Below, piece by piece: positions 1 to 64,000 of a DNA stretch of 64,000 nt. How positions within the stretch are numbered: position 1 is the first letter of the stretch; each line of letters begins with the position of its first letter. The stretch is from the NCBI GenBank assembly GCA_965249275.1, contig CBDFLQ010000007.1, positions 992,001 to 1,056,000 on the forward strand, given 5' to 3'. The stretch comes from Dehalococcoidia bacterium (GTDB lineage: Bacteria; Chloroflexota; Dehalococcoidia; Plut-88900). The notes below the pieces were generated by a model, which saw only the letters and a list, made by a program, of their open reading frames with translations, did no database searches and was not told where the DNA came from. The position numbers and the translations under genes were made by a program.

Positions 1-19
1 GCCATGCCTCTGCCCATGA

Positions 20-90
20 CCTAAATTGGCACCGCTCGCCGGACAGTTAAGGCTACAGCGCAGCTTGGCCTACCGAAGAGCACTATTATC
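20..90 (+). repeat. att-like dispersed repeat copy
   Basis: CCTAAATTGGCACCGCTCGCCGGACAGTT (20-48) matches 34499-34527 at 22/29 ungapped. GTT at 46 and GG at 67-68 keep the 21-nt offset seen in other copies. Confidence 0.55.
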
Positions 91-916
91 TGGACGCATC
101 CCAGCTTCCCTTCCAATTGGGGCGCCAATCCGTCCACTTTGCGAACTCTTTTGGCTTGATGCCCGTGTCATAGATCTCGACGGTGATCGGGAGTTTGTGG
201 AAAGTTTCGGGGATCAAGCTGCTATCGCCGTCGGGGCAGACTGAGACGGATATCAGCAGGTCGATTTCCGCGTAGAATTCGATGTAGTCGCCTTTCTTCG
301 CGTCGGTCTTGCTGAAGTATCGGCGGCCCGTCAAACCATCAATGCGCATCTTCATGAAGAGGTTGATGTTGTCACCGATTACGTCTTCCTCGGTAAGGCC
401 CATAGATTCCGCGCCCTGCAAAAGATTGAGGTGACATCCGTTTAAACCGGGCACGCCGAACGTCAGCTCCCAGACCTCTGAAGCGCAATGACTCCCCGAG
501 AAATGCGCGTGCCATCCCTCGTCGGCCGGGCCTGTTTCAACTGTGTCCGCGATACAGGTGGCAATGGGTCGATACATGGGGAGGTCGGACCAAAGCCTGG
601 AATTCGTCGTGATGAATAATCCATCTGCAAGAAGGGTGCGATTCAGGCTTAGCGACTCCCGCTGAGGACAATCGGCGTTCCAGAGACAAACGTCTACAAC
701 TTGCGGGCCCTCTTCCTGGATGATTTTGAAGGTCTGACCCTTGTCCACCCTGAATCCTCGTCCATTGTTAGGTTCGATTCTTGATCTTTGCAGCAGCTTG
801 CGCTCGGAAACCCTTGTTCGGATATCGTTGTAAAACTCGAGGTCCATTCTTAATGGCTCTGGGTTGGCGTCTATTAGACTTTTCTCGGAAGACTTCATTC
901 GCGCTTCTCCTTCCAT
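86..916 (-). CDS. DUF1989 / urea carboxylase-associated family protein
   Basis: Motifs GPQVVDVCLWNA, CHLNL, NINLFM and KGDYIEFYAEIDLLISVSVCP. Confidence 0.8.
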   Translation of the reverse strand: MEGEARMKSSEKSLIDANPEPLRMDLEFYNDIRTRVSERKLLQRSRIEPNNGRGFRVDKGQTFKIIQEEGPQVVDVCLWNADCPQRESLSLNRTLLADGLFITTNSRLWSDLPMYRPIATCIADTVETGPADEGWHAHFSGSHCASEVWELTFGVPGLNGCHLNLLQGAESMGLTEEDVIGDNINLFMKMRIDGLTGRRYFSKTDAKKGDYIEFYAEIDLLISVSVCPDGDSSLIPETFHKLPITVEIYDTGIKPKEFAKWTDWRPNWKGSWDASR

Positions 917-979
917 CTGGAGTGCAAAGGCTCGCTTGACCTAGCTTAACCGAGGGTCCCTCATACGTGGGGGGCAATA

Positions 980-2449
980 TCAAGGATAGAAGAGTTTTTG
1001 GGCAGCTTTACGGAGGTCGCTTCGGAAGTCGGGGTGGGCTACGGAGATGAGCTCGGCGGCCCGCTCCCTGAGAGACTTGCCCAAGAGCCGGGCGATACCG
1101 TATTCAGTGACGATTGTGTCGGCGAAGGTGCGGGGGATGGTGACGACCCCACCCTCGGGGAGTTGAGGGACGATTCGGGATACGGTGCCTCCAGCCGCCG
1201 TGGACCTTAACAGCGTGATAGCCATTCCACCCTTTGAGAGAACGGCTCCCATATGCAGCTCGGTCTGACCTCCCGTGCCGTTCCACATTCGGGTCCCGAT
1301 GGTCTCCGAGTTGATCTGACCGGTCAGGTCGATGGATATGGCGTTATTGATGGCGTAGTAGTTGTCGTGGGCGGCCACGGTGCGGATGTTCACCACGTAC
1401 TCGGCGTCGTAGAGCTCTATGAGCGGGTTGTTGTGGGCCCACTCAATCTCCTTTGGGCTGGAGCCGTCAACGCTGGTCCCGACCAGCTTGTCCCGGTGAA
1501 TGGTCTTTCGGCTGCCGTTCAGGATGCCATCCCGCACGAGATCGAGGACGCCGGGCGTGGCCATCTCCGAGTGCCAACCCAGGTCTTTCTTGGAGTCGAA
1601 GGCGCCCAGTCGGGCCAGGTACCGGCCCGGACTTCCGACCCCGATCTGGATGGTGCTTCCATCAGGGATGATTTCCGCCACATGGTCTGCAAAGGGCTTA
1701 TCCTCTTGCGGAGGGGAGCCCCAACCGAAATCGCCGGCCAGCGCTCGCACCTCAACAAGGTTTTTGTCACAAAGGCTCGGCACCCATTGTTGGCGCTCGA
1801 TTCCCGACATGTGGGGTATGAACCCGAGGAGTTCCGACTTCACCTTCTCGTCTTCCACACCATCTATGATCGCCCTCGCTTCTTCCACGGTGATCTCGGG
1901 TGGGGTGTAGTGCACCGACCTGTCGATTTCCGACAGGTGGATGTAGTTGTCCCCGTAGGTGCGTATGAAGGTCGGATCGTGCTGGGCAATGACTTTCCTT
2001 GCGCCTTTGGCCCAACTCCGGCTGTCCCACATGCCCGCCCCGAAGCTACAGTAACCCAGTTCATTCGGAGTAGACATCCGCACAATGGCGACGTCTGCTA
2101 CGAAACGGGGTTCGCGCTTCTCACGGTACGGTTTGAACTCGTGGGAGAGGACCATGGGGTAGTAATCGATCAACTTTTTGTCGTGGGCAGGACGGGAGAA
2201 GGCCCCAAGATAGAAATGTGCGACCAGATTGAAGCTGTCTCGATATCCCCCACCCAGCCAGTCCTGGTACTCGAAGGGGCCCTGGAACATTATCCTCACG
2301 TCCGAAAGCTCGGCGCTCCTTGCGGCCAGAGCGTTAGGGATAAAGTTGTTCACCGACGGGTCAAGGTAGACGCGGCCTCCGGAGTCGACGATGCTAACTG
2401 CCTCTTCAGGCGATACGACACTTTTGTTGTAGTGGGCTATCCAGTCCAT
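980..2449 (-). CDS. acetyl-CoA hydrolase / 4-hydroxybutyrate CoA-transferase family protein
   Basis: Motifs IPDGSTIQIGVG, HSEM, AINNAISIDLTGQ, GTGGQ, IVTEYGIA and AHPDFR. Start placed at MDWIAHY (2449). Confidence 0.9.
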   Translation of the reverse strand: MDWIAHYNKSVVSPEEAVSIVDSGGRVYLDPSVNNFIPNALAARSAELSDVRIMFQGPFEYQDWLGGGYRDSFNLVAHFYLGAFSRPAHDKKLIDYYPMVLSHEFKPYREKREPRFVADVAIVRMSTPNELGYCSFGAGMWDSRSWAKGARKVIAQHDPTFIRTYGDNYIHLSEIDRSVHYTPPEITVEEARAIIDGVEDEKVKSELLGFIPHMSGIERQQWVPSLCDKNLVEVRALAGDFGWGSPPQEDKPFADHVAEIIPDGSTIQIGVGSPGRYLARLGAFDSKKDLGWHSEMATPGVLDLVRDGILNGSRKTIHRDKLVGTSVDGSSPKEIEWAHNNPLIELYDAEYVVNIRTVAAHDNYYAINNAISIDLTGQINSETIGTRMWNGTGGQTELHMGAVLSKGGMAITLLRSTAAGGTVSRIVPQLPEGGVVTIPRTFADTIVTEYGIARLLGKSLRERAAELISVAHPDFRSDLRKAAQKLFYP

Positions 2450-2562
2450 GCGGTTTCTTGAGGTGAAATCTTCCCGGAACTTCCCGACAAAAATCACCCT
2501 CCTCAGCGAGCCTACGGCCCTAGCCCTCTCCTCATCAAGAGACCTTTGCGTAACTCCGGGCA

Positions 2563-2647
2563 GGGGGTCGGGACCCCCCATTCCGCTCTTGAGACCCTTC
2601 GACTAAGCTCCCTCCAAAGGCGGATCTTCGACAGGGCGAGCGGAATG
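2563..2647. repeat. intergenic inverted repeats, possible REP-like remnant
   Basis: Hairpin GGGGGTC-GG-GACCCCC (2563-2578). CATTCCGCTC (2579-2588) pairs with GAGCGGAATG (2638-2647) and encloses two CTTCGAC motifs. Confidence 0.35.
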
Positions 2648-2743
2648 CCCCGCCCTTGGGGATGGATGTGCCATATTTCGTTAGTTTGCTTACACAGGAA
2701 TGGCGGTGATATAAAGATTTCATCTAGGGAGAGGGAATAGAAG

Positions 2744-3880
2744 TCAGGGAATAGCGGCGATGGCGTCTATTTCGCAGAGGGCTTCGGGGAAGCCTCCCAT
2801 GCTGTCGACGGCAACGCTTGTGATAGCCGGGGGTCGACCCTTAAAGACCTCGCGCCTTATGTTCAGCGACTGTTGGAAATAACCGGCGTGACTGATGAAG
2901 CAGAAGACTTTCACTGCATTATCGAAGCTACATCCTACGGAGTTGAGGGCTATTTCAACGTTCTTGAGGGCCTGTCGAAACTGGGCGTCGAAGTCTCCCG
3001 GAAGTACCAGGTTTTTGTCCTTGTCCCGGGCCACCTGGCCGGATACATAAGCCAGTCCGTCGGCGACGACCACGTTGCTGAAGTTGAAGGGGGGAGGCAG
3101 TTCAGGAGAGTTGACGAACTCGGCCTTGGACGGAGGAGCGAGGGCAACAGCATCGGTTTCGACGAGGGCATGAGGGTCATCAAGGGCACGGATGGAGACC
3201 ACGGAGTCGCCGGGCCAGTCCACTTCGAAGACCTCCTCTCGAATGCGGTATAGCTCTCGGTAGTAGAGGGGGTTGGAAATGAAATAGTTGATCTTCACGA
3301 GGTCACCAAAACCTGCTCCGAACTCGGTGAGAGAGGCATCAAGGTTTTGGTAGACGGCGTGGAGCTGGGATGGGAAGTCGGTTGGAGGTTCCTGGTCTTG
3401 CCGACTTGCCGCGGTTTGCCCCGAAATAAAGATTGTGTCGCCGGTTCTCACACCCGTAGAAAATGGGCCTGTTCGCTGCATCGGCCATTTGGTGTTCTGC
3501 CCGAGTCGGGCACAGGCTTCGATTTCGATCAGAGCGTCGGGGGAGGTTAGGGATGCGACAACGGCGGTAGTGCCGGCGGGGGGATGGGTGGGGAACATGC
3601 GGGCACACATATTGTGGAAGGTCTGGACATGGAGGGGATTGACCAGGTAAGCCGTGAGTTTGACAACATCGGAAAGGTCGGCGCTGGCTTCTGCCAGGAC
3701 TTGAGCCATACATTCAAATGCACGGTCGGCCTGGGCCTCGAAGTCTCCCGCACCTATGATGAGTCCAACGCTGTCCCGGGCCCTTTGCCCCGAGACGAAA
3801 ATCCAGTCTCCGGCTCTCGTGCCTTGGGAGAGGGCGCCCGACGTGTCGAGTCCGGGGGGATTGATCAGTTCCACCTTCAT
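2744..3880 (-). CDS. triple-domain RidA/YjgF/UK114 family protein
   Basis: Three ~125-aa repeats, each with (F/Y)(V/I)SGQ...VK...E(I/T)(E/D)A. Confidence 0.85.
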   Translation of the reverse strand: MKVELINPPGLDTSGALSQGTRAGDWIFVSGQRARDSVGLIIGAGDFEAQADRAFECMAQVLAEASADLSDVVKLTAYLVNPLHVQTFHNMCARMFPTHPPAGTTAVVASLTSPDALIEIEACARLGQNTKWPMQRTGPFSTGVRTGDTIFISGQTAASRQDQEPPTDFPSQLHAVYQNLDASLTEFGAGFGDLVKINYFISNPLYYRELYRIREEVFEVDWPGDSVVSIRALDDPHALVETDAVALAPPSKAEFVNSPELPPPFNFSNVVVADGLAYVSGQVARDKDKNLVLPGDFDAQFRQALKNVEIALNSVGCSFDNAVKVFCFISHAGYFQQSLNIRREVFKGRPPAITSVAVDSMGGFPEALCEIDAIAAIP

Positions 3881-4103
3881 GTATCAGGCCCTCTTTATTA
3901 GTGCTTACTGAGCGGAGTAGGGATGCGCTGAAGCTTGAACGCCGTCGTCTCCGGCATTGTACAAGAATCGGGAGGCAGGTACGGAAAGGCTGCGTGCGCT
4001 GCTGCCAGCCATGTCTCGGCGTTTACAATTAACCTGCAATGCGCACCTGTATTCGGTAATATGAGATACTCACGGGACCAGGTAATTCAAGAGGGAGAGC
4101 CAT

Positions 4104-5219
4104 ATGTCGGACCTGATGATAATTTCAGCGGACTCACATGCATCGGAGCCGTCCAGCCTGTTCGAGCAGCTGCCGGAGGAGTACCGAAGGCGCGCGCCCC
4201 GGACGGAGGAGAGGAACGGAGGCATCTACTACATCCAGGACGGGCAAAGGCCGCTAAGGCAGGACATCGCAATAACACAGCTCACCGAGGAAGACAAGCG
4301 GCGGGAGTTCAGGAGCGATGAAGGGGCGGGGCAGGGGAGGGAGGCGGGCACCGATCTGCCGCTGAGGATAGCCGACCTGGAAGAGGACGGGGTGAGTGCG
4401 GAGGTCATATATCCCAATGGCATATTCAATGCCCTGGCCTCTCCGGACCCCGGGTACCAGGTGGCATTCAGCCGCCTCTACAACGATTGGTACCACGAGG
4501 TCTTCATCGACAACATGGAAAGGTTCGTACCCTCCGCGATGATTCCCATGGGAGACATTGAAGGATCCGTGAAGGAAGCAAGGCGCACGGCCAAGCTCGG
4601 ATACAGGTCGTTCTCCCTGCCGGTGCTTCTGTCCAACCTGCCATACAACAGGCCCGACTACGAAAAGTTCTGGGATGCGATGGACGACTTGAAGGTCCCC
4701 CTGAGCTTTCACGTATTTACCGGGACTGACCCGATACCGGAGGACATGGGGGAGGAGAACTCCCACGGAGCAGGCCTGATCTACATAGGACTGGGGATGA
4801 CGGTAGCGATGGCCCCGTTGACAATGCTAACGGCATCGGGGGTGCTGGAGAGGCATCCAGAATTGAATTTCGTGCTGGTTGAGTGTGGGATAGGCTGGCT
4901 GGCGTGGTACCTAAACGTGCTGGATGAACTCTACGACAAGAGGCACATGTGGCAGCAGCCCAAACTGTCTCTGAAGCCGAGCGAGTACTGGAAGAGGCAG
5001 GGCTACGTAACGTTCGGGGATGATGAGGTTGGTTTGAGGAACCGGGACATTACCGGGGTGGACTGCCTGATGTGGGGCAGCGACTATCCCCACGACGAAG
5101 GAACCTTCCCGCATTCCAGGGAAGTGATAGATCGGACATTCAGTGAATTGCCGGAGGAAGAGACGCGGAAGATAGTCGGGGAGAACGCGGCGAAGCTGTA
5201 CGGGTTTCCGATGAGTTAG
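4104..5219 (+). CDS. amidohydrolase family protein (amidohydro_2)
   Basis: ISADSH and LMWGSDYPHDEGTFP; RBS GAGGGAG upstream. Confidence 0.9.
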   Translation: MSDLMIISADSHASEPSSLFEQLPEEYRRRAPRTEERNGGIYYIQDGQRPLRQDIAITQLTEEDKRREFRSDEGAGQGREAGTDLPLRIADLEEDGVSAEVIYPNGIFNALASPDPGYQVAFSRLYNDWYHEVFIDNMERFVPSAMIPMGDIEGSVKEARRTAKLGYRSFSLPVLLSNLPYNRPDYEKFWDAMDDLKVPLSFHVFTGTDPIPEDMGEENSHGAGLIYIGLGMTVAMAPLTMLTASGVLERHPELNFVLVECGIGWLAWYLNVLDELYDKRHMWQQPKLSLKPSEYWKRQGYVTFGDDEVGLRNRDITGVDCLMWGSDYPHDEGTFPHSREVIDRTFSELPEEETRKIVGENAAKLYGFPMS

Positions 5220-5249
5220 GGGGAGGCTCACACGGCAGCCTAGAGTTCA

Positions 5250-6389
5250 ATGCCCGCCTACCTAGGACAGATAGACCCGAATGACTTCGAGCTCACGCGG
5301 GCCCCGGTACTGGATGCTTCACTACCGCCCGCGTACTTTTTCACTTCGCAGGAATTCTACGAGCGGGAAGTCGAGAGCATCTTTCTGCGAGAGTGGCTTT
5401 GTGTCGGGCGGACTGATCAACTTCAGAAGCCCGGGGATTACTTCACCATCGACTGGCCCGAGGTGCCGGTGTGCGTTGCGCTGGACCGGTCCGGCAAGAT
5501 GCACGCCTTTTCGCCCGTATGCCGTCATCGCTCAACCCTGGTAACGTCTGGGGAGGGAAATACCAGGTTCTTCCAATGCCCGTACCACGGTTGGACATAT
5601 TCGTTGTCAGGTGAGCTGGTCGGGGCTCCGGATATGGACCGGACCAAAGAATTCGACAAGTCCCTCCACTGTCTGCCATCCATCAAGGTTGCAGAATGGG
5701 AGGGTTTCCTTTTCATCAATCTAGACCCCGAGTGTGATCCGTTCGGCGAATACCTGGACAGCTTGTCTGAGTGGTTGGCTCCGTATGGCATGAAAGACAT
5801 GAAGCTGCACGACCGGCAGCAGTACGAGCTGGGCTGCAATTGGAAGATCTACGTAGACAACACCGCAGAGGAGTACCACGTTAACTATGCCCACTCTGCC
5901 TCAATAGCTCCCTACTATCCCACCCGAGCCTTTACACCTGACGACAGCCACGGGACCTGGGAGTTGTTGCTGGGGAAACAGCCGGGCGATGCACAAACGC
6001 TGTCCGGTGAGTCTGTATTGCCTGCCAATCCCAAACTTTCGGAAGAACAGGCCCGCGAGTTGGCCATCGTCATCATTTACCCCAACATGGTGCTCATCAA
6101 TAATCCGGTAGGAATGAACTATGGAATCACCCTGCCTCTCAGGCCCGACCGGTGCCGTTTGCTGATGGGCAGCTGTTTCCCGGAGTCCGCGATCAAGCAC
6201 CCGGCTTTTGAAAAGGCCGCGGTCCGACTGGAGGAGGCTCGGGAGCAGATCATGAGGGAGGACACAGCGGTATGTGAGTCCTCCCACCGGGGGTTGAAGT
6301 CGCGATTTGCGAGTCGAGGGCGATACAGCCACCGAGAGCGGCTCACGCATCGGTTGCACAACTACGTGCTCGACCGTGTGCTGGGTTGA
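5250..6389 (+). CDS. Rieske ring-hydroxylating oxygenase alpha subunit (choline monooxygenase-like)
   Basis: Rieske motif CRH...CPYHGW; mononuclear iron motif NWK...EEYHVNYAH; distal ED. Confidence 0.9.
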   Translation: MPAYLGQIDPNDFELTRAPVLDASLPPAYFFTSQEFYEREVESIFLREWLCVGRTDQLQKPGDYFTIDWPEVPVCVALDRSGKMHAFSPVCRHRSTLVTSGEGNTRFFQCPYHGWTYSLSGELVGAPDMDRTKEFDKSLHCLPSIKVAEWEGFLFINLDPECDPFGEYLDSLSEWLAPYGMKDMKLHDRQQYELGCNWKIYVDNTAEEYHVNYAHSASIAPYYPTRAFTPDDSHGTWELLLGKQPGDAQTLSGESVLPANPKLSEEQARELAIVIIYPNMVLINNPVGMNYGITLPLRPDRCRLLMGSCFPESAIKHPAFEKAAVRLEEAREQIMREDTAVCESSHRGLKSRFASRGRYSHRERLTHRLHNYVLDRVLG

Positions 6390-6452
6390 ACGAGTTGCGG
6401 CCGGCTAGGCCAACTGACCGATTCTCGTTTTCAGGAGTCTAGCAAGGCCCTC

Positions 6453-7454
6453 TTACGTCACCTTGCTCAGCACCTCTTCCCAAACCCGTTGCAGGTATTC
6501 CTTCCGGCCTAAGATATCAGGCGGGAGGTTTAGGAACGTGAAGGCCATGTAGCCTGACCGGGACTTGTCTCGATGCTCGGCGATCTGCTCTGCACACTGT
6601 TCGGCGTTGCCGACTATGGCCCACTCTTCGAGGTTGCGCAGCTTGTCCAAGCCGAGGTCTACGGCGGTGCGTTCCTGCATTCCCCAACCTCCGTAGACCG
6701 CCGCCGTTGCCTCCGCTGTTTCTTTCGCAGATCTGATGGCCGACTCACGGTCTGAGGCGAAGCTGATACAACGGTGAGCGGCATAGAACCCCTCGCCCGA
6801 GTTCTCTAGCTTATCGAGCTCCTCCCAGTATATGGTGGCGAGGGACTCGTGGTCGGCCCAGCTGACGTAGGGGCCGACCAGACAGGCGTCGGCGATGCGG
6901 GCTGCTCTGCTCGCGGCTCGGCGGCCCTGGCACGCCAGCCAGATGGGCGGGCGCGGTGAATGCACGGGCCTAATGCCCATTTGAGCAGCCGTCGCCCTGA
7001 AATAGCGCCCGCGATACGTGACCTCTTCCCCCGCCCACAGTATCTTCATCAGTTCGATGGACTCTTCGAGCCTACCCACTCTCTCTGAGCGGTTAGAGCC
7101 GACTATCTCAAGCTCCTTCTCTCGGTACCCGAGCCCCAGGCCTAGGATGAACCGCCCGTTGGAAATCTGGTCCAACGCTATGGTCTGTTCCGCGATGTCG
7201 ACGGGGTTGTGGAGGGGCATAAGGAGCACGCCGGTTATCAGTCTGATCCTGGACCCGGCGGCAGCCAGCCGGCCCAGCAGAGGCATGGGAGAGACCCACC
7301 TGGTCGGGTGGGAGACCCAATGCTCGGGGGCGTAGGCTCCCCAGAAGCCCAGCTCCTCGCCAAGGGTCACCAGCTCGGCGGTCTCTTCGATCTGGTCGTG
7401 CATAGGCCGGTTGGGGTCGGCCATGAAGTTTCTGAGGTTTAAGCCAAATTCCAT
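6453..7454 (-). CDS. LLM class flavin-dependent oxidoreductase
   Basis: PEHW, NPVDIAEQTIALDQISNGRFILGLGLGYR and PPIWLA. Confidence 0.9.
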   Translation of the reverse strand: MEFGLNLRNFMADPNRPMHDQIEETAELVTLGEELGFWGAYAPEHWVSHPTRWVSPMPLLGRLAAAGSRIRLITGVLLMPLHNPVDIAEQTIALDQISNGRFILGLGLGYREKELEIVGSNRSERVGRLEESIELMKILWAGEEVTYRGRYFRATAAQMGIRPVHSPRPPIWLACQGRRAASRAARIADACLVGPYVSWADHESLATIYWEELDKLENSGEGFYAAHRCISFASDRESAIRSAKETAEATAAVYGGWGMQERTAVDLGLDKLRNLEEWAIVGNAEQCAEQIAEHRDKSRSGYMAFTFLNLPPDILGRKEYLQRVWEEVLSKVT

Positions 7455-7547
7455 GTCGTTTCTCCCGTGCAAGAGAGCTTTGGATAACTCCTATCGTGGG
7501 ACTGTTTTGAGGATTCCGAGCATATTTCCAATCCCGAATACTCGCCC

Positions 7548-7571
7548 CTGGATTCCCGTTTTCACGGGAAT
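7548..7571. repeat. REP/dRS3-like palindrome interrupted by the IS481
   Basis: ATTCCC-GTTTTCAC-GGGAAT (7552-7571). Removing the IS and one GGAAT restores CTGGATTCCCGTTTTCACGGGAATGACG. Confidence 0.65.
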
Positions 7572-8627
7572 TGTAAGTGTTAGGTAATTCGTTGACAGAT
7601 TGGTATAAGAGGCCAACACCAATCTGGAGGCGAGAATGCGAGACAATAGCAAGGACCTCACCCTTGAACGGAACTACATTCAGAAGTGGCGGTTCCTCAT
7701 CCATGAGTATCAACTGGTCAAGGCAGGGAAGCATCCCCGTTTCCGCTTCGCCCAGGACTTCTACTCCTTCCACGGCACCAGCCGTCAGACCTTTGCCAAG
7801 TACTACAACCGATTCCTCCTCTCCCCCTCCGACAACGCCTTCCTCCCCCGTAAGCGGGGTCCCGGGTGGAAGTCCCGCCGCACCCTGCCCTACATTGAGC
7901 AGAAGGTCATCAACGAGCGCCTTAACGGTACCAACCGTTACGAGATCTATGCCATACTCAAACCCATCCTTAAACACAACACCCCTAAGCCCTCCACCAT
8001 CTACGCCATCACCAGACGCCACGGTTTCAATAGGCTCACAAAGCCGATGCAGCAGTCGAAGCGCAAGATCATCAAGACCCGGGCAGGAGAGCTGGGCCAC
8101 CTGGACAGCCACTACCTCAGCCGGGATACCATCGTGGGCACCAAGCACCGCTACTACCTGGTGGGCCTCATCGACGCCTACACCCGTCTGGCCTGGGCCG
8201 AAGTGGTCGGAGACATCAAGAGTCTCTCCGTTATGTTTGCTGTATTGAAGTCCATCAACTTCCTCAATGCGGAGTACGGCATCCAATTCGAGGCTATCCT
8301 CACCGACAACGGCCCCGAGATGGCCTCCCCAAGGAACACCGAGGGCCACCCCATGGAACGGATGCTCAAGGAACTGGGCATAAAGCACCGCTACACCCGC
8401 CCTTATAGGCCCCAGACCAACGGGAAGATAGAGCGGTTCTGGAGAACCTTGAACGAGGACCTGCTGGAGGGGACAACCTTCGAATCGGTCTCGGAACTGA
8501 AGGACGAGCTTCAGCAATACCTGATCTACTACAATACTCAGAGACCCCACCAGGCAATGGACGGAAAGACCCCTTTGCAAACCCTTAAATCTCTCTAATT
8601 CTGTCAACGAATTACCTGACATCTACA
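7572..8627 (+). mobile_element. IS481-family insertion sequence, complete
   Basis: TGT...ACA ends; 28-bp terminal inverted repeats matching 25/28 (TGTAAGTGTTAGGTAATTCGTTGACAGA vs TGTAGATGTCAGGTAATTCGTTGACAGA); 5-bp direct repeat GGAAT at 7567-7571 and 8628-8632. Confidence 0.9.
7636..8598 (+). CDS. IS481-family DDE transposase
   Basis: GELGHLD, ILTDNGPE, RPYRPQTNGKIERFWRTL and YNTQRPH. Confidence 0.93.
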   Translation: MRDNSKDLTLERNYIQKWRFLIHEYQLVKAGKHPRFRFAQDFYSFHGTSRQTFAKYYNRFLLSPSDNAFLPRKRGPGWKSRRTLPYIEQKVINERLNGTNRYEIYAILKPILKHNTPKPSTIYAITRRHGFNRLTKPMQQSKRKIIKTRAGELGHLDSHYLSRDTIVGTKHRYYLVGLIDAYTRLAWAEVVGDIKSLSVMFAVLKSINFLNAEYGIQFEAILTDNGPEMASPRNTEGHPMERMLKELGIKHRYTRPYRPQTNGKIERFWRTLNEDLLEGTTFESVSELKDELQQYLIYYNTQRPHQAMDGKTPLQTLKSL

Positions 8628-8665
8628 GGAATGACGGTTATGCAAAGTCCCTGTCTCAGCAACGT

Positions 8666-9283
8666 TTATTTCAGGAATGGGTTCCACTGGGCCTCCGCTC
8701 CGACGCTCGAGTGGGGCCCGTGGCCGGGAAGGACCACTGTGTCCGGAGGGAGGGTCAGCAACTTGGTCTTTATGCTCTCGATCAGCTGCTCCCAGTTGCC
8801 GCCTTCGAAGTCGGTGCGACCGACGCTGCCTCTGAACAGGGTGTCACCGGTGAAGACCAAGCCATGACCGTAGTACGAAATCCCCCCAGGCGTGTGTCCG
8901 TGAGTCTCGATTACCGAAAAGGAGAGGTCTCCAATCTCGACTGAGTCGCCTTCTTTGAGATAGAGGTCGGGTTCAGGGGGGTTGCGGAAGCCGGGGATTA
9001 TGGAAGCGGAATCGGGTGGCTTTTCGAGCATGTAGGCGTCATTTTCGTGGATGGCGAAGAGAGCGTTGGTGGCGTCCACCATGTCGGCCACGGCGCCGAT
9101 GTGGTCCTCGTGGCCGTGGGTGGTGAGCAAGTATTTAACCTTCAGCCCCGAGTCCTCCACGGCACTAATAATCGAACGCCACTCAGCGCCCGCGTCTACG
9201 ATTGCGGCTTCCTGGGTCTCGTCCGACCCGATTATGTAGGTGTTCTCCTGGTATGGCCCGACCACCACGACTCTAAGGATCAT
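8666..9283 (-). CDS. MBL-fold metallo-hydrolase (glyoxalase II / GloC-like)
   Basis: THGHEDHIG, GHTPGG, FTGDTLF and PGHG. Confidence 0.9.
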   Translation of the reverse strand: MILRVVVVGPYQENTYIIGSDETQEAAIVDAGAEWRSIISAVEDSGLKVKYLLTTHGHEDHIGAVADMVDATNALFAIHENDAYMLEKPPDSASIIPGFRNPPEPDLYLKEGDSVEIGDLSFSVIETHGHTPGGISYYGHGLVFTGDTLFRGSVGRTDFEGGNWEQLIESIKTKLLTLPPDTVVLPGHGPHSSVGAEAQWNPFLK

Positions 9284-9541
9284 TGCTTAAGGCGGCTCCT
9301 TTGTGCGGGATTGGGGGTCAATCTAACTGGTGGGTCGGGGGGTAGTCAACAGTTACTATAAACCATGATATCCATCACGTTGCGGAGGACTGCTTCAGCT
9401 CAGTTTCGCAACAAAACAATAGACTAGCGGCGTTGTCAGCGCTCAGTACTACACTAAAGCTGAATGGATTTTGAGATCTCGCTGGAACCCACGACCTGTC
9501 TTATATACCAGAGCCTTGGCATGTTAGATAATTAGTGGAAA

Positions 9542-9879
9542 ATGAAACTGCCGAATGTTCAAAATGCACTTGTTGATAAGAGTAAGAGCAAAGATTATTT
9601 GCTATCAAGATCTCATCAAAGGGGTAGGAGCAAGTCATTTTCTTTCTACGCCATGGTTTCAGTCCCGATTCATGGCAGGTCTTCGCTGAGGCATTGAGAT
9701 TACACGCTCGAAATCATGACCTTGCTGAAAAGATTGAAACGCCCTACGGCCTGCGCTACTATGTTGACGGTATTCTTCAAACTCCTGACGGAGCGAACTC
9801 ACGAATCAGAACCGTCTGGCAATTCGATCATACAAGGGATTATCCTAGACTGATCACAGCGTATCCGCTAAGGCGATAA
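9542..9879 (+). pseudogene. DUF6883-like protein, frameshifted
   Basis: ATG 9542 gives MKLPNVQNALVDKSK..DYLLS..H..G.SK. After a frameshift near 9640 it continues FLRHGFS...TPDG...IRTVW...PRLITAYP*. Confidence 0.65.
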
Positions 9880-9883
9880 GCCA

Positions 9884-10126
9884 TTGTTTAGAGAGCATGA
9901 ACATATAGTGTTGACCTCGGATATCCGCGGCGACCATGGCGAGCGGCTAAAGCCAGGAGATGTGGGCGCAGTAGTACACGTTCATCCTGGCGCAGAAGCC
10001 TATGTAGTGGAGTTCATGGCCTTGGACAACCATACTGTAGCGATGGCCACTGTTCTTCCGTCTCAAGCCCGAGCCGTCACGAGCAGGGACCTTATCCACG
10101 CCCGAGACGTGGAATTTGCCGTTTAG
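9884..10126 (+). CDS. DUF4926 domain protein
   Basis: LKPGDVGAVVHVH...AYVVEF...TVA; follows the DUF6883-like gene, its usual partner. Confidence 0.75.
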   Translation: MFREHEHIVLTSDIRGDHGERLKPGDVGAVVHVHPGAEAYVVEFMALDNHTVAMATVLPSQARAVTSRDLIHARDVEFAV

Positions 10127-10250
10127 GGGCTTCTTCCCTTCTCCACTGAAGTAATCCTGAAGTTCTGCCAAGAGTCCCATAGAGGTCATTCGCGCCTTTT
10201 GCGAGCCGCATAATGGGTGACATATCACCGCCTATTGTGCGGCTTTTCAC

Positions 10251-10279
10251 TTGCGTCACCCCTGCCCCTATGCTATATT
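10251..10279 (+). promoter_or_regulatory. putative sigma70 promoter of the nuo operon
   Basis: TTGCGT (10251-10256), 17-nt spacer, TATATT (10274-10279) with extended -10 TG; RBS GGGGAGG before GTG 10308. Confidence 0.5.
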
Positions 10280-10307
10280 CAGGCCAACTTTTCCGGGGAG
10301 GCTTTGG

Positions 10308-10679
10308 GTGCTGGCCGACTACGGCTATATAGGTCTCTTCCTTCTTCTAGCAACCTTTATTCCAATCTCGATGATCCTGTTACCTTGGGCATTGTCCCTG
10401 GTCAGGATCAGACCTCGCAACCCAACTCCCGTAAAGCTCGAGACCTATGAGTCGGGGATGCGGACGGTCGGGGGATCCTGGATCCGGTTCAACTTCCGTT
10501 ACTACTTCATCGCTCTTCTCTTCGTCATATTCGACGTGGAGGTTATCTTTCTATTCCCCTGGGCTGTCCACCTTGACCAGCTGAAGGTATTCGGACTCAT
10601 AGAGATGGGAATTTTCATCGTTATCCTGCTTATCGGCTACGCCTACGCATGGCGGAAGAAAGCCCTGGAGTGGAGCTAA
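10308..10679 (+). CDS. nuoA: NADH-quinone oxidoreductase subunit A
   Basis: [23 protein letters not shown] and WRKKALEW. Confidence 0.95.
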
Positions 10680-10683
10680 AGTC

Positions 10684-11298
10684 ATGAAAGGTAACAAGGG
10701 GAATCTTCCCATTCTAGGCACCTCAATCGACGTTCAGGCCCTTGACCTTGCTGAAGGCGAAGAGGTCAACGCCCTCAAGGCGGCGTCTCAGTTCCCCAAC
10801 CCGGACCCGGTGATTGAGGTGCCGGCCGACCTTAAGCGCAGCATCCTGGTCACGAGCGTCGACTACATACTAAACTGGGGTCGGCGAAATGCCGTCTGGC
10901 CTCTCACTTTTGGGCTTGCGTGCTGCTCTTTCGAAATGATTGGTGCGGCCATGTCTCGTTACGATATCGCACGCTTCGGCGCCGAAGTATTTCGCGCCAC
11001 CCCCCGCCAGGCCGACCTCATGATCGTCGCAGGCACCCTCACGTGGAAGATGGCCGTACCCGTGAAGCGCATATACGAGCAGATGGCCGATCCCAAGTGG
11101 GTTATCTCAATGGGAGTGTGCGCCACCTCGGGCGGGCCCTACTACGAGTCCTACTCGGTGGTCCCAGGGGTCAACCGCATTGTCCCTGTGGACGTCTACG
11201 TACCCGGCTGTCCACCCCGCCCGGACGCCCTCCTGTATGGCCTGATGCAGCTTCAGGAAAAGATCAAGAAATACAGCATAGTTAAGGCGAAGAGCTAA
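10684..11298 (+). CDS. nuoB: NADH-quinone oxidoreductase subunit B
   Basis: [21 protein letters not shown] and VPGCPPRP. Confidence 0.97.
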
Positions 11299-11304
11299 CC
11301 TACA

Positions 11305-11751
11305 GTGACCACCGAGCTTAACGCCCAAGACCTCGCCCGGAGTATTCAGGACCGTTTCCCCGGCTCGGTGGTGGAAGCCGGAGGCAATGCCCTGGTTGTA
11401 ACCACCGACACCCTCGCCAAGGTGGCCCGTCACTGCTTTGAGGACCCCGATCTGGCTTTCGACTTCCTTGTTGGTGTTACGGGGGTGGACTACATAGACC
11501 ACTTCGAAGTCGTGTACCATCTCTTATCGATCAAGCATAATCACTCGGTTGTCCTGAAGACTCGGGCCTTTACCAGGGAGTCACCGTCCGTGCCTTCGGT
11601 GACCGACATCTGGCACGGCGCCCTGCTCCAGGAGCGGGAAGTTTACGACCTGATGGGCATCGCTTTCGAAGGACATCCCGATCTGAAACGTATAATGCTG
11701 TGGGAGGGCTTCCCGGGCCATCCTCACCGCAAGGACTTTACCAACGCATAG
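11305..11751 (+). CDS. nuoC: NADH-quinone oxidoreductase subunit C
   Basis: EREVYDLMGIAFEGHPDLKRI...GHPHRKDF. Confidence 0.95.
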   Translation: MTTELNAQDLARSIQDRFPGSVVEAGGNALVVTTDTLAKVARHCFEDPDLAFDFLVGVTGVDYIDHFEVVYHLLSIKHNHSVVLKTRAFTRESPSVPSVTDIWHGALLQEREVYDLMGIAFEGHPDLKRIMLWEGFPGHPHRKDFTNA

Positions 11752-11809
11752 CCGCAATATTTCTGTTGGCGGTGACGGTTCCAACCACCATGAATGAATC
11801 GAGGACACG

Positions 11810-12913
11810 GTGACCCTTAAGACCGAAGAGGTGATGGTCAACATCGGGCCTCAGCATCCGAGCACCCACGGTGTGTTCAGGATGCGGGTCACCTTCGACG
11901 GCGAGGTAGTTACCGATCTGGAGCCCGTATTCGGATACCTGCACCGCGGAACCGAGAAGCTGGCCGAGGAGCGGACCTACACCCAGATAATCACCCTCAC
12001 CGACAGGCTGGACTACCTGGCCTCCATGTCCAACAACCTCGCCTACGTTCTCGCAGCGGAGAAGTTGGCGGGCATCGAGCCTCCCGAAAGGGCGATGTAC
12101 ATCCGGGTCATCATGGCAGAGCTGATGCGTATCGCGAGCCATTGCATGGCCCTCGGTTTCTTCATCAACGACCTCGGGGCTCTTGCTACTCCGCTTATGT
12201 ACATGTTCAGAGAGCGAGAGAAGATCCTGGACCTCTTTGAGATGGTATGCGGGGCACGGATCACCTACTCTTACATGCGAATCGGCGGGGTTAGCGGGGA
12301 CCTCCCACCGGAGTTCACGCCCGCGCTGACGAAGTTCATCAACGAGATGCCGGGATATATCGACGAGTACGAGGCCCTTTTGCGGGAGAACGAGATTATC
12401 GTCTCCCGCACCAAGGACATAGCCATCCTCCCGCCGGAACTGGCAATCAACTCTTCGATCTCGGGGCCGATGCTGCGGGCCTCGGGGGTGGACTGGGACC
12501 TCCGAAAATCCGATCCGTATGAAGTCTACGACCGTTTCGACTTCGAGGTGCCCCTAGGCGCCACCGGAGACACCTACGACCGCTTCCTGGTCCGGTTGGA
12601 GGAGATGCGGGAGAGCGTACGTATAGTCAAGCAGGCGATGGAGCAGATACCCGGGGGCCGGTTCCGGGCAACGGCCCCGGCCCTGATCAGACCTCCAGTC
12701 GGCGAAGCCTACGCCCACGTGGAAGCCCCCAAGGGTGAACTCGGGTTTTACCTCGTGAGCGACGGTGCAATCTCCCCATACCGCTGCAAGATCAGGGCCC
12801 CATCTTTCATTAACCTGACCGTCCTCCGAGAACTATCCATCGGCTGGAAGCTAGCCGACCTCATCGTCATCCTTGGCAGCATAGACATCAACATGGGCGA
12901 GGTGGACCGCTAG
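11810..12913 (+). CDS. nuoD: NADH-quinone oxidoreductase subunit D
   Basis: [19 protein letters not shown] and GEVDR. Confidence 0.97.
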
Positions 12914-14121
12914 TGGACTGGTTCTACGAGTTCTGGAGAGAGCTGGGCGAAGTAATTCGCGGGTGGATCGAGGCCGTCGTGCCCGACGCCGCGGAGGGCT
13001 GGGTCACCTACCTGGTGCTCGGGCTGCTCAGCATACTGGTGCTCGTCAACATTCCGATGGTGCTTGTCCCCATTCTCATCTATCTGGAGAGGCGCCTACT
13101 TGGCAGGTTCCAAAACCGAGTCGGGCCCAACCGAGTCGGGCCCTTCGGCGTTCTCCAGCCCATAGCCGACGCCATAAAGATTATGACCAAGGAGGACATC
13201 ATCCCCACAGGCGCGGACAAGCTGGTATTCACCCTCGCGCCCGTGGCCGTGATGGTCCCTGCCCTGCTCATGTTCACCGTAATACCGTTCGGCGGGGAGA
13301 CCTATCTCACCAATCTGAATGTCGGCATTCTCTTTATAGTCGCCGTAACGGCCATGGAAACCATAGGGGTCTTCATGGCCGGGTGGGCATCGAACAACAA
13401 ATACGCTCTGTTTGGAGCGATGAGGGCTGTTGCCCAACTGGTCAGCTACGAAATTCCGCTGGTCATCTCCGTCATGGGGGTCGTGCTCATCGCCGGCTCA
13501 ATGGCGCTAAACGACATCGTTGGAGTCCAGAGCAGTTGGCCGCTCATTCTGTTCCAACCGCTGGGATTCATCATCTTCTTCATGGCGGTATCCGCGGAGC
13601 TCAACCGCTCGCCGTTCGACCTGATGGAGGCCGAGTCGGAAATCATAGCGGGGATTCACACCGAGTACAGTGGCGTGAAGTTCGTCATGTTCCTGACTGC
13701 AGAGGGCATCTCCCTTGTCGGTTACTCCGCTGTGATGGCCACGTTATACCTGAGCGGCTGGGAGGGGCCGGGTCTGCCGGGGTACCTCTGGCTGCTGGTC
13801 AAGATATTCTTCATATTCGGCATCTTCGTATGGACTCGGGCCACGCTGCCGAGACTCCGAGTAGACCAGGTTATGACCTTCGCATGGAAGTTCCTGTTCC
13901 CACTCGCCCTGCTTAACGCGGCCATTACTGCGGTGCAGGTGGTCGTCTGGTCGGACGGTCTGCCCCCGTGGCTAATACCGGTGAACATTGTCATTGCGAT
14001 AGGCCTGGTCGCAATGCTGCACAAGCTCATCGGCTTCCAAGGCCAGACTCGCCAGGTAGTGTCCGGAGGCTCCGAACGGCTCGCAGCCCTGTCCAGGCCT
14101 GTAGCCGGAGGTAGTGAATAA
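12913..14121 (+). CDS. nuoH: NADH-quinone oxidoreductase subunit H
   Basis: RVGPNRVGPFG..Q.IADAIK, NRSPFDLMEAESE and PRLRVDQ. Confidence 0.96.
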   Translation: MDWFYEFWRELGEVIRGWIEAVVPDAAEGWVTYLVLGLLSILVLVNIPMVLVPILIYLERRLLGRFQNRVGPNRVGPFGVLQPIADAIKIMTKEDIIPTGADKLVFTLAPVAVMVPALLMFTVIPFGGETYLTNLNVGILFIVAVTAMETIGVFMAGWASNNKYALFGAMRAVAQLVSYEIPLVISVMGVVLIAGSMALNDIVGVQSSWPLILFQPLGFIIFFMAVSAELNRSPFDLMEAESEIIAGIHTEYSGVKFVMFLTAEGISLVGYSAVMATLYLSGWEGPGLPGYLWLLVKIFFIFGIFVWTRATLPRLRVDQVMTFAWKFLFPLALLNAAITAVQVVVWSDGLPPWLIPVNIVIAIGLVAMLHKLIGFQGQTRQVVSGGSERLAALSRPVAGGSE

Positions 14122-14678
14122 TGTACGGCTTGGGAATTGCAAAAGGGATGATCGTTACCTTCAAGCACCTCTTCAGGAAGCCCTTCACCGTCCAGTACCC
14201 CGAAGAGATGGTCACGCGCGGCACCCGGTTCCGCGGATACGAGTTCACCTGGTACGAAGACCGCTGCACAGGCTGCGCTTCTTGTGCCAAATACTGCCCA
14301 TTGGGCACCATCAAGATAGTGACTCACCCCGAGGGTGATCGGAAGCAGGGTCTGGACTACGCTATAGACGTTTTCGACATAGACACCGGCCGCTGCATGT
14401 TTTGCGGGTTATGCGTCGAGGCGTGCCCCTACGACGCCCTGTTCATGGGCTCGGGGTTCGAGCAGGCCGTCTACACCCGCACCGACATGGTAGTCCACGT
14501 GGACGACCTACGAGACCGGGACAAAAGGCCCAGCGCTTTCTTACGTCCCAACCTGGACGGCACGCGGTATCTGCCAGAGTATTCTCTCCCTTCCGACGGC
14601 GCAGGGCGCCCCTGGAAGGGCCGCTGGGCCGACGACGGCGAGCCTATACCCCAATCCCCCGAAAGCGGAGAGAGATAG
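14121..14678 (+). CDS. nuoI: NADH-quinone oxidoreductase subunit I
   Basis: Two CxxCxxCxxxCP 4Fe-4S motifs. Confidence 0.95.
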   Translation: MYGLGIAKGMIVTFKHLFRKPFTVQYPEEMVTRGTRFRGYEFTWYEDRCTGCASCAKYCPLGTIKIVTHPEGDRKQGLDYAIDVFDIDTGRCMFCGLCVEACPYDALFMGSGFEQAVYTRTDMVVHVDDLRDRDKRPSAFLRPNLDGTRYLPEYSLPSDGAGRPWKGRWADDGEPIPQSPESGER

Positions 14679-14690
14679 AGCAGCCAGCGC

Positions 14691-15197
14691 ATGGAAGTCG
14701 GCATAGCCATAGCCTTCTGGATTCTCGCCTCCCTTGCGGTGATTTCCTCTGCAGCGGTGGTCCTTCTGCGGGATATCTTCCGTGCGTCCCTATTCCTGAT
14801 TTTGTCCTTCCTGGCAGTTGCAGGCATATACATAATCCTGCAGGCCGATTTCTTGGCCGTTGCCCAAGTCCTGATATATGTCGGTGCGATATCGGTACTT
14901 CTGATATTCGCCATCATGCTGACCAGAGACACACAGCAGGGGAATCCATCCAACCGGCTCTCGGCGCCCGGGGCTTTTCTAGCCGGAGTTATCTTCTCAG
15001 CCATCATCGTCGCCATCTTCACAACCGACTGGCCTTTATCGTCGGAGACCCCGCCCGAGTCGACTACCAATCTCCTTGCCGACGCCCTGTTCAACCGCTT
15101 CGTCCTCCCCTTCGAGGTCGCTTCCGTTTTGCTATTGGCCGCCATGATCGGTGCGATAGTCATCGCCCGACCGAAAGAGGCCGACGGCAATGATTAA
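14691..15197 (+). CDS. nuoJ: NADH-quinone oxidoreductase subunit J
   Basis: ADFLAVAQVLIYVGAISVL and LPFEVASVLLL. Confidence 0.95.
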   Translation: MEVGIAIAFWILASLAVISSAAVVLLRDIFRASLFLILSFLAVAGIYIILQADFLAVAQVLIYVGAISVLLIFAIMLTRDTQQGNPSNRLSAPGAFLAGVIFSAIIVAIFTTDWPLSSETPPESTTNLLADALFNRFVLPFEVASVLLLAAMIGAIVIARPKEADGND

Positions 15198-15498
15198 CCT
15201 TGAACACTTCCTGGTCCTGTCGGCGATCATGTTCTGTATCGGTCTTTGGGGGGCACTGTCCAAGAGGAACATAGTCGCGATCCTGATGTGCATCGAGATT
15301 ATGTTCAATGGGGTGAACATCGCCTTCATAGCTTTCTCGCGATACAATTCCCCGACGTTATTGACGGGCCACGTGTTCGCAATCTTCGTTATTGCCATCG
15401 CTGCCGCCGAGGTGTCGCTCGGGCTGGCCATCGTCATTGCCGTATTCCGAAGCCGCCAGACCGTTGAGGTCGGCGAGGTAGGGATACTGAAAGGCTAG
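15190..15498 (+). CDS. nuoK: NADH-quinone oxidoreductase subunit K
   Basis: LMCIEIMFNG and AAAEVSLGLA. Confidence 0.96.
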   Translation: MINLEHFLVLSAIMFCIGLWGALSKRNIVAILMCIEIMFNGVNIAFIAFSRYNSPTLLTGHVFAIFVIAIAAAEVSLGLAIVIAVFRSRQTVEVGEVGILKG

Positions 15499-15512
15499 GC
15501 TCCACTACACTT

Positions 15513-15710
15513 ATGAGCTGGATGGAATTCAAACGCGTCCCAACTCTCATCGTCGCCGAGATGTGGAAAGACCTATTCGAGGGCGAGGGACTTCCCACCC
15601 GCATCCTCCCCGAGGGCGATATCCTCTCCTGGGCTGAGGGCGTGCCGTTCATCGTTTACGTTCCAAAGGGCCGCGAGCACATCGCCGACGAGATTCTCAG
15701 GAAGATATAG
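15513..15710 (+). CDS. 65-aa hypothetical protein inside the nuo operon (DUF2007-like)
   Basis: Fills the nuoK-nuoL gap and abuts the nuoL ATG; pattern AEMWKDLFEGEGLP...VYVP...ADEIL. Confidence 0.7.
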   Translation: MSWMEFKRVPTLIVAEMWKDLFEGEGLPTRILPEGDILSWAEGVPFIVYVPKGREHIADEILRKI

Positions 15711-17630
15711 ATGATCCCCGAAGCGGCAAGCTGGCTGATCCTATTCCTTCCCCTAATCTCGTTCCTCTTAATTGTCTTCGTGGTACGTCCCCTGTTCGGG
15801 TCTGCGGCCATTGTGGCGGGCTTCGTGGCCGTACTATCTATCGGCGGATCTTTTGTACTGTCCATCTGGGCGCTGGCATCGGTTATCGATACGCCGGGCC
15901 ATCTGCAGGACTATTCGAGCCATGGATGGATGGATATAGGCGTCTTGCAGATCAAGATGGGAATCCTGATGGACTCCCTGACGGCGATCATGCTCATTGT
16001 GGTTACGGGCGTTAGCCTGATGGTGCAGCTCTATTCATTGGGCTACATGAAGCACGACGCCTCGATAGCCCGGTTCTTCGCATACATGTCGCTGTTTACG
16101 TGCTCGATGCTCGGGCTGGTAATGGCCGACAACCTGATAATGCTCTTCGTATTCTGGGAGCTGGTCGGCCTCTCCTCCTACCTGCTGATAGGCTTCTGGC
16201 ACGATAGACCAAGCGCAGCGGCAGCCGCCAAGAAAGCGTTTATCGTGACTCGATTCGGCGACATGGGTTTCCTAATCGCCATCCTGGGTGTGTACATGAC
16301 CCTCGGCGCCGATGGGCTGGACATCGCCTTCTTGAACGAGGCCGCCGGAGGCCCCCTTGCCGGGATTGCCCTCACACTGGTTGCGCTGGGCATTTTCTCG
16401 GGTGCGGTCGGGAAGTCGGGGCAGTTCCCCCTTCACACCTGGCTCCCAGACGCGATGGAAGGTCCGACCCCAGTCAGCGCCCTCATTCACGCCGCCACAA
16501 TGGTGGCCGCCGGTGTATTCCTAGTAGCCCGCATGTTCCCCCTCTTCGAAGCCTCCACCGCTGCAATGACCACCGTTGCTTACATCGGGGCGGGGACTGC
16601 CCTCTTCGCGGCCACCATGGGCCTGGTGATGACGGACATCAAGCGAGTGCTCGCTTATTCCACGGTGAGCCAACTGGGGTTCATGATGTTCGCCCTGGGG
16701 GTCGGGGCGGTGCCAGCGGCCATTTTCCACCTGTTCACCCACGCATTTTTCAAGGCCCTGCTCTTCCTGGGCTCGGGAAGCGTCAACCATGCCACGGGAA
16801 CCTATGACATAAGACGTATGGGGGGTCTGGCAAAGCCAATGCCCTGGACCTTCGCCACATTTGCCATAGGCGGGCTGGCGATATCGGGCATACCTCCATT
16901 CTCGGGGTTCTGGAGCAAGGACGAGATATTGGCGGCGGCGTGGCACGGGGATAAAGGGGTCTATATTCTCGGCATTGTTGCCGCCTTCCTAACCTCCGTA
17001 TACATATTCAGGCTTATCTTCATCACATTCCTGGGCAAATACCGCGGCGGCGAGGCCCCACAGCACGGCGAACACGTACCAGATGAACCCCATGAGTCCC
17101 CTGTCATCATGGTTGTTCCAATGCTCATTCTCGCTGCAGGGGCGATTGCTGCGGGGCTAGCCAACCTGCCCGGCTTCTCGATCCTCGGCATCCCGGAGAG
17201 CTGGATGTCCGATTTGCTCACGGGCCACGGGGAGCCATTCCCCACGGGCATCGCAGTCTCGTCCTCGCTCGTCGCTGCGCTGGGCATTGGCGTGGCCTAT
17301 GCCATCTATGTCCGGCGCATCATCACCCCCGAGAAGATCATGGCAACCTTCAGTCCCATCCACCGAATTCTCGCCCGGAAATACTACATGGATGAGATAT
17401 ACGAGACGGGGATAGTACGCAAGGTGGGCCTGGGAATCGTGGCACGGGGCGGGGACATATTCGACAGGAACGTGGTGGATCGTATCGTCAACATAGTGGG
17501 TTCCTTGGGCCGAAATTTCGGGGGCGGCATAGCCAAACTGCAGACAGGACAGGTGCAGGCCTATGGGGTCGGAATTTTTGTCGGTCTGATAGTCATTATG
17601 GCCATATTCTGGTTCGCGACCGGGATGTAA
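15711..17630 (+). CDS. nuoL: NADH-quinone oxidoreductase subunit L
   Basis: GKSGQFPLHTWLPDAMEGPTPVSALIHAATMV and THAFFKALLF. Confidence 0.97.
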   Translation: MIPEAASWLILFLPLISFLLIVFVVRPLFGSAAIVAGFVAVLSIGGSFVLSIWALASVIDTPGHLQDYSSHGWMDIGVLQIKMGILMDSLTAIMLIVVTGVSLMVQLYSLGYMKHDASIARFFAYMSLFTCSMLGLVMADNLIMLFVFWELVGLSSYLLIGFWHDRPSAAAAAKKAFIVTRFGDMGFLIAILGVYMTLGADGLDIAFLNEAAGGPLAGIALTLVALGIFSGAVGKSGQFPLHTWLPDAMEGPTPVSALIHAATMVAAGVFLVARMFPLFEASTAAMTTVAYIGAGTALFAATMGLVMTDIKRVLAYSTVSQLGFMMFALGVGAVPAAIFHLFTHAFFKALLFLGSGSVNHATGTYDIRRMGGLAKPMPWTFATFAIGGLAISGIPPFSGFWSKDEILAAAWHGDKGVYILGIVAAFLTSVYIFRLIFITFLGKYRGGEAPQHGEHVPDEPHESPVIMVVPMLILAAGAIAAGLANLPGFSILGIPESWMSDLLTGHGEPFPTGIAVSSSLVAALGIGVAYAIYVRRIITPEKIMATFSPIHRILARKYYMDEIYETGIVRKVGLGIVARGGDIFDRNVVDRIVNIVGSLGRNFGGGIAKLQTGQVQAYGVGIFVGLIVIMAIFWFATGM

Positions 17631-17634
17631 AGCT

Positions 17635-19107
17635 TTGTTCACTGGCATACTCAGCTTAATAGTGTTCCTGCCCCTAGCCGGGGTGCTGCTCATTCTCCTT
17701 CTGCCTCGGGCTGAGGGAGGACGAAGCCGCCAGGTGGCCCTTGGCGTCACCCTGGCCACCCTCGCCCTAGCTATCATCACTGCCATTCGCTTCAATACCT
17801 CCATTTCCGATCCCCAGTTTGTCGAGCAGTACCAGTGGATCCCATTTATCAACGTAGAATACTTCTTAGGCGTGGACGGCCTATCGATGCCGATGGTGGT
17901 CCTGACCGCCCTCCTTTCCGTTGCGGCGATTCTGGCCTCCTGGAAGATCAACTATCGGACCAAGGAGTACTTCATCTGGATGCTCGTCCTGGAAACGGGC
18001 GTCATGGGGGTGTTCACCTCTTTGGACCTGGTCCAGTTCTTCCTCTTCTGGGAAGTGGAACTGGTCCCCATGTACCTGCTCATATCTATTTGGGGAAGCG
18101 GCCGCCGAGAGTACTCGGCGATGAAGTTCCTGATCTACACGGTTGGGGCGAGTGCGCTGATGCTGGTCGGGATTCTGGCGGTCGGGTTTGCGGCAGGTTC
18201 GTTCAACATGATCGAGCTCGCCAAGACGGGGTCGGACTGGATACCAAACCTGTTCATCTCCGCCGAGCTCGCGTTCCTTCTGATAATGGCCGCCTTCGCC
18301 GTTAAGCTACCCATCTGGCCTTTCCATACGTGGCTCCCGGACGCCCACACCGACGCCCCAACCGCTGTCAGCGTCATGCTGGCCGGTGTGCTCCTCAAGA
18401 TGGGGGGTTACGGCATCCTCCGGATCTCCATCAGCCTCTTCCCCGAAGTCACCGATAAACTGGCAATCTGGCTGGCAGTTCTGGGGGTGGTCAACATTCT
18501 GTACGGAGCGTTCGTAACGTTCCAGCAGACCGACCTGAAGCGGCTCGTGGCGTTCAGCAGTGTCAGCCACATGGGATTCGTGCTCTTGGGAGTCGCCTCC
18601 CTGGACGAAGTGGGACTCACCGGAGCCGCGCTGCAGATGTTCACCCACGGCACGATCACCGGTCTCCTCTTCTTCCTGGTTGGACTCGTATACGACCGGG
18701 TCCATACACGGCACATCCCGGACCTCGGGGGCCTGGCGAACCGAATGCCATTCATAGCTGCGGCCTTCCTCATCGGAGGATTGGCGTCTCTGGGTCTTCC
18801 GGCAACCAGCGGTTTCGTGGCAGAGCTGACCATTTTCTTAGGCACTTTCCAGGAGTGGCGAACAGCCACGGTCCTGGGTGTGCTCGGGATCTTTCTTTCG
18901 GCGGGCTATATTTTGTGGACCCTGCAACGCACCATGTACGGCACCCCAACTACTCGGTTCCAGCACGTCGGGGATGCGGGGATTGTGGACAAGGCCGGAG
19001 CCATTCTGCTAATCGCCCCGATCCTTATAGTCGGGGTCTATCCGTCCTTTATCACCGATATGCTGAGGGAAGGAATAAAGCCTATCAGCGCCCTATACGG
19101 CGGCTAG
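17635..19107 (+). CDS. nuoM: NADH-quinone oxidoreductase subunit M
   Basis: VKLPIWPFHTWLPDAHTDAPT and LLKMGGYG. Confidence 0.97.
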   Translation: MFTGILSLIVFLPLAGVLLILLLPRAEGGRSRQVALGVTLATLALAIITAIRFNTSISDPQFVEQYQWIPFINVEYFLGVDGLSMPMVVLTALLSVAAILASWKINYRTKEYFIWMLVLETGVMGVFTSLDLVQFFLFWEVELVPMYLLISIWGSGRREYSAMKFLIYTVGASALMLVGILAVGFAAGSFNMIELAKTGSDWIPNLFISAELAFLLIMAAFAVKLPIWPFHTWLPDAHTDAPTAVSVMLAGVLLKMGGYGILRISISLFPEVTDKLAIWLAVLGVVNILYGAFVTFQQTDLKRLVAFSSVSHMGFVLLGVASLDEVGLTGAALQMFTHGTITGLLFFLVGLVYDRVHTRHIPDLGGLANRMPFIAAAFLIGGLASLGLPATSGFVAELTIFLGTFQEWRTATVLGVLGIFLSAGYILWTLQRTMYGTPTTRFQHVGDAGIVDKAGAILLIAPILIVGVYPSFITDMLREGIKPISALYGG

Positions 19108-19122
19108 TCCAGGCACACGCTA

Positions 19123-20589
19123 ATGTATCCTGACGACCTATATCTCTTAATGCCCGAGCTGGTCTTGGGCGGGGCCGCGGGCATCATCATCCTTCTAGAC
19201 CTCGTCCTCAAGAAGAAGGATGTACTTGCTCCCCTGAGCCTAGCGGGTATCGCCGCTTCGGCGGCACTCTCACTGGTGCTCTGGCTCAAGGTTGACGGGT
19301 TAGAGTCCAACGCATTGACTGGGTTCAACGGTTTCCTAGTCGTTGACCACTATGCTCTGTTCTTCAAGTTCCTTATCCTCGGCGCGACTGCCTTAGTCTT
19401 GATGGCTTCCCATTCCGCCACGGGCTTGCGGGCCTACCGAGCCGAGTATTTCGCCCTGATTATGATGGCCTCCGGCGGTCTGATGCTCCTGGCCGCTTCC
19501 ACCGAGCTGATATCCATTTACGTATCCCTGGAGTTGAGCGCACTGGCCACCGTGGCCCTGATAGCTCTCAACAAAGACAATCGCTCCACGGAGGCTGCCC
19601 TGAAGTTCCTGGTGCTGAGCGCTATCAGCTCGGGAATAATGCTGTTCGGGTTTGCCATGATCTTCGGACTCACCGGCAGCACGAGGCTGCTGGACATCGC
19701 CGACAGACTGACGCCCTTCAGCCAGCTAATCGAGCAGCCGGCCCTGTTACTCGGAGTCATCTTCATCGTCGCCGGGTTCGGGTTCAAGATCTCCTCGGTA
19801 CCCTTCCAGATGTGGGTACCAGACGTGTACGAAGGCGCACCTACCCCGGTTGCCGCCTATCTCTCGGTGGCGAGCAAAGCGGCAGGGTTTGCGGTTATCG
19901 TTCGTGTGTTTTTCCTAGCCTTCGGCTCCGTCACCGAGGAGTGGGCGCTGCTATTCGCCATCCTGGCAGCCGTATCGATGTTCATAGGCAACCTGGTAGC
20001 CATAGCCCAGTCGAACATCAAGCGGATGCTGGGCTACAGCACCATAGCCCATGCCGGGTTCATCATGGTGGGGCTGGCGGCCATTGGGCGGGACGGCTCG
20101 GCCCTCGGCCCGGGGGTCGAGAGCCTGATGTTCTACCTGGTCGCCTATGCGGCTACCAACCTAGCTGCGTTCTTTGGGGTGATCGCCATATCCGGCGTTA
20201 TCAAGAGCGAGCTAATTCAGGACTACGCGGGGCTCGCGCGGCGGAACCCGGTGTTGGCACTGGGTATGGCAATATCCCTCATATCCCTCATGGGCATCCC
20301 GCCAACCGCCGGATTCTGGGCCAAGCTGAACGTCTTCAAGGCCGCCGTCGAGACCGACCTGGTGTGGCTGGCGGTGGTCGGGATGGTAAACAGCGTCATC
20401 TCGGCCTACTTCTACCTCCGGGTGATAAAGGCGATGTACCTGGCCCCCTCCCGCAGGGAAGAGCCCATAGCCACTACATTGCCCCTGAACGCCGCTATGG
20501 CCATAACGGTACTCGGGGTGCTGTTCATGGGAATAGTGCCCAACTACGTTATGGACTTGGTCGGGACTGCGGTTACGACGCTGGGCTGA
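19123..20589 (+). CDS. nuoN: NADH-quinone oxidoreductase subunit N
   Basis: FKISSVPFQMWVPDVYEGAPTP and KRMLGYSTIAHAG. Confidence 0.97.
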   Translation: MYPDDLYLLMPELVLGGAAGIIILLDLVLKKKDVLAPLSLAGIAASAALSLVLWLKVDGLESNALTGFNGFLVVDHYALFFKFLILGATALVLMASHSATGLRAYRAEYFALIMMASGGLMLLAASTELISIYVSLELSALATVALIALNKDNRSTEAALKFLVLSAISSGIMLFGFAMIFGLTGSTRLLDIADRLTPFSQLIEQPALLLGVIFIVAGFGFKISSVPFQMWVPDVYEGAPTPVAAYLSVASKAAGFAVIVRVFFLAFGSVTEEWALLFAILAAVSMFIGNLVAIAQSNIKRMLGYSTIAHAGFIMVGLAAIGRDGSALGPGVESLMFYLVAYAATNLAAFFGVIAISGVIKSELIQDYAGLARRNPVLALGMAISLISLMGIPPTAGFWAKLNVFKAAVETDLVWLAVVGMVNSVISAYFYLRVIKAMYLAPSRREEPIATTLPLNAAMAITVLGVLFMGIVPNYVMDLVGTAVTTLG

Positions 20590-20609
20590 TTCAGCCTCGG
20601 CTGTTCGGT

Positions 20610-21020
20610 CTAATAGAGCGCCTGACGCCCTTCAGTTCTGTATGTCAGCAAACCAGTGTGGCGCGCGAGCACGTCAAAATCGGCGTCCTGGTGTAGAACT
20701 GAGGCCCCCGCGCTTATGGCTACTGAGGCGATGAGGCAGTCGATGAGCTTGCGGACAGTTTCTCCATTTCGACGGCAACGGCGGTATAGGGCAGCCGCAT
20801 CCTCATAGTCAGTAGGGTCGGTCGGCAGCATCACTGCACGGGCCAAGAGTCTGCGCAGGTCCAATAAATGGAATTCGTCTCGGGCCCCGGCCAGCACTTC
20901 CATACGCACGGCATCACATATGGCAATCTCGTCAGACAATAGTTCATCTACGAGAAGGCAGACTGGAGAACCGGTGTCGCGGAGGAATTCAATCCAGGCC
21001 GAAGTGTCGATCAGGATCAC
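20610..21020 (-). CDS. vapC: VapC-family PIN-domain toxin
   Basis: ILIDTSAWIE, MEVLAG, IDCLIA and HQDADFD. Confidence 0.9.
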   Translation of the reverse strand: MILIDTSAWIEFLRDTGSPVCLLVDELLSDEIAICDAVRMEVLAGARDEFHLLDLRRLLARAVMLPTDPTDYEDAAALYRRCRRNGETVRKLIDCLIASVAISAGASVLHQDADFDVLARHTGLLTYRTEGRQALY

Positions 21021-21220
21021 AACGAACGGCCGGAGCGCATTGCTTCCAGGTCACCGTCCCAGCCGGTGCCGCGGAGTGCGCGGGCTTCGTCCAGGGACAA
21101 TGACTCAGCAGCAACCATTCGGAGGGCGAAGTTAACCGCCTCGCGCTTGGTTGAAATACGGTAGCGTGCCATCACTTCGGCGACCACTCGATCATCTATG
21201 TCTATGTTGGTGCGTGTCAT
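21017..21220 (-). CDS. vapB: VapB-family antitoxin
   Basis: MTRTNIDIDD...TKREAVNFALR...GWDGDL; 4-bp overlap with vapC. Confidence 0.88.
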   Translation of the reverse strand: MTRTNIDIDDRVVAEVMARYRISTKREAVNFALRMVAAESLSLDEARALRGTGWDGDLEAMRSGRSL

Positions 21221-21315
21221 ACACCAAGCATACACCATTGAGGCGCCTATAGCAAGATAGCATGGTGAATTCGATTATCCAGGACTGCGCTAAGGCAGTA
21301 CCCCGATAGGGGGCT

Positions 21316-22233
21316 CTACGCCCCGAACCGGTCCCCAACCGCCAGGCCCGATTGTTCGATGTATTCGGGTGCGGGTATCTTCCTAGACTCGGGTGGCTGC
21401 ACTCGCTTTATCTTCACCGAGCCCCCACCCCCGGTACCCACCGCGAATCCATCCTCTGCTATGGCCAGCACTTCACCTGCGGCCCCGGAATCAGAGCTCA
21501 ACTCCGAATCGAAGATCTTGACTTTCTGGCCCTTCAGGACTCCCCATGCGCCAGGCTGAGGGTTAGTGCCCCGAATGAGGTTGTATACGGTCTGAGCGTC
21601 CTTCTGCCAGTCGATCTCCGCGTTTTCGGGGCGGCAGATACCTTCGTAGGTGGCCTGAGACTCGTCCTGCACGATTCTCGGGGCAGTGCCGGCCTTCACC
21701 AGGTCCACCGACTCTAACATAGCGGCTACGCCATCCGGGAAGAGGTGGTTGAAGTAGACGGATCCGACGGTGTCGTCGGGTCCGATGGCCGCTTCCTTCT
21801 GCATAAGGATGGGGCCCGTGTCCAGGCCTTTGTCGGGCCAGAAGATCGTGAGGCCCGTCTTGTCATCTCCGTTGATGATGGCCCAGTTGATGGCGCTCGC
21901 GCCCCGGTGTTTCGGCAGCAGGGACGGGTGGTACTGGATGGTGCCCAGAGTCGGCTCATTCAATACCCTCTCCGGCACGAGAAGCGTCACGAAGGCCATA
22001 ACCCCGATGTCCGGCTTCATTCCCGCGATAGTGTCGTAGATCTCATCTGTCTTCATGGACGTTACCGTTATCAGGGGGATGCCAAGCTCCTCCGCCTTTG
22101 CAGACAGGGGGTCAGGTCGGCCCCTCCTCTCCGGGGGTGCGAAGACTCCCACCACCTCATCGTCTCCCCGGCCCACGAGTTTTTCCAGGACTCCGGCCCC
22201 AAAGGGCGCCTGACCTATGACTATTATTCTCAC
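21316..22233 (-). CDS. Fmt-like formyltransferase (similar to the N-terminal 10-formyl-THF domain of ALDH1L)
   Basis: GQAPFG, QYHPSLLPKHRGASAINW, FWPDKGLDTGP and an Fmt-type C-terminal domain. Confidence 0.85.
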   Translation of the reverse strand: MRIIVIGQAPFGAGVLEKLVGRGDDEVVGVFAPPERRGRPDPLSAKAEELGIPLITVTSMKTDEIYDTIAGMKPDIGVMAFVTLLVPERVLNEPTLGTIQYHPSLLPKHRGASAINWAIINGDDKTGLTIFWPDKGLDTGPILMQKEAAIGPDDTVGSVYFNHLFPDGVAAMLESVDLVKAGTAPRIVQDESQATYEGICRPENAEIDWQKDAQTVYNLIRGTNPQPGAWGVLKGQKVKIFDSELSSDSGAAGEVLAIAEDGFAVGTGGGGSVKIKRVQPPESRKIPAPEYIEQSGLAVGDRFGA

Positions 22234-22377
22234 CTGTGTACCTCCATCAGACCTAATCTCGGCAATATCAGCCCGCCCATGAGCAGTGGGAGTCTCGACT
22301 TGGATTCCGGCTGCGCTTTATACTTGCGCCCTCAACATCATGCCTTCCCACAGGCCCGAGACCCGAGAGAGGCCAAC

Positions 22378-23247
22378 TTGTCCGAAGAGCAAAACATAAG
22401 ACGGGTAGCCGTATTCTACCATCCGCGGCTCCCCGCGGCCCGGGTCCTCGCAGATGACCTGCTGGACATCCTCGGCAAAACCGGCGTCAGGGGATGGGCG
22501 CGTTCGGCCTGGGACGAAGAGATAACCTCAGACAACGTCGGTGACCGGGACCTGCTGATCAGCGTTGGGGGGGACGGCACCATGCTGCGGGTGTCCCATC
22601 TTGCCCTGTCCTCCGAGATCCCCGTCCTTGGCATCAACATGGGTAAAGTGGGGTTTATGAACGAGCTCAACCCCGCCGAGGCCCTCCAAGACCTCCCGCG
22701 GCTCCTCGCTGACGGAGGAAGGATCGAGCGTCGCGCCACGCTCCAGGCGGAGGTCGTGCCTCCGGCCACGACGGCCGATGGAGAGGGCACGGGGCGCAGG
22801 ACTTACTTTGCATTGAACGACGTAGTTGTAGCGCGGGGGCGCGTGGCTCGGGTCATACGCATCGAGGCCCGCATCGACGGCGATCTCTTCACCGTCTACA
22901 AAGGTGACGGTGTCATTATCGCCACGGCCACCGGCAGCACCAGCTATTCCATGGCTGCGGGCGGCCCGATTCTCAATCCCCTTACAGACGAGTTCGTGCT
23001 CAACCCCGTGACTTCACACCTCACCATTTCCAACGCCCTGGTGCTGCCACCCACCTCGGTGATAGACCTCACCGTGAGCACCGACCACGAGGTGATAATG
23101 AGCGTAGACGGCCAGATAGAAGCCGACCTCGAGGACGGTTACACCGTTTCCGCCACCATAAGCCCAAACTCCGCTCGATTCTTGAGATTCCAGCCCCCCG
23201 GCCGCTTCTATTCCACGGTTACCGAAAGGCTGACCAGAATGGAATAA
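22378..23247 (+). CDS. nadK: NAD(+)/NADH kinase
   Basis: GGDGT, GINMGKVGF, ALNDVV and TATGSTSYSMAAGGP; probable TTG start at 22378. Confidence 0.93.
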   Translation: MSEEQNIRRVAVFYHPRLPAARVLADDLLDILGKTGVRGWARSAWDEEITSDNVGDRDLLISVGGDGTMLRVSHLALSSEIPVLGINMGKVGFMNELNPAEALQDLPRLLADGGRIERRATLQAEVVPPATTADGEGTGRRTYFALNDVVVARGRVARVIRIEARIDGDLFTVYKGDGVIIATATGSTSYSMAAGGPILNPLTDEFVLNPVTSHLTISNALVLPPTSVIDLTVSTDHEVIMSVDGQIEADLEDGYTVSATISPNSARFLRFQPPGRFYSTVTERLTRME

Positions 23248-23260
23248 GCTCCATCCCCTC

Positions 23261-23794
23261 ATGATCGACAAACCCAAAACAAAGAGCACCCGCATCTACG
23301 AAGGCAAGGTGGTCAACCTGCGCATCGATGCTTTCCACCTTCCAGATGGCAGAGAAGCCACAATGGAAATAGTCGAGCATGTGGATGTGGTGCATATCCT
23401 GCCGGTCAACGACGACGGCAACCTATTATTGGTGAGGCAGTACCGGGCCGCGGCGGGAATGGAGCTATTGGAAACACCAGCCGGCGGCATAGAGCCCGGC
23501 GAGGATATCGAGGCCGCGGCCCAGCGCGAGCTCAGGGAGGAGACCGGCTACCGGGCTGAAAAATTCAGGCTGCTCGGCTCGGTCTACAGTTCTCCGGGGT
23601 TCTGCACCGAATTCAACCACCTATTCCTGGCCACTGGCCTCTCCTACGATCCGCTTGAGCCCGACGCCGATGAGGATATCTCCCTTGTCCCTGTCACGCT
23701 TTCGGAGGCTATGGACATGGTACGCACCAGCCAAATCGGCGATGCGAAGTCGGCCGCAGCCATACTACTTTACAAATCTCTCAGCACAACATAA
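23261..23794 (+). CDS. NUDIX hydrolase (ADP-ribose pyrophosphatase-like)
   Basis: Nudix box PAGGIEPGE...AAQRELREETG and SPGFCTE. Confidence 0.9.
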   Translation: MIDKPKTKSTRIYEGKVVNLRIDAFHLPDGREATMEIVEHVDVVHILPVNDDGNLLLVRQYRAAAGMELLETPAGGIEPGEDIEAAAQRELREETGYRAEKFRLLGSVYSSPGFCTEFNHLFLATGLSYDPLEPDADEDISLVPVTLSEAMDMVRTSQIGDAKSAAAILLYKSLSTT

Positions 23795-23855
23795 AATGAC
23801 CTCGTTCCCACTCCTTCTCCCAAGGGGTCTTTTTATTTTCCTCCTTGCCAACGCC

Positions 23856-24326
23856 ATGGCCCTTAAGAAGACATACCTTACACACAGGCGATTCGAGGAG
23901 CTTAAGCTGGAGCTTCACCAGCTCCGCACCGAAAAGCGCCACAAGATAGCCGACCGCATACTCCACGCCAAGGACTTCGGCGGCACCGACGACAACGCCG
24001 AATTCGACGACGCCAAGAATGAGCAGGCGTTCATCGAGGGGCGGATCATGACCCTGGACAATATGCTGCACAATGCCACCGTAATCCCCGACGAGCACCG
24101 GAAGTCAGCCTTTGTAGACATGGGGGCCAAGGTAACCGTTCAGAACGAGTCGGGGCGCACCATGAATTACCTGATAGTAGGCAGCGACGAAGCGGACCCC
24201 AAGGCCGGGAAAATCTCCAACGAAAGCCCCGTGGGCAAGGCGCTCCTCGGCAGCAAAGTCGGTGACGACGTCCGGGTAATAGCGCCCGCCAGAGTCCTCA
24301 AGCTGACCATCAAGAGCATTGAATAG
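23856..24326 (+). CDS. greA: transcription elongation factor GreA
   Basis: NAEFDDAKNEQAFIEGRI and ISNESPVGKALLG; directly upstream of lysS. Confidence 0.93.
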   Translation: MALKKTYLTHRRFEELKLELHQLRTEKRHKIADRILHAKDFGGTDDNAEFDDAKNEQAFIEGRIMTLDNMLHNATVIPDEHRKSAFVDMGAKVTVQNESGRTMNYLIVGSDEADPKAGKISNESPVGKALLGSKVGDDVRVIAPARVLKLTIKSIE

Positions 24327-24364
24327 CCAGAGGGGCCTTCCATTAGGCCCTCAATCCTTTCCGC

Positions 24365-25867
24365 ATGGCCGATAGAGGCGAAGACCTTTTCCAGCAACGG
24401 CTCTCCAAAGTTGAGCGTCTGCGCGCCCAGGGCATCGACCCTTATCCCGCCCGTCTCAACCGCACCCACACCGTAGCAGACGCCTTAGCCTACTTCAGAG
24501 CAATCGAAGATTCGGGGCGCGTGCCGCGGCGTTCGGTTGCTGTGGCCGGGAGGCTTATGGCTCTCCGGGGCATGGGCCGGGTCGCATTCGCCGACATCCG
24601 GGACGGCACGGGGTCTGTGCAGCTATTCATCCGAAGGTCGGACCTGCAGCCCGAGCAGCAGATCGTACTGTCGGAGTTGGACACCGGGGACTCCATCGCT
24701 GCCGAGGGGCCCATGTTCCGCACCCGTACCGGCGAGATTTCAGTCCGTGCCCAGTCCCTAACCCTGCTCACCAAGGCGCTCCGCCCACTACCCGAAAAGT
24801 GGCATGGCCTCACGGACGTCGAGAAGCGGCACCGGCACCGTTACCTTGACCTTATATCCAACGACGACGCACGTAGAATCTTCGACATTCGCACTCGGTT
24901 CATCTCATCCATGCGCCGCTTCATGGACGACCGCGGCTTCGCCGAAGTCGAGACCCCCATCCTACTCCCGGTCGCTGCAGGGGCCATGGCTCGGCCCTTC
25001 GTAACCGAGCACAACGCCCTAGAGCGCACGCTCTACCTGCGGATCGCCACGGAACTCTATTTGAAGCGCCTCATAGTCGGAGGTATCGACAAGGTGTACG
25101 AGATCGGGCGGATATTCCGCAACGAGGGGATCGACACCAAGCACAACCCCGAGTTCACAACCATGGAGAGCTACGAGGCCTACGCCGACTACAACGACGT
25201 TATGAGCATGGTAGAGGATATGTTGGCCTATATCACGCAGGAGGTGCTCGGGACCCGGACAGTCCAGTATGCCGGCCACACCCTGGACTTCACGCCTCCG
25301 TGGCCCCGGGTCTCCGTCCGGGATGCGATCCTCGGGAGGAGCGGCCTGGACATCGCCGACCCGAAGTACTCCGACATCAACGTATTACGAAAGGATGCGG
25401 AGGCCGTAGGCCAGCGAGTCGAGGGGCTCAGCCCTGCGCAGCTTTATGACAAGCTGCTCTCCACCTTCGTTGAACCATACATCGTCCAGCCTACTTACGT
25501 CATCGACCATCCGGTCGAGATGTCTCCTCTATCCAAGCGCAAGCCCGACGATCCCCGTTTTGTCGAGAGGTTCGAGGGGTTTGCCGCGGGAATGGAAATC
25601 GCCAATGCCTTCACGGAACTTAATGACCCGATAGACCAGCGAGAACGCTTCGCCGAGCAGGAGAAGTTCAGGCTTGAATTCGGTGACGAGGAGGTAGACC
25701 GGCTGGACGAAGACTTCCTTCTGGCTATGGAGCACGGGATGCCACCCACCGGGGGACTCGGCATGGGCATCGACCGGCTGGTGATGCTATTAACGGACCA
25801 GCAGTCCATCCGGGAGGTCATCCTGTTCCCGCAGCTTCGCTCGGTCGAGCGGCGCGACCCGCAATGA
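24365..25867 (+). CDS. lysS: lysine--tRNA ligase (class II)
   Basis: LRPLPEKWHGL, FRNEGID..HNPEFT and GMPPTGGLGMGIDRL. Confidence 0.98.
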   Translation: MADRGEDLFQQRLSKVERLRAQGIDPYPARLNRTHTVADALAYFRAIEDSGRVPRRSVAVAGRLMALRGMGRVAFADIRDGTGSVQLFIRRSDLQPEQQIVLSELDTGDSIAAEGPMFRTRTGEISVRAQSLTLLTKALRPLPEKWHGLTDVEKRHRHRYLDLISNDDARRIFDIRTRFISSMRRFMDDRGFAEVETPILLPVAAGAMARPFVTEHNALERTLYLRIATELYLKRLIVGGIDKVYEIGRIFRNEGIDTKHNPEFTTMESYEAYADYNDVMSMVEDMLAYITQEVLGTRTVQYAGHTLDFTPPWPRVSVRDAILGRSGLDIADPKYSDINVLRKDAEAVGQRVEGLSPAQLYDKLLSTFVEPYIVQPTYVIDHPVEMSPLSKRKPDDPRFVERFEGFAAGMEIANAFTELNDPIDQRERFAEQEKFRLEFGDEEVDRLDEDFLLAMEHGMPPTGGLGMGIDRLVMLLTDQQSIREVILFPQLRSVERRDPQ

Positions 25868-25940
25868 CCCTCCCGAAACTCCACCCTCGTTCTCACTGTC
25901 TTATACTGTTCCGAAACATCCAGACTCGAGAGTTCCATTC

Positions 25941-27209
25941 ATGCTGTCCATCAACCTAATACGCGAAAATCCGAAAGTCGTCCGGGAGGCCCTTGACCGT
26001 AGGGACGAGGACCATGCACCCCTTGACCGGATCATCGAACTCGACGAAGGACGCCGAGTAATTCTCACTTCCTCAGAGACCCTCCGCGCGCGCCGCAACC
26101 AGGTCAGCAAAGAGCTGTCCAAGATGAAGGAAAAGCCGCCTGAGGTGATAGGGGAGATGCGTCAGGTCGGGTCGGAGATAAAGACCCTCGAAACCGACCT
26201 CAAGGAGCTGGATGAAGAGCTGGATCTGCTACTGCTCCAAATACCGAACATACCCCTACAGGATGTGCCTTCGGGCGCCGACGAGAGCGGCAACGTGCTC
26301 ATAAATACCGTAGGGACGGCACCGACTTTCGAATTTCAGCCCCGGCCGCACTGGGAAATCGGTGAGAATCTGGGCATCCTGGACTTTGAGAGGGGAGTGA
26401 AGATATCGGGCTCCCGATTTTATGTGCTGAAGGGGCGCGGGGCTCGGCTCCAGAGGGCACTCATTTCCTGGATGTTGGACTTTCACCAATCTCAAAACGG
26501 CTACACGGAGATCTATCCGCCCTTCGTGGTCAAAAGGGAGGCGCTGGTCGGGAGCGCTCAGCTGCCAAAGTTCGCCGATAACGTCTACCACGACGAGCAG
26601 GACGACCTCTGGTTAGTCCCCACTGCCGAGGTGCCCCTGACAAACCTGCACAGGGACGAAATTCTCGACGCTTCCGATCTCCCCATCAACTACGTTGCCT
26701 ATACGCCCTGTTTCCGCCGGGAGAAGATGTCGGCCGGCAGGGACACCCGTGGCATCAAGCGGGGACACCAATTCGACAAGGTGGAGATGTACAAGTACGT
26801 CACACCTGAAGACTCCGAAGAGGCTCTGCAGTCCATGCTCTCCCACGCCGAGGGTGTCGCCGAGGCACTTGGGCTATCCCACCGTGTCCTTGAGCTCTGC
26901 ACAGGCGACCTCGGGTTCCACTCCGCCAAGTCTTATGACGTGGAGGTGTGGGCGCCGGGCTGTGAAGAGTGGCTGGAGGTGAGCTCCTGCAGCAACTGTC
27001 TCGATTTCCAGGCCCGCAGAGCCAACATCCGCTACCGACCGAAGGAGGGGACACGGCCCCGGTACGTACACACACTCAACGGCTCGGGGCTGGGGCTGCC
27101 GAGAGTGTTGATAGCCGTGCTTGAGACTTACCAGCAGGCCGATGGGTCGGTGCGTATCCCGGAGGTGTTGCAGTCTTACACTGGGTTCGACGTCATCCCT
27201 ACTCCCTAA
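25941..27209 (+). CDS. serS: serine--tRNA ligase
   Basis: LVPTAEVPL, HQFDKVE, EVSSCSNC.DFQARR and HTLNGSG. Confidence 0.98.
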   Translation: MLSINLIRENPKVVREALDRRDEDHAPLDRIIELDEGRRVILTSSETLRARRNQVSKELSKMKEKPPEVIGEMRQVGSEIKTLETDLKELDEELDLLLLQIPNIPLQDVPSGADESGNVLINTVGTAPTFEFQPRPHWEIGENLGILDFERGVKISGSRFYVLKGRGARLQRALISWMLDFHQSQNGYTEIYPPFVVKREALVGSAQLPKFADNVYHDEQDDLWLVPTAEVPLTNLHRDEILDASDLPINYVAYTPCFRREKMSAGRDTRGIKRGHQFDKVEMYKYVTPEDSEEALQSMLSHAEGVAEALGLSHRVLELCTGDLGFHSAKSYDVEVWAPGCEEWLEVSSCSNCLDFQARRANIRYRPKEGTRPRYVHTLNGSGLGLPRVLIAVLETYQQADGSVRIPEVLQSYTGFDVIPTP

Positions 27210-27326
27210 CCCCTTCCCATCCTTCGTCATTCCGCCGTCCGAACGGCATCTTCCTTCTTCCCTGACATATCCAATGCACGATTTTTTCGTTAACCTAGCT
27301 GAGAGGGAAGGTTGCATATTTCAAGC

Positions 27327-28640
27327 ATGAATTGGCCCAGGCCGCACCGTGCCGGGCGCTGGATCATGGCAGGACTCATCGTGGTCGCTGCGCTAGTTAT
27401 TGCCGTGTCCTGCACAGAGGAACCCAATCCAACCCCACTACCTCCCACAAACACCATTGCCCCCACTCCAACTGCGCCGCTCCCCACACCCGTTCCCATT
27501 CCCACTGCCACACCTACCCCCACTCCTGTACCCCGGGACATCTCGCAATGGACGGCGGAGAACCCCGCCACCTTTGAGGAGATAGAGCTGGCATTGGAGA
27601 AATACCGTGGCGAGAATCTTAAAATTGGCTCCTGGGGTGGCGCCTACGAGGAGGCACAGAGGCAGGCCTACTTTCTACCGTTCCAGGAGAACTTTGGAAT
27701 AAAGACCGAGTTAATTGATCCAAATCTTTACTGGCGGACCGTCCCACTCGTAAGGAAAAGGCCGACGTTGGACGTGTATGACGTTTCGACTAGGTCTGCC
27801 AATCATCTCGGGATTGAAGGCGATTTGGAAGAGCTTACCCCAGCCATACACAACGGATACTTGTCCGGCTTTCCGGAGGTTGCTAGAACCCCGTGGAGCG
27901 GAGGTGGCGGAACCATCTGGTCTACGGGGTTAGCCTACAATCTGAACGCAATAGACGACTTGTGGGGAGGTCAACATCCGACAAGTTGGGCGGACTTCTG
28001 GGACGTGGAACGGTTCCCGGGCAGACGCGGTATGTTCGACGCACCCCAGGAGAGCATCTTCTTTGCCCAGTTCGCGCTTAATCCCGATCTCCTGAACGAG
28101 TCGGAGTCGCGTCTCGCCATCGCAAGGTTGACCGATCAACAGGTGAACCAGTCCTTCGAGAAGATGGAAGAGATCAAGCCCCACATCGACGAGTGGATAT
28201 GGGGATGGGAATGCATACGTATGCTCCTCGGCAGCGAACTAGACATATGCACCACGTGGAGCCACCGTATTTGGGATGCTCAACAGGAAATGGGGGGAGA
28301 ATCCCTCTACTATTGCTACGAGTGTGGGCACGTCAACCAAACCGATGTATTCGCGATCCCACTGAGCGCTCCCAACAAAACCCTCGCAGAGCTATTCATC
28401 GCCTGGACAGGTCATCCTCACATAAACGTGCGATTGTCCAACTACATCCCCGATGGCCCTCTCAACACCAACGCCTTACCCCTTCTCCAACATACCCCTT
28501 CCGCAGAGAGCATTGCCGCTCTGCCCACCTCCCCCCAAGCTCCTGAAAGGGCCGTTCTGATAGACGAGAAGTGGCTGGCTTCAGTCGAGGACACTCTAAT
28601 CAAGAGGTTCGAGGATTTCCTAGCGGACGTGAACCACTAG
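27327..28640 (+). CDS. PotD/PotF-like extracellular solute-binding lipoprotein with Pro/Thr linker
   Basis: Lipobox VIAVSC, PTPTP repeats, SWGGAY..AQ..AY and WADFWDVERFPGRR. Start could be 27327 or 27366. Confidence 0.8.
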   Translation: MNWPRPHRAGRWIMAGLIVVAALVIAVSCTEEPNPTPLPPTNTIAPTPTAPLPTPVPIPTATPTPTPVPRDISQWTAENPATFEEIELALEKYRGENLKIGSWGGAYEEAQRQAYFLPFQENFGIKTELIDPNLYWRTVPLVRKRPTLDVYDVSTRSANHLGIEGDLEELTPAIHNGYLSGFPEVARTPWSGGGGTIWSTGLAYNLNAIDDLWGGQHPTSWADFWDVERFPGRRGMFDAPQESIFFAQFALNPDLLNESESRLAIARLTDQQVNQSFEKMEEIKPHIDEWIWGWECIRMLLGSELDICTTWSHRIWDAQQEMGGESLYYCYECGHVNQTDVFAIPLSAPNKTLAELFIAWTGHPHINVRLSNYIPDGPLNTNALPLLQHTPSAESIAALPTSPQAPERAVLIDEKWLASVEDTLIKRFEDFLADVNH

Positions 28641-28688
28641 CCCTCACCTCCACGTCAAAAGGCGTATCATATAGTCCGTCCCGTGCCC

Positions 28689-28778
28689 GGAGGGATGGCC
28701 GAGTGGTTTAAGGCACCGGTCTTGAAAACCGGCGTGCGCGTCAGTGTACCGTGGGTTCGAATCCCACTCCCTCCGCCA
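28689..28778 (+). tRNA. tRNA-Ser (anticodon TGA)
   Basis: GGAGGGA/TCCCTCC acceptor stem, CCGGT-CTTGAAA-ACCGG anticodon arm, long variable arm, GGTTCGAATCC and encoded CCA. Confidence 0.96.
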
Positions 28779-28938
28779 CTATAACTTTTTTGACTGTCCG
28801 CTTTTTTCTCATTTCATGCTTGCTCCATAGCTAATATAGTCTCTTGTAGTGCCCTGCCCCACCCTCCTAATCTTTTGAGTTCCCACATTAAGTGTGGTAA
28901 CATTCATGGGAACATTTGGGATTTATGGAGGCATCTGA

Positions 28939-30084
28939 ACCCTATCTGCAACTCGGGTCAAGGCCCTGAAGGATCCAGGACGCTACTCCGATGGTGGCGG
29001 CCTGCACCTTTTCATCAGCAAGGCGGTGCGGAAATCTTGGGTCCTGCACATCACTGTTGATGGACGCCGGCGGGATATAGGCTTGGGCGGATATCCGTCC
29101 GTCAGCCTGGCTCAGGCTCGTGAGAAGGCGGCGGACCATAGGGCCGCAGTTGCGGAGGGTCGAGACCCCGTGGCCGAAAAGCGCGCTCCTGCCATGCCAA
29201 CCTTTAGGGAAGCCGCCTACGCCGTCCATGAGGCCAATAAGCCCCGGTGGCGCAACCCCCGGCATGCTTCAGGCTGGATTCAGACCCTGGAGCGTCATGC
29301 TATGCCTAAGTTGGGCAACACACCGCTGGACAAGATACATCGGGGAGACGTGCTACGGGTCCTCACTCCCATTTGGATGACCCGGCCCGAGACGGCCCGA
29401 AGAGTGCGTCAGCGTATGAGGGCCGTATTCCGGTGGGCCATGGCCCACGGATTCGTGGAGTCCAACCCGGCGGGTGAAGCCATCGACGGTGCATTGCCCC
29501 CCATGCCGAAGGTGAAAGCACACTTCAGGGCACTGCCCTACCAGAACGTCGGGGCCGCAATGGAAACGGTTGCAGCATCCCATGCTTCGATGTCCGCAAA
29601 GTTCTGCTTCCGATTCCTGGTTCTCACGGCGGCCCGCTCCGGCGAAGCCAGGGGCGCTACCTGGGACGAGATCGACCTCTAGGGCCAAGAATGGCGGATT
29701 TCGTCTGAGCGTATGAAGGCTGGTGTGGAACACCGCGTACCCCTCAGCGGAGAGGCACTTGACCTGCTTGGCGAAGCATCTGTCCTGCGTGAAGACACCG
29801 GCCTGGTGTTCCCGTCGCCGCTAAAGCGGGGGACGCCCATGTCCGACATGACACTGACGAAGATGCTCCGTTCCGTCGGTCTGGCGGAACGTGCCACTGT
29901 CCACGGGTTCCGCAGCAGTTTCAAGAACTGGACACTGGAACAAACGGACACCCCGTGGGTTGTTTCAGAAGCGGCTCTTGCCCACAGCCTCGGCAATACG
30001 ACCGAGCAGGCCTACGCCAGGTCAGATCTATTCGAGCGGCGCCGCACGCTGATGCAGCTGTGGGCGGATTACCTGACCGACTGA
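28939..30084 (+). pseudogene. P4-like tyrosine integrase (arm DNA-binding plus catalytic domain), disrupted
   Basis: One reading frame: TLSATRVKALK.PGRYSDGGGL, LTAARSGE, HGFRSSF, ALAH and AYARSD. Start codon lost (TGA 28936-28938) and in-frame TAG at 29680-29682. Confidence 0.88.
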
Positions 30085-30125
30085 TCTCAAGGAACCAGAA
30101 CAGCCATTCCGAGCACCGGCTCCGC

Positions 30126-30359
30126 TTATGAAGGCCGTATCCAGCCCGCACCCGTTGGGTCAAATTCACCCCTGGCCACCGGCCGGGACTCCATCCAGGC
30201 CGTGATATCGCTTGCCTTCCATCTGACGGCTGCGGGGCCGATCCTTACCGGCCGGGGGAATTCACCCTCCTGCATCAGCCGATAGATCGACGAGCGGCCC
30301 ATGCCAGTGATCTCCTCGACCTGGCGACGTCTCAGCAGTCTGTCATGCATTGTCATCAT
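30126..30359 (-). CDS. AlpA-family regulator / excisionase
   Basis: LLRRRQVEEITGMGRSSIYRLM..GEFPRPVRIG..AVRW. Confidence 0.9.
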   Translation of the reverse strand: MMTMHDRLLRRRQVEEITGMGRSSIYRLMQEGEFPRPVRIGPAAVRWKASDITAWMESRPVARGEFDPTGAGWIRPS

Positions 30360-30509
30360 CTCTTCATGTCCTCCGATTCGTAGCGGCAAAGTACCGGTCT
30401 TCCAGAGAGTCTCCGGGGCTCTGCCCTCTCTTTATGGGTTCGTGGACACGCTGCCCGTGCTGACGGGAATGGGCGAGCACGGGCGGCGTCTGTAGCCGGG
30501 GTGTGGGGT

Positions 30510-30842
30510 CTATCTCTGCTGACCCCGGAACGTCATCTGGAATCTCTCACTCATGAGGATGTCCAGGCCGTCGGGCATCCGGATTGCGAAGCGGAAGATG
30601 GCGTGCATCGCCCCTCCGCACGGTTCAGTGCCCTTCTTGCGCCACCTCATCAGCTGCTTGCGGTCCACGCCGATGGACCTGGCCATCGCACCCCAGGAGA
30701 GGCCGCTGGCCTCCTTTAGTCCTTCGAGGCGCTCCGGGAAGTCCTGAGGCAGCACGCCGCCCAGGTAGGACAGGTCGCTGCCATCATCGGCGCTTCGGTG
30801 CGTGTGGCCGTCGAAGCGGAATTTTGTGTTAGAGCTGTTCAT
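30510..30842 (-). CDS. XRE-like HTH protein
   Basis: FPERLEGLKEASGLSWGAMARSIGV. Confidence 0.65.
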   Translation of the reverse strand: MNSSNTKFRFDGHTHRSADDGSDLSYLGGVLPQDFPERLEGLKEASGLSWGAMARSIGVDRKQLMRWRKKGTEPCGGAMHAIFRFAIRMPDGLDILMSERFQMTFRGQQR

Positions 30843-31110
30843 CCGTCACCTCCAAAGTAAAAAGTTGGTTGAAGTCCTCCACACCGAGAGCCTTTTGCAT
30901 CCGGCGGCGGATGCGCCCGGATGGTGAGGGCCCCCCGTTGACCAGCATCGACATGTATCCGGGGCTGACCCCGACCTCCCTGGCGAGCCAGTTCTGGGAG
31001 CGGTTCAACAGGGTGAGCCGCCTCCAGAGGGCCGCCGTATCGAGCCGTACAACAGTTCGTCCTCCATGCTTCCGGGGACTTTTTCGCTTGTCGGCGTGTT
31101 GTGAACGCAT
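30829..31110 (-). CDS. XRE-family HTH regulator
   Basis: SQNWLAREVGVSPGYMSMLVNG. Confidence 0.75.
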   Translation of the reverse strand: MRSQHADKRKSPRKHGGRTVVRLDTAALWRRLTLLNRSQNWLAREVGVSPGYMSMLVNGGPSPSGRIRRRMQKALGVEDFNQLFTLEVTDEQL

Positions 31111-31178
31111 GGCTATTCCATCTCCCTCGCAGAACGAGGGCGCAGGACTATATGACATCCTCCTCCTTCACTCATTGG

Positions 31179-32447
31179 TCACTGCGGCGGCATGGCCTTG
31201 GGCGAGTCCCGGTCACCGGGGGCACGCCAGGCTCGTCCCAGCGGCCCCAGTTCATCTGTGGCGACCCTGTGGGAGACCCACAGGGGGACGGTCGTTCCTT
31301 TCGCCTGCATCTCCTCCCCTGCCACGCGCAGGAAGTGGGTCGCCGCGATCTCGTCGTCGAATACGACCAGGACGTCGGGCCGAGTGCCGTGGTCGTCGGT
31401 GGGCCTGTGAGATGAGTAATAACGAAGATAGGGGGCGAGACGCTCCGACATGGTTGTTGGGCGCACGGCGCGCCTCTCCCACTCCAGGAAGAAAGGCCAG
31501 GTTGTCTCTCCTCTTCTGAGGATACCGAAGGCGTCCGGATGGACCGAGCGGATCCCGTCGCCGTGCCTGAAGTAGCGGGAGGCCCTCTTGGGTGGGTCGA
31601 GCTGGGAGACCTGCCAGCCGACCAAGACCGCCTGGGTTGTGAGGTGGGCCAGGAAGTCGTGGACGGCGGCGGTATGCTCGATGTGCCTGAGCAGTTGGCG
31701 TGTCCTTCTGCCCGTGACGCCGGTCCACTCATAGCTGTCGCCGGTGAACAGAGGGGCGGAGCTCCACCGCCTCCTGGCCAGGCCGACGGAGGTGCGGTCT
31801 CTACGGGCCAGGAGGGCCAGTCCCCGGTCGGTAGGGGCGAGGTGTCCGCCCGCGTCGCGTGGGCGGGCCACAAGCTTGTAGAATTCCAGGGGGATGACAA
31901 GCTGGGAGGCCCTCTGGTGGGAGACCCCCATCAGCCCGGCGAGCTCCGTGAGGGCGATCCAGGGCCAGTCGGCCACCAGCTCGACGGCTCGCTTCTCGGT
32001 GGCCTTGAGCATGACCGGTAGCATGTAGTCGGAGATGTCCCAGCCCCGCCCCTGGACGGTGAAGTCCGAGGGTAGCGACGCCCGCTCCGGCGCGGCCTCT
32101 TCCGGAAGGTTATCCCTCTTCTCTATCCTGTCCAGGGCCGAGCTCAGGTCGATGTCGGCCCGGACGGCGTGGGGGCTCCACACCGCTCCGTCCGGCGCCG
32201 CCACCACCTCGCTCTCCACGGCGAGGAAGGCGGGCACGGGGAAGCCCTCCAGCATCCTGCGGGAGTGCCTGAGCCGCACGGGGTCGGGCATGAGGATGAG
32301 CACGGCTCCGGGGAGCGCCGTGCCGCGCAGCCTCCACATGCGATTGGAGAAGGCCGACCTGTCGGAGGTGTTTCCCCGCCGGACGATCCCGACGGTGCGC
32401 CCATCGGGAAGGGCTACCGCAGCGTCGAGGGACAAGGACCGGTACCA
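31179..32447 (-). pseudogene. replication-relaxation family protein, 5'-truncated and fused in frame to an IS3 OrfA fragment
   Basis: wHTH, then HTAAVHDF...VHPDAFG...FFLEWER (PD-(D/E)xK-like). The first 49 aa of ORF 31179..32594 are IS-derived. Confidence 0.6.
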
Positions 32448-32700
32448 GCGGAACCCCTCCAGCACGATACGGATCTTTTCCTCCGGAGTGTACTTGCGCC
32501 GGGTTGCTGTCCTGACTCTTCGCACGAAGGACCTGGCCTCTTCTGTGCGCTCCTCAGCCGCCACTGCCTTAGTTGTGTCTGTCTGGGACATCATTGCTCC
32601 TCTCTATGAGTAATCTACCTCATCCAGGGAGCTCTCCACACCTCAACCCTCTCGACTTTTCCTACCCCATTTCGTGTCCCATTATGGCCGACGACCTACA
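32448..32700 (-). mobile_element. IS3-family left-end remnant (inverted repeat plus 5' part of orfA)
   Basis: The minus strand begins TGTAGGTCGTCGGCCATAATGGGACAC at 32700, followed by RBS GAGGAG and ...RRKYTPEEKIRIVLEGFR. Confidence 0.7.
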
Positions 32701-33231
32701 CCGGCTAACGGCGAAGTAACTGGTTGCACAGCAGATTTAGGAGAATATTTGCCAAGCCGAGAACGGCGAAAAGTATCTGTCGGTGATGTCATTGTTTCGC
32801 CCATCGAGGGTTCATTGGAAAGCATCGCTGTGATAAGCTCTGAGTACGACCAAGCTTTCTGTTCAACTGGGTTTCACGTCGTTAATTCTGCTTCGTTAAA
32901 TTCGGAAACTTTACTCGTGTTATTGAAGAGTGCGGTAGGTCAGTTGCAACTCAAGAAGGGTTGCAGCGGCACAATCCTCACTGCTATCAATAAGGATACA
33001 CTTAGTCAGCTAGTTTTGCCTTTGATTTCAAGGGGAACCCAACACCGCATACAAGAATTAGTAATAGAATCCTCCGTGCTGCGTCAGCAGTCTAGACGCT
33101 TGCTGCAATGTGCTAAGCGTACGGTGGAGATGTCTATCGAACAAGACGAAGACGCTGCTATAGCTTGGCTGGATAATGAAGCAGGGCGAGAATTGTTTCA
33201 GAGGGCCTCAGCCGCCGACGTGGTGCGCTAG
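32701..33231 (+). pseudogene. restriction endonuclease subunit S-like C-terminal fragment
   Basis: LPSRERRKV..GDVIVS, CSTGFHV, SGTILTAI and AKRTVEMSIEQDE. AT-richer, and truncated by the IS end. Confidence 0.65.
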
Positions 33232-33574
33232 GAGTGAGCGCATGAGGTCGATGGCACGGTCGGTTTCGGGGCCGGGCTCGCGCGCGAACTGATGCGGCAT
33301 GCCGGGGAACGCTTCGTGTCGGCGTAGTCTCCCGCCCGAGCGTAGGACTCGGCGAATCGCTGGGGGAACTCGTGGCGGATATTGCCGTCGGCTGTCCACT
33401 GCACCACGAGCAGCGGCAGCAGGGCCACATCCTCGCCCCGACTGTCAAGGGCATTCGCAAAACGTACCACCATGTTCTTCATCAGCCTGCTAAGCTACAG
33501 TCCGGGCTGAACCCCGTCTTGCCGACTGCACAAGGGTAGGCAACAGTCGAAAAACCCGCATCGTTAAGGTCGTC

Positions 33575-34036
33575 CTACAGACGCTCCAGCAACTTTGCGA
33601 TCTCATCGGTGTGGTTCATGTCGGGTTCCCACTCGCAGATCACACTGTGTTCGTCGATGACAACTGCGGGCCTTTTCCCGTCTGACGGGTCTTTGACGTA
33701 TCTCTCTCCATCGAGAGCGGACATGCCTAGCTCAATGCCTACTCGTCGATCAGGGTCGTTCAGGACCGCGAACGGAAGCTGCTCTTTCTCGACCCACTGG
33801 CGTGCAGAATCCAAGCTTCCGTCATGGATTCCGAACAGCACGACGTTCTTCTCGGTGAACTCGGCAGCATGCTCTCGGTACCCAAGAGCCATGCGGGTTC
33901 AGTTACCACCGCCCGGACTCGTGAAGAAGTACAGCAGGACCTTTTGTCCGCGAAGACTGCTAAGGGATATCGTCTGTCCATCGCTGGCCTGAAGTGTGAA
34001 ATCGGAAATCGTCTTCCCGATGTAAGTTTCCGTCAT
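33575..34036 (-). CDS. selenocysteine-containing peroxiredoxin (BCP/AhpC-TSA fold), 153 aa
   Basis: ATG 34036 with RBS AAAGGA gives MTETYIGKTISDFTL...VLLYFFTSPGGGN-[TGA 33899-33901]-TRMALGYRE... The TGA sits at the peroxidatic Cys position and the frame continues to 33575. Confidence 0.8.
33867..33894 (-). promoter_or_regulatory. putative bacterial SECIS hairpin
   Basis: mRNA GCAUG-GCUCUUGG-GUA-CCGAGAGC-AUGC, starting 4 nt after the UGA. Confidence 0.6.
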
Positions 34037-34195
34037 CGCCGTCCTTTCCGGTGAGACTTAATAGAACCGAGGCACGCATAGCAGAACCGTTCCCCATGCA
34101 GTTGCTGGGCTGCACGGAGTATAGGCGTTTCTCACCACCGATGCACGCCTAGCTATACACGTCCGCTCGGGCGGCGAAGTGAGTGGCGCATCCTC

Positions 34196-34414
34196 TTGCG
34201 TCAGGACGTCTGTAGGTCCCAGGCGCCCAACCGGGCCGTCATCAACTACGCCGAACGCAAGGCCTCCGTGGCAGGCCGTGCGGCCTGGCTCACCGACATC
34301 GAGTACCGGCTGCTATTCGAGCTTTCGGCCAGCGCCGGGCGGGTTCTCACCCACGATCAGCTGCAGCAGCGAATCGTGGGTCCGGCGTCTTGGGAATGGC
34401 AACCCGACAGTTAG
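34196..34414 (+). pseudogene. OmpR/KdpE-type response regulator wHTH fragment
   Basis: LTDIEYRLLFELSASAGRVLTHDQL; no receiver domain. Confidence 0.6.
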
Positions 34415-34419
34415 GGGGC

Positions 34420-34575
34420 TCACACATGAGCGTCCCTATAAGCCCCACCTGCCGGGACTCGAACTGGTTGAGGCATCTCTCGACTTATGAGAACACGACC
34501 TAGATTGAAACCTCCCACCGGAAAGTTCGCTGTACCGTACGCCGTGGATCGCCTAAGAGGATTCGAACTTTATTA
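34420..34575 (+). repeat. tandem att-like sites, including the best-conserved copy
   Basis: AAAGTTCG-N16-GG-N16-CGAACTTT (34522-34571). GGA(C/T)TCGAAC at 34455 and 34559, period 104. Confidence 0.7.
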
Positions 34576-35066
34576 TGACAACTGATCGCGAATTCAGCCG
34601 GATCCCAGATCCGCCACCCACGAGTACCGCAACATCTCGTTCCTATTGCTTCTCAGGTATGACCGTAGCCGAGACCATCAGGCCCACAAGGGTGGTGTGA
34701 AGAAGCCTACTGTCATTACCGGGCCGTTGTAGCCGGTAGGCGACATGCAGATCATCACCTAGCACGCTTCGTTCGCCAGGCGAAATAGGTCTACCGAATT
34801 CCGTAAGATATGGGGGTCACTGGGCGATATTTGAGATGCTACGTGACGCGGACGTAAGTGTGACAGGCCTTTGGACGGCATGGTCGCTCACACGCCGCAT
34901 GTGCCCCTCCTGTCCCCAGTGCTGGCGGAGGCGCTCCCCACTCGTCCTGCGGGCCTTGGCCGCGAGTCGGCTCAGCCCGTCAAACCCGCAGCACGCCCTC
35001 GCACCGCGCAAGCTCCGCGTCCTGGTTGTGGAAGTGCCTGGGACACTTGCCCGTGATGCACTGCGT

Positions 35067-35948
35067 TCAGGCGAGTTCCAGCGGCAGAGACGGATCGGCG
35101 GCGTACTCCGACATTGAGGCGTCGTATACCGCGATGTCCTCGTATCCCAGCAGCGAGAGGACGAAGGCGTCGTTGGATGCGGCGATGCCCCCGCCGCAGT
35201 AGGCAACCACGCGCCGAGTCCTGTCCGCACCCGCCTCTTCAAACAATGACGCCAGCTCCTCCGCCGGGCGGTATAGGCCGGTCTCGGCATCGGTCAGCTC
35301 CACCGCCGGCACGTTAGCCGAGCCGGGGATGTGCCCGGGACGCCCATATATCCGTCCGCCATCCGCGCCCGAGTGTTGCTCCCGTCCCAGTGCGTTTATC
35401 AGGCAGCTACCATACACACCGCCGGACTCGACGAACGCCATGACCTCGTACAGGTCGGCGAACCTGGCTGCATCGACGGTCGGCGTGAAGACTGTGGCTT
35501 GGTGTGTCGCCGCATCAGTCGACACCGCCCTGCCCTCAGCGATCCAGCGACGCCAGCCGCCGTCCAGAACCGCTGCACCATGGCAGCCCATTGACCGGAA
35601 CATCCACCACAGCCTCGCGGCCCACATCGAACCTGAGCGGTCGTAAAGGATCAGCTTGGACGACTCCGAAATTCCGTGCCGTCCGGCCGCCTCGGCAAAC
35701 GCTTCAGCCAAGGGCATCATGAAGCGGAAGCGTTGATCATTATCGGAGAAGTCGCCCTGCAGATCCAGGAATCCCGCTCCGGGAACGTGTCCCGACTCGT
35801 ACTCCCCCCGTCCCGACTCCACACGATAGCCGCCGCCGTCTCGGGGGCGGAGGAAGACGGTCGTCTCGAAAACGCGGACGTCGTCGTCCCCCAGGTGTTC
35901 CGCCAACCAATCGGTCGAAACGAGGAACTCCGGATTTGCGAAGGCCAT
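35067..35948 (-). CDS. sulfurtransferase (two-domain rhodanese, SseA-like)
   Basis: LVSTDWL, GHVPGA, AARLWW, GHIPGS and YCGGGIAAS. Confidence 0.9.
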   Translation of the reverse strand: MAFANPEFLVSTDWLAEHLGDDDVRVFETTVFLRPRDGGGYRVESGRGEYESGHVPGAGFLDLQGDFSDNDQRFRFMMPLAEAFAEAAGRHGISESSKLILYDRSGSMWAARLWWMFRSMGCHGAAVLDGGWRRWIAEGRAVSTDAATHQATVFTPTVDAARFADLYEVMAFVESGGVYGSCLINALGREQHSGADGGRIYGRPGHIPGSANVPAVELTDAETGLYRPAEELASLFEEAGADRTRRVVAYCGGGIAASNDAFVLSLLGYEDIAVYDASMSEYAADPSLPLELA

Positions 35949-36029
35949 AATCATCTCCAGCCGGTCTGGGGTTGTCTTGAGGTCGCCCGCTCGCAGTCCA
36001 GTATCCGCCCCCCGTGACACTCCTGCAAC

Positions 36030-36375
36030 TTGCTCCTGTCGGAACAAGAAGGACCGGGTCAACCTGCGAAGTCCACTATCCTGAGCCTGGCTATAGCTGC
36101 GGGTCAACCTACATTTCGGAAATGGCACTGGTTCCGGTCAAGTAAGGTCTACCCAGCCGAGTTGGAACCGGCAGGGTGTTACATGACTTCTGGGGTGATT
36201 CCCAAACGGAAATCTCTTACCGAAAAGTCAGCGGTATAGCCCAACATGGTTCACGAACTTTCATCACTACGCATTGCCCAGTGGACGATCCCCTTGTTTT
36301 CGAGGAAAATCCAACTATTGCTCGACCTGCAGTTCTATCGAACGATTTGTAGGGCGTACTGAACCATTGGATGTG
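36030..36375 (+). repeat. array of four degenerate att-like sites
   Basis: Central GG at 36051, 36146, 36248 and 36353 (spacing 95, 102, 105). Arms include AAAGTCAG-N16-GG, AGTTCT-N16-GG and GG-N16-GGAACC. Confidence 0.5.
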
Positions 36376-36377
36376 AC

Positions 36378-36700
36378 CACGTTCACCTGGAGTCCACAAT
36401 GGAGCCTGCCCTGCGGTTGGAGCTTGCCAGGCGCAACGGCGTGGATTTGCCGTACGCCACGTCGGATGAGATAGCGGCCACTTATGTCTACCCCGACATC
36501 ATGATGTGGTTCGACATCCGATACGAGGCTGATAAAGTGCTGAAGACGGAGCGGGACTTCTACGATCTGACCTGCGCATTCCTGTTGAAGTAAAAGTCCC
36601 AGAATGTCGTGTATACGGAGATACAGTACGACCCCCAGATGCACATGGAGCGGGGCCTGGGTAGGGGAGTATCCATGAGGGAAGCCCCAATGGAGTGGTG
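36378..36700 (+). pseudogene. adenosine/adenine deaminase N-terminal fragment
   Basis: HVHLESTMEPALRLELARRNGV...DFYDLT...*KSQNVVYTEIQYDPQMH, with an internal TAA. Confidence 0.7.
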
Positions 36701-37087
36701 CTGACTGCCTGTAATCCCTGAATTCCTGCCTCGACAGCCTCCGGGGGATCCGGTTGTCGTTGACGGTTGCGCCCGGTATATTGGAGGTGAAGACTCTGAT
36801 GTTTAAGAATGTCTTCCCCGACCGGCGTCTGGATGAATTACATGCGCTTACGCTCCGCAATTGTCGGGCTTCGTGGTGGTATAAGGGTTCCCGGCCGCCA
36901 ATTATGCGCAGCGCCAGGTCAGGGTTAGCTCCAGCCTGCCGACCTGTCTCTGACCTGACGTTGACTGGCGGGACGCTCGGCCGTATTCATCGGCGCTGCT
37001 GTCAGGAATTGCTTCCAAGCGGCTGTTCGTGGGAGTCCTCAGAGGAGGACCAGCCTTATGTGGGATTGGTAGAACCAGGAGGGTGTG

Positions 37088-38230
37088 ATGGCACTGAACA
37101 AGCTGATATCGGCAGATTCTCATGTGATCGAGCCGCCGGATGTCTGGACGGAGAGGATAGACCCGGAGTTCAGAGACCGGGCCCCGAGGCTGGTGTGGAC
37201 GGGCAATACTCATACCTGGTTCGTCGATGGAGATACCCCGGCGGGGCCTGGGGGTGAGGTCCTCTCCGAAGCGGGCAAGAGGTACGACGATCCGGACTCC
37301 ATGAGCATAGATTCCAGCTTTGAGGGAGTCCGGAGAGGGGCCTACGACCCTCACGCCCGCATGAAGGACCTGGAAGTAGATGGGGTGGTTGGGGAAGTAG
37401 TTATCCCCACGGTACCAACCAGGTTCTACAGCCTTCCCCTGGACGCCGAGTTCCTCTCAGCCTGCTTCAGGACCATGAACGACTGGATGGCGGATTTCTG
37501 CAGGCCGTATCCCGACGTATTGAAAGGCCTGGGGTCGATCAACGTGGACGACGTTGAAGATGGCGTAGGGGAATACGAACGGTGCCTGGAAATGGGGTTA
37601 GAGTCGGTGCTCATCACATCATTCCCGGGCGAAGAGAAGCAATATTACCTACCGGAATATCGTCCGCTGTGGGAGAGAGCGCAGGAAACCGGAAGACCCC
37701 TGGTCATACACACCACCACGCAGCGCCACGGGCCGGGCAGCCCGCCGACCGTTTTCGCCCGGACAAGCTTTGGGGTGCAGGGAGCCGCCTCGGGGTTCGA
37801 CCCGGTCGACTGGGCTTTGCGGTCAATTTCCGCCATGATTTTCGGCCGGGTATTCGAACGCTATCCGGGGGTCAAACTGGCGCTGATTGAGTTCGAAATG
37901 GGATGGGCGCCCTACTACCTGGAACGCATGGACAGGAATTACAGCGACCTGCGCTACACGCAAGAGGCCCACTTCAAGGATGGGAAGAAGCCCAGCGACT
38001 TCTGGCATTCCAACGTGTTCGTCAACTTCACTGAGGACCGGGTCGGAATGATGCATCGGGACTTGATAGGCGTCGATAACATCATGTGGGGATCCGACTA
38101 CCCCCACAGAGAGTCGACCTGGCCCCGTTCTCAGCAGGTCCTGGGCGAGATCCTGAAGGATATTCCGGGAGAAGAACAGACAAAGTTCGTCTACTCAAAC
38201 GCCGCAAAACTCTTTAACTTCAACAAATAG
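37088..38230 (+). CDS. amidohydrolase family protein
   Basis: ISADSHVIEP and IMWGSDYPHRESTWP. Confidence 0.9.
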   Translation: MALNKLISADSHVIEPPDVWTERIDPEFRDRAPRLVWTGNTHTWFVDGDTPAGPGGEVLSEAGKRYDDPDSMSIDSSFEGVRRGAYDPHARMKDLEVDGVVGEVVIPTVPTRFYSLPLDAEFLSACFRTMNDWMADFCRPYPDVLKGLGSINVDDVEDGVGEYERCLEMGLESVLITSFPGEEKQYYLPEYRPLWERAQETGRPLVIHTTTQRHGPGSPPTVFARTSFGVQGAASGFDPVDWALRSISAMIFGRVFERYPGVKLALIEFEMGWAPYYLERMDRNYSDLRYTQEAHFKDGKKPSDFWHSNVFVNFTEDRVGMMHRDLIGVDNIMWGSDYPHRESTWPRSQQVLGEILKDIPGEEQTKFVYSNAAKLFNFNK

Positions 38231-38412
38231 TTTGCCCACTACCGGCGTGCCATGTGACATTGCAACTGCTCTCCTAAGGCTAGAGTCCAAGGGGGTTGAG
38301 TAAATCAAACGGACCAAGCAGGGCAGACGATGAGTCAAAGACAGGGGAGTTACAGTGGCGGCACGATCTCGGATATCGCCTGACTCACGATCCAGAAGGG
38401 AGGCAACTACCC

Positions 38413-39135
38413 GTGAGAATGGAAGGTAAGGTGGCCATAGTCACCGGAGGGGCCAGGGGGATCGGAGAGGCGATAGCCAGGCTCTTCGCCAAGGAGGGTG
38501 CCTGCGTCACCATCGGAGACATCCTAGTCGACCAGGGCCGGAAGGTAGCCGGGGAGATAGCCAACGCCGGGGGACGGGCCCTCTTTGTCTCACTTGACGT
38601 GACCAGGGAAGAGGACTGGCGGGCCGCCATTGAGGCCACGGTCAATGAGTTCGGCAAGCTGAACGTCCTGGTCAACAACGCCGGGATCTACAGCCCCGAA
38701 ACCGTAGACGAGACAAGCCTTGAGACCTGGGAGCAGTCAATGGCGGTCCATGCCACCGGTCCCTTCATCGGGACGAAGCTGACTATACCGGAGATGAAGA
38801 AGGTCGGCGGCGGGTCGATTGTAAACATGTCCTCCGCCTTCGGCATCGTAGCAACCTACGAGGCCGCTGCATACACGACCTCCAAGGGAGCACTGAGAAT
38901 TCTGACAAAGGCCACTGCAGCCCAGTACGGCAGGTACAACGTACGCGCAAACTCCATTCACCCTGGCCCTATCGACACCGGGATGCCAGGCACGAGGACG
39001 CTCCACGACCTGCCCATGGGCAGAATGGGCAGGCCGGAGGAGATAGCCGAAGGCGCCCTATACCTGGCCTCGGACCAGTCTTCCTTCGTGACCGGGATCG
39101 AGCTACCCATCGACGGCGGCAGGATCGTTGTCTGA
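38413..39135 (+). CDS. SDR family oxidoreductase
   Basis: TGGARGIG, NNAG, YTTSKG and DGG; GTG start after RBS GGGAGG. Confidence 0.92.
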   Translation: MRMEGKVAIVTGGARGIGEAIARLFAKEGACVTIGDILVDQGRKVAGEIANAGGRALFVSLDVTREEDWRAAIEATVNEFGKLNVLVNNAGIYSPETVDETSLETWEQSMAVHATGPFIGTKLTIPEMKKVGGGSIVNMSSAFGIVATYEAAAYTTSKGALRILTKATAAQYGRYNVRANSIHPGPIDTGMPGTRTLHDLPMGRMGRPEEIAEGALYLASDQSSFVTGIELPIDGGRIVV

Positions 39136-39162
39136 GGGCGGGGGAGAGAGGAGGTGTGTTAA

Positions 39163-40289
39163 GTGCTGATCATTTCTGCCGATTCTCACGCAGAAGAGCC
39201 CGAGGAGCTTTACCAGCATCTGCCCCAGGGATACAGGCCCCGGGCTCCGCACATCATCCTCAAGAATGGCCGAAGAACCTATACGTGGAGGGGCAGCAGG
39301 ACATGCCCCTGGACGCGCCCAACCCCCTGAACCAGGAAGACATGCGCCGCTTCTTTAGAGAGACTACCCAGGCGGGAGAACTTCCTATGAGCGGTCCCAG
39401 CAATCGGGGAGGCGGCATAGACATTCCTCTCCGCCTGGCTGATCTGGAAGAGGACGGGGTCGCCGCCGAGGTGATCTATCCCCAAGGCATTTTCAAGGCT
39501 TTCGCCTCGCCGGACACGGGCTACCAGCGAGCGCTGACCAGACTGTACAACGATTGGTATCACGAGATTTTTGGCGAGCATACCGATAGGTTCGCGGTCT
39601 CGGCCCTTCTGCCCATGGTCGATATATCTACGGCAATGGATGAGGCCAGAAGGGTGGCCAGAATAGGCTTTCGCTCTTTGTCCGTGCCCCTGGCCATACC
39701 GTTGCTCCCCTATAACAACCCTGCCTACGAACCCTTCTGGGCAACGGTGGAGGAGTTGCAGGTCCAGGTTGCATTTCACGTCTTTACCTATGGAACGACG
39801 GGTAAGGCAGAAATCGAAGACCAGCCGGAAGGGCCCGGGGACAACATGGCCTTCACTGTGACCTTGATGGCCAATGCCATGAGTCCCCTGACTCTGCTGA
39901 TAGCCTCGGGGGTGTTGGACCGCCACCCAGGTCTTAGGTTCGTCCTGGTCGAAGGAGGGATTGGTTGGCTTGCCTGGGTATTGCAGTTGATGGACGAGAT
40001 GCAGATCAAGCGCCACATGTGGGCCGACCCCAAGCTGCCCATGAAATCCAGCGAATATTTCAAGCGCCAGGGCTATGCCACCTTCGGCGATGATGCCGTG
40101 GGCCTGGCAAATCGCTCTGTAACCGGTGTCGATGGGCTGATGTGGGGTAGCGACTACCCCCATGACGAGGGCACTTTCCCTCACTCACGGGAGGTAATCG
40201 AACGAACTTTCACAGACATCCCAGATGACGAGACGCGTAAAATCGTGGGAGGAAACGCCGCTCGGCTCTATAGTTTTTCCACCAGTTAA
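39163..40289 (+). pseudogene. amidohydrolase family protein with a frameshift (paralogue of 4104..5219)
   Basis: The N-terminus VLIISADSHAEEP (GTG 39163) is out of frame with the body; shift near 39280. LMWGSDYPHDEGTFPHSREVI is shared with the 4104 gene. Confidence 0.8.
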
Positions 40290-40336
40290 TGACACGTGTT
40301 AGTCCCGAGTGGCTGACCTAATATGGGAGGCGAGAA

Positions 40337-41107
40337 ATGGCTTACATACAAGTGAACGGCAAGGGGGCCTTTTACGCCTGCCCACGGGATCTTGCCAACG
40401 GTGAAAAGCGGGGGAAGGTGGTGGTCCTTGTCCACGGCGCCAGGGGCAATCACCTGATATGGATGCCCCAGCTCCGGGCACTGGCCAGAGACCATACGCC
40501 CATAGCAATCGACCTCCCGGGACACGGCGACTCCGAAGGACCCGGTTCAACCGGCGCCTCCGAATATCGCGAATTCCTTAAAGGCCTGGTGGATGCCCTC
40601 GATCTGGATTCGTTCGTTCTAGCCGGCCACTCTATGGGCGGGTCAGTAGCCTTGGACTACGCTCTGCACTACTCCAGAGCCGAGGCCCTGATACTCGTCG
40701 GGGCCGGGGCCAGCTGGTTCATACCCCAAGATTTTGTGGATCTCTACAAGACCGACTTCAACCGAGCCGTCACGGAAGGCATGAAGGTGAACTTTGCTGG
40801 AAGTACGCCCCGGTCCATCCGCGAGCTGCACGAATGGAATAACAAGACCACCCCTTTAGACTCACAGATCGGGGACTTCGAAGCGTGCAACAGCTTCGAC
40901 GTGGAAGCGGAACTAGGAAGGATAGATGTCCCCACCTGTGTAATGTGCGGTGATGAGGACGCCTATGCGGAGAAGTCTCGGGTGCTGCTCGACAAGATAC
41001 CCGGTGCCCAGGCCCGATGGCTTGAGAACGTTGGGCATTGCCCGTCCATTGAACGGCCAATGGCCACCAACGGGATATTCCTCGAGTTCCTTAAGTCCCT
41101 TGACTAG
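40337..41107 (+). CDS. alpha/beta fold hydrolase
   Basis: VHGA, DLPGHG, GHSMGG and GH. Confidence 0.9.
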   Translation: MAYIQVNGKGAFYACPRDLANGEKRGKVVVLVHGARGNHLIWMPQLRALARDHTPIAIDLPGHGDSEGPGSTGASEYREFLKGLVDALDLDSFVLAGHSMGGSVALDYALHYSRAEALILVGAGASWFIPQDFVDLYKTDFNRAVTEGMKVNFAGSTPRSIRELHEWNNKTTPLDSQIGDFEACNSFDVEAELGRIDVPTCVMCGDEDAYAEKSRVLLDKIPGAQARWLENVGHCPSIERPMATNGIFLEFLKSLD

Positions 41108-41170
41108 AGAAAGATCGACATAGGCCAAGCCTGCCTGGGACGCAACCTTACAACAACCCTGCTCAGCGCT

Positions 41171-41320
41171 GTTTCATCGCTCTCTAAAGATGCCGCCCAA
41201 CTGGATAAAATCGAGAGGTTTCGTGTTGAGGTTCGTCCTGGACTTGTAAGCAGGTCATGTCCTGCCACATCGGGCGAAACCCACCAAGAACCGACGGGGA
41301 AGGCCAACTGGCAGCCGAGG
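41171..41320 (+). repeat. att-like sites; the first has a right flank homologous to 59229-59285
   Basis: 41193-41249 vs 59229-59285 match 43/57 ungapped (PPNWIKSRGFVLRFVLDL* vs PPNRTKSRTFTLVFVLAL*). Second site has GG at 41302. Confidence 0.65.
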
Positions 41321-41323
41321 CAG

Positions 41324-41361
41324 TAGCCAGAGGCCCCTGCTAAAGCAGGGGCCTCTGGCTA
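41324..41361. terminator. perfect 17-bp hairpin, probable terminator
   Basis: TAGCCAGAGGCCCCTGC-TAAA-GCAGGGGCCTCTGGCTA, 16 nt downstream of the DUF5679 gene; no U-tract. Confidence 0.6.
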
Positions 41362-41377
41362 GTTGGAGACCACTGGA

Positions 41378-41521
41378 CTATGCGGTTTTACCGATCCGGA
41401 ACATCTTTGTGGAGCAGACTGGGCAGACACCCCGTGTGGCCGGGCGCCCATTCTTCATCGTAATGGCCTGTTGGCTACTCATCTCCCTCTTGGACCGGCA
41501 CTTCACACAATACGCTTCCAT
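41378..41521 (-). CDS. DUF5679-family small zinc-ribbon protein (47 aa, absent from the ORF track)
   Basis: MEAYCVKCRSKREMSSQQAITMKNGRPATRGVCPVCSTKMFRIGKTA*, with RBS GGAGG. Confidence 0.88.
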   Translation of the reverse strand: MEAYCVKCRSKREMSSQQAITMKNGRPATRGVCPVCSTKMFRIGKTA

Positions 41522-41914
41522 GGGATTCCTCCGAGCTTAAATTAGCAGGGCCTATCCTACAATATGATCATGCGTGAGTTTGCAATTATCCCCCGCAATC
41601 GCACCTCCTTTGGAGAGACGGATGCTGCATGGGTCTCCTCCTGCCAATAACTTTCGAACTACCAATCACCAAGGCCTAAAAAATGAATCCTCGGACAACT
41701 AGCTCTCCGAAGTGGAATTCAGCTCTGCTGCCCAAGAGTAGTGCAGAGTTTGGTGTTTATTGCGTAACCGGCGTGAACATATCGGCAAACTCTCGAGTGA
41801 CCGAGGTCATGGGAAGCCCCCTGGCCTGCTCCGTCACGGTGTTGAAGTCCGTGGCAAATTATTGCATGGCATCCCCTACCGCGTTTCGGTGGCAGGATGT
41901 TAGGCCGGAACACC

Positions 41915-42236
41915 ACTGGTCGAAGTCCTCCCGTTCGCCGCGCAAGAAGTTGGCACCGTTGATGGCGCTGGTGTCGCCGGTGACCCTGCGGCGGGGCACC
42001 ATCATGGGCAGGACCTCGTCGGTGGTGCGGGCCTCGAAGTTCCATTGGTAGTGGCTTTCGAATACGGTGGGTCTCGTACCGTAGAGCTACTTGAGCTCGG
42101 GGTGGGGGCGGTCGAGGTCCTGGAAGTCAGTTCCTTCCTATATGAGAAAAACGGACCGGTTGGGGTCTTCGGACAGGCGGCTGACCATCACGGCTCCACC
42201 AGAACCCGCGTCGACTATAATTTGATCGTACTTCTT
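41915..42236 (-). pseudogene. GMC oxidoreductase (choline dehydrogenase-like) N-terminal remnant
   Basis: KYDQIIVDAGSGGAVMVSRLSEDPNRSV...VPRRRVTGDTSAINGANFLRG, with two in-frame stops. Confidence 0.7.
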
Positions 42237-42350
42237 CGCCAAGCCTCTGCAAGCCCGGCCACGGGAGGCGGGTGTACCTTCCTCCCGTGGCAGATTATTC
42301 CGAGCCTGGGAAAGGGCCGATCCGGCGAGGAAACCGAAGGGGCGCTGTCT

Positions 42351-43427
42351 CTAGGGAATCCAAGCCTTCCAGATTTCCTCGTTGGCGTCGACCCAAGCCT
42401 GGGCGGCGTCTAGTGGAGTCATTCCCCCGTCAGTTACGTTTAAAACCATCTCGTTCTGCTGGTCATTGTCAATAGAGAGGTTTTTGAGGAACTGGTACGC
42501 ATCCGGGAACATGCCTTCTAGACCGGGCCAGACCAGTTTCGTCACGGGATCTAAGGGCCAGTGGCAGTTAAATTCTGGGCCGGTGGGGTAACACTCCTCG
42601 GTCCATGGGGGCAACTGTATATCCGTCAAATCGTATTTCGCGTGAGCCCAATGGGGTGTCCACACCCCGAAGAAAATTGGATCTCCTCGCTGGTATGAGG
42701 CGTCTATCTCGGCAAAGCTTGCGGCTTCGGAGCCCGAATAGACTACCTCGAAATCGAGCCCGAAGGCCTCCATGCGTTCCTCGTTTCTGGAGTCCCACGC
42801 TGGCAGAAAATCGAGGAATCTGCCCTTATCCCGGGTGTCGGCGGTTCTAAACAGGTCCTTGTACTGGTTTAGCTGCTCATAGCTCTGGAGATCAGGTGCC
42901 ATGGGCTCAATGCCCCGAGCCGGGTCGCCTTTTATGACGTAGGTGGGCACATACCATCCCATGCCGATGCCCAGGACTCCGGAGGGCCCCATGCGCATCA
43001 CGGTCCCTTTCGTATCAACGTACTCCTCGAGCAAGGCGGCGCTAAATGAGGGCCAGTTACAGCAAACGAAGTGAAAGTCGCCACTTTCCAGCCCGATAAA
43101 TAGGGGGGCGGAGTCGGAAGGGGCAAACTTTAGCTCTACCTCGTAGCCCATCTCCTTTTCTAAGAGGATCTGAGCTACGGAAGTCGTCACCAGGTTCCCA
43201 TCCCAATCCTGCTCGACTAGGACGATCTTGCCCTTCTCTTCGTCCGATTCAGTTCTTGTTTCTGCAGGCTCTGTTGCATCCGTTGCGGGTGCTTCTGTTG
43301 GAGCAGTTGTGGGTGTTGGGGCTGTAACCTCCTGTTCGTCTCCACCACAGGCCATCCCTACAAGGGAACCCACCAGCAATATGAAGACGACTGTTAGGCC
43401 AATCCACAAAGGTCTTATCTTGCCCAT
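42351..43427 (-). CDS. glycine betaine/proline ABC transporter substrate-binding lipoprotein (ProX/OpuAC-like)
   Basis: Lipobox GMAC, GWYVPTYVIKGD and WTPHW; adjacent to permease and ATPase genes. Confidence 0.88.
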   Translation of the reverse strand: MGKIRPLWIGLTVVFILLVGSLVGMACGGDEQEVTAPTPTTAPTEAPATDATEPAETRTESDEEKGKIVLVEQDWDGNLVTTSVAQILLEKEMGYEVELKFAPSDSAPLFIGLESGDFHFVCCNWPSFSAALLEEYVDTKGTVMRMGPSGVLGIGMGWYVPTYVIKGDPARGIEPMAPDLQSYEQLNQYKDLFRTADTRDKGRFLDFLPAWDSRNEERMEAFGLDFEVVYSGSEAASFAEIDASYQRGDPIFFGVWTPHWAHAKYDLTDIQLPPWTEECYPTGPEFNCHWPLDPVTKLVWPGLEGMFPDAYQFLKNLSIDNDQQNEMVLNVTDGGMTPLDAAQAWVDANEEIWKAWIP

Positions 43428-43568
43428 CCGTTTTACTCCTTTCCGATTTGGAGATAATAAGGAGCCGGGAATTCGCCGTTGCTGATTTCAAGGCTGTTAG
43501 CTTCTCATAGGCATCACCTATTCTCCTGGTCTTCCGGCCCGTTTACCATTCCTTTCCCACAGCTTTTG

Positions 43569-45578
43569 TTACCTTCCAACCGCAAATACTCTTACCTGGC
43601 CTCGTTTGCCTTGCGACATTCGGTCCAGCACCATCGCCATGAAGACGATTGCCATTCCAGATATGAGCCCATCTCCCATTTCCAGGTGGACATAACTGTC
43701 ATAAACCTCCTGGCCTAACCCCCCCCCACCTACGAGTCCTGCGATGATTACCATCGCCAGAACCATGATGACGGTCTGATTGATGCCCATCCTGATGGTG
43801 GGCATTGCCAACGGGAGCTGTACCTGTGTCAGGGTTTGGAGCCTGGTCGATCCGTGGGATTGAGCAGTCTCTATAATCTGGGGAGGAACTTGGCTGATGC
43901 CCAAACTGGTCATCCGGACCACGGGTGGCAAGGCATACACGACTGTGGCCAAGACACCAATATGTGGTCCTACACCCCATAGCATGATGACCGGTATCAG
44001 ATATACAAATATAGGCATAGTCTGCATGGTGTCCAGGATAGGGCGCAGGATAGCCTCGAAGGTTCTGCTCCGGGACGCCAGAACTCCTATGCAAATCCCT
44101 GCACTCACCGTGAAGACTCCAGCAGTTAGTACCTGGCTCAGGGTGTCTATGGTTAAATCCCAGACTCCTCCCATTCCAACAAATAGCAGTCCCGAAACCG
44201 TGAGAACTGCCGCACCCCTACCCGCCGTCACGTAAGCCAGAGCAGCCGCTAGGACAATCATGGCAGGCCAGGGAAGCCACAGCAAAAGGGTCTGAATCGG
44301 TGCGTAGCCGAGCTCGCGGAATAGGCTATCTCTGATCCAACTGGTAATGAAATGGAGGTTTACTGCTATCCAGTCCACAGCATAGTTGACGGGCTCGGCA
44401 AAAGAGAATGTCCACCTCTGGGGGAATTCTTTAGCGCCGTCCAGCACTACTGAGATGATTAGCAAGAGAACGATAACGGCGACACCGCCAATCAGAAGAC
44501 GGAAGTGAGTAAGCAGGTGACCTAGTTTCTTGGCGCCTGCAACGCCGGGTTTTGTGGAATGGAGGGAGTAGACCTTGGAGGTGTTGGTATTGGGGGGGGG
44601 CGCTTTAATATCTTCCCGGGCCAAGGCGTAGCTGAGTCGATCGAGGACAATGGCCAGCAATACGATGGCCACCCCGCTCTCAAGACCTTTGCCCGAGTCT
44701 ATTTGTCTCAGGGCGGTCCATACATCTCGGCCCAAGCCACCCGCGCCAACCAATGCGGTAATTATCACCATCGCCACGGCCATCATTATTGTCTGATTGA
44801 CCCCCATCATTATGGACCGTCTGGCAAGGGGTAATTGAACTTGGAATAGGGTCTGTAGGGTCGTCGAGCCGTGACAGAGGGCCGTCTCGATGGTTTCCCG
44901 GGGCACTTGGCGAATTCCGAGGTTGGTAAGCCTGATAGCGGGAGGAATGGAATAGACCACTGTAAGGAAGACACTCTGCGTGCCACTTACTCCAAAGAGA
45001 ATCAGGGCAGGTATCAGATAGACAAAGGGTGGAAGAACTTGCATCGTATCAAGAATGGGACGAACTACTGCCTCGAAGCGATTGCTAAAGGCGACCAGAA
45101 TACCCACCGGGATGGCAACGGCCACAGCTATTAGGACAGAGACACCCATGATGCTCAGGGTTATCATGGCCGAATCCCAAAATCCGATGAGGCCTATGGA
45201 GATGAGGCTCGCTCCGCAAAGTATGGCCAACCCTTTGCCCAAAAGCTTGAGCCCAAGCAAAGTTGTTACCCCAAACGCGACGGTCCAAGGGAGCCAAAGA
45301 AGAAAAGTCTCAAGCCAGGCTAGGCCCTTATCGATGACATCGGAAATAGGGTTGAAGAACCATGAGAGGTTGTTCCCTGTCCACTCAAAAAGAGAGTCTA
45401 TGGGTTCCTGTACGGGTAATTCCCAAGCTTTGGGAAAGTCTCCGAAATCAGTGCTCACGTAGTTCCTGGATAGCAAGTAGGCCAGGAAGTATACGGCAAT
45501 TGCCACAGTTCCCCACAGAGTTCCCCGGGATATGCCTCCCTGGCGAATCAGGGCTGGGATGGCCTCGACCCGCATCAT
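43569..45578 (-). CDS. glycine betaine ABC transporter permease, two fused ProW domains
   Basis: [15 protein letters not shown] and MG(V/I)NQT each occur twice. Confidence 0.9.
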
Positions 45579-46789
45579 GACGCCACGTTTTCCTCGTTAA
45601 CAAGAGCCTTCATCGCCGCCTCTCGGCTGATAATCCCCAGGCACCGTGCATTGTCAACCACAGCAATAGGACTTTCGCTGGTGATGGTCAAGGGAATCAG
45701 TTCCTCCAGCCGGGTCTCAGGAGCTGTGATCGGACATGAATAGCGCATGACGGAGGCAACGCTGGAGTGTTCGGTGGCTGTACCGCTGCGGATATCCTCC
45801 AACTGCACCGTTCCCCTAAAATGATTTTGGGTGTCGACAACCACGGCACAGTCGCATTCCTGGTTGGTCATTCTGGTTATCAGGTCAACCAATCCCTCAT
45901 CGGCTGTGGCATAGACGCGGGCAGGGGCCATGACGGAGCGGGCGGTGAGCACCTTGGACCGGGGAACGTCTCGGGTGAAGTCGCGCACGTAGTCGTTGGT
46001 GGGGGCGGAAACAACTTCTTCCGGGGTGCCGATCTGGACAAATTCTCCATCTTTCATTATGGCTACTCGGTCGCCAACCTTGAGGGCTTCGAGGAAGTCG
46101 TGGGTGATGAAGACCATGGTCTTTTGGACGAACTGCTGGAGCTTTATGAGCTGGTCCTGCATTTCTCGCCGGATAAGTGGGTCGAGGGCGCTGAAGGGCT
46201 CGTCGAAGAGAAGGATCTCGGGGTCTACGGCGAGGGCCCGGGCCAGCCCGACGCGCTGCTGCATGCCGCCGCTCAACTCGTGGGGGTAGCGCTCCTCCCA
46301 TCCCATCAGCCCCACCAGCTCTATTACTTCAGCGGCGCGCTTGGTGCGTGTGGCCTTGTCCATGCCCTGAATTTGCAGGCCGTAGACCACGTTCTCCATG
46401 ACCCGCTTGTGGGGGAAGTTGCCGAAGTGCTGGAAGACCATGCCCATCTTGTAGCGGCGTATGTCCCGGAGTTGATGCTTGTTCATAGCGAGAACATCCT
46501 CGCCGTCTATCAGTATCTGCCCGCGGGTGGGTTCGATGAGGCGGCTGAGACAGCGGACCAAGGTGGACTTGCCGCTGCCGGAGAGGCCCATGATGACGAA
46601 GGTCTCGCCTTCACGAACGTCGAAGGAGACGTCCCTGACAGCGACAACGTTTCCCGTTTGCGCCAGCACCTCCTCACGGGAGAGGGAAGGGTCCACGGAG
46701 TCTGCGAGTTCTTGGGCCCTATCTCCGAAGATCTTCCACAGGTTACGACAAATGAGCCTGTAACCGACATCGATTTCGGGTTGGTTCAT
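45575..46789 (-). CDS. glycine betaine ABC transporter ATP-binding protein with CBS domains (ProV/OpuAA-like)
   Basis: [25 protein letters not shown] and [12 protein letters not shown]. Confidence 0.93.
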
Positions 46790-46913
46790 CAGTTTGCCGC
46801 CTGCTCTAAAGGGGCCTTCCCAGGACGTTCAGCTGAAGATCATGGGGGAGAACGCAGTGAGGCTGTATGGTCTGAATTGAGGGTAACCGCAGTAAGACTC
46901 CCGAGGACTCTGC

Positions 46914-48074
46914 TCAGCTTGACGTCCTGGTCGCGGCCACCTTGAAGGCGGGCATCACCTCTTCTGCAAACCGCTCTATTTGATCGAGGACTACGTCGCG
47001 GGGGGTGGATAGGAAGGGCAGGATGATGAACTCCCGCAAGCCTGGATACAGGTCCTGGAGCAGCATCAGGGACTCTATGATCTGTTCAGAAGTACCGCAC
47101 AGTAAGGCACCTGCGCTTACCGTATCCTCAACAGTGGGTAGGGTTGCCCACAGCTCCTGGGTGGGATTTTCCAAGTCTTTCATCTGCTCCTCGGTGAGTC
47201 CCCCTAATAAACCCAGGGGCCCGACCACCTTGGTATGCTCCTCGAAATAGAGCCTGGCCTCCTCTGGCGCCTTCTCGCGACTCTCTGATATGTAGAATGG
47301 CTCTATTATGATGAAGTCCTCGCCAAGCTGGGTTTCCCGACCCGCTCGGGCCTGGGCCTCTTGCCACGCCTCAACTACGCTTCTTGCTCCTCCGGATATG
47401 GCTTTGATGCCGTGCTTGATCATTAAGTCGATGCCGCGCTTGCTGGAACTGACAATTGGCTGCCAACACTCCACGGGAAGGTGTTTGGGGCGGGGCACCA
47501 AGGTTACCTCCTCTAACTGGTAACCGCGGTAGGGGACCCGAGGCGGTATGTCGTAGTGTTTACCGTGGTGGGAGAAGGAGCGGTTGTTGAAAGCCTTAAA
47601 TAGTATCTCAACCTGCTCCTCGAACAGTTCCCTGTTGGCATCCTTATCCAGCAAAGGCGCGCCGAATGACTCTACTTCTCGGACGTGATACCCCCGGCCC
47701 AGGCCGAAGATAATTCGGCCATCGGTTAAGTGGTCGGCCAAGGCGTAGTCCTCGGCTAGCCGCAGGGGATGCCACTCGGTAGCGACGTTAAAGGCACAGC
47801 CGAATTTGATGTTTTTCGTCAGATGGGACAGGTGGACGGAGTGCATTAGGAGATTTGGCAGGCATTCGAACCCCTCCCGTTGAAAATGATGCTCAGCCAG
47901 CCACAGAGTGTAGAAGCCTAGGCGATCGGCCATTTTGGCGACGGCCTCGGTATTATCTAAGGCCGAGGCCAGTTGTTCGTCGGAGAGAAAACGCTCGTTG
48001 ACCGGCATTCCATCGTATCCGATGTTTTCCACATCTGCGTGGCCAGCGTACAATATACTAAATCGTTCAATCAT
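46914..48074 (-). CDS. LLM class flavin-dependent oxidoreductase
   Basis: WLAEHHFQREG and WHPLRLAEDYA..D.LT.GR..FG.GRGYH. Confidence 0.9.
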   Translation of the reverse strand: MIERFSILYAGHADVENIGYDGMPVNERFLSDEQLASALDNTEAVAKMADRLGFYTLWLAEHHFQREGFECLPNLLMHSVHLSHLTKNIKFGCAFNVATEWHPLRLAEDYALADHLTDGRIIFGLGRGYHVREVESFGAPLLDKDANRELFEEQVEILFKAFNNRSFSHHGKHYDIPPRVPYRGYQLEEVTLVPRPKHLPVECWQPIVSSSKRGIDLMIKHGIKAISGGARSVVEAWQEAQARAGRETQLGEDFIIIEPFYISESREKAPEEARLYFEEHTKVVGPLGLLGGLTEEQMKDLENPTQELWATLPTVEDTVSAGALLCGTSEQIIESLMLLQDLYPGLREFIILPFLSTPRDVVLDQIERFAEEVMPAFKVAATRTSS

Positions 48075-48194
48075 CGTCCAACCTCCTCGTTTTCTGCCTC
48101 GGTTGCAAAAGCCCTTTCCCCGATATAGCCGAGCCTAGACTCTACGCGAAGAAAGATAAAAGATAGAGGAGTCAGGGAAGGAAGTCAATCGGCT

Positions 48195-48512
48195 ATCCAG
48201 CCGTTCTGGAGTCACCACGCCGGACGGGATAACGAAAACTGGGAGCACGCGTTCGAGAGCAGCAAGAGAGAGGTACGACAGGCCTTGGCCGATCGTGACA
48301 CGAGAGTCATTCTGAATACTCTTTTCGACCGATTGTACGTCCTGCGCTTTCGGCTCAGGCACGGGAGTGCCTCATGGCAAAGTTCAGTGAATCGTGACCA
48401 AGTCCGGGATGGAGCCAGAATACTCTCTTTCCTCGTACCCATCTTCGTTGAGTTGATGATGTCAGAGCCGGACATAGACTGGGGAACGCCTGATTACCCG
48501 GTTGTCAACTAG
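48195..48512 (+). pseudogene. HEPN-like domain protein, C-terminal fragment
   Basis: QPFW...LFDRLYVLRFRLRHGSASWQSSVNRDQVRDG...WG.P.YPVV with an Rx4H-like motif; no N-terminus. Confidence 0.5.
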
Positions 48513-48596
48513 CCGCCCGTAGATATCGCGGACTATCCGAAACTGCACCCATTCGATGGACGCATGGTCGATAAATCAACTTGCTCGGACCAATTC

Positions 48597-48975
48597 CTTA
48601 GCATTGGCCTCCCAGCGAAAAGTGCCCAAACAGCACACTCAACCTATGGGGGCTCGAAGTGACCATTGGCGCTAATGTGGTGATAACAGATGTGGGAACG
48701 TATACTGAATACCCACCATATTAGCTTTATATAGTGTTCCTCCCATCTCCGCCGTCAGGGACTCGAACTGAACCGTAGCTACATGGAACAATTCAGTAGA
48801 GCGATGAACTAAACCTCACCGAAAGGGTTCTACCTTCTATACGTTCGGGGTCACCTGCCCGGATTCGAAACGACAAGAACGCCTCGCCATTTATGGCAAC
48901 GTTCCTAGATTGACACAACCCGGCGAAAGGTTCTCTCTGCCGTACCGTTTGGCATGCCGACGGGCACGGAAGTTC
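48597..48975 (+). repeat. array of about four att-like sites, ~100-bp period
   Basis: Centres near 48648, 48746, 48848 and 48951. 48904-48945 vs 34499-34540 match 32/42 ungapped. GTTCT-N16-GG-N16-CGAAA at 48827-48870. Confidence 0.7.
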
Positions 48976-49427
48976 AATGGGAAGCGACAGGGTGCATCTC
49001 AGGGACGGAGAGCAAGTTTCCCGCCTAAGCCCCAGTTATCAGTTTGAGCACTTCCAGCCGAGCAGGACGATATTAAGCGATACCGTAACTATGGAAGCGA
49101 ATTCGGAAGGTCAAGAAAGTCCAATGAAATGGAACAAGATCATGCCGGAAGTCGCCCAATGGCGACCTCCCGTCAACAAGGATCCTTCGTCAAAAGGTGA
49201 TTTGTCGATCACGCGGCGCCACCCCGCGCAAGAGCTGCCCGGAAGGGCCGGCTCTCGTTGTATCCGTCCGCCGGTGGGCATGGCAAGCTTGAAGGCCGAG
49301 TACCGGTGGCGTAAGATTAGCGCGAGTGTTGGCGTTGAATTGTGAGGGTTCTTTAGCCGGGGTGGCCGGCATTCGCTGTTCAATACTAGTCGATTCGGTA
49401 TTTCTTGATAAGGCTAGGAGGCTAATC

Positions 49428-49823
49428 ATGAGCACTACCGTGGAAAACAAGGCGGTGCAGGTAGTCCATGGCACTCAGGACCCAACTACCACGAGCCAAA
49501 CCCGGGGCATGATCAGAAAGCCCGGAATTGACTCCAACACCGTTGGCGCCGGCAAGATCTGGCTAGGCCACGTGACTTGTACGCCTAATACTTTGGGACC
49601 GCCACACCATCATGGGGAGGCGGAGACCGCAGCCTTCGTGTTGAGCGGCCAGATTCGGGTCTATTTCGGAGAGAATCTCGAAGAATACGTGGACGCTGGC
49701 CCAGGAGACTTTATCTTCGTGCCGGCTCATACGCCCCATATCGAAGGGAACGTAACCGACGAACCTGCTGAGGCGATGCTCTCGAGGGGGCCGGACAACA
49801 TAGTGATTAACCTGGAGGAGTGA
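49428..49823 (+). CDS. cupin domain protein
   Basis: HHHGEAETA and GPGDFIFVPAHTPHIEGN; RBS AGGAGG. Confidence 0.88.
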   Translation: MSTTVENKAVQVVHGTQDPTTTSQTRGMIRKPGIDSNTVGAGKIWLGHVTCTPNTLGPPHHHGEAETAAFVLSGQIRVYFGENLEEYVDAGPGDFIFVPAHTPHIEGNVTDEPAEAMLSRGPDNIVINLEE

Positions 49824-50357
49824 TTACCCCCAGGTTTGCTGTGGCTGGGCTTCTAGGCGAAGCCCGCTAACACCGCCTCTGATTAATGACAATCCCACCT
49901 CACCCTGGTGTCCCATGGCCCATCGAACTAAACAAAGCCGAGGGGCTCGATGCCAAGGTATAGCTGCGGACCTGCAATCGGGGGCCGACACGTAGTGAGA
50001 AAGACGGCAGATCCCGAATGTAAGGGGTCCTCCGAGGCCTATTCCTGGCATTTCTTCTGGTCCTAGCCGCCTATTCGATTGAAATACCGCCTCCTGAGGA
50101 GACCACATTATCTGTCCCGGCAATGCTGGGCCCCACTTCCACGGCGCAAGTTCCGGAGGACATCACGCCGGCATCTCGGGCCACCATAGAGTCCGCGGCC
50201 GCGACCAGCAATCCGTCACCGGGCTCCTTAAAGAGAACATCCTGTCCGATACCAACCCAGGTGCAAGCTGCGCCTCCAGAAACCCCGGTGCCAGGCTTGG
50301 CCGCCGCCTTCCCGATAACCGTGGAGCCAGGCCCCGCGGAAATATAGAGAGGGCGAT

Positions 50358-51212
50358 CTACTCACCCGTCCCGGGCGACCAGTTGTATATCTTTTCAAGC
50401 GTTCCGCCCATTAACGCGGAGCGCTCCGAATCCGAAAGCTGGTCGGCAACCCGGAATACCTCAACACCTTGCTTATAGGTCAACAGGTTAACTGCCCGGG
50501 TCCAGTCAGTACCCCACATGCATCGATCGAAGCCGAACGCATCGAACACCCTCTCCATGGGTCCCCAGATGTCCGGGTATGGAAAGGGCTCGTGGGACAG
50601 GGTACAGGCTCCGGAAATCTTGATGGCTACGTTGTCATATTCGGCCAGTGAAAGCACGTCGGCCAGATCGGCAAACGGGTCCGGCGGTGGGGGAGGCTTG
50701 AAGGGTTGGACCAGGCCCACATGATCGATCACCACCTGGGTGTTTGGATGGCGGCGAGCCAGCTCGCGCATTAAGGGTAGCTTTCCCCAACACAGGACGT
50801 TCACCGGAACGCCCACGAGAGCACCGGCAGCGAGAATGCGATTTAGACCCGGGTCGTCCGCTTCATATGGCTGGTAAGCAAGCATGATGCGGGCCCCGAC
50901 CACACCAGGCAAGCCGGTCCACTCCACCATTTCGTCAGCCGTCGCTTCGGACTGCGGATCGAATGGCTTGATCAGGCCGAAACTGCCGGGATGTTTCGCG
51001 TATACCTCGAGAGCGTAGCTGGCATCGTAGCCATACATGGAGAACGGCGAAACCAACAAGGCCCCGTCGACGCCGACCGAGTCCATCGCCGCCACCATAT
51101 CGTCGCCAGTCACCTCATCGGGGCCCTCCAAGAATCCACTCCAGGGGCGCTCAGGGCGGTTACGCTCGTACGCATGGACCTGCGAGTCAATTGTGGGAGT
51201 GCGAGTCGTCAT
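50358..51212 (-). CDS. amidohydrolase (lactonase-like)
   Basis: IDSQVHAY, VIDHVG, NVAIKISG and RCMWGTDW. Confidence 0.88.
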   Translation of the reverse strand: MTTRTPTIDSQVHAYERNRPERPWSGFLEGPDEVTGDDMVAAMDSVGVDGALLVSPFSMYGYDASYALEVYAKHPGSFGLIKPFDPQSEATADEMVEWTGLPGVVGARIMLAYQPYEADDPGLNRILAAGALVGVPVNVLCWGKLPLMRELARRHPNTQVVIDHVGLVQPFKPPPPPDPFADLADVLSLAEYDNVAIKISGACTLSHEPFPYPDIWGPMERVFDAFGFDRCMWGTDWTRAVNLLTYKQGVEVFRVADQLSDSERSALMGGTLEKIYNWSPGTGE

Positions 51213-51441
51213 CGCCTTCCTCCTTTTCGCTCATGGATTTCGGGTGGTTGCGTGAGGCTCTGCTCCAGAGTGCCCCAGAGCTGTAAACCGGGACATGTCA
51301 GACCGATCTTCTTCATTGCGACTGCCCGGCGAGACATTCGCCGCACGGTACGTGTAGCCCCACCAACGCTGCCGGTAGATAGCTCCGTCTTCGAGATGTG
51401 GCTGGGCAGCCTGTAAAGCCACCGAGTCCCAGGGCCCTTTC

Positions 51442-52038
51442 TCATTCCCCCTCTTCCCGCTCTCGCGGTTCTATGTCGGCACGGATTCCCTCACTGATGC
51501 GGTCCGTCTCAGCCTGAAGACCCTCAATACGCAGGAGAGCGTCCGCCATCGGAAGCTTCCGCACCCCCTCCAATCCCTCACAGAGGGTATCGAACCTGTG
51601 CCACTCCGTCTCCTCAAACCCCTCCGGTGCAAGCTCACCCCGCGACATGACCCACGAGCACATAGCGAAGACGCCTCTCTCCGTATCAAGCGCCTCGTCA
51701 CAGTTGTCCTCCTCAACGCACTCTTTGAAGTCGTCCAGCCGGGCGTCGAAGCGTCGTGCGAGCGTCTCCGAGTCGGCGATCCAGTCCTCGACGTCGGGAA
51801 ACAGACGGTCGCACCCGGTCAGCGACAGTGCGACGAGAGCAGCGACCCCGATGAGCAGAACGGTCAAAATCAATCCAGCACTCGCTGGATCGTCGCGTCG
51901 GTCTCCCCCATCATCACGATTGAGCCCGCGGCATCGTCTTCGTTTACCATGTGGGTCCTTCTTTTCCGGGCGGTGCATAACCCAGGTGACCACCGCTAAA
52001 TTTTGATGCCGATCGGGGGTAATCTTGTAAGACTCCAT
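51442..52038 (-). CDS. hypothetical lipoprotein (start uncertain)
   Basis: Hydrophobic stretch with lipobox LSLTGC, followed by an acidic helical domain. Confidence 0.5.
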   Translation of the reverse strand: MESYKITPDRHQNLAVVTWVMHRPEKKDPHGKRRRCRGLNRDDGGDRRDDPASAGLILTVLLIGVAALVALSLTGCDRLFPDVEDWIADSETLARRFDARLDDFKECVEEDNCDEALDTERGVFAMCSWVMSRGELAPEGFEETEWHRFDTLCEGLEGVRKLPMADALLRIEGLQAETDRISEGIRADIEPREREEGE

Positions 52039-52156
52039 CTATAGGAGCATCAGAATTCTGTTAAATTATCGCCCCAACAGTACGCGGGAATCTGGCCCCT
52101 CGTCAATCCGATCCAGGATCTGTATTGGGAGTCCCTGCGAAACGAAGGATCAATTC

Positions 52157-52200
52157 AAAGTTCGCAGTACCGTACACCTAGCCCCTCCCGTCCAGTTGCC
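52157..52200 (+). repeat. att-like left half-site
   Basis: AAAGTTCGCAGTACCGTAC matches 34522-34540 at 18/19. Confidence 0.65.
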
Positions 52201-52405
52201 CAAATGGGTTCTCAACCTCTTAAAATCGAACTTGCCTTTGTGATCGGTGGAGAGGATGGAGCGACCGATAAGTTCACTTGAACTGACTGCCGACACCTGC
52301 AGACATCTGCATAGGCTGGCGCCATTTTGCACATAGCTCTTCACTAAACCTTAAGAATCAGATTATCCGATATTGTTAGGAGAGTCTCAGCACCCCAGTT
52401 TCTAT

Positions 52406-53623
52406 TTAGACTATAGCCCCGATACTTTTCAGCGTTTCTATTCGTTCCCAGGAAAAGCCCAATTCCAAAAGCACCTCTTCGGTGTGTTGGCCTACTTCTG
52501 GCGCACAACCCCTCGGGCCGGCCGGACTGTCGCTGAATTTGATAGGGAAATTAAGGGTCTGATACCAACCGTAATTAGGATGCTCCAAACGGGTAAAGTA
52601 TCCATTTGATTTGGCCTGGGGATCATCAATGACTTCCTCAAGGCCTTGGACCGGAGCCCACACGACCCCGTATTTGTCCAAGCGCGGCCCTAATTCCCCC
52701 TCGCTCGTAGAACCGATAGTCTTTTCTATTTCCTTGACCACGGCTCTAGCGGAATGCCTCCGACTTTCCAATGAACGGAATTTTGGATGGGACAAAAGGT
52801 CCGGCCTGCCTAGCGCGGCACAACATTTCTCCCAATTGGCGTCCGTATGGACCATCTGTATTATCAGCCATCTTCCATCCGAGGTGCGGTAAGAGTTTCG
52901 GAGTGGGTTCGGCGCCTGCTCCCGATGGTGTCTTTTGGGCTGCTTACGGGCGACGAGGCTGTCTTGGAGGTCCGATCCCATTGCCCAAAGACCAGAATTA
53001 AACAGGGATACACCGACCTCTTGTCCTCTGCCAGTATGCTCTCTCGACAGAAGAGCTGTGAGAATCCCTGCCAACAGCAATGGTGCCGTCATGTGATCCC
53101 CAGTACCTGGCGGAGGCTGAACTGGTACCTGTCCGGGTTGTCCGAAGCTAGACATCATTCCCGATCTTGCCCAGAAGGCGGTCTGGTCAAAACCAGGCCG
53201 GTTTTGGTCGGGACCCTGATCCCCATAGGCACTGAATGCCAAATACACCAGCCGGGGGTTGTTGGGGCACAAGTCCTGGTATGTCAGTCGATATCTTTTC
53301 AAGCGCTGGGGGAGCAGGTTAGTGATGAAAACGTCGGCCATGCCGGCAGCGGCCGACTGCACTTCAAGGGACTCCTGGTGCTCCAGGTCGAGGGTAATGC
53401 TACGTTTCCCTCGATTAGTTAGCTCAAAAGGGTATTTGGTGGGGAAGTTGTAGTCGAATTCCTTGTCCTTGATGAATGCATAGCGGCCAGGGTCTCCTGC
53501 CAAAGGCTCAACCTTTACAACGTCAGCTCCCAGGTCAGCCATCATTGCTCCGGCCAGAGGGACAGCTAGAAAATTTGCTACTTCTATAACCTTTACGCCG
53601 GCAAGAGGAGCGATGCTAGGCAT
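52406..53623 (-). CDS. CaiB/BaiF family III CoA-transferase
   Basis: ADLGADVVKVEP..GDP.R, NRGKRSITLDL, RPGFD and GQHTEEVL. Confidence 0.92.
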   Translation of the reverse strand: MPSIAPLAGVKVIEVANFLAVPLAGAMMADLGADVVKVEPLAGDPGRYAFIKDKEFDYNFPTKYPFELTNRGKRSITLDLEHQESLEVQSAAAGMADVFITNLLPQRLKRYRLTYQDLCPNNPRLVYLAFSAYGDQGPDQNRPGFDQTAFWARSGMMSSFGQPGQVPVQPPPGTGDHMTAPLLLAGILTALLSREHTGRGQEVGVSLFNSGLWAMGSDLQDSLVARKQPKRHHREQAPNPLRNSYRTSDGRWLIIQMVHTDANWEKCCAALGRPDLLSHPKFRSLESRRHSARAVVKEIEKTIGSTSEGELGPRLDKYGVVWAPVQGLEEVIDDPQAKSNGYFTRLEHPNYGWYQTLNFPIKFSDSPAGPRGCAPEVGQHTEEVLLELGFSWERIETLKSIGAIV

Positions 53624-53841
53624 TATTCAAACTGATTTCTAAAGGGGTATGCAGTCCTGGTCTCGAGGCCGGCGTAAGTATTGGGTGAATGCCATGCCTG
53701 TGTCGTTTCCCAACTCCGATCGGCAAGATTCAATCGAATCGCCCTGAGCCCGGATGTCTTGAAAGGGATATACGGGTGTCCCCTCAAGATCGAAAGTCTC
53801 CTTGAATTTGTTGGGCCCTCCGATCTCAACACTCGTCGGGA

Positions 53842-54999
53842 TTAGGGCAGCTTGTAGAGATCTGTGGCTGTCGTTCCCAATATCGATTTCGCATCGGTGG
53901 CCTTCAAAGGCTTTAGTGTCTCCAGTACCTCCTCCAGGGGATGAGCGTGGCCTTCCCCGTGAGGATAGTCCGAGGCCCACATTAGCTTGTGGCTTCCAAG
54001 TATTCCGACGGTCGCCTCAATCGCAGTCTCCTCCGGCTCCATGGACGCCCAGCAGTTGCTGTCCCAATATTCGCTTGGTTTTCGACTGCTGATGGGGCTG
54101 AAGTCAAGAACGTTGTAGCGAGCGTCCATGTAGTCCAGCCAATGGGGAATCCAGGTGCATCCCGTCTCGAGCAGCACAATCTTTAGCTTCGGGAAACGAT
54201 CAAATACTCCACCACAAAAAAGGGAGGTAAAGGCAATTTGGACGTCCCCGAAAAACGCAATGCCCGTATACCACTGCCGTCCTCTGTTTAGTTGGGGCAT
54301 CAGCCAGCTGCCAACATGATTAGGATTCATAATGACGTGGATGCCCACGGGGATTTCCATCTCTTGAGCTGCGGCCCAGAAAGGATCGTAGTAGTCCTCA
54401 CCGTAGGGAATTCCGGTAGCGGGAGCGGCACTGAGAAATACGCCCCGTGCCCCTAGTTTTGCGCATCGCTCGAGTTCGCCAACGGCGTTTCCGATATCCA
54501 GAAGAGATACGTGGGCGTTGGGAATTAGCCTGTCGGGATAGGGCTCACAAAATCCCAGGAGCCAATCGTTGTACACCCTACAATAGGCGGTAGCCAGATC
54601 TAGATCGTCACACTCCCCCTCCCAACCCAGACCCAAAGAGGGATAAAGAATAGATGTGTCGATTCGCTCCTCGTCCATCCGCTGAATTCTAGCGTGAGGA
54701 TCCCTCGCCGCGTACACCAGGGCAGCAGCCTCTTCGTAGGCCACCTTGCCCGGGGTGAACACGTCCTCATGATCGAGGTCAGAGCCAGCCTGGTTCGCCA
54801 GAATCCCCCCTCTTTTCGTCAGGGACTTCTTCCCGTCTATCTCCAGATACTCGAGCCCATGCTCATCTTCCTTGATCCGCAAAGCTCTTTCCCTGTACCT
54901 AAGCGGCAGATCCTTCTCCCACAGGTCCGCAGGTTCAAGGATGTGGCTGTCCGAATCAACATTTATTGTTCTTTTGGCGTCAGTTACCACTTCTAGCAC
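53842..54999 (-). CDS. amidohydrolase family protein
   Basis: DSDSHILEP and LMWASDYPH. Confidence 0.9.
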   Translation of the reverse strand: MLEVVTDAKRTINVDSDSHILEPADLWEKDLPLRYRERALRIKEDEHGLEYLEIDGKKSLTKRGGILANQAGSDLDHEDVFTPGKVAYEEAAALVYAARDPHARIQRMDEERIDTSILYPSLGLGWEGECDDLDLATAYCRVYNDWLLGFCEPYPDRLIPNAHVSLLDIGNAVGELERCAKLGARGVFLSAAPATGIPYGEDYYDPFWAAAQEMEIPVGIHVIMNPNHVGSWLMPQLNRGRQWYTGIAFFGDVQIAFTSLFCGGVFDRFPKLKIVLLETGCTWIPHWLDYMDARYNVLDFSPISSRKPSEYWDSNCWASMEPEETAIEATVGILGSHKLMWASDYPHGEGHAHPLEEVLETLKPLKATDAKSILGTTATDLYKLP

Positions 55000-55099
55000 C
55001 GCCTATCTAGATCTCTTTGGGCCTTTTCTCCACTTAGCCGCTTGGGGCAAAGACGTCGCCATTTCAACGGCGTCCTTGTCCTCTAGGGATTTCGGAATT

Positions 55100-55975
55100 T
55101 CACCCTTTCCTTGCTAGTTTGGACCTTGGCCCACCGGGTTCCGGCTGGAAGGGACTATCCCGCGCATCCAGAAAGGCCTTAAGCCCACCATCGGCCTGGG
55201 CTTCCAGTAATCGCTCTCGGTCGGGACCGTGGGAGCAATGCGCTAAATTGGCAAGGAGGGCATTAACCTTCATGGCAGCACCGAGGCCCATAGCATTCAG
55301 GCCCATCCAAGTCACCTGCTTGTTGATGCGGACCGATGCCTCCGGGACTTTGGCGATGCGCGCTGCCAGGGCCCAGGTTTCTTCTTCGAGTTTGTCCTTG
55401 GGCACTACCTTGTTGACTAACCCGATGCGGTAAGCCTCCTCGACGCCCATGTGATCTCCTGTCAAAGACCACCTATGGGCACGCTTCCAGTTCGTTAGTG
55501 CTGCCAGTAGGAATGCGGTATCGGAGATGTGTCGTACTTCGGGCTGACCGAAGACGGAATCGTCGGATGCAATGGTCATGTCGCATGCCAAGCTGTACCA
55601 GAAGCCGCCTCCAAGACAGTATCCGTGTACTGAGGCAATGATGGGTACGCCCAGGCTCCACATGTGCATGAGTTCGTTGCGGCTCCGATTATCACGTCGC
55701 CACCACAACCGCAGATACTGCCCGATCTCCAGGCCAGTCGGGTCCAGGGCGGACCGGCCAGTGTCGCGAGGCCGAATATCATAGCCGGCGGAGAAGGCCC
55801 GCCCGACCCCCGCCAGAATAACCGCCCTGACTTCCGGATCTCGATCGGCAGTGTCAAATGCTAGACGAAGCTCCCCAATTACCTCGTCGCTTATGGCATT
55901 AAGGACTTCTGGCCGATTCAAGGTGACCTTTGCAACTCGGTCCCGTTTCTCGTATAGAATCGTTTGAAAATGCAC
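55100..55975 (-). CDS. enoyl-CoA hydratase/isomerase family protein
   Basis: TLNRPEVLNAI, AFSAGYDI, GYCLGGG and FGQPEVR. Confidence 0.92.
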   Translation of the reverse strand: MHFQTILYEKRDRVAKVTLNRPEVLNAISDEVIGELRLAFDTADRDPEVRAVILAGVGRAFSAGYDIRPRDTGRSALDPTGLEIGQYLRLWWRRDNRSRNELMHMWSLGVPIIASVHGYCLGGGFWYSLACDMTIASDDSVFGQPEVRHISDTAFLLAALTNWKRAHRWSLTGDHMGVEEAYRIGLVNKVVPKDKLEEETWALAARIAKVPEASVRINKQVTWMGLNAMGLGAAMKVNALLANLAHCSHGPDRERLLEAQADGGLKAFLDARDSPFQPEPGGPRSKLARKG

Positions 55976-56067
55976 GAATCTTCCTCAATAAAGAGAGCTA
56001 GTGATCATCTCACTGCTGGCAGATTAGGTAGCTATCCCGAAGTTTGCGTCTCGAAAATAATCGAAGC

Positions 56068-56972
56068 TTAACGGTTTGCCACCACCTCATCATAAGTGGC
56101 GTCTGGCCGGATCAGGTCCCACTGTAGCATCCACTCGTGTTCCTTCTCGAACTCCTCTTTCGAAAAGGGCTCCGGGTCTACGTATCGGAACCGGGGTAAG
56201 TGGAAATCAGTTGGTGTGAGTTGGCGCGCATATTTTTCTGGGATCTCTTCGATTAGATAATGGAAGTATTTCCTGGGGTCTTGGTTGATCAACTTGACTG
56301 CCTTACGAATAGCCCTCTGCGCTGCGTCCCAAATATCTGTATCCAAGTCTCTTGGAGCGTTTTTTACACCTAAATAATGAGTTTCAATTAGGCGCTTGTA
56401 CCCATTCTTTTCGGCCAGGGTGATCCATGGTTCCATTAACGTAACGGCGTCTACTTCTCTGTTAACCAAAGCCTCATATCGTTCCGCTACCGTCCCCATG
56501 TGCACTACTTTGATCTGGTCTCTCCTAAGGCAGCCTTCTAGCATCTGTAATGTGCAGTAGTGAGATCCTTGATGGAACTGTACGCCAACAGTCTTATCCG
56601 CCAGCTGAGTAGGACCGTTGACAGAGGAATCCGGAGGCACAAAAATCCCTTGACAAACTACTGCTGCCCGTTTGCTGACTATAGGACCCCTGGGGTCTCA
56701 GACGCTCTTCTAATTTGCCCCCACTGACATGCCCTATAGATGTCAACTTGACGAGTCTCGAACAGGTCTTGATAGTTAGTCGACTTTACTAGTGTGTGGT
56801 CAAATATGGGCGGGTCACCCTCACTGAACCTGGTTGATCGGTTTCTGGGTAGAAGGATCTCGATCTCCAACCCTTCTTCTGCGGCGGTATAGTCTCTCGT
56901 TACGAACCAATGAAGCCCTAAGACAGCCTCGGCACTTTCTACGCGAATCTTGGTCTTGTTGCTGGTTGTCAT
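56068..56972 (-). pseudogene. ABC substrate-binding protein (NMT1/SsuA-like), frameshifted
   Basis: ORF 56679..57017 joins 56068..56640 through a frameshift near 56690 (...RRASET / RGPIVSKRAAVVCQGIFVPPDS...). Confidence 0.7.
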
Positions 56973-57329
56973 TTCACCCTCCGTCCAATCCTGGCCCCTC
57001 ATCAACGTACCAATCATAACCAGAGGTCAATGCAGCGTAAGTGGCTGGTAGGTACTTTCTGCCAGCTAAGTCTAGAGTCTATAGCTTGGAAGTGATCATT
57101 GCCAGCCCTACTCCCTGGAAGTCCGAATTATGGGCCCTAGAAACTGCGTGTCACGCGTGCGGGGCAGGTAAGCTTCAGCTCGTCGCTATCCTTGCTGAGG
57201 CAGGCAAGATACTTACAGACCTGAGTCTCCGGGTTCACGCTTGAAGACGCCAGGATTCCCCGTGGGACACCTAGCCTCACTTTGCGTTCCCGCAACTCCG
57301 CTTGAATGCGCCGAAGCACGTTCGCCAGG

Positions 57330-57737
57330 TCGGGAAACACCCAGAGGATATGCAGCGTATACGAGAACACGTTGGCTTGTTCGAGAAGACGAGAGCGTGC
57401 CCAGCAAAGAAATCCTGGTGCAGACGCCTGACGTAACCCACGCGCTGGTGCACACTCGTCTGACATCCGGCGCCAAGAGGCTTTACCTCGCTCCCACGAC
57501 CATGGTCAGGATCGAAGGGATGGACGAGGCGAACGCCGGGCGTTGCTCTACAAACTGACCGAACACGCAACCCGGCCCGAATTCGTTTACCGCCACGACT
57601 GGCGGCCGGGCGACCTGATAATGTGGGACAACGGCTTCCTGCTCCTTCGCCGGGAGGTCTTCCGCACCGATCAGGACCGCTTGCCCAGGCGCACGACTAA
57701 CCGGCGTGCGCCGGACCGACACATCATCCCGGGCTGA
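57330..57737 (+). pseudogene. TauD/TfdA dioxygenase C-terminal remnant
   Basis: PDVTHALVHT...GAKRLYL, frameshift, then YRHDWRPGDLIMWDN. Confidence 0.7.
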
Positions 57738-58071
57738 GGGCACAAAGAAGCACACAGACACGCAAGCCGCCAAAATAAAGATTGCCTTATAGGCTGCACA
57801 TATCGCCACCGCATCAATGCCACCGGCCCACTTCCGCCACTTCATCCCCATGACCTGCCACAGCCTCACCTCATCAACACTCAACTGCCCTGATTCTACC
57901 GGCTCTTAAACTAAGGCTGTAGTACTAGTGATGCAGCCGCACTAACACCGATTTGGCTCTTTCGGTCTCAAATTCGGCATAGTTTCGTTAGTATTTGAGA
58001 CGTTGGTCCTGGCCGGACGTTGCGATTTCAGGACCATCCAACACCACAAGCGACCACCCGGGGCTCTAGTG

Positions 58072-58986
58072 TTACGCTGAGAGTGCTGCGGAGACGCCCT
58101 CTATTTTCCCCGGCCCCGATGTAGTGAGCTCACCGACCGCTTTGACTATGTTCGGGTGCTGCAATCCAGACACGAGGAAGGTCCACCGGCACGCCCGCTG
58201 CGTATTCGTAGTGATCTCCTCCTTCTCGGCAGCCGTGAACGTCCGTCCGGTCACCCTCTCAAGAGCTTCTATGTTCAGCCCAATCTGCTGTGCCAGCAGC
58301 CCGTCGATCGCCCCACCAAGCTCCAGAACCTCATCGATTGCACTCTCCCGCTCTTCAAGGGTCAGGAGCTCGGCTACTTCGCCGATCAGCAACGTGTCCA
58401 GCTTGGCGTGCTGCGCCTCTTCTATCCAATGAAACCTCAAGAGATCCCGGAACAGCCCATCGAGGTCCGAGTCGTCGCGCACATGCTCTATGTAGTGGAG
58501 CTGGGTGAACCATTCGATAATCGCGGTCAGGAGCATGACGGCCAGCTTCGACTTGCTCCGAACTACTTTCGCCACGTCTTCCCGGCCAGGGATTAAGCCG
58601 CACTCACTGCCGAAACCCCGGCCGAAGAGTTCAACCGATCTCCGAAACAGCTCCTGATGCTTGAGTTCTTCCTCAGCGAACCGCAACAACGAGCGGGCTT
58701 TGACTTCATCCCCATAGACATCATTCATAGCCTCTTCCATGACGGCGGGGATGATGAACTCCTCCACGAACGCGAAGATGTGGCAGTAGGCGTTGCCCAT
58801 AATCTGATTCAGCTGAAGCCTCTCGTTGTCGTTCAAACATCCGATCTCGTCTACACCGGTCAGCCTGTTGGGCAGAAAGCGTTTCGAGAAGTCGAAATTC
58901 TTGTCGGCCAGGACATCGTCTTCCAACCAGGAGACCCTCTTTGAGATGTCCAGACACTCTTGGTACGTGTAGTTGTGTGAAAGCAC
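58072..58986 (-). CDS. ferritin-like diiron oxygenase (AurF-like)
   Basis: FVEE, EELKH, IEW and EEAQH (two ExxH motifs); RBS GGAGGAG. Confidence 0.75.
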   Translation of the reverse strand: MLSHNYTYQECLDISKRVSWLEDDVLADKNFDFSKRFLPNRLTGVDEIGCLNDNERLQLNQIMGNAYCHIFAFVEEFIIPAVMEEAMNDVYGDEVKARSLLRFAEEELKHQELFRRSVELFGRGFGSECGLIPGREDVAKVVRSKSKLAVMLLTAIIEWFTQLHYIEHVRDDSDLDGLFRDLLRFHWIEEAQHAKLDTLLIGEVAELLTLEERESAIDEVLELGGAIDGLLAQQIGLNIEALERVTGRTFTAAEKEEITTNTQRACRWTFLVSGLQHPNIVKAVGELTTSGPGKIEGVSAALSA

Positions 58987-59113
58987 GGGCTACTCCTCCT
59001 TGTACTAGGCCTTTTGCTAGGATCCTCCATTCTCGGCTGACCGAATCCCACACCAACCCATTATATAGGTGACGGCCATAGGTCTTTAACTCACGAATGC
59101 GGGCAAACTTTCT

Positions 59114-59285
59114 AAAAGGCTCGCAGATCCATCCGGGAGCGGTCTGAACTGGGTGATCGATGGGCACATCCCGTCGCCCGAGGTGACAAAATCACCGAAG
59201 TAGATTCAACTCCAGAGGGCAGCTTGGGCCACCAAACCGGACAAAATCAAGAACTTTCACTTTGGTATTCGTCCTGGCCTTGTAA
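59114..59285 (+). repeat. att-like sites (long-arm type)
   Basis: GG(59226)-N22-AGAACTTT; flank homologous to 41193-41249; weaker site centred near 59141. Confidence 0.6.
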
Positions 59286-59409
59286 ACTGGTGCTGGACAT
59301 ACATGGTCAGGTGAAAGCCTACCGTTGACTGGCGGGTTGCCTCAGATGCCGCCGCAGGACAGCGGGGGGGTTCGGTTTGGGAGGCTCCGGCCAATCAGCG
59401 TCCCAAAGG

Positions 59410-59870
59410 TCACGGCTCCTCCCGTTCCTGCGTCTCGCCCTTGGCCATGCGATAGTCCACCCAGGACTCGTTGAAAGTGTAGTCAGGGCTGTAGGCGTGG
59501 TCTCTCGGCCTGCCGCTGAGACGTCCCACGTAGGCGCGTACCACCTGTGGATCGCCCGGCTGTCTCTGCGCTAAGATCCGTCGCAGTAGCTGATCGTTGG
59601 TCAATGCTCGTTCGGCGTGAACCGAAAGCTCGAAGAGAAGCTTATATTCGGTCGGGATCAGCGTCACCGAGCGGCCCGCTCCAGTCACTAGACGTTTCCA
59701 TAATTGATGGTCAGGTCCCTCAGCACATAGGGTTCGAGAGGCACATTCCATGCGACCCCCCGCCTGTGCAGGGACGCCTTGACTCTCGGCTACTAGTTCT
59801 GTGGAGGAAAAGGGCTTCATGATGTAGTCGTCGGCCCCCTTTTCGAAGGCCCGAGCGATTTTCTGGTTCC
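59410..59870 (-). pseudogene. OmpR/KdpE-type response regulator remnant
   Basis: GADDYIMKPFS..EL, then L.PTEYKLLFELS...LT.DQLL; degraded. Confidence 0.7.
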
Positions 59871-60144
59871 CGTCCCGGAACGAAGGAAGCCCGCCGACGC
59901 ATTGGTGATCCGCGCGATGCGCTTCATCGGTCGAACCCGTCGATTCGCGACTGCATCATTTCCAGAAGGTTGAGGTGGGGCTTCTCCACCTTGGTGAGGG
60001 AATTCACCTCCTGCTTCACGAGTAGACCCCAAACCTTGATTGCCCATTCCCTCCCCCCGCTTGCCGATTCCACCCCCTTCACTGTTAAACTTGTTATCAT
60101 CGGCGTCCCACCCCACCCGAGTCCCCAGCCGCGAATAACAAGCT

Positions 60145-61140
60145 ATGCCACCGCTCCTACAGGTCAAAAACCTTAAGACCTACTTCTACACCGAGGACGG
60201 TGTGGTCAAGGCCGTCGACGGCATCTCCTACTCTCTCCGAGCCGGGGAAACAATGGGCCTTGTCGGCGAGAGCGGGTGCGGCAAGACCGTCAGCGCTCTC
60301 TCCCTGATGCGCCTCATACCCTCACCCCCGGGCGAGATCGTCGAAGGTGAGGTCCTTCTCGACGGCCAAGACCTGCTCAAGCTCAGCAACGACCAGATGA
60401 GACGCCGACGCGGCAAGGACATTGCCATTATCTTCCAGGAGCCCATGACCTCCCTCAACCCCGTACTCACCATTGGCCGTCAGCTAACCGAGGCCCTAGA
60501 AATGCACCTCGGCCTCTCCGGAAGAGCCGCCAACACCCGCGCCGGCGAGCTCCTCGAAGAAGTCGGTATAGCCGACCCCGGACGTAGGCTCGACAACTAC
60601 CCTCACCACATGAGCGGTGGCATGAGGCAACGCGTCATGGTCGCCATGGCCCTCAGCTGCGAGCCTAAAGTGCTCCTTGCCGACGAGCCCACCACAGCCG
60701 TCGACGTCACCATCCAGGCCCAGCTCCTCGAGCTCATCAGCCGGCTCTCCAAGGAGCGCGGCACCGCGGTTGTCATCATCACGCACAATCTCGGCGTCGT
60801 GGCCCGTTACGCCGATTCCGTCAACGTCATGTACGCCGGCAGAATCGTCGAAAGTTCTTCCGCTCACAACGTCTACGGGACTCCCCGCCACCCCTATACC
60901 CTCGGCCTCCTCGCCTCCGTCCCCCGCCTCGACGAGTCCATCAGGGAACAACTCGTTCCCATCGAGGGCGCACCCCCCGACCTCGCCCACCGACCTGCGG
61001 GATGCTCATTCCGACCCCGGTGTGCCTTTGCCATCGACGCTTGCTCTCACACTGACCCGCTCCTGGAACTAAAGCGGCCCGGACACTCCGCAGCATGCCT
61101 CGTAGACGTCACCCGTCGCACCCCGGAGCCCGTCTCATGA
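60145..61140 (+). CDS. oppD: oligopeptide/dipeptide ABC transporter ATP-binding protein
   Basis: [25 protein letters not shown] and a C-terminal Cys motif. Confidence 0.88.
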
Positions 61141-62123
61141 TGATACCCGACCCCTACGTCCTCCTCGACGTCCGTGGCCTGCAGATGCACTTTCCCGTAA
61201 GCAAGGGCGTCATATTCCAGTCCAGGGTGGGCGAAATCAAGGCAGTCGACGGCGTATCCTTCCAGATCATGCGCGGCGAGACTCTCGGCCTCGTCGGCGA
61301 AAGCGGTTGCGGCAAGACCACAATCGGCAGGTGCATTCTCCAGCTCCTCAAGCCCACCGGCGGTGAAGTCCGCTTCCGGGGCGAGGACCTTACCCAGCTC
61401 TCCGGCAAGGAAATGCGTCCCCTCAGGAAAGAGCTTCAGGTCATCTTCCAGGACCCTTACGGCTCACTAAATCCCCGCATGACCGTCGGCGCCATAGTCG
61501 AAGAGCCTCTCATCATCCACAAGATTGGCGACCGCAACGAGCGAAAGAACAGGGTGCAGGAGCTGTTCGAGGTTGTGGGCCTCAATCCCAACATGATGGA
61601 CCGCTACCCCTACGAGTTCAGCGGAGGCCAGCGCCAGAGGATCGGCATCGCACGAGCCCTTGCCGTTAACCCGACCTTCATCGTCTGCGACGAGCCCGTT
61701 TCCGCCCTCGACGTTTCCATCCAGGCCCAGGTCATCAACCTGCTCCGCTCTCTCCAGGAACGCTTCGACCTCACCTATCTCTTCATCGCCCACGACCTGT
61801 CCGTCGTGAGGCACATCTCGGACCGGGTCGCGGTCATGTACCTGGGCAAGATCGTCGAGATTACCGGCAGGGACGAACTCTACCGAGACCCAAAACACCC
61901 CTACACCCGAGCACTTCTATCTGCCGTCCCCATCCCCGACCCCGTAGTCGAGGCCTCCCGCGAGCGCATTATCCTCACCGGCGACGTCCCCAGCCCCATC
62001 GACCCTCCAAAGGGCTGCTCCTTCCATCCCCGCTGCCCCTTCGCCATGGACGTCTGCCGGGAAATCACCCCCGTCCTAAAGAAGACCACCCAGGGCCACT
62101 CCGTCGCCTGCCACCTCTACTAG
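61137..62123 (+). CDS. oppF: oligopeptide/dipeptide ABC transporter ATP-binding protein
   Basis: [24 protein letters not shown] and [14 protein letters not shown]; ATGA overlap with oppD. Confidence 0.88.
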
Positions 62124-62474
62124 CCATAGGCAGCCGGGACGATTCCCATTGGTACTACCCGTAGGAGTTCCACTAATTTCAATCCTTGCCCAAAGGTTGG
62201 GAACCGTAGTGCAATTATATGGTCCAACCCCATGCCTGCATGCTGCCGTTGATAACGTCTTATCAACCAAAGAGGATCAGCTATGCTGACGTCACCTGGC
62301 GTTGAGACTACGTACGAGCCCAAGAGAGTGCTGGTCCGATTGGACGAGCGCATACATGTGATATGCCAATGTTGGATGCCCCACTTCTGTACCGTGTTGT
62401 ATTCCAAATTCCCGTTAGCCGGAGTGAATCTATTTCCCTAAACGGCTATGAGCCGCGGGGAGTCGATACAACTC

Positions 62475-62503
62475 TTGACACTAGCTATTGAGCCGCGTAT
62501 CCT
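62475..62503 (+). promoter_or_regulatory. putative sigma70 promoter
   Basis: TTGACA-17 nt-TATCCT upstream of the 62644 gene. Confidence 0.45.
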
Positions 62504-62643
62504 TGACCCTCTTTGGCCATGGGCGTACTGTTACCCTCAATGAACTTAAACCTAAGTTGTAATGTCGGAAATGGCTTTTAATCAGTCTTCCTGCATTTCA
62601 TTGAGGTTCAACTGTGAGGTTATCGTTTACGAGGAGGCTGAGT

Positions 62644-64000
62644 ATGTCCGATTTTGATACAGTAATTCGCAATGGAACAATAGTAGATGGTAGCGGACTT
62701 CCTGCCTACAAAGCAGATTTGGGTATCAAGAATGGCACAATTGCCCAAATCAGCGGTCGAATAAATACGAACAGCAAAAGGGAAATCGATGCCACAGGAT
62801 GTATTGTAGCGCCAGGGGCCGTGGAGATACACGGCCACTACGACGCTCAAATTCAGTGGGATCCATACTGCACCTCATCAGGTTGGCATGGAGTGACCAC
62901 CGTCACCATCGGGGGGTGTGGATTTGGATGGGCGCCCTGCAAACCGGAAAACAGAGACGCCTACCTGGCGATGCTGAGCCGGGTAATGTCACTCCCTGTA
63001 GAGTCGCTGCGGAAATGGATGCGTTGGGATTGGGTTACTTTTCCAGAATACTTAGACAGCATAGATAAGCAGGGACTGGGTGTAAACGTGGCCTCTCTCG
63101 TTCCTTTCTCACCTTTAAGGGCCCACGTTATGGGTCCGGATGAGTCAAGGCAAAGAACTTCGATGACGGATACGGAACTGGAGGAGATGAAGGCATTGTT
63201 CCGCCTTGGTATGGAAGCAGGTGCTTGGGGTTTCTCGGGTCACAAGAGCCTAGAGGACCGAGCAGGAGATGGAGGCTATCTACCCACCCACTTAGGTTCA
63301 AATGAGGAATATCTAGCGCTGGCAGAGATACTGGGTGAGTATGGGATAGGACACATCTTCTGGACAAGAGGTGAAATGGAGGGAACACCCAAAGAAGGGG
63401 AGGAATTTATCAGGGAGTTGACCCGAGTCAGTGGGAGACCAGTGCAGTGGCTCGGAATCATACAGCATAAGGAAGGCGACCAAGACGAGTGGAAAGAGCT
63501 TCTTGAGTGGACTGAAGAAAACCATACATTAGGGCTTCCCATCTATGCTCAGACCAGTTCTATATCCTTGGATATGCAGTTCCGCCTGGTCGACTTTAAC
63601 TTCTTCGATCACATTCCTAGTTGGGTCCAACCTCTGGTGGGCACGGCTGAAGAGCGTATGGCTAAACTCCGCAAGCCTGAAGTAAGGGAAGCGATGAAGA
63701 AGGATGTTGATGAAGGCCGGACAGGAGACTTCCACAACAACTGGAACAGGGTCATGGTTGTAAAGACCGCTAGGGACCGCAACCGTAAATATGACGGTCT
63801 TAGCGTAGGTGAGGTTGCCAATATGATGGGCAAGCACCCGGTGGACGCCCTGCTTGATCTGGCTCTTGATGAAGACTTGCTCACTGAGTTGGCGTTTCCC
63901 TGTTTCGTTAATTCCGAGCCGAACGCAACCGCTGAGATTCTCAATCATCCGGGTACGCATCCAGCTATATCTGATGGCGGAGCGCACTTCAGTTTCGTCC
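62644..64000 (+). CDS. N-acyl-D-amino-acid deacylase family amidohydrolase (runs off the window; absent from the ORF track)
   Basis: RBS GAGGAGG; MSDFDTVIRNGTIVDGSG...VAPGAVEIHGHYDAQ..WDP...HGVTTV...SDGGAH; open to the end of the window. Confidence 0.9.
   Translation, partial: MSDFDTVIRNGTIVDGSGLPAYKADLGIKNGTIAQISGRINTNSKREIDATGCIVAPGAVEIHGHYDAQIQWDPYCTSSGWHGVTTVTIGGCGFGWAPCKPENRDAYLAMLSRVMSLPVESLRKWMRWDWVTFPEYLDSIDKQGLGVNVASLVPFSPLRAHVMGPDESRQRTSMTDTELEEMKALFRLGMEAGAWGFSGHKSLEDRAGDGGYLPTHLGSNEEYLALAEILGEYGIGHIFWTRGEMEGTPKEGEEFIRELTRVSGRPVQWLGIIQHKEGDQDEWKELLEWTEENHTLGLPIYAQTSSISLDMQFRLVDFNFFDHIPSWVQPLVGTAEERMAKLRKPEVREAMKKDVDEGRTGDFHNNWNRVMVVKTARDRNRKYDGLSVGEVANMMGKHPVDALLDLALDEDLLTELAFPCFVNSEPNATAEILNHPGTHPAISDGGAHFSFV

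Follow-up and report, generated by a model that had tools for sequence, protein, structure and literature searches.

Genomic setting of the accessory zone

The window, a 64,000-nt stretch of a Dehalococcoidia genome (G000, 87% complete), was compared with sister genomes and congeners including G002, G003, G005 and G008. From 28.8 kb onward, its accessory zone lies within a 44-kb tRNA-Ser island of a P4-like tyrosine integrase, a setting that had gone unnoticed in the first-pass annotation of this DNA. The two features expected of such islands, an integrase next to a tRNA and a far-side direct repeat of the tRNA 3′ end, are both present: the last 19 nt of tRNA-Ser(tga) plus 4 nt downstream (28760-28782) form a 23-nt direct repeat, whose second copy lies 44 kb rightward, past the window end (G000:C7:1064744-1064766). 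The integrase gene contains an in-frame TAG (Table 1), and an intact paralogue (85% identity) adjoining tRNA-Ser(cga) (C7:930472-931665) encodes Arm-DNA-bind_3, Phage_int_M and Phage_integrase domains and has an AlpA neighbour. No empty site for the island was found in the congeners. G000 contains five PF00589 matches, two of them P4-like at tRNA-Ser genes and three at C7:586 kb, C7:652 kb and C4; none of the five adjoins motif sites. Homologues of a Replic_Relax-family gene in the zone lie no more than a few kb from large serine recombinase (LSR) genes in sister genomes.

Table 1. Features of the window, with strand, supporting evidence and block boundaries
Feature	Position	Strand	Evidence and context
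Partial ~105-nt unit copy	15-79	+	Unit profile E 7e-8; repeat family D1 member; outside the tRNA-Ser island
tRNA-Ser(tga)	28689-28778	+	ARAGORN, Rfam
P4-like tyrosine integrase gene, in-frame TAG at 29680-29682	28942-30084	+	PF00589 match with one TAG; translation
Replic_Relax-family gene	31179-32594	-	Pfam E 6e-8
Best copy: box A (34447-34464), unit and exact GTTC-N16-GG-N16-TCGAAC (34525-34568)	34447-34571	+	Unit profile E 2e-27 (34448-34568); boundary 34552, where homology with G002, G003 and G005 begins
Unit copy	36155-36255	+	Unit profile E 8e-6; within a 390-bp segment duplicated at C7:1066787-1067176 (83% identity)
Diverged remnant resembling LSR last codons (..KPLDFIQLGG)	41198-41260	-	Frame translation; 75% copy of 59228-59291 (compared over 41192-41255, nhmmer E 2e-6); not picked up by LSR-end profile; left edge of a 580-bp segment (41198-41780) with three more copies in G002 and G005
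Two tandem units, boxes 48757-48771 and 48853-48870	48733-48962	+	Unit profile E 6.5e-21 (48854-48960); LSR-end profile E 1.6e-4 (48817-48871, +); boundaries 48815 and 49000
Marginal unit copy, right end of module 48815-51375	51294-51375	+	Unit profile E 0.18 (51294-51365); family D1 copy 51310-51351; boundary 51375
Marginal LSR-end-like arm (AAAGTTCGCAGTACCGTAC), right end of module 49000-52188	52157-52188	+	Unit profile E 0.01 (52157-52184); boundary 52188
Remnant of LSR last codons (..KVKVLDFVRFGGP)	59221-59291	-	LSR-end profile E 3.5e-4 (59255-59221, -); translation; boundaries 59229 and 59235

A degenerate repeat family

The first-pass annotation had listed 22 att-like sites, nine clear and 13 weak, always on the + strand, and had read them as serine-recombinase junctions at which catabolic modules are shuffled. 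The expected enrichment over shuffled DNA failed for strict patterns: AAGTTC-N30-50-GAACTT and GTTC-N33-35-TCGAAC each occur once in the window (34523-34570 and 34525-34568), and at least one copy arose in 6/100 and 24/100 shuffles, respectively. The degenerate motif family is nevertheless genuine, though smaller than claimed. Iterated nhmmer searches seeded with 34420-34600 converged on 12 genome copies of a repeat unit ~105 nt long, with the geometry GTTC-N16-NN-N16-TCGAAC exact at 34525-34568 and degenerate at the other window sites. A unit profile trained on 22 copies, all from genomes other than G000, matched the window at six places (Table 1). A second profile, built from the 3′ ends of 14 intact LSR genes of other genomes only, gave the two window matches listed in Table 1, followed by 36153-36125 (-, E 0.019), 34525-34568 (+, E 0.036) and 48929-48962 (+, E 0.064); these five top matches all coincide with sites on the original list.

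About nine of the 22 sites proved real, while 11/22 lacked support. Eight of the nine clear sites held up (67, 34546, 36248, 41192, 48848, 48951, 59226 and, marginally, 52181), the exception being 36353, which has no family match; about two of the 13 weak sites survive as parts of neighbouring units (36146 and 48746), and the rest do not. No profile match at E<1 was obtained at 3971, 4070, 34170, 34812, 36051, 41302, 41631, 41752, 41860, 48648 or 59141; for 34812, 41752 and 59141, the nearest block boundary (see below) is no more than 35 nt away. A reported identity of 32/42 was reproduced (48904-48945 vs 34499-34540, 76%), as was the absence of sites from the nuo-serS core, where no match at E<1 occurs between 9 and 28.6 kb. 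Uniform strandedness applies to the six unit matches but not to 41192 and 59226, which are inverted when the recombinase-gene remnant is used to orient them. The proposed equation of N16 and N22 arms with B- and P-type half-sites found no support, the N22 cases being inverted LSR-end remnants in which the arm keeps its 16-nt spacing and the centre itself is displaced by 6 nt.

It is hardly credible that most listed sites are due to chance, as GC-rich intergenic DNA happening to resemble a loose near-palindrome: the E-values of the other-genome-trained profile (down to 2e-27) and the boundary statistics given below exclude chance at the core sites, even though the exact patterns are unenriched, profile support is absent for 11/22 sites, and 3971 and 4070 have neither repeat nor block boundary. 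For the eight supported clear sites chance is refuted; for the half of the list that lacks support, it remains the explanation.

Recombinase gene ends and tRNA genes in congeners

LSR catalytic domains occur in six of the eight congeners (2 to 38 each), in proteins with Resolvase, Recombinase and Zn_ribbon_recom domains. Among 21 sampled LSRs, eight have a bona fide convergent tRNA abutting the gene's 3′ end (Asp, Ile twice, Glu-ttc twice, Glu-ctc, Ala-ggc and Gln-ttg); the ORF of L054 terminates within tRNA-Asp, and the other seven are further tRNA cases. At all eight junctions, the LSR gene end is set against the reverse complement of the tRNA 3′ end, with CCA central and the T-loop forming the outer arm. 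The tRNA 3′ end begins exactly 16 nt after GTT(C/A) in 8/8 (GTGC in one), and TCGAAC lies 18 nt beyond that start in 8/8. All eight have the form of LSR att sites, imperfect inverted repeats of 40-50 bp with a 2-bp crossover site at the centre. The identity of both motif arms had escaped notice: one consists of the T-loop and 3′ end of a tRNA, the second of the last codons of a recombinase gene.

The same link extends to the repeat units. In congeners, the motif is directly attached to cognate LSR genes (L017, L054, L065 and L071); in L017, L071 and L065 the LSR gene ends in a T-loop-like box followed by units. A profile of G000's own units matches the LSR/tRNA-Glu junctions of L066 (E 5e-6) and L061 (E 2e-5). 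Within G000, the LSR-end profile also detects remnants adjoining tRNA-Arg(ccg) (E 5e-14) and tRNA-Ala(cgc) (E 3e-8), with no match at the tmRNA gene (C7:74608-74960). As the first-pass annotation had stated, the window carries no serine recombinase gene, and the whole of G000, at its 87% completeness, has 0 matches to the Resolvase domain (PF00239). A tblastn search of the window with three LSR proteins returned no significant remnant, resemblance being limited to ~11-15 codons. No full element with both ends delimited was found: the tRNA-Asp element of G008 either exceeds 44 kb or has an unconserved flank, and the box-module of G003 is single-copy.

The sequence best conserved within the unit (GAACTTTTCGGTGGG..TCAATCTAGG) is non-LSR-coding and has an in-frame stop, so the unit is more than a decayed LSR gene end. 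An explanation by LSR scars leaves ~55 extra nt per unit, and the tandem 105-nt units, unaccounted for. Could the units instead be small structured (tRNA-like) RNA genes or pseudogenes, or a self-spreading REP/MITE-type repeat, with their position at block edges incidental? The T-loop-like box GTTCGA(A/G)TC followed by an acceptor-like stretch would fit, as would a 9-10 bp box hairpin in two long copies, where, on one strand, the differences allow G-U pairing, the multi-copy, patchy distribution (4/8 congeners), and a pseudo-tRNA reported in PMC3146451 within Dehalococcoides island integration modules. However, ARAGORN predicted no tRNA at any copy, Rfam (including the tRNA model) gave no match at E up to 10, RNAalifold found 0 conserved pairs among 20 units, and neither terminal inverted repeats nor target duplications were seen. 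We regard this alternative as very improbable.

Block boundaries and reshuffling

Within the island portion of the window, blocks at least 85% identical to sister genomes end at 27 clustered boundaries. Four of the eight in-island clear sites lie within 15 nt of a boundary and six within 35 nt (binomial P = 2.5e-5 and 5e-7; in comparison with random intergenic positions, P = 5e-4 and 4.5e-5). Boundaries are commoner in intergenic DNA, and BLAST block ends are good to a few nt only. Only 7/27 boundary clusters fall within 35 nt of a clear site. The block ends at 34552, 41198, 52188 and 59229/59235 are no more than 15 nt from site centres, so that breakpoints agree with site centres at a resolution of a few nt, coarser than the dinucleotide. 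The claim that the sites stand where modules meet is thereby supported.

Breaks and rearrangements are also seen in sister genomes. In G003, two loci are identical (100%) over 619 nt until identity stops at ..TATAAGGCCCACC, after which one copy runs into an LSR gene end and the other into a box plus the homologue of the window from 34552 onward. In G005, the point equivalent to 52188 is followed by an inverted LSR-end remnant. Shuffling of catabolic modules, as first proposed, is seen in G005, where block order differs from that of the window, and in G002, where 48815-51375 is inverted. Where the window has box-unit-box, G003 has a single box, and so does one low-depth metagenome contig (run X9, depth 5), the only variant without a unit that the metagenome contigs yielded.

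The tRNA-Ser island could point to a different origin. If the units were arm or accessory sites of P4-like islands, and the internal copies the ends of older, stacked tRNA-Ser islands, a tyrosine integrase rather than an LSR would have made the junctions. One unit indeed lies within a ~320-nt element beginning with a reverse-complemented tRNA-Ser 3′ end, an element with 15 long copies across six genomes; integrase/element pairs in the expected orientation occur in G000 (twice), G002, G003 and G005, and at tandem island junctions an integrase remnant follows straight after the element (G002:153-155 kb, G003:377 kb). Yet the window contains 0 further tRNA-Ser 3′ fragments with up to three mismatches allowed, tRNA-Ser genes are the only matches to positions 1-50 of the long element, and the boxes at internal junctions are unlike tRNA-Ser. 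Further copies, at window 15-79 and at C7:1066776 and 1076482, are situated beyond the island limits, and in congeners units are placed directly on LSR gene ends. We therefore judge this origin improbable.

Proposed origin of the junctions

The sites are probably relic attL/attR-type junctions of LSR-driven integrative elements that inserted at the 3′ ends of tRNA genes or tRNA-like sequences. This reading is drawn from sequence comparison, namely the junction geometry, the LSR linkage, the LSR-end profile, the boundaries, the break in G003, the reshuffling and the gain or loss of units; the earlier proposal of att-type serine-recombinase junctions likewise appears sound, given the 8/8 agreement of LSR-end/tRNA-end geometry and the LSR-end profile matches at the sites. 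The LSR gene would sit at the element edge and read outward, as in intact sister-genome elements. Its last codons, ..(S/K)-V-(L/M)-x-x-(V/I)-x-x-G.., would supply one arm (GTTC + 16 nt), the reverse-complemented CCA end of the tRNA the centre, where crossover would take place, and the acceptor and T stem (16 nt) followed by the T-loop (TCGAAC) the other arm. We infer that LSRs made the window junctions too, through repeated insertions and later loss of the recombinase genes, a sequence of events that would leave co-located scars separating catabolic gene blocks. Recombination at scars, or independent insertion into them, may then have produced the strain-specific block orders. The scars would be nested in the larger island framed by tRNA-Ser(tga), the broken P4-like tyrosine integrase and the 23-nt direct repeat.

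A bolder extension, which we hold only tentatively and consider rather doubtful, is that one LSR lineage recognises what all tRNA 3′ ends have in common, the T-loop and CCA. Such recognition would open a wide range of tRNA genes to insertion, as well as tRNA-like landing pads borne by the elements themselves; every insertion would recreate a new pad, and islands would therefore grow by self-propagating accretion. Recombinases acting in trans might later reorder blocks that lack a recombinase. If true, this would constitute a general engine of catabolic paralogue expansions in a deep-ocean-type Chloroflexi lineage.

Comparison with known systems

Integrons, the first model suggested for this zone, likewise have arrays of co-located recombination sites between strain-variable gene cassettes. 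They differ in using a tyrosine recombinase, folded single-stranded attC sites and mostly single, promoterless, co-oriented ORFs, none of which was seen here. The integron-like label was not supported: no IntI-type integrase or attI was found by the sites, no consensus fold was predicted for the units, and the modules are multi-gene, 0.6-7 kb long and on both strands.

In elements of the staphylococcal cassette chromosome (SCC), cassettes enter a conserved gene's 3′ end through serine recombinases (CcrAB) and form composite or tandem arrays, some without recombinase genes; the target is the end of a protein-coding gene (rlmH), and two recombinases are involved. Insertion by a serine recombinase at a 3′ gene end, tandem arrays and recombinase-less elements are shared with the present system, whereas the protein-coding target, the pair of recombinases and the lack of tRNA mimicry set SCC apart. 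SCC is mentioned in PMC3146451. P4-like tandem-accretion islands resemble the zone in its start at tRNA-Ser with an integrase, the 3′-end repeat 44 kb away and, by its paralogue, AlpA, but they account for the outer frame and not for the internal junction motif.

The closest known system appears, by analogy, to be the ssrA islands of Dehalococcoides with their recombinase DsiB. McMurdie et al. (2011, PMC3146451) describe an LSR (~540 aa) at the island edge; at its 3′ end, the gene runs into attL and into the 3′ end of the target RNA gene, which is encoded on the complementary strand, with the insertion point in or beside the T-loop region. There, islands are tandem and bounded by repeats of the RNA gene 3′ end, many have no integration module ('accretion'), a module of DsiA, RecF-like, ParB and Mom genes with a pseudo-tRNA, and their cargo comprises strain-specific catabolic genes. 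Both systems share the edge LSR, presumably the T-loop region as place of insertion, tandem islands bounded by RNA-gene 3′-end repeats, islands without an integration module and catabolic cargo, and the overlap of an LSR 3′ end with an opposite-strand RNA gene 3′ end is found here at L054 with tRNA-Asp. They differ in that no LSR was detected in G000 (87% complete) and in target and repeat: a single ssrA there vs many tRNAs here (Asp, Ile, Glu twice, Ala and Gln, with remnants at Arg and Ala) plus tRNA-like boxes, and an exact 20-bp repeat there vs degenerate ~105-nt units here. The nearest dsiB homologue outside Dehalococcoides is reported in that paper to come from a deep-ocean metagenomic fosmid.

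A degenerate repeat family at the candidate sites

The att-like motif that the first-pass annotation described in the accessory zones is not enriched over shuffled DNA as a strict pattern, but nhmmer recovers it as a degenerate repeat family. AAGTTC-N30-50-GAACTT and GTTC-N33-35-TCGAAC each occurred once in the window, and were matched by 6/100 and 24/100 shuffles, respectively. Iterated nhmmer to convergence, seeded with 34420-34600 and run on the whole genome as available (2.9 Mb, 7 contigs, 87% completeness; the window spans C7:992001-1056000), retrieved 12 copies of a ~122-column unit. A separate repeat search reproduced the 32/42 identity reported between copies. An independent profile of this unit (a degenerate ~105-nt repeat), comprising 22 distinct copies solely from other genomes, matched the window at several positions (see table), with no match at E <1 in the nuo-serS core, from which the motif had been described as absent. 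Profile searches thus back 8/9 of the clear sites and ~2/13 of the weak ones among the 22 listed; site 36353 and eleven weak sites were not supported by profile searches. At 3971 and 4070, neither the repeat nor a block boundary was found, and Tandem Repeats Finder detected no arrays at the sites.

We ruled out tRNA genes at the sites, as ARAGORN and Rfam detected none at the copies; the only tRNA gene that they detected in the window was tRNA-Ser(tga) (28689-28778). Rfam searches with E up to 10 gave no match at any copy, and RNAalifold predicted 0 conserved pairs over 20 units.

Coordinates of features in the window (block ends from comparison with eight congeners; duplicates elsewhere in the same genome)
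Feature	Position	Detail
Unit-profile match	34448-34568	E 2e-27
Unit-profile match	48854-48960	E 6.5e-21
Unit-profile match	15-79	E 7e-8
Unit-profile match	36155-36255	E 8e-6
Unit-profile match	52157-52184	E 0.01
Unit-profile match	51294-51365	E 0.18
Recombinase-end-profile match (one of five best)	48817-48871	
Recombinase-end-profile match (one of five best)	59255-59221	minus strand
Recombinase-end-profile match (one of five best)	36153-36125	
Recombinase-end-profile match (one of five best)	34525-34568	
Recombinase-end-profile match (one of five best)	48929-48962	
Block end	34552	three matches, three genomes
Block ends	41198 and 41777-41780	edges of 580-bp segment, three further copies
Block ends	48815, 49000, 51375, 52188	
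Block ends	59150-59165, 59229, 59235	
Duplicated segment (390 bp)	36162-36517	copy at C7:1066787-1067176, 83% identity
Recent duplicate	57843-59165	C5:169548-170872, 94%
Recent duplicate	60048-62122	C5:583464-585539, 98%; two oligopeptide-type ABC ATPase genes
IS3-family insertion sequence	7567-8635	rve domains; 90-100% identity to at least 11 further copies in this genome, >20 copies in congener G002

Other repeats were observed in the window. The 2494-2720 region carries a short repeat (35-230 nt, ~50 copies genome-wide, 75-97% identity) that covers the 5' end of an acetyl-CoA hydrolase/transferase-like gene (980-2581, minus strand) together with the sequence upstream of it, and may represent a common leader or signal region. 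A small ORF at 41397-41510 on the minus strand (..MKNGRPATRGVCPVCSTKMFRIGKTA) lies beside a strong terminator-like hairpin (41318-41362) and has a paralogue with 79% DNA identity at C7:83425-83501.

Recombinase gene ends and the geometry of the motif

Large serine recombinase (LSR) genes were absent from the window's genome (no Resolvase domain, genome 87% complete) and from congeners G004 and G007, and numbered 2 to 38 each in six of the eight congeners (63 Resolvase hits overall; domains Resolvase, Recombinase, and Zn_ribbon_recom). The proposed link between motif and recombinase gene is seen in the congeners, where LSR reading frames join units or tRNA ends, but not within the window's genome. 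At locus L017 (congener G003), the LSR ORF ends in ..VLDFVQSSPPT*, with its stop codon within the T-loop-like box of a unit, and at L054 (G008) it extends into an intact convergent tRNA-Asp gene. A convergent tRNA lay at the same offset at 7 of 20 further LSR 3' ends sampled (Ile and Glu-ttc twice each; Glu-ctc, Ala-ggc, and Gln-ttg once each), bringing those abutting a convergent tRNA, L054 included, to 8/21. At two further loci (L071 and L065) the LSR ends lead into boxes and then tandem units, and some other sampled 3' ends overlap a convergent LSR gene.

The tRNA 3' end begins 16 nt past GTT(C/A) at 8/8 LSR-tRNA junctions (GTGC once), and at the same 8/8 junctions the T-loop TCGAAC comes after TG plus 16 nt. 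This is exactly the motif geometry, AAGTTC-N16-GG-N16-GAACTT. One arm of the motif corresponds to the last codons of a recombinase gene and the centre to the CCA end of the tRNA, whose acceptor, T stem, and T-loop make up the other arm.

A profile of LSR ends, built from 14 intact gene ends that all came from other genomes, had its five best matches in the 64-kb window at the positions tabulated. Elsewhere in the window's genome it detected remnants adjoining tRNA-Arg(ccg) (E 5e-14) and tRNA-Ala(cgc) (E 3e-8), and reciprocally the unit profile of this genome matched LSR/tRNA-Glu junctions. Sites 41192 and 59226 are inverted LSR-end remnants on the minus strand (..KPLDFIQLGG and ..KVLDFVRFGGP), so that the plus-strand orientation described for all sites fails for these two, and the longer N22 arm, previously likened to a P-type half-site, reflects a misplaced centre instead. 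Against a reading of the units as simply decayed gene ends, their most conserved stretch does not correspond to LSR coding sequence and contains a stop codon in frame, leaving ~55 nt per unit outside such an account. No longer LSR pseudogene or remnant was detected in the window by tblastn.

Convergent LSR gene pairs were observed at locus L050 (G006:C4:729000-741000, at 5071-8288) and also in G001, G003, and G008. Their N-terminal domain starts are a constant ~2648 bp apart, and the two genes share some hundred nt at their 3' ends; each LSR of a pair therefore reads through the C-terminal region of its partner.

Block boundaries at the sites and differing block orders

BLAST of the 26-46 kb and 44-64 kb parts of the window against the eight congeners delimited common blocks of 85-97% identity. 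In the island part of the window, where the block ends form 27 clusters, a block end lay within 15 nt of 4/8 clear sites and within 35 nt of 6/8 (binomial P 2.5e-5 and 5e-7, or 5e-4 and 4.5e-5 against random intergenic positions only), which supports the earlier proposal that sites coincide with gene-content breakpoints. Among weak sites, 3/11 had a block end within 35 nt (P 0.017).

Block order differs in G005, where 49000-52188 is followed by 34552-34784 and then 41198-41777, and 48815-51375 is inverted in G002. Two G003 loci are 100% identical across 619 nt, up to ..TATAAGGCCCACC; beyond this break, one runs on into an LSR gene end and the other into the box plus sequence homologous to the window from 34552 on. 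A single box occupies the place of the window's box-unit-box in G003 and one low-depth metagenome contig. In the covered parts of short metagenome contigs from four runs (X1, X4, X6, X9), the one joint seen at the sites was a low-depth variant lacking the unit 34441-34562. No whole LSR element was delimited in G008, where the window genome's flank downstream of tRNA-Asp was unmatched within 44 kb of the LSR, or in G003, where the box-module beside the break is single-copy. Window 38486 directly abuts the homologue of C7:1068403 in both G003 and G005, indicating alternative modules between the same flanks.

A tyrosine-integrase island as the frame

Two P4-like tyrosine integrases occur in the window's genome, each adjoining a tRNA-Ser gene. 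The window's copy (28942-30084) has a single in-frame TAG at 29680-29682 (..WDEIDL*GQEWRI..), and the intact paralogue (Arm-DNA-bind_3, Phage_int_M, Phage_integrase) lies adjacent to an AlpA gene. One or two in-frame stops also occur in many congener copies of the family. The 23 nt closing tRNA-Ser(tga), AATCCCACTCCCTCCGCCACTAT, recur at C7:1064744-1064766, and tRNA-Ser(cga) matches 17/18 positions at C7:908 kb. The short units proved to belong to a ~320-nt element, which starts with the reverse complement of a tRNA-Ser 3' end and whose inner ~100 nt they make up. Its 15 long copies are spread over six genomes (the window's genome 3, G002 4, G003 3, G005 2, G008 2, and a further genome, G010, 1), and it was not detected in G001, G004, G006, G007, or 29 genomes of other families. 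Given the repeated tRNA-Ser 3' end, the accessory zone that begins at 28.8 kb and runs past the window end is a 44-kb island in a classic tyrosine-integrase frame.

The island at the same tRNA-Ser in G002 spans ~108 kb, with additional DNA separating shared blocks. The window contained no second tRNA-Ser 3' fragment. At the island's right end the flank is itself mosaic, and the search for an empty site there found tRNA-Ser adjoining this flank in none of the congeners.

A 1.2-kb insert in the G005 long element, considered as a cognate gene, proved to be an IS5-type transposase (L014 1930-2883). An IS5-family transposase (L010 8372-9367 = C7:908372-909367) also interrupts the copy at C7:908 kb in the window's genome; the two insertions are independent and at different positions.

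Proposed mechanism and relation to known systems

The sites are probably attL/attR-type junctions that survive as relics of integrative elements driven by LSRs and targeting tRNA 3' ends or tRNA-like boxes. Such elements would insert repeatedly at these targets, with a crossover position at the sites that we infer; recombinase genes would later be lost, leaving scars between cargo blocks, and scars may recombine or take fresh insertions, yielding different block orders. This would offer a concrete, testable route for adding and reshuffling catabolic gene blocks in a lineage noted for large paralogue families; Amidohydro_2, luciferase-like monooxygenase, CoA-transferase III, and enoyl-CoA hydratase are among the genes present here.

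The system is not an integron, although it had been likened to one. None of the papers in the library searched covers both SAR202 and a serine recombinase. In a Mycobacterium prophage and PICI survey, tRNA-overlapping attB sites and tRNA-integrated PICIs belong to tyrosine integrases, and serine-integrase PICIs integrate elsewhere (PMC10654092); judged by that pattern, an LSR family with defined tRNA-end sites would be unusual. It could provide new integrases with predictable, ubiquitous targets. The closest described system is that of the Dehalococcoides ssrA islands, which are tandem, bounded by repeats of the tmRNA-gene 3' end, and inserted at the T-loop; dsiB, the gene for the serine recombinase, lies on the complementary strand and overlaps both attL and ssrA, catabolic genes form the cargo, and an integration module is missing from many islands (PMC3146451). 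In contrast, many tRNA genes and tRNA-like boxes serve as putative targets here, the units are degenerate 105-nt repeats, the system is nested inside a tyrosine-integrase island, and the window's genome appears to have lost its recombinases. The ssrA-island mechanism would thereby reach beyond its single tmRNA gene and take in many tRNA genes.

Follow-up and report, generated by a model that had tools for sequence, protein, structure and literature searches.

Recombinase genes that contain their own attachment site are known from archaeal viruses. Integrases of the SSV1 type, which are tyrosine recombinases, carry attP in the integrase gene and target tRNA genes, and upon integration the gene is split in its middle; unlike this, just about the last 16 codons would be exchanged in the elements described here. 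The closest known case is DsiB, a CcrB-family large serine recombinase (LSR) of the ssrA islands of Dehalococcoides, which we liken to our elements by description and not by sequence. According to McMurdie et al. (2011, PMC3146451), the 3' end of dsiB always overlaps attL and the reading frame meets its stop codon only within ssrA or in the next island; these authors proposed that the gene might be complete only on the circular form or beside an island that gives 'the requisite 3' gene fragment'. The ssrA islands resemble the elements described below in that they occur in the same class, in that an LSR gene at one end of the island points towards a small RNA gene on the opposite strand, and in that direct repeats of the 3' end of this RNA gene bound the island. 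Unlike DsiB, the recombinases described here are directed to the acceptor (3') end of tRNA genes (Ile, Lys, Ala) instead of ssrA, with a shared block of 9-12 nt; the peptide that forms their detachable tail is strongly conserved and its synonymous sites are frozen, and tail and pre-tail together form a 16-nt coding palindrome in some members.

Two further systems are alike in part. SCCmec elements with CcrAB (described in part in PMC3146451) are LSR islands inserted into the conserved gene rlmH/orfX at its 3' end, with short direct repeats and tandem arrays, but there it is the 3' end of the target gene that is repeated and not that of the recombinase gene itself, and the target is not a tRNA gene. 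The attachment sites of phage serine integrases such as Bxb1 (in part after PMC1470463) are shorter than 50 bp and have an imperfect dyad, a central crossover and no long arms, as is the case here; their attP is intergenic, however, whereas in the family described here it would lie inside the recombinase reading frame, with a centre that mimics a tRNA end. Within the literature covered by our search, LSRs that target tRNA genes and have a coding-palindrome attP were not described.

The locus under study lies in a window of 64,000 nt, by which we mean the whole stretch of DNA that was analysed, from a Dehalococcoidia bacterium. The original prediction had drawn attention to perfect 8-bp inverted arms, each 16 nt from a central GG, and the sequence contains exactly these (AAAGTTCG at 34522-34529 and CGAACTTT at 34564-34571, with a 34-nt spacer and the GG at 34546-34547). 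The 50-bp site does exist and extends from 34522 to 34571; the start at 34499 that had been given for it adds 23 nt on the left. The exact symmetry around the GG is automatic, since it holds for any inverted repeat with an even spacer. Moreover, the bare palindrome is at chance level: the whole window contains 60 perfect inverted repeats with arms of at least 8 bp and spacers of 3-60 nt, compared to 52.2 +/- 6.4 in 30 first-order Markov simulations, and a 64-nt stretch folded as single-stranded DNA gave z-scores of 0.11 (plus strand) and -1.08 (minus strand) against 200 dinucleotide shuffles, which means that the hairpin is no more stable than shuffled sequence. Unlike the palindrome itself, the left arm and the sequence around it are conserved to a degree that exceeds chance.

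Arm symmetry had also been expected to persist in homologous copies, and this was not what we found. Among 36 copies in the order, all eight pairs are present in the window copy only (1/36); at least five positions are paired in 15 copies and fewer in the remaining 21. CGAAx occurs at a spacing of 34 in 15/36 copies and the GG is central in 32/36. The family motif alone yields 5-6 bp of arm pairing, and the symmetry in the window is a shadow of the family dyad plus two chance pairs, eight out of eight being partly luck.

A structured RNA (hairpin, terminator or riboswitch platform) or a transcribed regulatory element is a highly improbable explanation of the site. It finds some backing in a paralogous copy, L001, located immediately behind a genuine cobalamin riboswitch (RF00174, 47 bits), and in short variable hairpins that can be read between units, but RNAalifold predicted 0 pairs for 33 copies, fold z-scores were 0.11, -1.08, -0.86 and -0.10, and an Rfam search of 33500-35500 at E <=10 returned nothing but a chance match to isrG, so that we found neither a conserved structure nor an Rfam family. 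Related loci are equally devoid of riboswitches (0/19), and no terminator-like site was found at the palindrome. A riboswitch-derived origin was discarded, the cobalamin aptamer being confined to L001. We likewise rejected a promoter or terminator (a scan gave 0 promoters and one terminator-like site that is unrelated, where shuffles averaged 0.6 and 0.9), an integron attC site (there is no integron integrase, the best hit to TIGR02249 scoring 74.9 bits with a cut-off of 265) and, once the coding frame had been recognized, a MITE or REP-like repeat. With regard to L001 itself, the aptamer (L001 3075-3199, minus strand, equal to C7:909574-909698; 47.2 bits) runs directly into an LSR-remnant unit, which is split by an insertion sequence of about 1.25 kb with a DUF772 and DDE_Tnp_1 transposase; no B12-related gene follows downstream, and a gene with a His_Phos_1 domain (CobC-like) lies divergently upstream.

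Read coverage added little. Coverage of 34219-34820 by contigs of two RNA libraries was 0-2.6, which is uninformative on expression, and two joints (32473>34388, X1, and 28779>35544) were left out of the evidence, as their shorter side measures just 24 letters. Next to the site, 33480-34240 shows a depth of 560-1100 in contigs of two metagenome runs and of 35-92 in an RNA-library run, compared to about 10-130 beside it, with contig ends and loose ends at 33995, 34146 and 34238. This stretch is single-copy in the genome, and its open reading frame at 33609-33992 (plus strand, 127 aa) had no Pfam match. A mobile element that is widely shared, or one that is highly expressed, could lie here.

The original prediction missed that both arms are coding, that they belong to the remnant of a minus-strand recombinase gene, that this recombinase is an LSR, and that the copy is degenerate. 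The minus strand of 34500-34604 encodes ...NKVRILLGDPRRTVQRTFRWEVSI*, and BLASTP aligned this peptide with residues 551-584 of the 584-residue recombinase of locus L126 in a relative (15/34 identical, E 8e-6), the alignment reaching the C-terminus. On the minus strand the right arm reads K-V-(R) and the left arm R-T-(F), and the GG is the complement of the CC in the Pro codon of G-D-P. We consider it likely that the site in the window is the decayed last 35 or so codons of a minus-strand LSR gene that carried attP in its 3' end. The features are listed below by window position, with putative roles worded as such.

34500..34604, minus strand: probable 3'-terminal remnant of an LSR gene, DPAEFAISCHNKVRILLGDPRRTVQRTFRWEVSI followed by a stop codon (from translation, codon map and BLASTP).
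34500..34502, minus strand: stop codon TAG of the remnant (CTA on the plus strand), at the same codon position in 74/84 copies.
34514..34540, minus strand: conserved 27-nt core, codons T-V-Q-R-T-F-R-W-E, with 3 mismatches to the family consensus.
34525..34540, no strand assigned: putative tail-side half-site arm (P'), GTTCGCTGTACCGTAC on the plus strand, compared with GTTCGCAGTACAGTAC in the distal junction L024 and in L086.
34541..34563, no strand assigned: centre; GTGGATCGCCT can be aligned with the block (GGCCCACCA or ACGGCTCACCA) that other copies share with tRNA 3' ends.
34564..34571, no strand assigned: right arm CGAACTTT, pre-tail codons K-V-(R), putative remainder of the body-side half-site P.
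34421..34472, minus strand: possible second remnant without a tail, QPVRVPAGG followed by unrelated AYRDAHV and a stop codon; GCCCCACCTGCCGGGACTCGAACTGG on the plus strand.
34196..34414, plus strand: truncated fragment of an OmpR-type response regulator that adjoins the remnants, given for context only.

The left arm noticed originally (34522-34529) is thus the outer end of the tail-side arm P'. The second remnant at 34421-34472 shows a weak resemblance to the recombinase pre-tail that might reflect homology, and the response-regulator fragment matches Pfam Trans_reg_C at E 7.3e-4, which is below the curated cut-off and covers only profile positions 2-36 of 77. More decayed recombinase tails, oriented like 34500-34604 and therefore also on the minus strand, were observed at 48903-48961 (...GMPNGTAERTFRRVVSI*) and 52157-52184 (...GGARCTVLRTLN*). 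Furthermore, a 390-nt repeat with 82.6% identity, located at window positions 36162-36517 and at C7:1066787-1067176, holds a very decayed tail-like stretch (window 36201-36261), which at both places lies 1.7-2.3 kb past a stronger unit.

The part of the alignment with L126 that precedes the tail is weak (about 5/20 identities), and because of this the right half in the window could be something other than recombinase pre-tail, for example an unrecognisable piece of a tRNA. The original prediction had derived the right half from a tRNA T-arm. In its fullest form this explanation holds that the right half is a displaced tRNA fragment of T-arm and acceptor and that the site is an att junction of an island with a tyrosine integrase of the P4 type, which we regard as quite unlikely. 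On our reading, the minus-strand succession GTTCGAAT+CCTCT+TAGGCGA+T+CCA is spaced exactly as the 3' half of a tRNA would be (T-loop, then 5 nt, 7 nt, T and CCA). At a distance of 5.7 kb from the site, a tRNA-Ser gene has a P4-type integrase pseudogene next to it, and the P arms of such islands hold related copies. On the other hand, near-identity to the 3' part of a resident tRNA was not found: the 24-mer GTTCGAATCCTCTTAGGCGATCCA matches the 44 tRNAs and one tmRNA of the genome only in the 10-11 nt of the T-loop consensus, and it occurs in none of 300 other genomes of the class at up to three mismatches. A profile of the island P arm retrieved three genomic copies and nothing at 34572-34790 even at E 100, and the arm-type repeats of these islands (TGTGGTAA, TGTGGGAA and CGTAGCTAA) are absent from the site. 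The LSR half-site, too, has a conserved outer end that reads GTTCG, the sequence that recalls a T-loop; in the window, GGATTCGAAC occupies 34559-34568, and the outer end of the body-side half-site P is GTTCG in the recombinase sense. The general idea of an integration site, in the form of an att-type site of a tRNA-targeting element family, holds in part, and the derivation from a T-arm is unsupported. For the same two reasons, namely the profile that misses the site and the differing arm-type repeats, we also rejected the site as the outer P arm of the tRNA-Ser islands.

These islands deserve a short description. The tRNA-Ser(tga) gene is followed by a P4-type tyrosine integrase gene (window 28689-30084; Arm-DNA-bind_3, Phage_int_M and Phage_integrase domains) with an in-frame stop at 29680-29682, and an intact paralog with 87-88% identity adjoins tRNA-Ser(cga). 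Repeats TGTGGTAA/TGTGGGAA and CGTAGCTAA are common to both tRNA-Ser island arms. An exact repeat of the tRNA-Ser 3' end was found about 44 kb downstream and outside the window (C7:1064743-1064770; L002 2245-2263), which places the site at 34522-34571 inside a tRNA-Ser island or island array. Behind the integrase, on the minus strand of window 31179-32594, are a gene with a Replic_Relax domain and small HTH genes, a module that is about 90% identical at the protein level in an island of genome G002 (L070) at the same tRNA-Ser, with similarity ending near window 32456. In a synteny comparison at tRNA-Ser(tga), genomes G002 and G007 had related integrase islands, with no island end or unit within 17 kb.

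The site is one member of a family of repeats. The recommendation to use it as a seed for motif searches was a good one. BLAST and nhmmer detected further copies in the same genome, and by DNA search 13 of 61 related genomes contain copies, among them all eight other genomes of the genus. The 27-nt core with up to three mismatches gave 42 matches in 11/12 genomes of the order (none for a reversed control pattern), and a 26-nt pattern had 55 exact matches in a collection of species-representative genomes, in MAG records named Dehalococcoidia or Chloroflexota bacterium. Altogether, 84 distinct copies encode ...G-G-P-x-(C/R)-T-V-L-R-T-F-R-W-E-V-x-(I/L), with T-V-L-R-T-F-R-W nearly invariant and a stop codon at the same position in 74 of them; read on the other strand, this stop is the YTA/TCA that is conserved left of the core. 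Codons 6-11 hardly vary at their synonymous sites (GTA in 76/76 Val, CGA in 82/82 Arg, ACT in 80/83 Thr, TTT in 79/82 Phe and CGG in 76/83 Arg), whereas nearby codons vary freely, with Pro encoded by CCT (33), CCA (23) or CCG (18) and Val by GTC (30), GTG (21) or GTT (16). Fixed synonymous sites between free flanking codons indicate that a function at the DNA level overlaps the coding sequence.

Most copies of the family are short remnants and the long ones are LSRs. The protein of L126, with 584 aa, contains the Resolvase, Recombinase and Zn_ribbon_recom domains and ends in ...VLSTVKSGGPKCTVLRTFRWEVQI*; all three Pfam domains are present in 4/4 LSR reading frames of relatives, that of L126 included. 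Full-length LSR genes also occur as convergent pairs whose 3' ends overlap by about 50 nt (L130, L132, L129 and L133 in G011 and G061), and several of these LSRs read SGPP where the att centre otherwise encodes SGGP, which amounts to a reversed block. Tandem units of the family lie 66-104 nt apart.

Three among the 12 LSR loci (L126-L137) have a recombinase gene that overlaps the 3' end of a convergent tRNA gene, namely L127 with tRNA-Ile(gat), L135 with tRNA-Lys(ttt) and L136 with tRNA-Ala(ggc), so that, as described for DsiB, the recombinase reading frame runs into an RNA gene on the opposite strand. These reading frames diverge from the family directly after G-G-P, G-E-P or G-G and then continue as antisense tRNA (...WTRTRDL..., ...CGIRTHD...). 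At the tRNA-Lys junction of G011 (L135) the sequence in the tRNA sense is ...CACGGCTCACCA-TGA-CGTACTGTACTGCGAAC-TCGCCC..., followed by antisense recombinase, and the distal junction (L024), 28 kb downstream on the same strand, reads GTTCGCAGTACAGTAC-ACC-ACGGCTCACCA and carries the tail; this tRNA-Lys element occupies about 492.8-520.9 kb of G011. A second pair was found at L090, where tRNA-Ile (...GGGCCCACCA) is followed after about 1 kb by the tail and GGCCCACCA. The short identities, ACGGCTCACCA at both ends in G011 and GGCCCACCA at both ends in L090, thus amount to two attL/attR pairs only; for the LSR loci at tRNA-Ile (L127) and tRNA-Ala (L136) no distal tail partner was among the listed tail copies. 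The original prediction had named alleles split at the GG as the thing to look for, and these two pairs (L135/L024 at tRNA-Lys, and tRNA-Ile plus tail in L090) are split in the corresponding centre, the centre that holds the GG being the counterpart of a 9-12-nt block common to tRNA 3' ends. Across the family, the block after the tail is GGCCCACCA in 35/84 copies and GGCTCACCA in 2/84; tRNA-Ile, Lys-ctt, Met and Lys-ttt have these sequences at their 3' ends.

Two observations concern related junctions. The approximately 1-kb element in L090 (1200-2294, minus strand), between tRNA-Ile and the tail with GGCCCACCA, has two small reading frames and lacks a recombinase gene, which makes it either a reduced element or a hitch-hiker. 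Outside the window, at C7:939098-939190, the sequence AAA-CGTACTGTACT...CTCGCCCGTTCAGGGCGACC comes after a genuine tRNA-Arg(ccg) and resembles what would remain of a convergent recombinase junction of the attL type whose gene is missing.

In complete form the site is a dyad, made up of the arm GTTCGCAGTACrGTAC, a centre of about 19 nt with the tRNA-like block, and the arm GTACTGTACTGCGAAC; in the recombinase sense the arms read V-R-S-T-V and T-V-L-R-T. Such a dyad of about 40-50 bp was found whole in L086 (16-nt arms, one mismatch, 19-nt centre) and in L085 (three mismatches), and the window copy, 50 bp overall, keeps only the 8-bp outer arms. By eye the dyad symmetry is weak in L126, the best intact example. 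Both arms are present in 2/84 copies and the other 82 have the tail-side arm only, as expected of junctions.

We propose that the recombinase gene of this Dehalococcoidia LSR family would contain attP in its 3' end, with the pre-tail (V-R-S-T-V...) encoding one half-site, the tail (T-V-L-R-T-F) encoding the other, and the centre (G-G/E-P codons) being the antisense of a tRNA acceptor 3' end. Insertion into the 3' end of a tRNA gene would part the two half-sites; after integration the recombinase body would read into the antisense tRNA, and the native tail (xCTVLRTFRWEVxx-stop) would stay at the far end of the island beside the repeat of the tRNA 3' end. In the circular form, a joint in the shared ACGGCTCACCA block would restore ...RHGEPWCTVLRTFRW..., that is body plus tail. 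Judging from the sequence, the recombinase would bind the arms as half-sites of attP, and strand exchange would fall in the shared block of 9-12 nt. The arms seen in the window would then be the outer ends of the two half-sites and the GG would lie in the tRNA-like centre, the place of exchange. It counts against the LSR model that it does not account for the SGPP C-termini, for the tandem units, or for the constant placement of copies within the arms of tyrosine-integrase islands.

The site in the window might still work, either as a live attR of an excisable element or as a docking site (pseudo-attB or attP-like) that is used in trans, but we consider this unlikely. Much of the tail side is indeed kept, with 24/27 core bases and the stop codon in place; solo tails with frozen synonymous sites occur in many species, which suggests maintenance or recent spread; and class-A copies (tail units) are found at a fixed distance of exactly 248-250 nt from a displaced tRNA-Ser or tRNA-Ala fragment in seven arms of tyrosine-integrase islands. 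The window copy has nevertheless exchanged the codon of the invariant Leu for Gln, its body-side arm shares just the five bases CGAAC with the canonical arm, at a spacing of 34 instead of 40-41, and its centre GTGGATCGCCT has no counterpart among the tRNA 3' ends of its own genome. No LSR gene was detected in this genome either (tblastn at E<1e-3; Pfam Recombinase 0 matches); the assembly being 87% complete, such a gene could be unassembled. The substituted tail arm, the body arm cut to CGAAC and the lack of a detected LSR gene are the reasons why the window copy appears to be a degenerate and inactive orphan relic of the LSR family within an island that starts at tRNA-Ser(tga).

For the window this means that a 'functional palindrome' becomes an annotated relic, a recombinase gene end in a tRNA-Ser island. 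The design in which the recombinase end is a docking site for tRNA genes appears common in Dehalococcoidia and dead in the window copy, and the tail core with a tRNA 3' end after it may serve as a simple marker of island junctions in Dehalococcoidia genomes. The oddity of DsiB, noted once for ssrA islands, would then also hold for elements that target tRNA genes, in at least about 45 MAG species, and the detached '3' gene fragment' would be a conserved peptide with codons fixed at the DNA level. An integration reaction that swaps the C-terminus of a serine integrase is directly testable, and small tRNA-directed att sites might be of use as recombination tools. As a tentative and rather doubtful extension, the last 16 or so residues of the LSR would exist only in a circular or tandem-array element and would be replaced by antisense-tRNA residues on integration, so that the exchangeable tail could be a sensor of the integration state that sets directionality or activity, similar to an RDF-like switch, and orphan tails could re-arm tail-less neighbours or serve as landing pads. 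If this sensor reading is true, the coding palindrome would be protein tail and binding site at once.
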